This document shows positions 1 to 43,716 of a stretch of 43,716 bases of DNA, in pieces. Each line of letters opens with the position of its first letter. The first letter of the stretch is position 1. Source of the DNA: Reclinomonas americana ATCC 50394 (taxonomy: Eukaryota); NCBI GenBank assembly GCA_048213135.1, contig PS015530.1, positions 1-43,716 on the forward strand, given 5' to 3'. Position numbers and translations under genes: made by a program. The notes below the pieces were generated by a model, which did not search any database, had not been told where the DNA came from, and saw only the letters and a program-made list of their open reading frames with translations.

Positions 1-2563
1 GGTGTGGAGATTCTCACGTGGAGAGCGGGCAGGCCTCCGAGGATATCTTTCTGCCGACGAGAGCGAGATCAATGGTGACGGTGACGCACACCAACTTTCA
101 CGAGAGCGTGGCGCGTCTCTACAAGTTCTTTTTCCAGAACTTTACTCGAGATGCCGTGGATCGGGTGCGTACCCTGCATGCATCTCTATCAAGCAAGTCA
201 GCCGCTTTATGTGTTTCGTGTACTGACTGGTGTGTGTGACCAGGCGACCCCGATTGAGAACTACCAATGGATCATGCGCGCTGAGCGGATGCGTGCCGAA
301 TTGGAGCACACAGAGACTGTGGCCGCCTTTATGGATCTTGTGCAGAGCTATGGCGAGGTGCGTGCATGCTTGTTTGCCTTCCCACAATGCCAGTGACACC
401 GTTCGCTGACGGGGCAAGCATTATGGCAGGTATCGCTTCCGTTTCCGTGGGTCTCATTCCGCACCGGCCGGCAAGAGTCGCACCCTGCCTTTGTTGTCTC
501 TGAAGAGCAGGTGCGAGAGTGCATTTTGCTGTTTGTGTTCTCGCCGGTGCTGAAAATTTGGTCGTGTGCAGATTTTGAAGGATTTTGTGCGCGATTGCAT
601 AGTGCTGGACGGGCAAGTGTTTGGCAAGCACGCCATCATGCGCAGTCCGTCGGTCGCTGAGGGCAGCGAATTCAATCCGCCGACCGAGGGTCGTCGACGC
701 TCACGCTCGCGTGGCAGTGCGCCTGGCTCAATTTTGCGGGCCGGATCGTCGGCTTTCTCGCTGGATCGCTCCGGAAGCACGTTGTACACTGCCGGTCCGC
801 AGACAGAACTTGACGAGCAGGGCGAGGGATCCGACTCTGTTGGCAGCCTGGACGATGAGCTGCTCGGCGAGCCGGGTGTGGTGAGCGTTTTCTCGCAGCA
901 CTGGACCACCAGCAATCTGATACTTCGTGTGAGGCGCCTGTTTTCGGTGCGCACATAATCTCCTGCGTTGTATCGTTGCACTCGTGTGGCTCATTGACGG
1001 TACCGCAGGCTCGCAAGCGAAAGCGCATCAATGCGGAAATGTCAAGACGACCGGAGCTGCCGCGTGCGCTGACCACGTCTGGCATGTTCACAGCCGAGTC
1101 GTACCGCCAAGCAGCAGCCTCGTCACGAACGCTTGAGGGTGTGTGCATTTTGTGCGGCACGGTGACATGTTCCTCTTGATGCTGATGCCTTGCTGGGCTG
1201 CAGTGAATCGAGCCACACTGGAAAGCTTTGTGGTCGAGTCGCAGCGGCCATCGGTGGCGCAGCAGCTGCAAAGGCTACACCAGCTGACACCTGCCAAGAG
1301 TTCTCACTCGAGAGCTGGCAAGAGCGGCGGTGATTCGTCGTCGCCGTGGAAGTCACCTCGTCTGGAGAACGGGGCCGACACGAAGGCATCTGGGCCAGCA
1401 TTAGGTGCGATGCTGATCATGATACGCTCGGGTGAGGGCTCGCAACTGGGTGATGCGTGACTTTTTCCTTCTCGTGTTCCTTCCGATGTTTCTCTCCGCC
1501 TGTGTCACTCTCACTCTGCCATATATATATATATGTGTGTGTGGGGTGACAACATCGTGGCACATCTGAGTTTCTGCAAGAGTATTCACGATCATCGTAC
1601 TCACTGGATATCTCTCTGCGTGTGTCAGTGGTTGAACTCGACAAGCGAATGAGCATGTCGTTGCCAGCTGCCGCTGGTATGTCGGGTTCGTTCCGGAATC
1701 TTTCCTCGTCGCACAGATTTTACTGTTGCTGTCACTTTGCTCATTGCATTGTCATGCTGTGCAGCGCATGCTGAGCAGTTGCGCAACCGTGCAGCATCGT
1801 CACGAAGCATGGCTCTCGGTCCGGCGGAGCAGCCATCGCCACAAGATCCACTACTCAGCCAGAGGGTTTGTTGTTGCTGTCTGCGTGCTGGTGGTGTGCG
1901 CTGCACGCATTTCGTTGTCGCCCACGTACAGTCGCGCGCCCCAAATAGAAACTGCTGACGCGCCACTTGGTCGACGACCCGCTCATCTCGGGACTCGGGA
2001 ATCCGCAGAGTCGGCGTGCAGATGGTCATTTGGGAGTTGCGTTGCGCGTCGCACGTGCACACTCGCGCATTCACCTTCTCATTCCACTCATTCTCACGAA
2101 AACAATATGGCAGGCGGAACTGGCAATGCTGAATAGCTACGGCATCGACAGCAGTAGCCCGACGTTGATGTTTCCAGACTTGCTGGTGGCCACTGTCGAA
2201 CTCAAGCGCAAGCTCAAGGCCCGAATCGAGGCGCCCATTTTCAGCGAAGAGAGTGAGCACGAGGCATTCCGCGAGGCGCAACTGCTGCGCGACGCATTGC
2301 GAGTTGCGTACGCTTGTGGATTCACGCGAAGATACTCAGCGCACTCACATTTCTTCTTCTGCCCACCACAGGACTCTATCATGGCGCACGTCCCGGAGGC
2401 ACAAACCATGACGCAGGCCTCGACATTGACGTATCAGGCTCTTCAGCAGTTTACGCGTACGTCGGCCGGCGGTGACTGCCTGGAAACAGTGCAGTACATT
2501 TTCCCGCCGGACCCGCGGTGGGTGTACCCGCAGGACACACAGCAAGTGCTGCCGATCGTGATT
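1..2563 (+). CDS. Hypothetical multi-exon protein, partial at both ends (runs off the window start and into the N gap at 2564)
   Basis: Exons join in frame across GT-AG introns (e.g. ...RDAVDR|ATPIENYQW..., ILKDFVRDCIVLDGQ, KLLTRHLVDDP, LQQFTRTSAGGDCLETVQYIF). Codon usage looks like the host genes. No family recognised. Confidence 0.7.
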
Positions 2564-2625
2564 NNNNNNNNNNNNNNNNNNNNGTAGCTATTTCACTCTT
2601 TATTGCGAGGGAGAGAGGAGGAAGC

Positions 2626-5192
2626 ATGTCTTTTGTGCAACACCTCGGCGAGATCTATACCACGCTTGCCGCACGTTTCGGTATGCGTTTCTCCGTCGCG
2701 CCTGTGCTGAGTCTCTGTGTGTGTGTGTGTGTGCCCACCTCCTTTGTTGCACAACAAAGGTTCCGATGTGATCGACACGGCCTTGTTCTACACGTCATTC
2801 TCGCTCTTCGCCGCCACCATCAGCAGCATTCGTCGCGTGCAGGCCGTCAAGTTCTACTTGTTGTTTGGTGAGAACGAATGTGCGCATCTTGGCCTTCTCC
2901 CAACATCTCACTCTCTCACTCTCATTCTCTCCAGTGGTGGTGGTGTGTGCGGTGCTTGAGGTGCTGGTGGGTGCACTGCTGCCCTCCGCGCATGTGACCA
3001 CTGCGCAGTATGACTTGGTGTCGACCATTCGCAAGGCATGCCAATCACGCTCTTCTCTCTCTCACTCACAGTGTGGCGACGACTCACTCTGTGCGTGCAC
3101 GCACAGTCGTCCTCCGGCTTCCTCCTCATGGTGTGGCTGTTTGCACTCATGTTCCCCAAGGATCTGGAGGGCGACGAGAAGAAGGGCGGAGCAGGGCATG
3201 CATTGGCCGAGGCATCTTCCGGTGGCGATCCGGCACACGTGATGAATCAACGTCGCATGCCACTCGGCCTGCGTGGCGAGGAGGTACATGGAGAGCTGCC
3301 GGCGGGCTCGCTGCTTGCGCAGCTGAAAGTGGCGCCGCGCACGGAAGTGCAGGGTTGGTCACATGCGAGACTGCTCTCATATTGTCGACTGTGCGTGTTG
3401 ACCTGTGCCGGCGGCAGGCAACGACGAGTCGTCGGAGGTGCATGCGCGACTGACTCGGGCAGCGGAGAGTGCGCACTTGGAGCTGTGCTCGGATGAGTTT
3501 GCGGCGCACATGGACGCCAACGACGAGCTGGCGCAGTACCGCGATCAGTTCTTTATGCCACAGGCTCCCGACGGCAGTGGTTGGTCACTTCTCCTCGTGC
3601 TGCTTCTTTTGCATCACCACCCTTACGTTCTTGTCGCTTCTCGCAGACGCCTGCTACTTGTGTGGCCACTCGCTGGGCCTGCAGGCCCGTGGCACGGAGG
3701 AGTCGGTGCTGCAAGACATTCGCAAGTGGCAGCGTGTGGGAGTGCGGTCAGTTGTCGTCGTCGTGTCCGTGCGCCCCTGGTGTTGATTGATACTCACACG
3801 GGCACAGTGGGCACTTTGAAGCGCCGCGACCGTGGTTCCTCATTGAGGACGAGGTGCAGGAACCGATGGCCAACTTGGTCGGCGCCAAGCCGAGTGAGGT
3901 ATCACGCCGTCTGGCTGCTGCAAAAAGCTGTTGCACACACACGACACTCACTTCACCCTGTCATTGTAGGTCGTGGTGATGAATTCGCTGACGGTGAATG
4001 TGCACCTGCTGTTGGTGTCGTTTTACCGGCCCTCGGAGAGTCGCTTCCGCATTCTGATCGAGTACCACTCGTTCCCCTCCGACATGATTGCCTTCCGCAC
4101 GCACGTTCACTCGTGGGGACTCGATCCCGACGAGGTGCTCATTCAGGTGGCCCCGCGCGATGGTGAAGACTCGATCCGCACCAGCGACATTCTGTCGATT
4201 TTGGAGCAGCACGGTCACGAGATCGCACTGGTGATGCTGTCGGGCCTGCAGTTCCGCACCGGTCAGCTGTTCGAGATTCCAGTGTTGCGTCGATGGGGCC
4301 AGCCAGAGTGTTAGAAATGTCCCCTCCCGGTTCGCCTCATCTCTCTCTTTTTTTTGTGTGTGTGTTGCGCGCAGCATCACCGAGGCTGCTCACCTGGTTG
4401 GTGCGCGAGTTGGCTGGGATCTGGCGCACGCAGTCGGCAACGTGCCGCTGAAGCTGCACGAGTGGAACGTTGACTGCGCCTGCTGGTGCACCTACAAGTA
4501 CCTGTGCGGTGGTCCCGGAAACCTCTCCGGCGTCTTTGTGCACGAGCGCTTTGCCAACGAGCCCGATCTGCCGCGCTACGCCGGTTGGTGGGGCAACCGA
4601 CGTGAGACGCGCTTCCATGTGGTGAACGAGTTCGATCCGGCGCCGGGTGCTGCCGGTTGGCAGCTGAGCAATCCGATCGTGCTCGGCATCAGTGCCCTGA
4701 TCCCACCACTGCGCCTCTACAACGAGGCGGGCATGGAGCGACTGCGTGCAAAGAGCCTCTTGCTCACGGCCTACATGGAGATGCGGCTGCAGCGCGAGTT
4801 GGACGGCAAGGTATGTGTGGGGGGAGAGACAAGTTGGCAGAGACGGGTGCATGCGTGTGCTCATAGGGGTCTTCGACGTTGCGCGCACAGATCCACATCA
4901 TTACCCCGCGCGACCCCGCGCAGCGCGGCTGCCAGTTGTCGATTCAGATTCGTGGCAAGTTCAACGGTAAGAAACTGTCGGCCAAGCAGATCGAGGTTTG
5001 TGTGCACTGCACGTGTGTAGGTAGGAGGCGATCAACCACCTCATGTGCCTGCGCCAGGAAATCATGGTGGCCGACGGATTCGTGGTCGACAAACGCGACC
5101 CCGACATTCTGCGCCTGGCTCCCAAGCCACTCTACAACTCGTTCTCGGATGTGTCGCGACTGGTGAAATACCTGAAGTCGCACTTGCAGTGA
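2626..5192 (+). CDS. KYNU: Kynureninase (PLP-dependent), apparently with an N-terminal three-TM extension resembling the GEX1/Brambleberry C-terminus
   Basis: Spliced product contains YLCGHSLGLQ, EVVVMNSLTVNVHLLLVSFYRP, GWDLAHAVGNVPLKLHEWNVDCACWCTYKYLCGGPG, GWWG, GWQLSNP, ITPRDPAQRGCQLS and LRLAPKPLYNSFSDV; stop TGA 5190-5192. The kynureninase domain starts ~3420. The link to ATG 2626 depends on a GC-AG intron at 3036-3106. Confidence 0.92.
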
Positions 5193-5312
5193 CGGGCGGG
5201 AGTATGCAACGGGTGACGTGAAAATAGAAATGAAGACAAGAAAGAGAAATACGATGCATTGTCTTCAGCGATCCTCCGCCCACCACGTGCATCACAGGCT
5301 GCGGCGGCCGCA

Positions 5313-6246
5313 TCACAACACGCTGATGAGGTCCTCGATTTCACGCTTCTGCTGCAGCAAGCGTGCCCTTGCTGACAGCTGTGTTGGAGGTGCACCTCCG
5401 GCGGCTTCCTCACTGGCGCCGCTGCCCTCACCCGCCGGTGGCGGTGGTGGTGGTGGTGGCGGAGGTNNNNNNNNNNNNNNNNNNNNGGAGGCGGGAGAAA
5501 GGAAACGATGGAGGACACGCACCTCTTTTCGTATTCGTTCTCGATAAACTTGACCACGATGCGCGCATGCCTGGCCACGTCGACATTCTGCAACAACGAT
5601 GCCAGACTGGTGATAATGTGCTCCTCCATCTCGCGAATGGACTCCTTCTTGGCCTTGGCGCTCTTCATGAGGGCGGCACACAGCGTGCCGAGACCCTTGA
5701 TGTCGACGAATCGCGCGCAATTCTTCTCGTTGTTGAGCAGAGCGTGGTCGAGAGCCTTGAGGGCGCCCGGCCGAGTGTGCTTTTTCTGAATGAGCAGTAC
5801 CATGAGCTCGAGGCCTTCCACGCGCCGGAAAAAGTCCTTGTTCTCGTTCTCGACCAGTGCGTAGCACAGGCAATCAAAGAGGTTCTCCATCAGTTCCTGC
5901 TCCTCTGACGTGTTGGCCGGGCGGCGCTTGAACGGCTGCATTCACACACCACTCAGCCATCACGCAGCGACTGGCACGGCAAAGCGGAGCAGCAGACGCA
6001 ACTACGAGAGCTTTCAGCAGCTCCTCCACTCCATTGATCTTGCCGAGCTCCTTGCGGATGTGCGGGTCGCTCATGAGAAAGATGGAGAGGATCTCGCTGG
6101 CGTACAGCTTATTGGCGTCGAACTTGCGCGTCTTGATGCGATGCACCAAGTACGGCAGGATCGGCGTCTTGCGCACCGCGTCCACGGCGGTCGTCGGCAC
6201 CAGCTCCGTGAGGTGCTCCAGAATGCCAAGCACATTGTGCAACGCG
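5313..6246 (-). CDS. CTNNBL1: Beta-catenin-like protein 1 (Prp19/CDC5L complex), partial; interrupted by gaps
   Basis: FDANKLYASEILSIFL, KRRPANTSEEQELMENLFDCLC, EGLELMVLLI, ALKALDHAL, FVDIKGLGTL, EMEEHIITSLASLL, KFIENEYEK. C-terminal QKREIEDLISVL* lies beyond the 20-N gap. Confidence 0.92.
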
Positions 6247-6311
6247 NNNNNNNNNNNNNNNNNNNNAGCCGCGCGCCCTTGAGCGCCTGCGCAGTGAATG
6301 AGTCCACGTCC

Positions 6312-7304
6312 ATGTCTCCAACACACGCGAATGAGTTGTCCTGCACACTTTGTGAGATGAGGCGACGCAAGAACGTGGCGGCCATCATCAACACCACGTT
6401 CTACATTATCGGCTCGGTGCTCTTCATTGCCGCCAGCATCTTCTTTTACCCGACAGTGTCGTCGGTGATTGTGTCTTCGTCTGCATCGTCGACGTCGTCG
6501 CCCTTCACGTTGTATCACATGGGCGTGCTCGGGTTCATCATCGGATCGGCGTTCTTCACGACTGCGGCGTTGCAGAATGCAATGGATCAGTGGGCGGCCA
6601 CACGGAAGCAGCAACGAGAGGCGTCAATGACGGTTCTCTTTGCGCATTCCCGAACTCTCACTGCTTGCATGCTCACTCGTCGTCTTTCCAGTCGTCCATC
6701 AACGAGTCGTCGCGGTTGTTGTTGCAGTCGACGCCGGTGCCGCGGTGGCCGTACTGGTCAATGGTGCGTGTGATGTTCTCGGTGCTCGGCGGTCTGCTCT
6801 TCCTCGTGGGCTCGGTCGGCTTTTGGCCGTCGTTTGGTCACACTGGATCGCTTGTTGGTGCGTCCACAGTGTGTGCACTGGGCGTGTGTGCGTGTGTGGT
6901 CGCTCACTGTCTGGTGCGCAGGCAACTGGACGTATCGCTTCGGGTCGTTGTCGTACATCACTGCGGGCGTGTGGAGCCTGGTGACGCTGCCGTCGGGCAG
7001 CTGCAGGCGACCGTGTGTCGCCGCTGTTGTGGCTCCATCGGTGTTTATCTGCGGTGCTGTGTGCTTTTTGCTGGGTGGAGCGCTGTACTTGGCCGCGTGG
7101 CGTGAGGACGTGGCGAGTGTGGCATGGGCCGTCGGTTCCGGCTTCTTCCTGTTGGGCTCGGTGGTCTACTTGCCGAGCTCGTGCCGGTCGGTCGACGAGA
7201 CGCAGGTGGACGCGGCCACGGCGGCGGTGCCAAAGGCGAGCGAGAGATCACGAGGCGGCAAGAGAGAAGACACGCACCTGCCGTCGTCGGCGGCGGCCTG
7301 GTGA
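6312..7304 (+). CDS. Multi-pass membrane protein with about three YrhK-like repeats (true 5' end may lie in the gap)
   Basis: Repeated motifs YIIGSVLFIAASIFFYP...GVLGFIIGSAFF, VLGGLLFLVGSVGFWP...WTYRFGSLSY and ICGAVCFLLGGALY...WAVGSGFFLLGS; two GT-AG introns. Confidence 0.75.
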
Positions 7305-7338
7305 TGGTGGATGATAAACGAAGTGTGAGATACATGAT

Positions 7339-7438
7339 GGGAGCGGGAGGGAGCGAAAGTTCTTCACGTTTTTCGCCACGTGAGAATGCCTCACGTCGTT
7401 AAAACGCCCCGGCGACGTGCTGCGCTGAACGTAGCTTG
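7339..7438 (+). repeat. Left inverted repeat
   Basis: GGGAGCGGGAGGGAGCGAAAGTTCTTCACGTTTTTCGCCACGTGAGAATGCCTCACGTCGTTAAAACGCCC... is the reverse complement of 9632-9734 apart from a few substitutions and a 3-nt indel. Confidence 0.95.
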
Positions 7439-7944
7439 CGGGGCCAACGCCCCGCTCTTTTCTTACTTTAGTCAGCAGCCTTTGCAGCTGGTGCAAGTGC
7501 TGCTCCACGAGCTCTCTCACTCGAACAACCTGTGTCTATCTCACAGCATGGCGCTGCACGATCGCCTGCGTGCGCATGATGATACCCACCGCGTGCACGT
7601 GTGGTGGTCAGCGTGTCTGCACTGTAAACTGCGTCGCCAAGTCGATGCCGCTGAAGCGCAACAGCGCTGGGCAGTCACCAGTGGTATAGAGTAGAGAGAG
7701 TGAGTGGTGCGGCAGCGTGCGTGCGTCACAAGCTGAGCTGGTTGTGTGGAAAACGCTCGTTCATCGCGCAGTCACAACCTTCATTCGCGTTCAGAATCAC
7801 TTCGCAAACTACACGCGTGTGTTCGTGTATCCATCGCTCGTCTGATTGCAACTGCACTTAGCATACAGCATCACATGATCTAGCTGCTCTTCGAGACACG
7901 GCAATCACCTCGCAACGAGCGTGTGAACGCAATAACAAGTAATC

Positions 7945-8345
7945 TCAAATCACGTGCGCAGAGGCTTGTTTGCATCCAGGAGCGTGGAGGTCGGTCGAGT
8001 TGCAGCACGTCCATTTGAAGTTGGGCTGAAGCAGCAGCAGCAGCAGCAGTCAGAAGTGCGTGACCATCACATCACACACATGACCCACAAGACATACCAG
8101 CTTTCCTTGAGCATGCTTTTCTTCCATCTGCGTCACCTGCGCAAAACTTACTGTGAACAAAGGCAGCAACTAATGAACACTGCGCTGTACGCCAATATAC
8201 CATCTGCGAGACGTGTCAGCAAAAGTGATGGCAATATTGCACGAACAGTAAGTGCGTACCGCGTTGAACTGGCCAACATGATCACAAAAGCAATCGTTGA
8301 GTAGGATATTGAAGAAGTAGTCGGCTGGCAACAAGCACATACCGG
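7945..8345 (-). pseudogene. Decayed spliced gene fragment with a BTK-motif-like Cys/His zinc-binding exon, inside the TIR element
   Basis: Host-style introns at 8204-8259 (GTACGC...CGCAG) and 8026-8097 (GTATGT...TTCAG). Last exon reads PNFKWTCCNSTDLHAPGCKQASAHVI*; that frame has an internal TAG at 8170-8172. Confidence 0.45.
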
Positions 8346-8598
8346 CTGCGCAATTGGAGCACAGTCAGTCGACGACACACACGCACAACACACACACACA
8401 CACACACACACACTAATTCATTCGCACAAAGCCAATAACACGCAACAAACAACACGCAGATACGCACACTCCCTGTCTCTCTCTCTCTCTGCACACACAA
8501 ACACGCATATACTCACCAACTGCACCATCATCATGCATCCATCGCCAATGTCGCCGTATCACACACACAAAACACACGCCACATGCAGTCAGTCGACG

Positions 8599-8602
<4 letters not shown>

Positions 8603-8655
<53 letters not shown>
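8603..8655. repeat. (AC)n microsatellite; a second tract lies at ~8374-8412
   Basis: Direct reading. Both tracts follow the same 5' flank CAGTCAGTCGACGAC. Confidence 0.95.
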
Positions 8656-8658
<3 letters not shown>

Positions 8659-8938
8659 CCAGTCGACAACAATCGACCAATAACACACACATACACACTC
8701 TNNNNNNNNNNNNNNNNNNNNNNNNNNNNNNNNNNNNNNNNNNNNNNNNNNNNNNNNNNNNNNNNNNNNNNNNNNNNNNNNNNNNNNNNNNNNNNNNNNN
8801 NNNNNNNNNNNNNNNNNNNNNNNNNNNNNNNNNNNNNNNNNNNNNNNNNNNNNNNNNNNNNNNNNNNNNNNNNNNNNNNNNNNNNNNNNNNNNNNNNCCT
8901 CCTACCTCCTACCTCCTCTCCTTCCTTCCCCCCTACCC

Positions 8939-8972
<34 letters not shown>

Positions 8973-9631
8973 TCTCTCCCTGTCTCCCTGTCTCCGTCCA
9001 AGTTCCAGGAGCCTCACTCCAAGAAGCGCTCCTCATGCGGCTCCCTCCTCCCCAACCACAATCACCTGGTCAGCAGAACCGGCGGCGGCGGACATTTCAC
9101 GTGGCGCTGTCTGGTTGATCGTGGAGGCTTGTGTTGTTGGATAAACACACACGCACACAAACGGCTATCGCGCGGGAAGGAGACTCGAGATTGGGGACGG
9201 GGACGCGGACATGACGAAGTCGACGTTCGGCGCGCCCCCACTTTCCGGGCTCGCACTCTTGCCTCACTCGCACTGCACCGATGACTACGAAGACAGTATT
9301 GACCGCTGACATCATAGGAAGACGACTTCTCCACTGGCTTCAATCCAAAATTGAAGTGTGCCGGCAAGGTGAAGAGTACACGAGCCAAGGGCAGAGGACC
9401 CGCACAGCAGCCACCGGGTGTTTGCGAACTGGGCACAAGTCGATCAAGCAACCGTCCCCACATTGGTCCGAGCGACTTCGGCTACCGACATCGCCTCATC
9501 CAAAGACCGCGATCTGTGGACACACATCAAGGCCTTCAACCATGTGGGCCCTCAGCCCTCAGCCCATGACTCGAGACCACTTCCCTTCACCATCTCTTGA
9601 CCCTTGGCATAAAGCCTTGGTGGTTTAGCTA

Positions 9632-9734
9632 CAAGCAACTTTCAGCGCAGCACGTCGCGCGGGCGTTTTAACGACGTGAGGCATTCTCACGTGGCGAAAA
9701 ACGTGAAGAACTTTCGCCCCCTCCTCCCGCTCCC
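9632..9734 (-). repeat. Right inverted repeat
   Basis: ...GGGCGTTTTAACGACGTGAGGCATTCTCACGTGGCGAAAAACGTGAAGAACTTTCGCCCCCTCCTCCCGCTCCC is the reverse complement of the left repeat. Confidence 0.95.
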
Positions 9735-9774
9735 GCCTTGCCCCTGATACTTGTGGTTTCACTTTGGCGTATTC

Positions 9775-11000
9775 TCACGACGCAGGCGGTGGCGGCTGTG
9801 GTGAGCGTTCCAGGCGCACAGGTCGGGCGCCGGTTATGGGGTCTGCGTGGGTTGCATGCGGCGGCACCCGGCCGAGCAAGCTCTCGAGCAGCGCCGAGTC
9901 CACCACCCCCGGAGGCATGAGCGATCGCGGTCGCAGTGGACGCACTTTCTGATTCCGCGGGTGTGGACGCAGCGACGGCAGCCGTGGTGCGATCACGGTC
10001 GGCGACATGTGCGTAATGAGTGACGAGCCCGACAAGCCTGCGCCAGAGACAATAGCGCCCGCAGGCGGCACTGGCGACAGAGTGCTCCCCCCAGGGACGG
10101 CACTCGTGTCCTCCGCCCGCTGGCTAGATCGCGGCGAGCGACTCGGCGACAAGGAATGGGCGTTGCGATAGTGACGACCCCTGGCCGATTGTACACGCAC
10201 AGGCTGCGCACAGAACATGAATGTGTGCGAGAGAGAAAGAGCGAAGAGAGACACGCGAGTGTGTGATTCACCTCTTCGTGCACATGTCGCCGGTGCTCCG
10301 AGTCGGCCGACAGTGGCCTCCGTAATGTTGTGCCACCTGCTGCTGCGGCGGCGGCGGCGGGCAATCGTGGAACAATACCTGCGCCGACTACTTGGTCCGG
10401 CATGTGACGCGCCCTGGCAACTCTGCACCACATGCACACGAGTGAACAACGGGAAGCATAGTGCAGTGCACAAAAGAGAGAAACAGCGGCCCGCACTTGG
10501 CACTTGCGTTGCTGCTTCCGCTGTGCGCACTGTCCAGCGACTCGGCGGAAAACGAGTTGGAGAGCACGGCGGCGGCCACCAGATGCTGGTGGTGACGTGG
10601 CATGCGCGAGGTGGGCGACTGCAACACTGCCGCTGGCGGTGGTGGTGGTGGTGGTGGTAATGGCGCCGGTTCCGACGCCGACACCATGAGCCCACCAGCC
10701 GCNNNNNNNNNNNNNNNNNNNNNNNNNNNNNNNNNNNNNNNNNNNNNNNNNNNNNNNNNNNNNNNNNNNNNNNNNNNNNNNNNNNNNNNNNNNNNNNNNN
10801 NNNNNNNNNNNNNNNNNNNNNNNNNNNNNNNNNNNNNNNNNNNNNNNNNNNNNNCACACACGCACATGTGAGTGTGTGTGAGTGAGTGAGAGTGAGTGTG
10901 TGTGAGAGGGAGAGAGACCAACCAGCACTGAAGGCGAGTGGAAGTATCTGTCGCGGCCTTGCTCGTCGTGCGGCGCTGTCACGTGTGCCACAGCGAGCAT
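9775..11000 (-). CDS. Hypothetical low-complexity Pro/Ser/Arg-rich protein (spans a gap; start uncertain)
   Basis: Exons ...SEPAPLPPPPPPPPAAVLQSP..., VARARHMPDQVVGAG...HVHEE and PVRVQSARG...ERSPQPPPPAS* join in frame over GT-AG introns. Confidence 0.6.
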
Positions 11001-11113
11001 GAGAACAACACGAACACAGTTGTGAGAGACTGAGACTGAGAGAGCGGTTTCACGATCAGATCAAATCAACCACCAACAACAACCTGTGACATAACACACA
11101 GATAAGAGAGAGC

Positions 11114-11905
11114 ATGAATCAGGTGCGTCTCTGTGAGTGTGTAAGAGTGACTTCTCTCTTTGGCTTAATGTGTGTTGCACAGGTGTTCCTGTCTGCAGAG
11201 GAGCTGGTTCGAGCACGAGAAGCCTTCAATCGCTTTGATCGAGTTACGCGCGCTCACTCCCTCTCTCTCTCTCTGTGTGTGCACACTCTCTGACACACAC
11301 AGACACACACACAGAATGGCGACGGGCACATTGAGACGTGGGAGCTCAAGGCCGCCTTTCAAGGTACTCACATCACTCTCTGTGCATTCATTCACTCGAT
11401 GTCAGACACTGACTCTGTGTCTGTCACTCAGATATGGGGCAAGAACCCAGTGACGAGGAGCTGTTTGCAATGATGGCCGATGTCGACCAAGACACGAATG
11501 GAACGATCGAGTATGGCGAGTTTGTGCGACTCATTGAGAAGCAAAAGGCGGCACACATGAACTACAAGCCCGATCTCGACACTTGTTGCGTGCACCCCTC
11601 ACTCTCTCACCTTCCTCTCCTTTAACTCACTCTCTGGCCTTTTGCTCACTCAGTGGAGGCATTCGTGGCATTGGGAGGCAACAAGGACAAGACAGGGCAG
11701 TTGGATGCAGGCAAGCTGACGGACCTGGTGCGGGAACTCGGCTTGACTGTCGACATTGAGAAGCTGGTGGCGGAGGCCGACACTGATGGCAGTGGATTCG
11801 TGGACTTTGATGGTGGGTTAGGGGGGACGCCATCGTCTTTCTGTGTGTGTCGCTCACTCGCTCTCGATTGCAGAGTTTGCCGAAATGATGAGGGACGACT
11901 TGTGA
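11114..11905 (+). CDS. Calmodulin-like EF-hand protein, homolog of flagellar outer-arm dynein 18 kDa light chain LC4
   Basis: Six exons: AREAFNRFDRNGDGHIETWELKAAFQDMGQEPSDEELFAMMADVDQDTNGTIEYGEF...DTLEAFVALGGNKDKTG...LTVDIEKLVAEADTDGSGFVDFDEF. 'DTLxAFVALGGN' is the LC4 signature as recalled. Confidence 0.85.
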
Positions 11906-12042
11906 CGGGTGAACGCGCTTCCGCAGCGTGTGTTGTGTTGGCTCAGCAGCGACATGTTGGAAATGAATTTAAGGTTGTACAATGGACCCCCCGCACGAGC
12001 GGCACATGATGATCATTCCGTTTACCAACGTAGCATCGATAA

Positions 12043-13289
12043 TCATGGCTGTGCGGCATTGGCCTTCTTCAGCAGATACTTGCGCACGTAGGGTGTGTCG
12101 ATGCCGAGACGAGCCAGGGTGTCGACCGGCAGTGCGTACACCGGATCGATGGTCTTCAGCTGCTCGGGATAGTAGCCCATCAGCGACAGACCGGAGACGC
12201 CGAAAAACGTGTGGAACACATCGGGCATGTCGCCCGGCGCATCCGCGATTCCACCATCCTCCGCATCCTGGCAGCGCAAGATGAAGCCCTTGAGTGCCGG
12301 CTGACTGATCCAGTCCAGGCGATCGAGCATGGCCAGCGCCGACAGATCCCACCACGAGTAGCACACATCGGCCTTCTTCTCGGGTCTGCCGTTCAGGCCG
12401 CCCGAGTCGGCCAGCTGTCGCTCAGCGAGCCACCATCCCAACAGATCCGAGTCCACCTGGTCAAGCGCTCCCGCAATCGCCAGCACACCCACACACGTGA
12501 AGACTGCGCACGAAACTCGCGGTGAGAAACGTATCACACTCACGAGGGCGCCGTCATCGCAACTCTGTCCTCCGTGACTCTCCGCGCCCGGAATGGCACC
12601 AAAGCCGCCATCAAAGTTGCGGCACTTCTTGATAAAGTCGACGGCCAGCGGCACGTTGACGACGTCGAGTCTCCGCAACAGCGACAGCGCATTGAGTGCA
12701 CAGTACGAGAATCGCGTGTCCACCTCGCCGTACTTGTCGCCACAAAAGGAGCCATCGGCCTGCTGCAGACTGGCAATGAAGCGCACCACAGGCTCACCTC
12801 GCTCAGGGAGATCCTGCGCTGCTGTGTAAGAGGCAGAGGCAGAGGCAGAGAGAGAGAGACTGCAGTGAGGCCGCAACATCGGGCAATGCACACCCGGCCA
12901 ATGCCATCAATTGAATCGCCGATAATGTGTACAGCAGATGCCCATCGTGTCCCTCGTTGCCTCCAAACGCCCCTGTTCTCTCGTCGTAGCAGCGCATGCA
13001 AAAGGCGAGCACATCGGGACGTTCCCGCTCCGCATCAAAGTCTCCCAGCAGGTCCGCTGCAGTCAGTCCCCAATATGCTCCCGAGATGCGCAGGTGCTCA
13101 CTGACAAAGTACATGAAGTTGTCGCGTTGCTGCACGTGTGTGAGTGTGAGAGTGAGCATGCCGAGAACACACACACACACGTGCGCACACAGAGACATGC
13201 GTGTGTGGGGAGGAGACCTTGTCGAGTTCGCGAATGTAGTGCACATGCTTGTCGCGCAAGAACTCGGGCTCTCCCTCCGCTTGCGACAT
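12043..13289 (-). CDS. RABGGTB: Rab geranylgeranyltransferase (type II) beta subunit
   Basis: [97 protein letters not shown]; three introns. Confidence 0.96.
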
Positions 13290-14060
13290 GATATGAAAGG
13301 CAAAAGTGGCTCTGAAAACACGTGTGGGACACAGCTGCAAGGTGATCGCAAGTGTGCTCCTGTCCGTGCCTATCATGTTGCTTACGAAACTCTGCCACGA
13401 CTACGCAGCTTCGTGAAGCGAATTGCGGCCAAGAAGCACGGCCGCGGTCTCATGATTGCGACGTCGACGTTCCCTGTGCACTTGTGCTTGCACGCACTGT
13501 CAGCAAGCCACGGTGATCCCTACGCCGATACACATTGCTCTCCTCTCTCCACTGCACACCTCTATCACATGAAAACAAAAGAGGGACCACGCGAGAGGTG
13601 CGACGTCGACGCGCCACAGGACCGCTCTTTCTCACGCAAGCACTCGAGCTCGAGACAGAGAGACAAGTGAGAAGCGGNNNNNNNNNNNNNNNNNNNNNNN
13701 NNNNNNNNNNNNNNNNNNNNNNNNNNNNNNNNNNNNNNNNNNNNNNNNNNNNNNNNNNNNNNNNNNNNNNNNNNNNNNNNNNNNNNNNNNNNNNNNNNNN
13801 NNNNNNNNNNNNNNNNNNNNNNNNNNNNNNNNNNNNNNNNNNNNNNNNNNNNNNNNNNNNNNNNNNNNNNNNNNNNNNNNNNNNNNNNNNNNNNNNNNNN
13901 NNNNNNNNNNNNNNNNNNNNNNNNNNNNNNNNNNNNNNNNNNNNNNNNNNNNNNNNNNNNNNNNNNNNNNNNNNNNNNNNNNNNNNNNNNNNNNNNNNNC
14001 GGTGGTCTGATGTCTGCCTGTCTCTCTGTTTCTCTTTTCTGCACTCGCCTGACGCTATAG

Positions 14061-15514
14061 CATGTGTAGGATCGGCGCCGACCAGCACCAACACATCGCC
14101 TCTTCGGTCTCCGCCGGCGCATGCGGCGGTCTCGGCGCTGCATTCGTCGGAGGAGCGTGTGCGATCGCTGACAGCTCGTGTGCAGTTGCTGGAGGCGCAG
14201 CTGGCCGAGTCACACGCGGCGCATGCGCGGGCGCAGGAGGAGAACCGCCGCACTGTGCAGCACGTGACCACTCTCGTGCAGCAAACGGAAGACATGGCGC
14301 AGGCATTGGAGAAACTCACCGATGAGTGCGAGGCGCACAAGAAGGCGCGACACGTTGCCGAGAAACACGTACAGGTTGCCTCTCTCTGTGCACTACTCGT
14401 TTCTTTGTGGTGAATGAGACGTGCACTCACTTCCACCCGCACAGGATATGGGTGACACGGTGCGGTTACAGGCCATGAGGATACGACATTTGGAGCAGTA
14501 CATTGAGCAACTGGCCAGTTCATCAGGTTGGCCTGCGCAGATGTGCTCTGCCGTTTTGCAGTGCTGTACGTCTGACATGCCTTTTCGCAGCCATGTACAC
14601 CGTGGGCCGATTGGACGATCCGGTATCGCGATCGCCGCCACCACCAATCGCCACACCATTGCGAATGGAGGTGTGTGTCTCGAATATTGTCTCTGCCACG
14701 TTGTTGTGCTTACGCGCAGCGGTGCACCGCAGTCCTCTCATGCCGCCCCCTCAATCACACCACCGGCGTTTGCGACGGATCCCTTGTCGCGTGCGGCTGC
14801 CGCCGCTGCATCCGCAGCAGCCGCTCGGCCACAAACGCTGGCGGCACCAGCAAGTGGAATTGTAAAGGGCGTCAAGTACGATCTGGCGCCACGCGAGGGC
14901 GTATCGCCACGTCAAGACCCCAACGAACTCACAGTGGCGCTGACGGACGAGTTTTCCGGATTCTCGGGTCCAGGATCCGAGGTGGACTCGGTGAATGGTG
15001 ACTCGTCGCCCACCAACTCAGACGGCGGCGGTGGACCGCCATATGGACGGGATCGCGTCGACCCCCTCACATTTGGAAAAGTTGTACCCGATGGGAGGCA
15101 GCCTCCCGTGCCCTTCCGTCCACCATCGTCGGATGCCGCCAAAGCGCCACCGGAGCCTGTGTCGGCGGTGAGCTCCATGTTGGAGTGGTTGTTTTTTTCA
15201 TTGCGCCATGCCGCCGTTGTGTAATCGGGTGTGTTTGTTTGAGCAGGCGTCGCTGGCCGATCTGGCACGGCGCTCTCCAACAGTTGCGCGTGGGTGGCCG
15301 ACGTTCTGTGAGTGTGTCTTGTCTCTCATCGTATGCCACAGAAAATGTCGGACGAGGAGTTTTTGCAATACTTGGACTCTTTCCAAGGTACGGTGCTGAT
15401 ACATGTGTCCCCCACCCACGCTGCTGTGCCTCACGCTTGGTATGTACATTGCGCGTGTTCACACTGTGTCCAGCACAAACGTCGGCGCTGTTGAATCAGA
15501 GCGGTGGCTTTTGA
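14061..15514 (+). CDS. Hypothetical coiled-coil protein with Pro/Ser-rich tail (5' part in or before the gap; possible ATG at 13569)
   Basis: Heptad-rich exon EERVRSLTARVQLLEAQLAES...LEKLTDECEAHKKAR. In-frame GT-AG joins lead to ...KMSDEEFLQYLDSFQAQTSALLNQSGGF*. Confidence 0.7.
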
Positions 15515-15569
15515 GAGTGTGTGATCGCATAAAAATTATGGTGTCGCCTGTTGAGTCGTCGCCGAGTCC

Positions 15570-18500
15570 TCACATCGTGCATGTCTTGGAGCCGACGCGG
15601 ATCTTGGTCGGCTTGCGGGTGATGCCAGTGGCGTTGGTGCCGGTGAAGCTAATGGAGCCGGAGGTCTGTGGATGGAAGATGTGTGAGCGACGCGGTAAGT
15701 GAGAGCAGCAATGTCGGCACACAAAAACGCAACATTGTACGAGGCAACAGTGGCGGTGAAGTTACCACCGGTGGCCGACGTCAGCGTGCCGTTCCACAAG
15801 TCGGACGTGTTGATCGTGTACAGGCCCGACCATGCAATCTGTGTTCCTGGCGCCGCCAGAGTAGAGCTGGCACTCTGTGGGTAGGGGAGTTAGAGCGATC
15901 TTCATGGCCTCGGCAGCGAGCGAAAGTCGCACGCAACAATCGTGGCCTGGAAACCATTGCCCCAGTCGTTGGTGACTGTAAAGTTGATGCCGAGCGAGCT
16001 GCATGTCGGGTATGTCGTCGGCGGAGCTGTGTATACTGGCGATGAGCAAAGTGATTCGATATTTTTGTCTCGCGCAATGCACACGCAACTGCTGCACGAC
16101 GTGCCCGTGTAGCCATCGTAGCAAGCACATACACCATTGTTGCAATCGCCGAACCCACTGCAGGCAGGAGTGCCGGGGCAGGCCAGCGGAGCGGTTCCGC
16201 ACGGCACACCATCGATGATAAAGTTGGTTCCAGTCGGCGGGTTGGTGGTCGAATACTGGACACAAAACACACAGTGAGCAGTGTGACGCGTCGAGGAGAT
16301 GGGGGCAGCACCAGTAGAACGCACGTAGACATTGAAGCCGAACTGGTTGCTGCTCTGCGTTTGAACCCTGGTACCCGTGCATTATGTGAGTATCGAGTGG
16401 ACACAATCGGTGAGAGGTGACGTTGAAAAAACTCACGATGGCTTCGTCTTCATGGTCGTCGCGTTCACTAGCTCGGTGACGCTCCACGTCTGCAACGAAG
16501 TGACAGCAGAGCTCCATGTCCAGCCCAGTTTGGTTCCCTACGCATGCATCGTTCAGCTGCGATGCACATAAACCTACATGGGCATGCACTGTCAAACGTA
16601 CCGCCTTGCCGGTCTTGATCGTTACCGTCACAGTCTGTCCACCAGGCCACGTTGAGGAGGGCGCCCACGTGACATCGGCACAGGTAGCACCTCCAGAAGC
16701 TGTATAGAACGTGGAGTGAGTACGTCACTCACGTCCTTTGCCACACACACGCCAACATCACACGAAACTCGTGCAGCCTCCAGTGGCACCAGACTGGCAC
16801 GTGGTTCCCGAGGGGCTGGCGAAGAAAACAAATAGTAAGCCTCTGTGGACGCAACATTCTCGAGTTGCTATGACTCACCATTGCGAGCAGAGGCCAGAGC
16901 ACGTGGCACCGTAGTAGCCGTTGGGGCAAGTGCATGCACCAGTACCCGTCAGACCAGATGAGCAGCTGTGGCGAAAACGGTGAGAACATGCAGAGTGACA
17001 CGGTCGCAAGGCAGTTAACGCACGTTCCGCCATTCACGCAGTTACAGGTACCGCTGCACGTCGAACCGTAGCGGCCCGCCAAGCACGATGCGCAGTTGGT
17101 CGCCGGGTCAAAGCCAGCAGGGCACGTGCACTTGCCACTGCCGGTCGTGCCACTCTGGCACCTGCACGAAAAATGTAGGTCAGATGTTGAAGGCGAGCAC
17201 GAAGTTCGTGCAGCCATAGTAACGCAACGTGCCGCCATTGGCGCAGGTCGGGCACACGCCAGTGCATGTGGGGCCGTAGCGGCCGGCAATGCAGGTGGTG
17301 CAGGTGGGAGACGCGAAGCCGGCGGCGCAAACGCAGCCGCCAGTGGCACCAGAGGTGCAGGTCGAGTTGGCGGGGCTGCAAGGCACAGCGGTAAGCACAG
17401 GCGCGCGTACCAGAACAGCAGAAGCAGTCACCACAAAACAAACCACTGCGAGCAGAGGCCGGAGCATGTGGCACCGTAGAAGCCAGTGGGGCAAGTGCAA
17501 GTTCCGTTGCCAGTCAGACCAGAGTTGCATCTGCAGCACCAGTGAGCAATCCGGGGGGGAAAAGAAGATGCAGACACTCGCAGTCAGCTGTGACGACGCA
17601 CGTTCCGCCATTCACGCAGTTGCAGGTACCGCTGCATGTCGAGCCGTAGCGGCCGGCCAAGCATGATGCGCAGTTGGTCGCCGGGTCAAAGCCAGCAGTA
17701 CACGTGCACTTGCCACTGCCGGTCGTGCCACTCTGGCACCTGCACGAAGAATGTGTGTCAGAGGTTGAAGAACAGCAAGAAGATGGCGCGGCCAATCGTA
17801 ACGCAACGTGCCACCGTTGGCGCAGGTCGGGCACACGCCGCTGCACGTGGGACCGTAGCGACCAGCAATGCAGTTGGCGCAAGTGGGAGACGCGAAACCG
17901 GCGGCACACGCGCATCCGCCATTGGCACCAGAGGTGCACGCAGTGTTCGCAGGGCTGATAATGCACGACGAATGTCACAACAGGTGAACTCAAAGCACAC
18001 TCACGGTCGCCACACACCATTGTGAGCACTGTCCCGAGCACGTGGAGCCGTAGAAACCAGTGGTGCAAGTGCACGATCCGTTGCCGGTGATACCCTCGTT
18101 GCAGCTGCATTCGATGATATAAGACGATAATTTCGCATGGCATGCAAACCGCACGCGGCAAACCTGGCGCCATTCTGGCACGCGCAGACGCCACTGCAGG
18201 TGGCGCCGTAGCGACCCGGCAAGCACGACGCGCAATTGTCGGCGGTGTTGAAGCCAATGGGGCACGAGCATGTGCCGTTGCCCGACAAGCCATCAGTGCA
18301 CCTGCAGGCGACGTGTGCAAGGAGGCGCGTGAGCGATTACGTTTCGTATATACGTATTCAGAACACGACTCACTTGCCGCCGTTGGCGCAGGTGGGGCAC
18401 GTGCCACTGCAGGTGGCGCCGAAGCGTCCGGCCAAGCAGGAGGTGCAGTTGGTGGCCGGGTCGAAGCCATTCGTGCATGAGCACTTGCCTGTCGCCGTGT

Positions 18501-21500
18501 CGCATGAGCCGCCGTTCGCGCACGTCGGGCAGGTGGGCATCGAGGCTGTGAAGAACGCGAGAGGTCAGCAAGAGTGCGAGAGACGGAAAGAATGAGAAAG
18601 AGAATGAATACGCAACCACCGCACGACACGCCATCAATCTTGAAGTTGGAGGCAGTCGGCGCAGTGGTTCCGGTCTGAGAGGCGACAGCACGACGATCAG
18701 AATGCAATTCTGTTCAATAGGATCGCAGTGACAGGCGGAATGACGCACGTAAATGGCGTTGAAGCCGAAGCTGCCCATGTTGTCGTACATGGTCTTCACG
18801 GACGTGCTGTTGATCAGTGTTGCGTTCCAGATGTCGGTGCTGCTGATCGTAACCGAGCCAGACCATGTCCATGAAATCACGGAGCCCTACACACACACCA
18901 ACAATATACAGTTAGTTGGTCGAAGCACTCCACAGACTGCAGAGACTCCACACACACGAGTCACCAGCTTGGCGGTCGGAGCCGTCGCATTGATGGTCAT
19001 ACCGTTGCCGCCGCCCCACACGTTGACGTTGAATACGACACAATCGGCCGGCAACGGAGGTGCCACTGCACAATGCAGAGAAGGAGTTGGGCGCTGAATG
19101 AACACAGCTCACGTGTGGCGGCAAAATGCTGCGAACCACTGCAGTCGGTGGCAGTGTAACCGCCAGTGCATGTGCACACGCCACGCGTCGTGTCGCAGTT
19201 GCCGTGGTTTGAGCAGTTATTCGGGCACGGAATCGGGGCCACTGAGTGGCGAGGCGGTTGTGAGACAGATATTCGTTGATGGCTGACGGCGGTAAGTAAC
19301 AAGAAAACACACCGCTGCAGTCAGTGCCAGTGTAGCCACCAGTGCAGGCGCACACGCCGCGAGTCGTATCGCACATGCCGTGGCCGCTGCAGTTGCTCGG
19401 GCAGGGAATCGGATTGGGCGGGGCAACTGCAAGTGCACGAGACGTGAGGGAACGAGAAGCGAGGTGATCGTGAAGTAGAAACGTGCAAACCAGAGCAGTC
19501 CAGGCCGGTGTAGCCGCTGGTGCAAGTGCACAGACCAGTGGTGGTGTCGCAAGTGCCGTTGCTGCTGCAGTTGTTCGGGCACGTCAGCGGAGTCGGCGGT
19601 GGCACACCGCTGCCGTCGGGCTGTGTGCCAAAGGCGATTTGGCCAAGTGCCGAGTTGTAAATGACCACATGCGAGCCTCCGGCGTACGACCTGGAGTGGT
19701 GATGTAAGTTGTGTGCCTGAGAGAAAAACAAGGAATAGTACAGCGCAGCACGACAAACCAATCCTTGGTGCGGTCCCACTTGCTGTTGGTGACGTTGCCG
19801 GAGAGGGTGAAGCGAATTTGAGCCTCGGCCTGCGCGCAGGTGTTGCTTCAGCACAAACAGAGAGAGGGGTGAGAGTTTGGAGACGGTCGCACCTGGTACA
19901 CGCCCTGGCCACCTGGATACGGTGCGTTGGCAGCCGAATAGGACACCTCAATAAAGTCTGTGGTAAAGAACGTCGTGTCAGCATCAAGAGCGCATGTCGC
20001 GAGCCCACGCGCAGCAACGCAACAAATATTGCCGGACCACAGCTGCAGGGGCGAGACAGTGGCGCTGCCCTGATTGTACGAAGTGCTCACAGTCACGTGC
20101 GAGGCGGGGGTGCCGCCCAGGTTCATCGAGGCCACATCGCTCAAGTCGAGGAAGTAGCTGTGCGACAAAATGCACGGTAAGTGTGTGGCGACAGTGGTGA
20201 GCTCACACGTGAGTGGTGGCGCACCGGTAGGCGAGCGGGAAGCGACGAGCGGGCCAGGCGGTAGTCTGGCTGATGACAATCTTGAATTCGGTGAAGGAGC
20301 CGGCCTGCTGTTGCTGTACCGTCACCGCCGCCGCAAACTCGGTTTGCACGGCCTCGGTGGCGATGGTCGGCGGTGGCGAGACGGCAAAGCGAGCGCTCAG
20401 CGCCGCCAGCGCACCAGTGAGTCCAGCGTTGTAGTCGACTGCCACTTCGTTGGTGACGTAGTTGGTGCGATCATCCTGCAAGCACACACACTTATCAGCG
20501 ACAAAAAAACTTATCTTCTCGCTCCTCACTCTTTCAGAAACGCAACAACATAGGACGCTGGGTTGGTGGACGAGGGACCGCCAACCAGGGCGCCGTACAG
20601 GGTGTGCACGTTGACAGTCGGGCAGCAACCGGCCTGGTTCGCCCACGGGCCGTGGCCGGTGCGGTGGTGCGGATTGCGCGGGAAGTTTGAGCCGAAGCCA
20701 ATGACGTACGAGCGAGCGGCGCTGTTCTTGCCGAGGATGTAGTTGATCTGCGACGAGGAGACACCGAGCGCGGTGGAGGCTGTGGACGGCCAGCGCTTGG
20801 CCCAGGCCTCGGCAATCACGGCACCGTTGGCGGCGTAGCGAAGCGAGCCCCACTGGTCGACCACAATCAGGCCGTCGGGCGTGCAACCCATGCCCACCGC
20901 GCACGTGCTCAGGCGGTTCATGTCGTTGTTGAGACGCGAGACCACTGTGTCGCGAAGCGACGTGTTGCCCGTGGCCACGGCGGCGTCGAACAGCAGCAGC
21001 GCTGGTGAAGGGGAGGATGGGTGAGGGAGAGGGGTGGGAGGGTGAGAGGGAGGGGCGTGAAGGAGAAAGTACCTGCGCCTTGCGAGACATTGTCCCTGGT
21101 GGAGGGAGACACGCAGGAGGTGAGCGGCGATGGAGCGAGAGGGATGAGCTTATTGACGACGACTGCGTACCATGAGATGACGCCGAGACCAGGGTCCGAG
21201 ACACCATACGCGGCAGTCGCCTTGCTCAGGTACGCCGAGTCGCCAGTGAGCTTGTACATCCAGGCACTGGCCCAGGCGATCTCATCCTGGTAGCCGCTCC
21301 AGCTGTTGTAGAACGCGGCAGCGTTGGTGATGCAGTTCGAGTACGCGCCCTTGTAGTTGAAGCCAAAGTCGTACAGCTGCGCGGCCACCGTGCGCAGCTG
21401 TGAAATGTACGTCGACGTGGCGCCGCCTACCACAGCGAAATGAGGCCAAAGGGAAGAGTGCACAACACAGAGAGAGAGACACACACACACACACACCATA

Positions 21501-22375
21501 CTGAGTAAAGTAAAGCGCCGAGGCAGCGAGTGCAGCGGCAAACTCCATGGCCACCTCCGTGCCGGGGCACGTGGGTGTCTGCATTCAGCAGGTGTTAGTT
21601 TCCGCTGCAGAATGTACCGGCAACGAGAAGAGAACGCACCAGCCAGTACGTGGGGCGCGGCGTGGTGGTGTAAAACGTGGTGAGGACCTCGCACGCCATC
21701 CACTGTGACGCGCGTGAGACAGCAAGCAACAACAACACAACAAGACAAGATGCCAATCACGCAACGTATGAGTGATCGACATTGCCGTCGCCCACTTGAC
21801 CAGCCAAGCGCGGCACAGACGGCTGCATGTGCGTGGGTCAGTATTCGCAGAACTACAGAGCAGCAGCGCAAAAAGGCAACAACACACCTCCCACGCCGCA
21901 ATAATGTACGAGGTGATGTATTGCAGTTCGGCTTGCAGCGCCGAGTGCAGTCCGCTGGCCGTGTAGCCGGCGCCGAACTCCAGTCCACTGAATGCCAACA
22001 TGGACGCCGAGTAACCGAGCGGCAAGTGGAACTAACCAAAAGATGCGTTGTGTGAGACACAGAGAGAGAGAGTGCGAGAACATTGTACACACGCACCTTG
22101 ACTTGATCACCGGCATCAAACCAGCCTCCCGCGAGGCTGCCATTGTTGCCGTCGTTGGGGTAGCAGTCGGCGCGCCAGTTGATGTTGGCGGTGGAGCCCT
22201 TGGCGCGTTGTGCGCGGTAGAAGAAGAAGGAGAGTTGCAAGGCGCGCGCATAGTCATACGGAGGCGTTGTGCCTTGTGCGTGTGCGGTGGGCGTTGAGGC
22301 GAGCAGAGAGAGCGTCGCCACGCACATGATGAGGAAGAGAGCGGCGTGTGCCGCCATGGCGTGCGGGCGAGACAT
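15570..22375 (-). CDS. Secreted modular cellulase: signal peptide - GH9 - CBM3c - EGF repeats - three CBM2-like domains interspersed with EGF/laminin-EGF repeats
   Basis: GH9 motifs YDYARALQLSFFFYRAQR, LAGGWFDAGDQVKF, QVGDGNVDHSYW, YQDEIAWASAWMYK, SYVIGFGSNFPRNPHHR, LYGALVGGP and DDRTNYVTNEVAVDYNAG. CBM3c motifs TTAWPAR, RYFLDLSD, GNIYFIEV, YPGGQ, WDRTKDWS. EGF CPNNCSSNGTCDTTTGLCTC. CBM2-like VTNDWGNGFQATI, IWNAT, SFGFN. Confidence 0.92.
16880..18550 (-). repeat. Tandem duplication (~575 bp unit, three copies) of a three-exon EGF module within the cellulase gene
   Basis: 17020-17192 and 17598-17772 are near-identical, including part of the intron. A more diverged third copy lies at ~18017-18550. 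Confidence 0.85.
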
Positions 22376-23392
22376 GATTGTTGGTGTGCGCAAGAGACGG
22401 ATCTGGACAGCACCTGAACGCAACCGACGCTCGCGACGCCATGCAGCGATTTTGAAGTCAATATTCAATACTCGCGCAGTGTTTTTGTGGAGGGGAAGGA
22501 GTGGGAAGCGGTGGTGGCAGTGGCCGTGCTTGTCATGCGTGACAAGGAGGGAGATCCAACGAATGCGGAAGAATTCGTTTTGTTTTTGCATGCATGTGTT
22601 CGTTCGGAATGGCTGGTGTATCGTCTCGCTTTTCGGTTTCATGGTTACGGCCAGGGAGGTGGTGGAGGGGCGGCCGAGAGTGTGCGCGTGGGTGAGTGGG
22701 TGAGTGAGCGCACATGATCATGCATTGGTGCGAAATTGAAGTCGACGCACCACATGCCCTTCCCTTTTCGCTGCATTTTGCGTTCAGGTGCGAAAGACAG
22801 CGTCGCATCTGCGTGACTCGTGCACCAACGTGCGTGGTTCCTCTTGCAAAAATGCCAGCATGAGTCCTGCTTCGAATTGTAGATCCCGGGATCGATCGCG
22901 CGCGATATCTGGAACAGTGGCGTCTCAGTTTCTGATGCCTCCACAAGGTTCATCATTGTGCAGCTATGTTGCTGTTTGAATTAGGAAAAGGCTTGCTGTT
23001 GCAGCACGCTCCAGCCGTCGGATGCACGGGAATCGCTGCGAAAATGGAAATTTCCGAATTCGGCTTTTCCTCTTGCTTTATGTTGCAATGCGCCCCTCTC
23101 CTCCTGTAAGCTCATCAGCACGAAGCGCATTCGTAGCATAACACCGCGAATCGCTGGTCCCCGTTGCCCACAGCGTCTCCGATATCGATATCACATTCAC
23201 CGTCCCACTCAACCAACCAACCTCCACGGACCCACCAAACACACACGCAGAGTCGCACGCGCACAAGGCACATCGCTCGCCTTTTCCGCAGCCTCATCCT
23301 CCACCGCTCTCTCTCTTTCTCACACATTCGATATCGCATCGTGCATTTCGCTTGCTCGTCGCCTGCGGAGATTTTCCACACACACAAACGCC

Positions 23393-26300
23393 ATGGCCGC
23401 CCCTTCGTCCACCTCCGACGTCCCCTCACTGCCATGTTGCGTACACCACGCACACACAGAGAGAGCGCGCGCGCGAACACACGCATCTGAATTGTGTGCA
23501 ACTCACTCTCTCATTGTGTGTTTGCTGCTGCAGACATGAGTGAGGAGGAGCTGCGAGGGTACATTGAGGAGCATCGGTACGCAGAGCTGGCCGACTTGAC
23601 CGACGACGACATTGAGTTCCTCTACGATCGCCGGCGTCGTTTGTCGGTGGAGCTGGTGCGTGTGTGAGAGAGAAAGAGACCGCATAATCACTCTGCAGGG
23701 CCCTCATCACGTACACAGCACTCAACACTCAACGACTCGGCTGTGCTGGTGGAGCCGCAGGGTGGCAGTGGCCCGCTCTTCAAGGTCACCATTCTCGGTG
23801 ATGGTGAGCAATGCAAGCCTCTCTCTCCAACTCTGTTCCTTCTCTCACTCACTCCCTCCCTCACCCACCCACGCAGAGCACTCTGGCAAGCTGGAGCTGA
23901 TGCAGCTGTTTGTGCTGCCGGAACTCGTGCAGCGCTTCCCCAACCTGCTGGATCAGCTGTCGCTGCCGCCGTGCGACATTGTGCATCGCGTGTTTGATCC
24001 GAACGAGGACGCGCATCGTGGTGAGGATGCGGCGAGCGGGCCCACCTCGGATCACTCGCAGTGCACGCTGGAGATGTGGCTGCCGGAGTGCACGGCAGAC
24101 TTCGACGATGTGCGACCCATGTATTACCCGGCCACCGACATTTTCCTGCTCGTCTTCTCGCTGCGTGATCCGCGCTCGTTTGAGGCCGCCAAGACGCGCT
24201 ACCTGAAGGAGATTCGCGAGTTCCGCGACCTGGCTCCGGTTCGCCTTTCCCTCTCTCGCTCCCTCCCTAGTTTTCGATGCTCACCGGCCTCTTCACTCGC
24301 GCAGCGCCGGAGTGTGCCGGTGATTCTGATTGGCGCTCATGCCGAGACCCGCAGCGAGGCGTCGCAGTCGCCCGACACTGTCTCCTCGTACGACGCCATC
24401 TCGTTTGCGCAGTCGGCCGGCATTCTCAAGTACATTGAGATCTTCTCCAACAACCTCAAGCACGTGACCGAGGTCTTCCGCCAGGCCGTGCTGGCCATAC
24501 ATCACGCCCGCGAGGCCAACACTGCAGTTGCGATTGAGTGTCATGTTTGGCAGCACGCACTTGTTTTCTCTTGCGCATCTCATGTGCCATGCCACACCAG
24601 ATGATGCACGAGGAGTACGAGGCGGAGTTCCAGCACGAGGACTCGGTGCTGCGCAAGTACTTGACCACGAAGCCGCCAGAGGGACACTTTGACGTGTACG
24701 CGCGCACATTCACGCTGTCGCAAGTGTCGCCCGATGTGGTCTACCTGTACACGATTGATGGCAAGGAGCCGACGCGTGTCTCACCGCGCTACACGGGACC
24801 CATCAAGCTGCGCAAGCCGTACCCGCAAGTCATCAAGGTGGTGGCTCTGGCGCGCTGCAAGTACGCCTCGGAAATCGTCGCGTTTGACGTTCCGCAAGGT
24901 GTGTGTGTGCGCACACGGGAGTGTCTCCCCACCTCGTGCCACTGATTCAACACGCTCAACACAGAGACGCCGACACCCTCTGGCCACTTTGATCCGCTGG
25001 CCAAGGCCTTTTTCGTCACCGTTCTCCCCGGACAGGAGTGCGACATTTTCTACACGCTGGACGGCTCCAAGCCCACCATGCAGTTGCGCACCATTCCACT
25101 CGCCCACGTGCTTCCCCCTGGTGACCACTGAAACCATGTGCAACTCGCAGGAGCCCGCAGTACGACATGAACGGACTGTTCCTCGACGAATACGGCCCGC
25201 ACATGGGTGGTTTTGTCACTGGTCGCCTGCCGCAAGTGATTCGCATCATGTCGTGCGGACGCGGCATGTTCCGCAGTGAGATTGCCGACTTTTCGCCGCC
25301 CGACAGTTGCGAAGCCGCCGCCGCCGCCGCCGTGCACTCTTCTCTGTCTTCTCATGTGCCTTACTTGACGCGGTCGCAGTGATCGAGACGCCGATTCTCA
25401 CGTACGTGGAAAAGGACAATCTGCTGGTGCTGGAGGGCGACGCCAAGGTGTCGCGTGATTTCGAGATCCGATTCACGCTCGACGGCAGTGTGCCCACGGT
25501 CGACTCAAAACTCTGTTGCGTCTTGCCAGCAAGGGAGGAGAAATTCTTGCCAAGATGCTGATGCATCTCCTTCTTTTTTTCCGTAGACACGGGACCAGTA
25601 CTGTTGCCGCCGAATCCCACGGTGACGTTGATCCGTGCGGCTGCCTTCCCGCGCATTCGCTTCCCGTCGCGAGTGGTGGAAGTGCACCGCGTACTCCGCG
25701 AGGGTGGTGGTGCGTCAACAACCCCCCTGTCACTCTGCTTAACAGTTGCCGCACCACTCATGCCTTCTCTCCTCACAGTGAGCGGTGTCCTGTCGCGGTT
25801 GTCGCCGTCGCGTGCCGCCGTGCGCATGACCAAGACGAGTGTCGGCCGCATGAGCTCGCCGCAGCGAGGTGCCGGTCCGCAAGGTCTGTCTGAGCCCCCT
25901 GTCGTCCTCTCTTTATGTTGCTAGCTCACCGCACTTTTACCGACACACAGAGGGTGTCGTGCGTGGCACCGTTGTCGATCCGCTGGGTGGCCAGGGCTCG
26001 CCACCACCGCCCGCACGAGCGGCGCCCGACAGCGGCAGCCCCTCTCGGTCCCGAACGCCACGCGGCGGCAGCAGCAACGGCACTTCCAGCCCGCAACGCG
26101 GCCAGCAAGTGTCGCCTGCCAAGCAGCGCTTCCAAGCCGGTTTGTGTGCTGACGCTTTTTTCGACATCCTCTCTGCGTTCATTCCACCCTCATGTGCATC
26201 ACGCAGCGGCCTCGGGTGCACCGCTGGCGTCGAGCTCGGCCATTTACCGCGACCCCGACATTAGCGTGCGGCCGCAACGCGGCATCCGTGCGCCGCCCAC

Positions 26301-27228
26301 CCCCGAGGAGCAGCGTCGTGCCATTCGTCACAAGGTCGCCGCGCAATTCTACCCGAAGGGATCGGCACCACTGACGCTGCCGACCAAGAAGAGCGTCGCT
26401 GCCTCTGCGTCTCATGCGAGTTGCGTGGCATTCGTTCGCGCATGCTTTCTGTTCCTCCGTGTTTTTGCTCATCATCCCCCTCCTCCTGGCAGGTGCTGAA
26501 CCGGAGACTGCGCCGATTCGACCAGAGTGGCTCGCCGCGTGCCGCGTGGAGAACACCTCGGTGGTGTTCACCTTTGCCTGCGATGTGGTGCTCGACCATT
26601 TGCTGGTGACCACGCCGGGCGACGGCCGCGGTCCCACTGCGTATAGCCTCTTTGCGGCGCCGTCTACCGACACGCCGTTGCGTCATTGCTTTCTTGAACT
26701 CATAGAATGCAAGTTTCCAGTGCGTGCTCAACTCTTTTTCGTCATGCAGCGAGCGTCTGTATGCGGCCTTTGGACAGGGTCGCCTGATCGATGCCAGCGC
26801 TCAGCAAAAAGTCGCACTCAGCAAGAGCGCTCGTCACACTGCGTGCCGCGTGCTGCGCTGCGAGTTCGAGTCGCCTGGCTCCGATGTTTCTGGCTTCCAG
26901 GTTTGTGGTCGCGCAGCATGTCTCTCGAGTGGTTGAGTGCGCTCTTGGTGCTCATGCGACTGCGCCAGATTCTCGACATCAAGTTGTTCGGCCAGCTTCC
27001 AACAGCCGACTCAAAACGCATCACGGCCGCTCCCGCACGCTCACCATCGGCCAGTGCGCTGAGTGCTGGTGGCAGCAGCAATGGTGCCGGATACAGTTTC
27101 GTTTCTCTCCTTCTTCATCCTCTACCCCCTCAGGCACAAAAACTCACGCCCTCACAGTAGGAGCCGATGTCGAGTCGTCGCCGTATGCCTTTGACGACGG
27201 ACCCTACGGACCGGGCCACGTGCTGTGA
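23393..27228 (+). CDS. Rho-family-like degenerate GTPase domain fused to three Fn3_assoc/chitobiase-C-like domains and a C-terminal domain of unknown type
   Basis: FKVTILGDEHSGKL, LEMWLPECTADFDDVRPMYYPATDIFLLVFS, VPVILIG, ILKYIEI. Then YLYTIDGKEPTRVSPRYTGPI, IFYTLDGSKPTMQSPQY and IRFTLDGSVPTVDSKLYTGPV. Ends GPGHVL*. Confidence 0.8.
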
Positions 27229-27490
27229 CCCGCGACACAGGAACGGCTGCTGATGAGCTGTCTGTAAGCTTGCCCGCTTTTAGGGGGGTTATTTTCTGGA
27301 GGGGAAAATGTATTCTTTTCTCTAGTGTGAGAGTAGACGACGATTATACGCCATTCATCATTCAATCTTACTCTCTCACTCTCTGTTTCTCTGACTCTGT
27401 GACTCTTTCTCAGTCTGTTAACTGTAACACACACGCACGCACACACTCTCTCGACTCTTGTTGCAAGTCGACGACCAAAAACAAACATGC

Positions 27491-29899
27491 TTACGCAAAG
27501 GCGCCCTGCGCGAACGACACGGCCTTGGCCAGGCCCTCGTCAATCTTGGCCAGCTCGGCACCGCCGCCCTGGCCGCGATCGGGCTTGCCGCCACCGCGTC
27601 CGCCACCCACAGACAGCGTCTCGCGCGCCCAGTCACTGGCCTTCAGCTTGTCCGTAAGGCTCTTGGTGACGCCGCACACCACCGTGTACCTGTTGGTCTC
27701 CTCGTCCCGTGACAAGAGCAGCAGAGCACCAGCACCACCCAACGCCTGCTCCACTGGCGCAATGGCGCGATCAAAGAGTCGGCTGTCGACCTCAAAGTCA
27801 ATCACATCGACCACGAACTTGCGGCCAGCCTGCGCATAACAGGGAAGGGAAATGTCAGCAGACAACAAAAAAGAGAAGTGCTGGCGAAAGCAGACGCAAC
27901 AGCGTGCGCCTCCTGAGCCAGTCCGCTCATTCTTGACACGAGGCGCTCGCGCAGCTCGGCGATGCGCTCGCGATCCTCGGCCTTCACACTGCGAATACAG
28001 ACAGGGAAGTTCAGATACGGTTCTACAACCACCACAAATAAGGCAGCCTGCTCATTCACTCACCGAGCCAGCACCTCGTCCACAGCCGCCTGAATGTCGG
28101 GCTTGCGGTACAGAGGCACGCCAAGCGTGGCAAACGCCTGCTGAATGGCACGCAGCTGGAGAAGAGGACACGCACGTGGTCAGCCACCGTCAAATCACTC
28201 ACGTGAAAACACAAACACACACACCTCCTCCTTGAGGTTGCGGCCAGACAGGTCACGGGTGCGCTGCACGCGGTCCAGGAAGGCGTCGGCAGTGGCGTGT
28301 GACTCGCGAGCAGCGTTACCGGTGCAGGCGACCATGCGGCGAATGCCCTTGGAGATCGAGCTCTCGGAGAGAATGACAAAGTCGCCAGCCTCTCGGAAGT
28401 TTGACAAGTGAGTGCCACCGCACAACTCGACACTGCGCGCACAAAAGATCAATCTCTTTGTCAGAACAAGCCGCGCAGCAAACAGTTATGCAAGTGGGGA
28501 GAGAATAAAATGCAAACCTGTAGCCCAGCCACCTCGGGTTGGCCGGATCCGCCAGCAACTCATCAACAGACGGGCCCACAGACACGACACGCACTGGGTC
28601 GGGGTACTGCTCGTCAAACATGCGGCGAATGCCGGCAATCTCATAAGCCTTCTCCAGTGACACCAGCTTGGAGTCCACAGGCAACTGCGGCACACGCATT
28701 CTTCAGCANNNNNNNNNNNNNNNNNNNNNNNNNNNNNNNNNNNNNNNNNNNNNNNNNNNNNNNNNNNNNNNNNNNNNNNNNNNNNNNNNNNNNNNNNNNN
28801 NNNNNNNNNNNNNNNNNNNNNNNNNNNNNNNNNNNNNNNNNNNNNNNNNNNNNNNNNNNNNNNNNNNNNNNNNNNNNNNNNNNNNNNNNNNNNNNNNNNN
28901 NNNNNNNNNNNNNNNNNNNNNNNNNNNNNNNNNNNNNNNNNNNNNNNNNNNNNNNNNNNNNNNNNNNNNNNNNNNNNNNNNNNNNNNNNNNNNNNNNNNN
29001 NNNNNNNNNNNNNNNNNNNNNNNNNNNNNNNNNNNNNNNNNNNNNNNNNNNNNNNNNNNNNNNNNNNNNNNNNNNNNNNNNNNNNNNNNNNNNNNNNNNN
29101 NNNNNNNNNNNNNNNNNNNNNNNNNNNNNNNNNNNNNNNNNNNNNNNNNNNNNNNNNNNNNNNNNNNNNNNNNNNNNNNNNNNNNNNNNNNNNNNNNNNN
29201 NNNNNNNNNNAACGTCGACCAGGAACTCCCAGGCCCAGTCAATGGCCTCGCGCTTGAAATAGTCGCCGAATGACCTGTGGGCGGAACGGAATGAGAACAT
29301 GCGAGACAGAAGTCTCTCCTTCTCCACTGTACACACACACACCAGTTGCCGAGCATCTCGAACTGGCTCAAGTGCGATCCGTTGTCCCTGCCCACATCCT
29401 CCAAATCGTTGTGCTTGCCGCCGGCACGGATGCACTTTTGCGAGTTGACAGCGCGCTTGAGGCGCGACATCTCACTGCGCGGATCGGCAAGTCCCAAGAA
29501 AATGGCCTTGAACTGCGTGTGGGGGAGGGGGGAGCGAAAATGTGAGCCACTGCCTCAGCTGACAAGATCCCGACAAAGAGTCCCGAAACTTGGTTCATGC
29601 CGGCATTTGCGAACAGCAGAGTCGGGTCTTCGTGTGGCACCACGGACGACGACGGCCAGAAGACATGCTCTAAAGCACAGAGTGAGTCGCAATAGGCAAA
29701 CAACGCAAACTGCACTTTTTCTGGGTCCTCAAACAGGAACCCAGTGACATGAAAACGGACAACTCAAGTTGCCACACTGCTGCGCTGCGGATTCTCTCCT
29801 CATCCTAGCTCTCTTTCTCGCTCGCCTGCCACTCACCCTTCTTCTCGACGAAAAAGTCGATGAACGCCTGACGAATCTGCGCACCAGTGACGGGACGTT
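27491..29899 (-). CDS. AARS: Alanyl-tRNA synthetase, eukaryotic type; middle in the N gap, first exon unresolved
   Basis: [109 protein letters not shown]. Confidence 0.95.
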
Positions 29900-30562
29900 C
29901 TGCGTGGCAAGCAAAGCACGCGACGCAGTGAGATGCATGAAGGGCGTACACGGAAGGAAGAAAGGAGAACAGAGAATGGAGGGAGGGCAGGGAGGAGAGG
30001 AGGAGGGAGATAAAAGGCAAACCCCAACTGATGCAGGCATGATTGATCAACCCACTCAGACAACAGCAACACGCGCACGCGCACACAGCACGCACAGGTG
30101 CGTGACAAGCAAGCAGCAAAGGCGCGCACACACACAGCTGCTGCAAGGAGTGCGAGGGCACCACAGCCGAAACAAGGAACATGTCCTCAAACAAAAGTCA
30201 CTGACAATTTCTCCCTCCCCCCACACGTGCACATGCAGCAAGGAAACAACACATAACACGCCCTTACTCGACTCACAAACACGCACAAAGACCAAGCACA
30301 CGAGTGCGCGTGAGAGACAACAGAGAGCGACGAACATTTCAAGTTGGGCATGGACAACCCCCCCTCGCCCCTCCACAGCAAAGGGAGCACGCACGCACAC
30401 GCACACACACGCATGCAGCACTGCCTTCACACACACACGCACGCACCGTGAGACATTGCTCTCGCGACAACTCAAAACAATCAAAGTGTGTGTAAAACAC
30501 GAAATCAGTCGACCCACTCGGACCATCGGAGTTTCTTTCTCTTTGCTTCCGCCTTCACGCAC

Positions 30563-31909
30563 ATGGCAGCAGCAGGCACTCTCACCACGCTCCTGCTCAC
30601 CGCGATCCTCGTCGCGTTGTGTGTGAGTGTGCGCGGTCTGGAGCAGGAGCGCGAGGGCGGCATGCCGCGTGAGTACAGCGCACAGCCGTACCCACCGGGT
30701 GAGTTTGGAGTGCCACAGGGAGACGCACTCCTCCGCGTGCCTCCTCCTTCTGTGTCGCAATCGGCGAATTCGGTGCGGGCGAGCAGTGATGATGAAAGTG
30801 TCGACACGTGGAGTCGGTGAGTCACCAATGGACACACACAGGGAGAGAGACAGACAGAGCATGAGCGAGTGTGTGCGCTTAAGAGAGACGGAGACGCGCT
30901 CTGTGTGCGTGTGTGCGAGGAAATGCATTGACCCCTGACTGATAAATCGATCACAAAGGTTGCGTGGCAGCGGCGGCAGCGATGAGGAGGAGTTGCTGGA
31001 GTTGTTCATGGAGACAAGCTCCAGCACGAGCAAGGATAGCAGCTTGTCGCGGCCGCATTTTGATACGTTTCCCGTGGCGCAGCCGATGACGGCGGAGAAG
31101 CGGCCGTACTGGGTGTCGCCGTACGAGTACACCAACTTTGGCGTTGTCATCAACAATCAGCTCGTGCACGCGTACCTCATTCGTGTGCCGGACCCGCTCA
31201 ATCACTTTTCGATTCAGGAGCCGCTGCATGGCTGCCCTGGCTTTACGCGCACGTCGGTGACGGCGGAGGATCGGCGGTGTGTGGCGGCCACCAATGCCGG
31301 CTTTTTCGATGTGCACCGCGGCTACTGCCTCGGCAATGTCATCAGCGACGGGCGAGTGGTGCATGCGCGTGAGTCGCGCAACGCCAACTGGGGCATGACG
31401 GCGAGTGGCGAGTTCGTGTACGGCTATTTGACGGCGGCGCAGGTCGAGTCGATGCAATTCAAGCAGCTGGTCACTGGCGTCACCTGGTTGCTCCGCAACG
31501 GCACCATCTACGTGGAGGAGAGTGCGGCGATTGAGCAGCCGTCGTTTGATTTTGTGTGGATGAAGGCGCCGCGTGTGGCCATTGGCAACAACGCCGCCGG
31601 CGAGGTCCTCGTGTTGCAAGTGGACGGCAATGAGCCGCTGGATCAGGGTCTGGATCTGTACGAGTTTGCGCAGTTGGCCAAGGACAGGGGCTTTGTGAAT
31701 GCCATCAACCTGGACGGTGCGTGGGAGGGAACAGGGAGGGAGGGCGGAGAGAGAGATGGCTCACTCACTCACTCGTGTGTGGCGCAGGTGGTGGAAGCTC
31801 GGTGACCACTGTCAACTACAAGGCGGTGAGCCACCCCAGCGACAATTGCGGCACGTCGCCGTCCAAGTGCGAGCGCATGGTGACCACCATTACGTGTGTC
31901 AAGGCGTGA
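30563..31909 (+). CDS. NAGPA: NAGPA-like phosphodiester glycosidase (uncovering-enzyme family) with signal peptide
   Basis: PLNHFSIQEPLHGC, CVAATNAGFFD, CLGNVISDG, QLVTGVTWLLRNG, APRVAIG, QVDG, NAINLDGGGSS, CERMVTTITCV; two introns. Confidence 0.88.
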
Positions 31910-31912
31910 GGA

Positions 31913-32917
31913 TTATAATGTTGTTTTCTTTTGTTTCCTGCTGTTGTTGGTGGTGGTGTTTGCGGAAGTGGTGGTTCGTGGCGTCGACTTGCTGGCAGGC
32001 CTTGTTGGTGGCGGCGGTGGTACGGGTGGTTCTGTCGACAAGGCCGCCTCGTACGCTGCGCTGTTGATGCGCGCCTGCTTCCTCCGCACGTGCACGACGC
32101 TGTCGTCAAAAATGTCGCGGTACAGCCGGCGTCGCCAGCGAGGGAACTGTTTCACTCGTTGCTGGAGGAGCAAAGTGAGCGATGGATGGATGATCGGAAG
32201 CGCGCACAAGAACAAGACTCTCTGCTGACCTCCATGACCTCCAGCAGCGCATCGGGCGGAACCAGGCGCTTGCGAAGACCATTGGCCGGAAAATCCACCT
32301 GCAAACGCGGCATTTCGGCTGCCGCGGCCGGCGTTCGCGACGGCTTCACGGCCTGTTCCACACACAGTGACACAACATGCACACGAGCAGCGATCGAGCA
32401 AAACACAGACACCGCTCACACCTGCGCCAACATGTGCTTCACTCGTCCCGCTCTTCCGTACGCCAGATCGAGAATGCGACGAACGTGGTCCGAGTCGCCG
32501 CCCACGGCCCTGGCCACTCGCCTTGTGCGTGCAAACAGAAGGGGGCGTCGGTCTATGCTCAGCAGTCTCACGCACGCACGCACACAACTGCCGCACCTCT
32601 CCGATTGTCGGGCCTCCTTGAGGAACGCTGTGATCCGACTTGTCGACTGCTCATGCTGTGCGCGTGTGTGTGTGAGCCTTGGAGAACAGAGTGTGTAAGA
32701 GAGAGAGAAGGTGAGACCTGACGGCGACGGAAGAGCTCCATGGTGCGGACGCGCAGAAAGCTGCATGTATTAACGAGTGAGATGTGTGTGCGTGCGAGTT
32801 GTCCTCGTCTCTGCACTCACTCACTCACCGCGAGGCCACCTGATCGGGAAACACCTGTGCATGTCGCAAGAGCCGGCGATACAGATGCAGTGCGGCGATC
32901 CGTGTGCTCACCAACAT
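31913..32917 (-). CDS. LYR-motif (Complex1_LYR-type) protein, probably mitochondrial
   Basis: Five exons: MLVSTRIAALHLYRRLLRHAQVFPDQVASRFLRVRTMELFRRRQ...ITAFLKEARQ...RRILDLAYGRAGRVKH. Not recovered as one ORF in the supplied track. Confidence 0.75.
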
Positions 32918-32968
32918 CACACAACGACGACGGACAAGGACAAGAGTTGCAACACTTCGTTAACAACA

Positions 32969-35411
32969 TTATATTTGTGAGGACGGAAGGTGCAGATCGT
33001 GTGCGCCTGCCGGTGTCACTGTGGTTCTTCGCTTGGCGGGTGCGCCTGCGAGGCGTGGACTGCCGATCGGACCCTTGGTGAGGGTCGCCATGGAGATCTC
33101 GGAGCGCGTGTCGTCGTCGTTGTCGTCGATCGAGTCGTCGGCCAGGCTCTTGTCGCGCGTCTCCACCGGCAACAGTAGCGAGATGGTGGCCGCGACAATG
33201 GCTAGACTGCCGTACGCCACCAGCGGTCGCCACCGCGACCAGTACTGGCAGTGCACGAGCAGCATTTGTGCAACATACGGCGACGCGATGCCACCGATAC
33301 GGCCGGCGGCGGAGCAGGAGCCCATGGAGATGCCACGCAGCGTGGTCGGATACACCTCTGGTGTGTAGACGTAGAGCGCCAGGAAGCTGGCACTCGCAAA
33401 ACCTCGTGCAAAGAACAAGAGCGTGGTCTCGGCCCAGGGCGGCAAGTGGGGGTTGCACAGCAGGCCGACGCTGATGACCAGACCAAACATCTGCAACGCG
33501 AGGCGGATGAGACAACGCGGTAAAGTGGGGAGACGGCATCAGAGAGGGAGTCACAGATGGTCGCACCGTGCCACTTAGCGTGCCCTGCGTCACGAATCAG
33601 TGTGAGTTTCTGCAGGAGGACGTCACAACTTCTCTTTTGCATACCTTGCGACCAATGCTGTTGATCAACACCAGAACGACAATAATCGCGGGTAGTTCGG
33701 CAGCTGCAGTGAGGAAACCGCGTCAGCTACGCTGTGTATGCACACACAACCAACACAGCACGACGACAGTGTACCAGACGAGATAAACACATTCAAAAAA
33801 TCGTCGCGATCAAACTGGTGCGCACAGTTGTGCGACATGCTGGCACAGTCGGCGTGTCGCAGCAACGGCAGCTCCGTGCTAATGAGCACCACGCCTGCGC
33901 AAAAAAAAATGAGCGATACGCTGGCGACAGAGTCGGCACCCAACAAAGCTTGACGCACCATAGTACAACGCCACATTGGCCGTCCACAGGAACCACAGCG
34001 GAATGGTACTCCAGCGATACTTTGGTCGGAACAGCTCGACAAAGGAGCCGCGCTCGGCCATGGCCGAGGCATGCACCACCAGCTCACCACGCGGCAGCTG
34101 CATGCGGTTGACGCGCGCAAGCCGCTCGAGTTGCGCACGTGCCTTGTCAATCTTGTTGGACACCACGTAGAAGCGCGGGCTCTCCGGCAGCAACGGGAAC
34201 AGAAGAATGAGGACCAGCGATGGTACTGCATCACGTCATGAGGTCACTCGGCAGGAACGCACTGACGGCGACCGGGCACGCAACTGGAGGCGGCCACCAA
34301 CAAGCCTCGCCAGCCCCACTTCGGGATGATGCCCCAGGCGAGGCCAGCCAACAACAGCGAACCTGCACACCGACCACGTCAATAAACATACGCCCCCCTC
34401 TGCGAATGGAGGTCGCCAGGTACGCACCAATGGCCCAAAACACGTCAAACGACGCCAAAATGCTGGCCCGTCTCTTCGTCGGCAAGTACTCGGCCACCAG
34501 CGAATAGATCACGAATCCACCTGGCGACGGCACCGTCAGTCACGTAGACACCTTGCGATCACAACGAACACTGAGGCTGACACACCGGAGACACCGACGC
34601 CGACCATCGCTCGTGTCACCAGCAACACGACATACGATGGACTGAAGGAGCTCGCCAGCCCAAACACGCCCACCAAGACCGTCGACGCAAGGAATCCGAT
34701 ACGCCTACGACACAAGACAGCAATGTGAGAGGCACGCCACAGTCAAGCAGGCGAGCAAGACACACACACCGCCCATATCTGTGCATGACAATTAGCGACT
34801 GATATCATCGAAAGAGAAGAGGTGCAGCAACGCAACTTGTCGGCGAGAACACCCCACAACGGTGCACCGACGAGCATGCCTCCAAACACGCACGACGTCA
34901 GCAGCGCCTGTGTCGCTGTGGACGTGAGCAAACGATCGACAACAACTGAGCTGAGAACCAAGACCTCACCGTCTGCCAACTCTGCAAATCAAACTGACAC
35001 CTCGCTTGCTCCTACGCACACACAAAAAGAGAAAGCGGTGAGTGCAACGCAGCAGTGACGCAACACATCCACGAGAGAGACAGAGACAAAAAAACGCAAC
35101 ACTAAGAAACGACAACAACAAGATCTCCATGGCCTCCGCCGCAAACGCAAAGCCCGTCAGCACGCCCAACCAAAAGTGGAAACGCCCCAGCCCAATATGA
35201 TCAATCGCCTACACACACACATGAGCAAGCAAGCAAGCACCAGCAAGCAAGCAAGCAAACAACAAACCTGATCGCACGTGTACACTGTGTCATCTCCACC
35301 ATCATCGCCATCGCCTAGCAACAATCGCGCGGTGTCATCTGCATCATCATCGTCGTTGCCTATGCGTACATCGTCGGCAGCCGATGCCAGTAGTCGCTCA
35401 TCAACGCTCAT
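32969..35411 (-). CDS. MFS transporter, SV2/SVOP-like
   Basis: GFAFAAEAMEILLLSFL, GMLVGAPLWGVLADKYGRR, AEYLPTKRRA, LPESPRF, LYVYTPEVYPTTLRGISMG, GRIGGIASP, LPVETR. Confidence 0.92.
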
Positions 35412-35553
35412 AAGGTGGCAAGATATCCGCGCGAAATTTGACTGTTAACATCGCTGCGTTGTTGAATGGGCTTCGAGAAAAAGCAACAGCGACAACAACA
35501 ACAACAGCAACAGCAGAAGGGTGGAAAGAAGAGTGAGCCGGCGAGTGCAGAGG

Positions 35554-38500
35554 ATGGTGGTGCGTTGTGTTGAGCATGTGTGTGCACGAGTGTGTGTGTG
35601 ATTGCTTATACCGTCAGGCAGCGTCTGGTGCCACCGAGTCGCTGGTGAGAGAGTTTGCGCAGCTGCAGGTCGACCATGAGTTGCGTCTGATCGGCGTGTC
35701 ACTCTCTTGTAAAAGTGATGCTGATGATGATGTGTGTATGTGTGTGAAGACTGCTCTCGCGTGTGGTCGATGCACCGCAGCACAAGCCGCTGCCGCCGCT
35801 GCCGTCGTCGGATACGCGATGTGCGTGCCTGTCTTTTCTTGCTGCCTTTGCTTCTTCTTCTTCTTCTTCTCTGAGCGACAACGCAGCATTGCCGGTGGGA
35901 TGGCGATTGACCGTGTACCCGGATGGATCGTCGTATCGCGGGCAGCTCTCTCGCAACGGCCTGTACAATGGTGAGGGTGTGTTTGAGTGGGTGGCGCCAC
36001 TGCGCTCGTATCGTGGACAGGTGTGTGTGTGTGTCTCGCATTCTGTGTCAGGAGCACATCGACTCAGGCGGTGTCGTCATCAGTGGTCTGGTGGCGTGAT
36101 TCACGGTCAGGGGACGTACGTGTGGCACGAGAGCAATACCATGTACGAGGGCGAGTGGGTGCGTGGCAAGATGCACGGCGAGGGTACGATGTACTTTGCG
36201 AATGGCGAAATCTATCGCGGGCGCTGGGAGGATGGAGTGATTCAGGGTCGCGGTGAGTGTGCTCGTTTGTTGTTGGTGTAGAAGTGAACGCTTTGTCACT
36301 CACCGCATGTGTACAGGTGTGTTTGTGTACTCGAATGGTGTGTTCTCTGGTCAGTTTGCGTCGGGACTGCGTCACGGGCACGGCGAAATGAGGTGGCGCG
36401 ATACCAACCTCGGTGTTCACGTGGGCCAGTGGTACATGGACAAGATGCACGGGTTTGCCGATCGCCACCATCACGAATCCTTCGCGTCGATGAGTCTCAC
36501 GGCCAGTCCGTTGCAGGGAGGGCAAGCACTACTTTGCGAACGGCGACGTGCTCAGTGGTCGGTGGGCTGCGGGCGAGCCGACAGGAACCATGGTGCTGAC
36601 GTCACCCAACGGCGTCAGGTGTGAGCCTTCCTGCGTGCACCCTGTCCATATTGTGGAGTGTGTGAGTACTGAATGTGGTGCAGATACGAAGGCGGCTGGA
36701 GTGCCGGCAGACGTCATGGAGTGTTGCGTTCCTCCACCAACTTCCATGTTAGCGCGCTGGCCCTGACGTCTCTCACGCACACACAGTGGCACACTCACGG
36801 TCCCTGGTCGGTCGCAATTGAGTGGCCAGTTTGTCAATGGTCAGGTGCACGGCACGGCCACCGAGGAGATCTTGAATGTGGAACGATACATTGGAGCCTT
36901 CAACACCGGACGTCGACACGGAGCAGGAACGCTGCTCAATCTGGTCACTGGCGTCGAGAGGCCAGTCGTGTACGACAATGGTGTTCTGGTTGGTGGCCAG
37001 GCGGTTGCTCCTCAACCTCAACTCGTCTGTGAGTGCGAGTTCGTCAAATTGCTCTGCGCACATGGAAGTGCAAGCTCATGCCACGTTTGTGCAGTCCATG
37101 CTGGTCGAGGTGACCTTGGCGGCGCGACTCTTGAAATGTCGATTGAGCACCTGGTCGAGGAGGCGGCGCTGAACGCCGGATGGCCGCAAGGAAAACCAGT
37201 GCAAGATACATTGCGTATCCTCCAGGAGCACGTTGAGTGGCGTTTCTTATGCATGCGTGTTTGATGAGCTGTCGTCTCACCCCTCCTGTGGAACTCAGTT
37301 CATCTTCAACATGTCGGGCCTGCTCGAGAACTGGTCGCATCTCTCCTCGATAGGCCTGAAGAAACCGCAGATTCGTGCCCTCTACAAGTATGTGAGTTGC
37401 ACAGCGGCCCCGGAAGGTGAGAATCTGCCTCTCTCTCTCTCTTTCTCTCGCTTTGCTGTTGGTTGAACGACGGCTTGCATTTGGCAGTGCTGACGCGCTA
37501 CTCGATTCGCGATGTGAGCGACAGCACGGACGATGCCGCGCCAGCACAGTCCGCTGTCACAACGACGACGAGCACAACTGCCGCCACAGCGCCAGCTGCC
37601 CCGGCAGCACCAGCGGCCGCCGCGGCAGCAGCGCCATCTGAGATGGGAAAGGAAGACATTGTGGCGCACTTCCGTTGTCCCATTACCCACGAATTTATGA
37701 GGGATCCGGTGCGTGCACGATGTGAATCTGTATGTGTGTCTGTGTGGACCCTGCCTTACAGTCGAAACGCGACGGTGCATGCAGGTCATTGCGGCCGACG
37801 GACAGACGTACGAGAGTTGAGTTCGAGAAAGTCGCCTCCTCTTTACCTGCGTTCTCCGTCTCATTTGCGTGTGTTGATGAATAGAGATGGCCATCGAGGG
37901 GCACTTCCGTCGCTCAAATCGATCGCCGCTCACCGGCGCCGAGTTGCCAAACAAGACACTTATCCCGAACTTCTCCCTGCGAAGTCTGATTCAACAGTGG
38001 ATCGAGAAGTACGGCGGTATGTCTGCACAACGCGCGCATGTTATTCGGTTGTTGTTTTGTGCTGATGATCGTGCAGATGATGACGGCGAGCTGGGTGCTG
38101 ATGCCGGCGACAAAGGAGGAGCAGCGGGAAAACCGGCAACAACCGAAAAGGTCCCAGCAGCCACGGCGCCCACTGCTGCTGCAGACAAGAAAGCTCCCTC
38201 TGGCGCTGTCGAAGGCAGTGCCGCAGGCAAGCCAGCTGCTCCTACCGACAACAAGGCTGCTGCGGCGAGCAACAGTGGTGCCAACAAGGGAGCTGCGTCG
38301 GCTGCTCCGACGGAAAAGAACTCGGCGGCAAAGCAGCCTCCTGCCGCCTCTGAGCAATCGGTTGTATCCGGCGGCGGTCGCGCCTCGGAGAAACAGACGC
38401 AGCATGCNNNNNNNNNNNNNNNNNNNNNNNNNNNNNNNNNNNNNNNNNNNNNNNNNNNNNNNNNNNNNNNNNNNNNNNNNNNNNNNNNNNNNNNNNNNNN

Positions 38501-38924
38501 NNNNNNNNNNNNNNNNNNNNNNNNNNNNNNNNNNNNNNNNNNNNNNNNNNNNNNNNNNNNNNNNNNNNNNNNNNNNNNNNNNNNNNNNNNNNNNNNNNNN
38601 NNNNNNNNNNNNNNNNNNNNNNNNNNNNNNNNNNNNNNNNNNNNNNNNNNNNNNNNNNNNNNNNNNNNNNNNNNNNNNNNNNNNNNNNNNNNNNNNNNNN
38701 NNNNNNNNNNNNNNNNNNNNNNNNNNNNNNNNNNNNNNNNNNNNNNNNNNNNNNNNNNNNNNNNNNNNNNNNNNNNNNNNNNNNNNNNNNNNNNNNNNNN
38801 NNNNNNNNNNNNNNNNNNNNNNNNNNNNNNNNNNNNNNNNNNNNNNNNNNNCGGCGGTGGCGGTGGCCGCGGAGGAGGGGGAGGACACCGCGGGTACGAG
38901 GGGAACAGTTATGATTACTACTGA
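35554..38924 (+). CDS. MORN-repeat protein with a U-box domain (putative E3 ligase) and Ala/Gly-rich tail; spans a gap
   Basis: MORN repeats YEGEWVRGKMHGEGTMYFANG and YEGGWSAGRRHGVGTL. U-box [32 protein letters not shown]...SPLTGAELPNKTLIPNFSLRSLIQQW. Start codon and post-gap end are less certain. Confidence 0.85.
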
Positions 38925-39012
38925 GTGAAGTATGCGCATGCATGCCTCAATGCCGTTCGTATTTTTCACTCAGCACGCACACGCATTTCCCTGTGCGCAA
39001 TCCGAGCGCAGC

Positions 39013-42000
39013 CTAACATTCCCACAACACGCTGAGCGCCTTGGCACACTTGACGCGCACTTTCGAGTCATTCTCTCGCAGCAGCGAGATGAGCGACGAG
39101 CACACATGCTCCAGGTTCACACGCCGCTTGGCCTCCTCGCTCAGATTGTAGAGCAGGTAGGCGGCCAGGATGGCGGCATTGGAGCGGATCTGGTTCCACG
39201 ACGATCGGAAGAAGCTCACCAGGCTCATGAGCAACAGATTCAGCTGCGTGACGTCAAAGAACTCCACCAGCTCGCGCGCCACATTCACTGAGTCGGCGAC
39301 CGCAAATGTGAGTAAAACTGCACGGCCGCCTGCACACACTAACAATTCTCACCCATGAACTCGTCATAGTCGAGAAGAATGTCGGGATCGAATGCCTTGG
39401 TGTTGAATCGATCAACCAGCGTCTGTGATCCCATCAGCGGCACCAGGTGGCGAATGGCAAGCTTGGCCGCCTGCACTCACGATGACAATCATCAGACCCC
39501 CCCGTTCGCCATCGCAGCCGGCACACTGTCGCACTCTCGCAACGCAACTCCTCGAACTTCACGGACTTCGTCGTTGGCGTGCACCAACAGCGCCGGCAGC
39601 GCCAAGTTCAACTGTTCCATGAACGGATCGTTGCCGGCACCAAAGTTGTGCAAAACGCCAAACAGCGTAAAGGCGTTGGCGCGCACCTTGTCGTTGCGCT
39701 GAGCACAGTTGCGCGTCAGTATCACACATGGTGGTTGGCCACACAAATTTTTGCACCGCACGCAACGTTCTCAAAGGCCGGCTTGAGGCGCAAGCACACA
39801 TTGACCAACACTGGTCCCGCGTGCCGCTCCTCGACATTGTCGAAGATCTTGGCCAGTGCATCGAGCGACTCGAGCACCAACTCGTCGTGCTCACTCTCAA
39901 TAAAGCCCATCAGCGCCGAGATCACCGGGGTGGCGTATCGATTGACCTCCTCGGTGGGTGCTGAGGCGAGGTTGCCGCTGCCGCGCACGGCACGCATGCG
40001 CACCAGTTTCGACTCGTCGCCCATGCGTGCAAGCATGGCATTGATAGCGTTGTGCAGGAGCTCGGCGTGGTTCTCAATGTGCAGGATGATCTCGCCAATG
40101 ATGTTGGTGGCCGCCAGACGGTGGCCCTCCTCCGGTCGCTTCGTGTACGGATTTACAAACGCGTACACCTCCGACACGAATCGCAGCAGGCCCGACGCCT
40201 CCTCCTCCGCAAGCACGCTCTCGCAAACCAAACTGCGCGCGTGAACACACAAAAGTCAACACACACGACGACTCTATCAATACACACAGTCACACCTCCC
40301 ACAAAACACACCTCAAAATCTTTCCCGACCCATCAAGGTACTTCTCCCACTCGACCAGGTCTTCGAAGAGCTTTTGCTCGTTCGCCTTCTCCATCACCTT
40401 CTCCTCGTCGAGCGCCACCAAAATCGTCTTCACCAGCTCGCACGCGTCCGTCGCAATCGTCTTGTCCTTGCACATGTGTGCAATTCCCAGATGCAACAGG
40501 GCAGTGCACAGCAGTGGCACACGCATCGACACAATCACCTCGTTGGCCTCCTCCAGCTCACAAATGGCGCCGAGAGATGTCGTTGCAGTCAGAGGCGCGA
40601 GAATGGGATAGATTTGGCCCGAGAAGTCGCGCTCGGTCAGCTCCGTAGCCACACACACACCGGCGGTGGTGGCTCCGTAGGAGCCAGACGTCTCTTGTCG
40701 TTTCTGCAAACGCGCTTTTTCAGTCAACAAAGAACACACACACATCACCGACAACAGCGAGCAGCTGACCTTGGCTTCGGCAGAGGGCACGTGGCGGAAG
40801 TCCTCAAACATTTGTGTGTTATTCATAATGTCGATGAGGTGCGACACCAGATGCCGTTGCAATGTGGGGTCACCAGCCAGCACCTGGATCGCCTTGGTGA
40901 CGTGCCTGTGCCACAAAGCCCTGGATAAGTCACAGGACAAAGTATGAGGAAAAAACATGGAGGCCACCCTGAGACGCAACGCGGCTTGCGGCCTGCGGAA
41001 TGACAAGATGGCATCGGCCACCGCCTGGATGTGGTGGCGCGCCAAGGCACGCACCGCATGCAGCACACCGTTCACCTGCGCAGTACAAGCGTGTGAGTGC
41101 ACCTCCCAAGCAAATAATAAACATGCAGCAGCAGATGCACACCGTTTGCTCTCGATCCTTCAAGTTTGGCAACACATTGACCAAGGCCGTGATGAACGTG
41201 AACACATCGTCGCGCAGTTCGCCACCACGGATTCGCAGAATGCCTGCACACGACGTAAGCACACACATACACACTCGTCTGTCTGCGACGACGCCACACC
41301 GTTGACAAGAACACACACGCCGTTGGCCACATCGACTTCGTTGTCTTCGAGGCTGGCCATTAGCGAGTCGATCATGGGTCGCAGTTGAGCCTCGGGTGTC
41401 TGCCAACGGCGCCGCCATCTTGTGAGTACACAACAAGAAATAAATCACATGCATCGTCAGTGACGAACCATCTCGCCGACGACATTGGCCACCTCCTTTG
41501 CAATCGTGAACAACTCACGCGAGTCCTCAACATCCATGCTATTCCTGTGAGCCAGCAAGAGAGAGCACAGTGTCAGCACACGAACATAAAATCTCGATCA
41601 CGGAGAGAAAGAAAAGTGACGAAACTTGAGTGTCTGAATCGTCACGAGAGCGCGAGGCAGTGGCACTCCGGGGCCCTCACGCAGGTAATGATTGATGCGG
41701 TAGAGCAAGTACAGCGCGTCGGCAGCGGCCGTGCGCACATTCATGTCGGGGTCCGTGCAGCGGGCACTGAACAGACCAATGTGCGAACCGAGACCGTCGG
41801 TGAAGCACGCTGACATCTCGGTCATCGCGCCCTCGCCATCGGCGGTACGCACACCGGCCGAGTACTTGGCGAACGCCTTCAGGCAGAACACGGCAGCCTC
41901 GACAGCACGTTGACGCACATGTGCGATTGGCTTGCGCACAGAGTCGGCCAGCCATCGCAGCATCACGTGCAGTGTCTGCGTGACACCCTCAGCGGAGCGG

Positions 42001-43716
42001 ATCACCAGCTCGCCGAGCAAAATATTCCAAGCGTCCAACAGCTTCTTGGCGGCGTCATCGCCAGCGGCCGCCAGCACCTCGGGTGGCAACTCGGCGTAGC
42101 CCACCACACCGTCGAAGGTGTCCTTCAAGGCACCCACATCCCATCGCGGATCGAGGCGGCTGTGACGACACACGCACACTCTTGTTGGCGACACACACGC
42201 AGATGAAGGAGACGACAGGGAGGGCTGACGCAACATGAGAGTGGCGAGTGCAGAGAGACCTGCGATGCGTAGCCGCGTAGTCTCCGGATCGCGCTCCTGG
42301 CGGCGCTCTTTCGGGTTCATCATCGCGAGGAGCATCTGCACAATCTCCACGCGGCGCTTCAGCGGAACAAAATTCGCCCCCTGCAAGTGCGAGATGAGCG
42401 CATGCAAAAATGAACGGGACGACTCGGGCGAGCACGCAACGAGACGCTCCATGTGCATGGCCGCTGCTACGAGCTCCACGCCAATAAAGCCCGCCTCCTT
42501 TTGCACGACGGTGGCCTTGGGTTCGGAGATCAGCGGCAACAGCTTCTCCACAATGTGCACGTCCACACGTGAGATGAGCATCCTAACACACGCGTCAGTT
42601 GGACATGCGGGGAGAAAAGAGCATCATCGCCAGCACGCTGCGCAACTGTGGCGGCAGGAACTGCGCAATCTGACCGAGACTCAATAGGATCAGCGCCTTC
42701 AGCGCATCCGACGGACCCACGGCCGACCTGTGGCACCAAAATCGTCAGCGTCGAACACCGCCAACGCAACGGTACGAGTGGACGCAACTTGAACTTGGAG
42801 AAGAAGCCAGTGCTCTGCGGCTTGATTGGTGTCAGCGACTGCCGAAGCTGCTCAAACGCGAAATCCATGTAGGTCACAGAGGCGAGACCAAAGCCCAATG
42901 CCACGCCTGCGCAGCACACACACACAATACGCAAGCGTGAGCAGCGCTGCAAATACAGACAGAAGACCGACAGGTGCAGACCTTCGCGCTCGGGTGCCGA
43001 GGTGTGGTCAGCCAACTCAATCATCTGACCCAATGTCTGTTGCACAGCCAGGCGCTTCTTGCACTGCTGCATCACTGCGCCCATGACGCGGAAACCGAAT
43101 CGCTGCATGCACAGGAGGGATGAGGCGCTCACTCTCACCAGCTCTGACGCGCGGAGTACACACCTTGAGTGAGTGGCCATCGTGGACCGTGTCGTACCCG
43201 GCAATGACCTCGCACATGGCGTCGAGCAGCGATGCTGACCATTCGTCGTCGGCCATGGCGCGGATGGTGTCGAATACAAACTCGTCGATGCGGCTCTCCC
43301 ACTGCTCATTGTCGAACGCCTCGTCTTCCAGGGCTGTGTTGACGAGAAATCAACGACCGACATCTCGTGGCGAGCGCGAGCACAAAACAACACCGCACCA
43401 CTATCCAAAAAGCTGATCAGGTCTGGGATCACCGAATCCCAAATGTCGGCCACGGCCGGGTGCAGCACTGGTCCGACGGCGCGCAGCGTGTTGAGCGCGT
43501 GGACGACCACCTTCTCTGGTCGCTTCGGGGATGCCAGCTCAAACTGTCAAATCGCACACACATATGTCCAGTGAGGATAACAGTAATCACAGAACGGAGC
43601 GGAAGGAGGTCACACAAACCAGCAGGCGCGCCATGATGCGCTGCGGCTTTGGCAGATTCACTGTTGTCCGACACAGTGAGCAGCAACGCGCAGCTCCGCG
43701 TCATGTGCGCGAAGAG
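39013..43716 (-). CDS. MROH1: Maestro HEAT-like repeat protein (MROH1/HEATR7A-like), 5' partial
   Basis: NLPKPQRIMARLL, LHPAVADIWDSVIP, EREGVALGFGLAS, ARCTDPDMNVRTAA, YATPVISALM, LRLKPAFEN, FFRSSWNQIRSNAA, VRVKCAKALS; about 20 short introns. Confidence 0.85.

Follow-up and report, generated by a model that had tools for sequence, protein, structure and literature searches.

Shifted 5' splice sites tied to a non-G last exon base in a 43.7-kb window of Reclinomonas americana

Background
In a stretch of DNA from Reclinomonas americana ATCC 50394 (PS015530.1; 43,716 nt, hereafter the window) many introns appear to begin with GTTGCGT, in which an extra T moves the consensus block one base deeper into the intron. 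The questions raised by this locus are whether such sites are truly used as donors, how they depend on the exon before them, and what might read them. Here, we have examined the donors of the window with two gene models, comparisons with homologues and U1 pairing calculations.

Data and definitions
Class A denotes ordinary donors with G at +5, of the type G/GUGCGU (a slash marks the splice junction), and class B shifted donors with the pattern GTT[GTA][CA]G and G at +6. Genes were modelled with a mixture-donor gene finder, which scored donors on positions +3 to +9 only and never used exon bases, and with a donor-blind gene finder, which accepted any GT as donor. Short introns are those of at most 130 nt, the model minimum being 40 nt. 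The gene models are home-made and imperfect: micro-exons were overlooked, several long introns are wrong, and five donors fall into neither class. All donor counts come from this one 43.7-kb window.

Results
Use of the shifted sites as donors
Unsupervised EM on positions +3 to +9 resolved two donor components, TGCGT and G[T/C]GT. The mixture-donor model contains 85 short introns, 48 of class A and 32 (38%) of class B, and the class B share was 27% in the first EM round, which was run on donor-blind predictions; the figure of about a quarter given in an earlier note on this DNA is if anything low. Roughly one intron in three in the window has a shifted donor (Table 1).

At all 42 coordinates listed in the earlier note (18 on the plus and 24 on the minus strand) GTT stands at the given base, always after A, C or T. 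Thirty of them are donors of introns of at most 130 nt in the mixture-donor model; 35100, 34836 and 16768 are model donors too, but paired with a wrong, over-distant acceptor. For 2036, 11243, 15283, 29589, 36723, 37232, 37816 and 42646 the support is hand inspection, and 35680 (plus strand) is neither a model donor nor among these hand-supported sites. GTTGCG occurs 66 times on the two strands, and GTTGCGT 37 times, compared with 11.78 +/- 3.49 copies (maximum 22) in 100 dinucleotide-preserving shuffles, none of which attained 37; the motif is thus enriched in the window. According to the gene models of the window, these 37 copies comprise 28 model donors, one in an antisense exon, four within modelled introns and four unassigned, with none in a sense exon, and GTTGTG serves as a donor at none of its 38 occurrences.

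Retention of the intron would disrupt the reading frame for 25 of the 32 class B introns. The exact junction was established against homologues or solved structures at nine sites (12563, 21765, 20546, 20023, 4284, 6002, 34284, 35100 and 34836), and two further junctions, 25083 and 25515, agree with internal repeats. Cleavage before the G, which had been claimed from conserved residues, holds at 12563, 21765, 20023 and 34284, since a cut one base later would alter a conserved residue there. GTTGCGT is thus a real and much-used donor here, and the introns it opens are ordinary U2-type GT-AG introns.

Table 1. Class B donors and candidate class B donors of the window, with the last exon bases in lower case
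Position	Strand	Donor	Intron (nt)	Gene or context	Support
2036..2042	+	GTTGCGT		possible 5'UTR intron, upstream of ATG at 2126	hand inspection; acceptor not fixed
2303..2309	+	cga/GTTGCGT	69		model donor
4284..4290	+	agt/GTTGCGT	91	kynureninase	model donor; upstream exon stops at residue 234 of 3e9k_A and the next resumes at 236, one split codon spanning the junction
11243..11249	+	variant cga/GTTACGC	72	EF-hand gene	hand inspection; join ...FNRFDR/NGDGHIE..., presumably the EF-hand loop
11585..11591	+	ctt/GTTGCGT	69		model donor; without alternative in-phase GT
15283..15289	+	GTTGCGC	59	probable 5'UTR intron, ends directly before ATG	hand inspection
23436..23442	+	cat/GTTGCGT	98		model donor
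24527..24533	+	gca/GTTGCGA	74		model donor
25083..25089	+	gca/GTTGCGC	68		model donor; join preserves internal-repeat spacing, DGSKPTM/QSPQY vs DGKEPTRVSPRY
25306..25312	+	aca/GTTGCGA	74		model donor
25515..25521	+	tct/GTTGCGT	72		model donor; join SKL/YTGP preserves internal repeat
26420..26426	+	cga/GTTGCGT	73		model donor; without alternative in-phase GT
26677..26683	+	gcc/GTTGCGT	73		model donor
27096..27102	+	variant aca/GTTTCGT	62		model donor
36723..36729	+	agt/GTTGCGT	64	MORN-repeat gene	hand inspection; join YEGGWSAGRRHG-V-GTLTV, presumably a MORN motif
37232..37238	+	variant cac/GTTGAGT	67		hand inspection; frame-compatible
37816..37822	+	variant aga/GTTGAGT	69		hand inspection; join DGQTYE-K-MAIEGH, presumably U-box-like
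5996..6002	-	gta/GTTGCGT	67	CTNNBL1	model donor; exons abut at 220/221 of 4hnm_A
12557..12563	-	aga/GTTGCGA	60	RabGGTB	model donor; ESHGGQ/IFTCVG gap-free vs 13 homologues
15727..15733	-	aat/GTTGCGT	68		model donor
15931..15937	-	att/GTTGCGT	63		model donor; without alternative in-phase GT
16083..16089	-	gca/GTTGCGT	63		model donor
16762..16768	-	variant cga/GTTTCGT	probably 69		model gave 279 nt; 69-nt acceptor preserves frame
16849..16855	-	GTTGCGT	40	doubtful	model donor; length equals model minimum
17222..17228	-	cac/GTTGCGT	67	EGF-like repeat region	model donor; paralogous to 17807
17801..17807	-	cac/GTTGCGT	68		model donor
18610..18616	-	gtg/GTTGCGT		after G, ambiguous	model donor; in-phase GT 3 nt upstream
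20017..20023	-	ttt/GTTGCGT	66	CBM3c part of GH9 gene	GNI/YF gap-free vs 11 GH9 proteins
20540..20546	-	gtt/GTTGCGT	71	GH9	SYV/DDRTNY gap-free
21759..21765	-	tac/GTTGCGT	63	GH9	DHSY/W vs DHAW/W in 11 homologues
27894..27900	-	gct/GTTGCGT	71	alanyl-tRNA synthetase-like gene	model donor; without alternative in-phase GT
29583..29589	-	variant caa/GTTTCGG	77		hand inspection; 15-residue join, presumably an AlaRS motif
34278..34284	-	cca/GTTGCGT	59	MFS transporter	WRGLLVAAS/IPSLV gap-free vs 13 homologues shown
34830..34836	-	caa/GTTGCGT	58	then 9-nt micro-exon 34770-34778	sequence gives DK/YGR/R; homologues carry D-KYGRR where the MFS model had a 3-residue gap
35094..35100	-	agt/GTTGCGT	89	then 42-nt micro-exon 34970-35011	micro-exon EQARCQFDLQSWQT closes 14-residue gap of model vs homologues
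39542..39548	-	gga/GTTGCGT	78	HEAT-repeat gene	model donor
39760..39766	-	aac/GTTGCGT	68		model donor
40974..40980	-	cgc/GTTGCGT	75		model donor
41619..41625	-	variant caa/GTTTCGT	81		model donor
42228..42234	-	cat/GTTGCGT	75		model donor
42434..42440	-	ctc/GTTGCGT	60		model donor
42640..42646	-	aca/GTTGCGC	about 65		removal unites two HEAT-repeat pieces in frame; model read through
42782..42788	-	caa/GTTGCGT	61		model donor

Dependence on the last exon base
The reported tie between the shifted donor and a non-G base at -1 is borne out in both gene models at the scale of the window. In the mixture-donor model -1 is G in 37 of 48 class A donors vs 1 of 32 class B donors (Fisher p=9.4e-12), and in the donor-blind model in 25 of 31 vs 0 of 14 (p=2.3e-7), 15 further donors there, mostly misplacements, having no class. 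Codon-position composition alone would give 10.1 class B donors after G (binomial 8.6e-5), and the sole one seen, at 18616, has an alternative in-phase GT. Conversely, 31 of the 42 non-G exon ends take the shifted form. The class B base at -1 is distributed like the class A base at -2 (chi-square p=0.68) and unlike that at -1 (p=1.3e-9), and the class B -2 base like the class A -3 base (p=0.73); the two 8-mers, [A/T]G-U-UGCGU and [A/T]G-G-UGCGU, are identical save for one base.

Donor strictness and the rest of the intron
Class B donors are strict, with C at +5 and G at +6 in 32/32 and T at +7 in 28/32, and the GCGT block occurs in 26/32 of them vs 12/48 class A donors (p=9e-7). The remainder of the intron is the same in both classes: median lengths are 66.5 nt in class A and 68.5 nt in class B, a CTNAY branch motif lies about 20 nt before the 3' end in 39/48 and 28/32, respectively, and the acceptor is CAG in 43/48 and 31/32. 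Local alignment of intron bodies gave mean scores of 7.81 within class B, 7.58 within class A and 7.56 between the classes, and the only similar class B pair, 17228 and 17807, is located in duplicated exons. As length, composition, branch motif and CAG are shared, and no similarity extends beyond the donor, the shifted introns are neither minor-spliceosome introns nor introners. A second, far more stereotyped donor class alongside a degenerate major one does recall U12-type introns; these were rejected because the donor is not RTATCCTT, and neither the branch motif and its spacing nor the pyrimidine content nor the acceptor differs from class A.

Pairing with U1
Duplex folding with the standard U1 5' end gave a mean of -1.0 kcal/mol for class B vs -5.9 for class A, and the +1 register was preferred for 17/32 class B donors with this end and for 30/32 with AUACGUACCUG or AUACGCACCUG. 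Among 256 U1 variants at positions 3-6 the standard end ranks 172, and ACGCAC-type ends come first. With G at U1 position 5, class B is bound no less well than class A lacking a -1 G (-5.37 vs -4.85 and -7.20 vs -6.98). No snRNA gene was found within the 43,716-nt window.

Discussion
Shifted-register 5' splice sites are established in human cells (PMC4856993; Roca and Krainer 2009, cited in PMC4856993 and PMC9311317). As described in PMC4856993, they resemble class B in the extra pyrimidine after GU, the consensus block one base deeper, the non-G last exon base and the cleavage that stays at GU; the +1 G lies opposite U1 C9, the same placement that we infer here. On the other hand, the human sites are portrayed as rare and atypical with an AAGU-type block, whereas the sites here involve about a third of introns and a near-invariant GCGU block.

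We hold with moderate confidence, from the donor sequences, that a shifted U1 register together with an altered U1 5' end accounts for class B. U1 snRNA would bind [A/U]-G-(G or U)-U-G-C-G-U identically in both classes. A G at the variable base would place the cleaved GU directly behind the last G of the exon, giving the ordinary class. With a U there, no GU is available except the one that begins a base further upstream; the intron +1 G would then pair opposite U1 C9, and the cut would shift together with the GU, giving the +1 shifted register. On this view the terminal exon base in class B corresponds to the penultimate one in class A, which would account for its being A, U or C with scarcely any G, and since U+2 opposite C8 would cost one pair, the remaining motif would have to be the strongest variant, GCGU. 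The U1 5' end would carry G at position 5 (ACGUAC or ACGCAC for ACUUAC), as has been reported from Mastigamoeba, and with G5 only would the +4C of class A and the invariant +5C of class B both pair. We draw every U1 step from donor statistics, and to reconstruct the U1 5' end from the same donors is circular reasoning.

The earlier proposal that the intron +1 G replaces the missing exonic -1 G stands in part: the common 8-mer, the -1 and -2 composition and the folding agree with it, but standard U1 pairs very weakly, and the mismatch at +5 C calls for either a changed U1 5' end or another reader of the motif. Several points count against the shifted register. Class B is stricter than simple compensation predicts, class A donors without a -1 G having GTGT and GCGT equally often (3/11 each). 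Plain N/GUGCGU would pair about as well as N/GUUGCGU, so energy alone does not explain why 31/42 non-G ends are shifted. A -1 G would still wobble with U10 after the shift, and the near absence of that G (1/32 in class B vs 5/48 at class A -2) is only loosely explained.

Changed U1 5' ends have been reported in Amoebozoa, where Mastigamoeba combines an ACGUAC end with GUGCGC donors and Entamoeba an ACAAAC end with GUUUGU, and Physarum reportedly has standard plus modified U1s (10.1101/2022.06.08.495308). The donors here likewise have a C or U at +4 that U1 G5 could pair, and the variant scan points to that position; however, each lineage is reported there with a single donor consensus rather than two registers. 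The same source describes +4C donors with a standard U1 in Thecamonas and Mamiellales, which speaks against a changed U1. Mamiellales have strict GTGCG(T/C) donors (Irimia and Roy 2008, PMC2483917) and, from that description, share with the window the G/GTGCGT-type donor, a CTGAC-like branch motif, short introns and a GC-rich genome. In five GC-rich, GTGCGT-rich metagenome contigs, GTTGCGT occurs 0-3 times vs 13-26 for GTGCGT per 10-21 kb; the GTGCGT donor habit alone does not bring the shifted class.

Chance or faulty gene models are scarcely credible as the source of class B: the models do contain errors, but the shuffles never reach the observed count, the donor-blind models show the same association, and eleven junctions were verified independently of the donor motif. 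Hardly more credible are recently spread introners bringing their own donor, which a stereotyped donor in high copy number would suit; intron bodies are no more alike within class B than within or against class A, the one similar pair sits in duplicated exons, and in length and signals the two classes agree. A dedicated second U1-like snRNA (5' end e.g. ...ACGCAAC...), pairing GUUGCGU canonically so that two U1 species serve two classes, much as humans have variant U1 snRNAs and Physarum reportedly both kinds of U1, is the least improbable alternative, though still unlikely. Seven positions of class B hardly vary, as if the site were recognized through full complementarity; the class is far stricter than class A and pairs very weakly with standard U1, AUCGCAACCUG binds it canonically in 31/32 at -8.68 in the 256-variant scan, and variant U1s are documented (PMC3561869, PMC10870369). 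Such a snRNA would, however, need about five changes in an otherwise conserved 5' end; it would favour a -1 G if position 9 were still C, against the single G in 32; and it would leave the matches of class B -1 and -2 with class A -2 and -3 a coincidence, and has to face an otherwise identical intron.

We regard as quite improbable a bulged register, in which +1 G and +2 U pair normally, the extra U (+3 or +2) bulges, leaving GCGU to pair with U1 positions 6 to 3. The class B intron part does look like class A plus one U, and experiments in human cells have validated a '+2/+3 bulge' register, which is predicted for 68 human sites (PMC4856993); yet -1 would still face U1 C9 and G be favoured, contrary to the deficit seen, and folding with G5-type ends yields an internally mismatched shifted helix rather than the bulge in 30/32. 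Similarly doubtful is recognition of the motif chiefly once U1 has acted, when the donor is handed over to U6, U5 or Prp8, or by a protein, for which we know of no candidate; the two classes would then be a local form of the general division into exon-anchored (AG//GU) and intron-anchored (//GURAG) donors. The U6 box is universally ACAGAGA, and by inspection GUUGCGU lacks evident complementarity to it past two pairs. What favours such reading is that U1 pairing energy leaves the prevalence of the shifted form unaccounted for, and that here, too, loss of the -1 G accompanies a strict intron motif. A published scheme (PMC11732430) divides donors into two major classes with the same seesaw of -1 G against intron positions, put down there to U5 loop 1 vs the U6 ACAGA box, the intron part being strict without a -1 G and relaxed with it; as presented there, however, both classes share one register and the extra base is absent, whereas the intron-anchored class here has one base more.

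Conclusions
The statement in the earlier note that no lineage had been described with such a donor code agrees with our search of the literature on other lineages, which found none. A mode of intron-start recognition that is rare in human looks like a routine second code in Reclinomonas americana.

Gene content of the window and prediction of introns

The window is GC-rich eukaryotic DNA (~58%) with many short introns and eight runs of N. Pfam matches to long open frames identified a kynureninase-like gene, CTNNBL1, RabGGTB (Rab geranylgeranyltransferase beta subunit), a multi-domain GH9 cellulase, a Ras-like GTPase, a NAGPA-like gene and pieces of Maestro-type HEAT-repeat sequence. An Rfam scan of the window at the gathering thresholds returned no match, hence no snRNA gene lies within these 43.7 kb. 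The closest protein match to the RabGGTB exon shows 70% identity, and the closest metagenome locus 71% identity over a short piece. Codon bias is very strong, only ~5% of codons in the seed exons ending in A, and the introns are A-poor too (15-17%); this A-poverty may be a partial cause of donors of the form GTG[C/T]GT in place of GTAAGT. (TG)n tracts are plentiful, GTGTGT occurring 230 times on both strands, with many copies within introns and intergenic sequence. The GH9 gene, whose catalytic domain and CBM3c-like module are closest to bacterial enzymes (~50% identity) and are followed by many cysteine-rich EGF-like repeats, carries more than 25 short introns, and looks like a bacterial-type cellulase turned into a fully intron-laden eukaryotic gene. 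Three HEAT-repeat model pieces probably belong to a single long Maestro-like gene; removal of the intron between the first and the second joins these two in frame.

Introns were called by a custom Viterbi gene finder with an acceptor matrix and a codon model self-trained on Pfam-confirmed exons. As donor, the program accepted either any GT (the donor-blind option) or a two-component mixture scored on intron positions +3 to +9 only, and exon bases were never used in choosing the donor. EM without labels separated two components among the donors, TGCGT and G[T/C]GT; the share of TGCGT was 27% in the donor-blind round and rose to 39% with iteration. The mixture run yielded 100 introns, 85 of which were of at most 130 nt. 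The first donor-blind run placed donors 3 nt off at 6002 and 20546 and merged introns, the mixture run missed micro-exons and one RabGGTB exon, and a run with a length penalty altered 11 of the 100 introns. Because the model runs contain these errors, counts are restricted to introns of at most 130 nt and hand corrections are listed apart; all of them describe one 43.7-kb window through home-made gene models with known errors.

Two classes of donors and the last exon base

We denote as class A the ordinary donors with G at +5, and as class B the donors GTT[GTA][CA]G, in which the consensus block lies one base deeper; exon bases carry negative numbers and intron bases positive ones. The earlier note had described GTTGCGT-type donors as an abundant class tied to exon ends other than G, and this is borne out. 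At all 42 sites that it listed, GTT begins at the given base and is preceded by A, C or T. GTTGCGT itself occurs in 37 copies on both strands. Shuffles that preserve dinucleotides gave 11.8 ± 3.5 copies, with all 100 of them below 37, and a chance origin is rejected. Model donors account for 28 of these copies, with none in sense exons and one in an antisense exon, whereas GTGCGT is a donor in just 14 of its 81 copies, and GTTGTG in none of 38.

T at +3 and G at +6 are associated with a non-G base at -1. Among the introns of at most 130 nt in the mixture run, G stands at -1 in 37 of 48 class A donors, in 1 of 32 class B donors and in 1 of 5 unclassed ones (A versus B, Fisher p = 9.4e-12); from the base composition of the modelled genes at each codon position, 10.1 class B donors would be expected to follow G. 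Among 60 short introns of the donor-blind run, the figures are 25 of 31 for class A and 0 of 14 for class B (Fisher p = 2.3e-7), 15 further introns being unclassed, mostly through misplaced donors. The donor sequence is far more constrained in class B than in class A, class A donors without G at -1 included: +3 is T and +6 is G in 32 of 32, and +7 is T in 28 of 32 (+3, +5 and +6 being partly set by the class definition), and the block GCGT is found in 26 of 32 donors of class B versus 12 of 48 of class A.

As a comparator only, we used near-identical 17-21 kb stretches of large marine metagenome contigs (L014-L018; GC 59%), which are rich in GTGCGT. They contain 13 to 26 copies of GTGCGT but just 0 to 3 of GTTGCGT per 10-21 kb, compared with the 37 of the latter in the window. 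These contigs, probably from a picoeukaryote, encode a relative of RabGGTB that is split by an intron.

Position of the cut at class B donors

Retention of the intron would break the reading frame for 25 of the 32 class B introns. Junctions were tested against sequences independent of the donor motif, i.e. homologues, solved structures and an internal repeat, and the results are collected in the table. The proposal that conserved residues fix cleavage before the G is confirmed at 12563, 21765, 20023 and 34284, where cutting one base later, at a non-GT intron start, would replace a conserved residue and is therefore ruled out. The nine ordinary junctions in the same region of the GH9 alignment are mostly gap-free as well, one exception being at an uncertain modelled intron (21204). 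In the MFS transporter, the models left gaps after two donors, each of which is exactly filled by a micro-exon that the gene finder had missed and that is flanked by one class B and one class A intron.

Other donors from the earlier list are backed on hand inspection, those at 11243, 29589, 36723 and 37816 by what we take to be domain motifs, and those at 16768, 37232 and 42646 by reading frame. A homologue search with a HEAT-repeat exon gave no match, and the seven class B junctions of the HEAT-repeat gene are thus without homology support.

Coordinates of donors, junctions, exons and gene pieces in the window (a slash marks the exon junction; donor positions give the first G of the intron)
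Position	Strand	Gene or region	Observation
12563	-	RabGGTB	class B; ESHGGQ/IFTCVG, gap-free against 13 homologues
21765	-	GH9	class B; DHSY/W, gap-free against 11 bacterial-type GH9-CBM3c proteins
20546	-	GH9	class B; SYV/DDR, gap-free against the same 11 proteins
20023	-	GH9, CBM3c part	class B; GNI/YF, gap-free against the same 11 proteins
4284	+	kynureninase	class B; flanking exons reach residue 234 and resume at 236 of chain 3e9k_A, with a single codon split across the junction
6002	-	CTNNBL1	class B; exons meet at 220/221 of chain 4hnm_A; GT three bases upstream also ruled out
34284	-	MFS transporter	class B; gap-free against homologues
25083, 25515	+	gene of 23.4-27.2 kb	class B; joins keep internal-repeat spacing
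35100	-	MFS transporter	donor followed by gap of 14 residues in the model
34970-35011	-	MFS transporter	42-nt micro-exon EQARCQFDLQSWQT, fills the 14-residue gap (DNA read by eye)
34836	-	MFS transporter	donor followed by gap of 3 residues in the model
34770-34778	-	MFS transporter	9-nt micro-exon, fills the 3-residue gap and restores DKYGRR of the family
18616		 	sole class B donor after G; in-phase GT three bases upstream
21204		GH9	uncertain 203-nt modelled intron; one exception among the nine ordinary junctions
15283-15345	+		class B; probable 5'UTR intron ending a few bases before the start codon
2036-2125	+		class B; probable 5'UTR intron ending a few bases before the start codon
2036-2046	+		tandem GTTGCGTTGCG, two class B-like donors offset by 5 nt; could be alternative, frame-shifting donors
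39538-39548	-		tandem GTTGCGTTGCG, as in the preceding line
22424		upstream of GH9 start codon	GTTGCGT, probably no donor; acceptor lacking
15570-22357	-	GH9	extent of the gene
12822-13217	-	RabGGTB	gene region
~13129-12894	-	RabGGTB	exon skipped by the mixture model, placed by tblastn with homologues
12893	-	RabGGTB	ordinary donor ending that exon, ggccgg/GTGTGC
43660-42595	-	HEAT-repeat	model piece one
42646-42582	-	HEAT-repeat	intron between pieces one and two
42581-41457	-	HEAT-repeat	model piece two
41375-39013	-	HEAT-repeat	model piece three

The nature of class B introns and the proposed register of U1 pairing

Apart from the donor, the introns of the two classes are alike. Their median lengths are 66.5 (A) and 68.5 nt (B) and their composition is similar; a CTNAY branch-like motif ~20 nt from the 3' end is present in 39 of 48 class A and 28 of 32 class B introns, and a CAG acceptor in 43 of 48 and 31 of 32. 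Since length, composition, branch-like motif and acceptor equal those of class A, and since there is neither a distinct branch site nor the U12-type donor RTATCCTT in place of GTTGCGT, class B introns are not substrates of the minor spliceosome. Nor do they form an introner family, as similarity among their bodies does not exceed that within class A (the mean local score is 7.81 within B, 7.58 within A and 7.56 between the classes), and the only similar pair of class B introns sits in duplicated exons.

When the donors are aligned on the conserved block, they read [A/T]G-G-TGCGT in class A and [A/T]G-T-TGCGT in class B, differing in a single base, with the cut following the GT. In line with this alignment, position -1 of class B (A13 C7 G1 T11) resembles position -2 of class A (A19 C9 G5 T15; p = 0.68) and differs from position -1 of class A (p = 1.3e-9); likewise, position -2 of class B agrees with position -3 of class A (p = 0.73). 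A +1 shifted U1 register has been shown for rare human donors (PMC4856993, PMC9311317), and a register with a bulge at +2/+3 is also known from human donors (PMC4856993). In the bulged register the -1 base would face C9 of U1 and G would be predicted there, which is at odds with the single G seen where 10.1 were expected. The base distributions at -1 and -2 are those that the +1 register, put forward in the earlier note, predicts. Foldings of each donor (-4 to +10) against the 11-base standard U1 5' end gave -5.9 kcal/mol for class A, with 43 of 48 donors in the canonical register, and a mean of only -1.0 kcal/mol for class B, with 17 of 32 donors in the +1 register; the invariant C at +5 of class B would be a mismatch with the standard U1.

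We scanned 256 variants at U1 positions 3-6, a ranking that is circular in that the donors themselves define the best complement. The standard end ranked 172nd and ACGCAC-type ends first; with the latter, 43 of 48 class A donors paired canonically, at -9.9, and 30 of 32 class B donors in the shifted register, at -7.2. With an ACGUAC end, class B reached -5.4, on a par with class A donors without G at -1 (-4.9). Overall, with ends carrying G at position 5, 30 of 32 class B donors adopted the +1 register, the energies being -5.4 to -7.2. According to a preprint (10.1101/2022.06.08.495308), Mastigamoeba combines GUGCGC donors with a U1 of ACGUAC, and Entamoeba GUUUGU donors with one of ACAAAC; the preprint also reports +4C donors together with a standard U1 in Thecamonas and Mamiellales. 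Given this precedent in Amoebozoa on the one hand and the +4C lineages with a standard U1 on the other, a changed U1 5' end is plausible in this organism, but not required.

Pairing energy alone offers no explanation for the use of the shifted form, rather than N/GTGCGT, by 31 of the 42 non-G exon ends. A dedicated second U1-like RNA may serve class B, or a later U6/U5 step may contribute to its recognition; to the latter the published seesaw of exon-anchored versus intron-anchored donors is relevant (PMC11732430). We still favour binding of class B by U1 in the +1 register. The full form of this reading, in which U1 has been retuned (G5, perhaps C6), about one third of all introns are bound in the +1 register, and U1 binding and the cut are uncoupled by one base genome-wide, is less likely than not; if true, it would provide a large natural test set on the fixing of the cleavage site once U1 has left.

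Implications

In the usual account, U1 recognises the starts of introns in a single register, with rare exceptions in human genes. The +1 shifted register was known before; what would be new is its use as a major, rule-bound class of donors, and among the best-ranked matches of full-text literature searches on the motif with splicing, shifted registers and U1 co-evolution, the motif queries being noisy, no lineage with such a class was found. In practice, gene finders with a single donor matrix would misplace about one third of exon ends in this genome, and exon ends were misplaced in just that way by our donor-blind and one-matrix runs. If the proposed reading is true, the shifted register would act routinely as a second code, linked to the base that ends the exon, and the choice of the cleavage site would follow the GU, not the U1 helix, at scale. 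The organism would probably add one more case of co-evolution of U1 and donor sites, and would offer naturally occurring test cases, from dozens to thousands of them, of the way in which U1 hands over to U6/U5.
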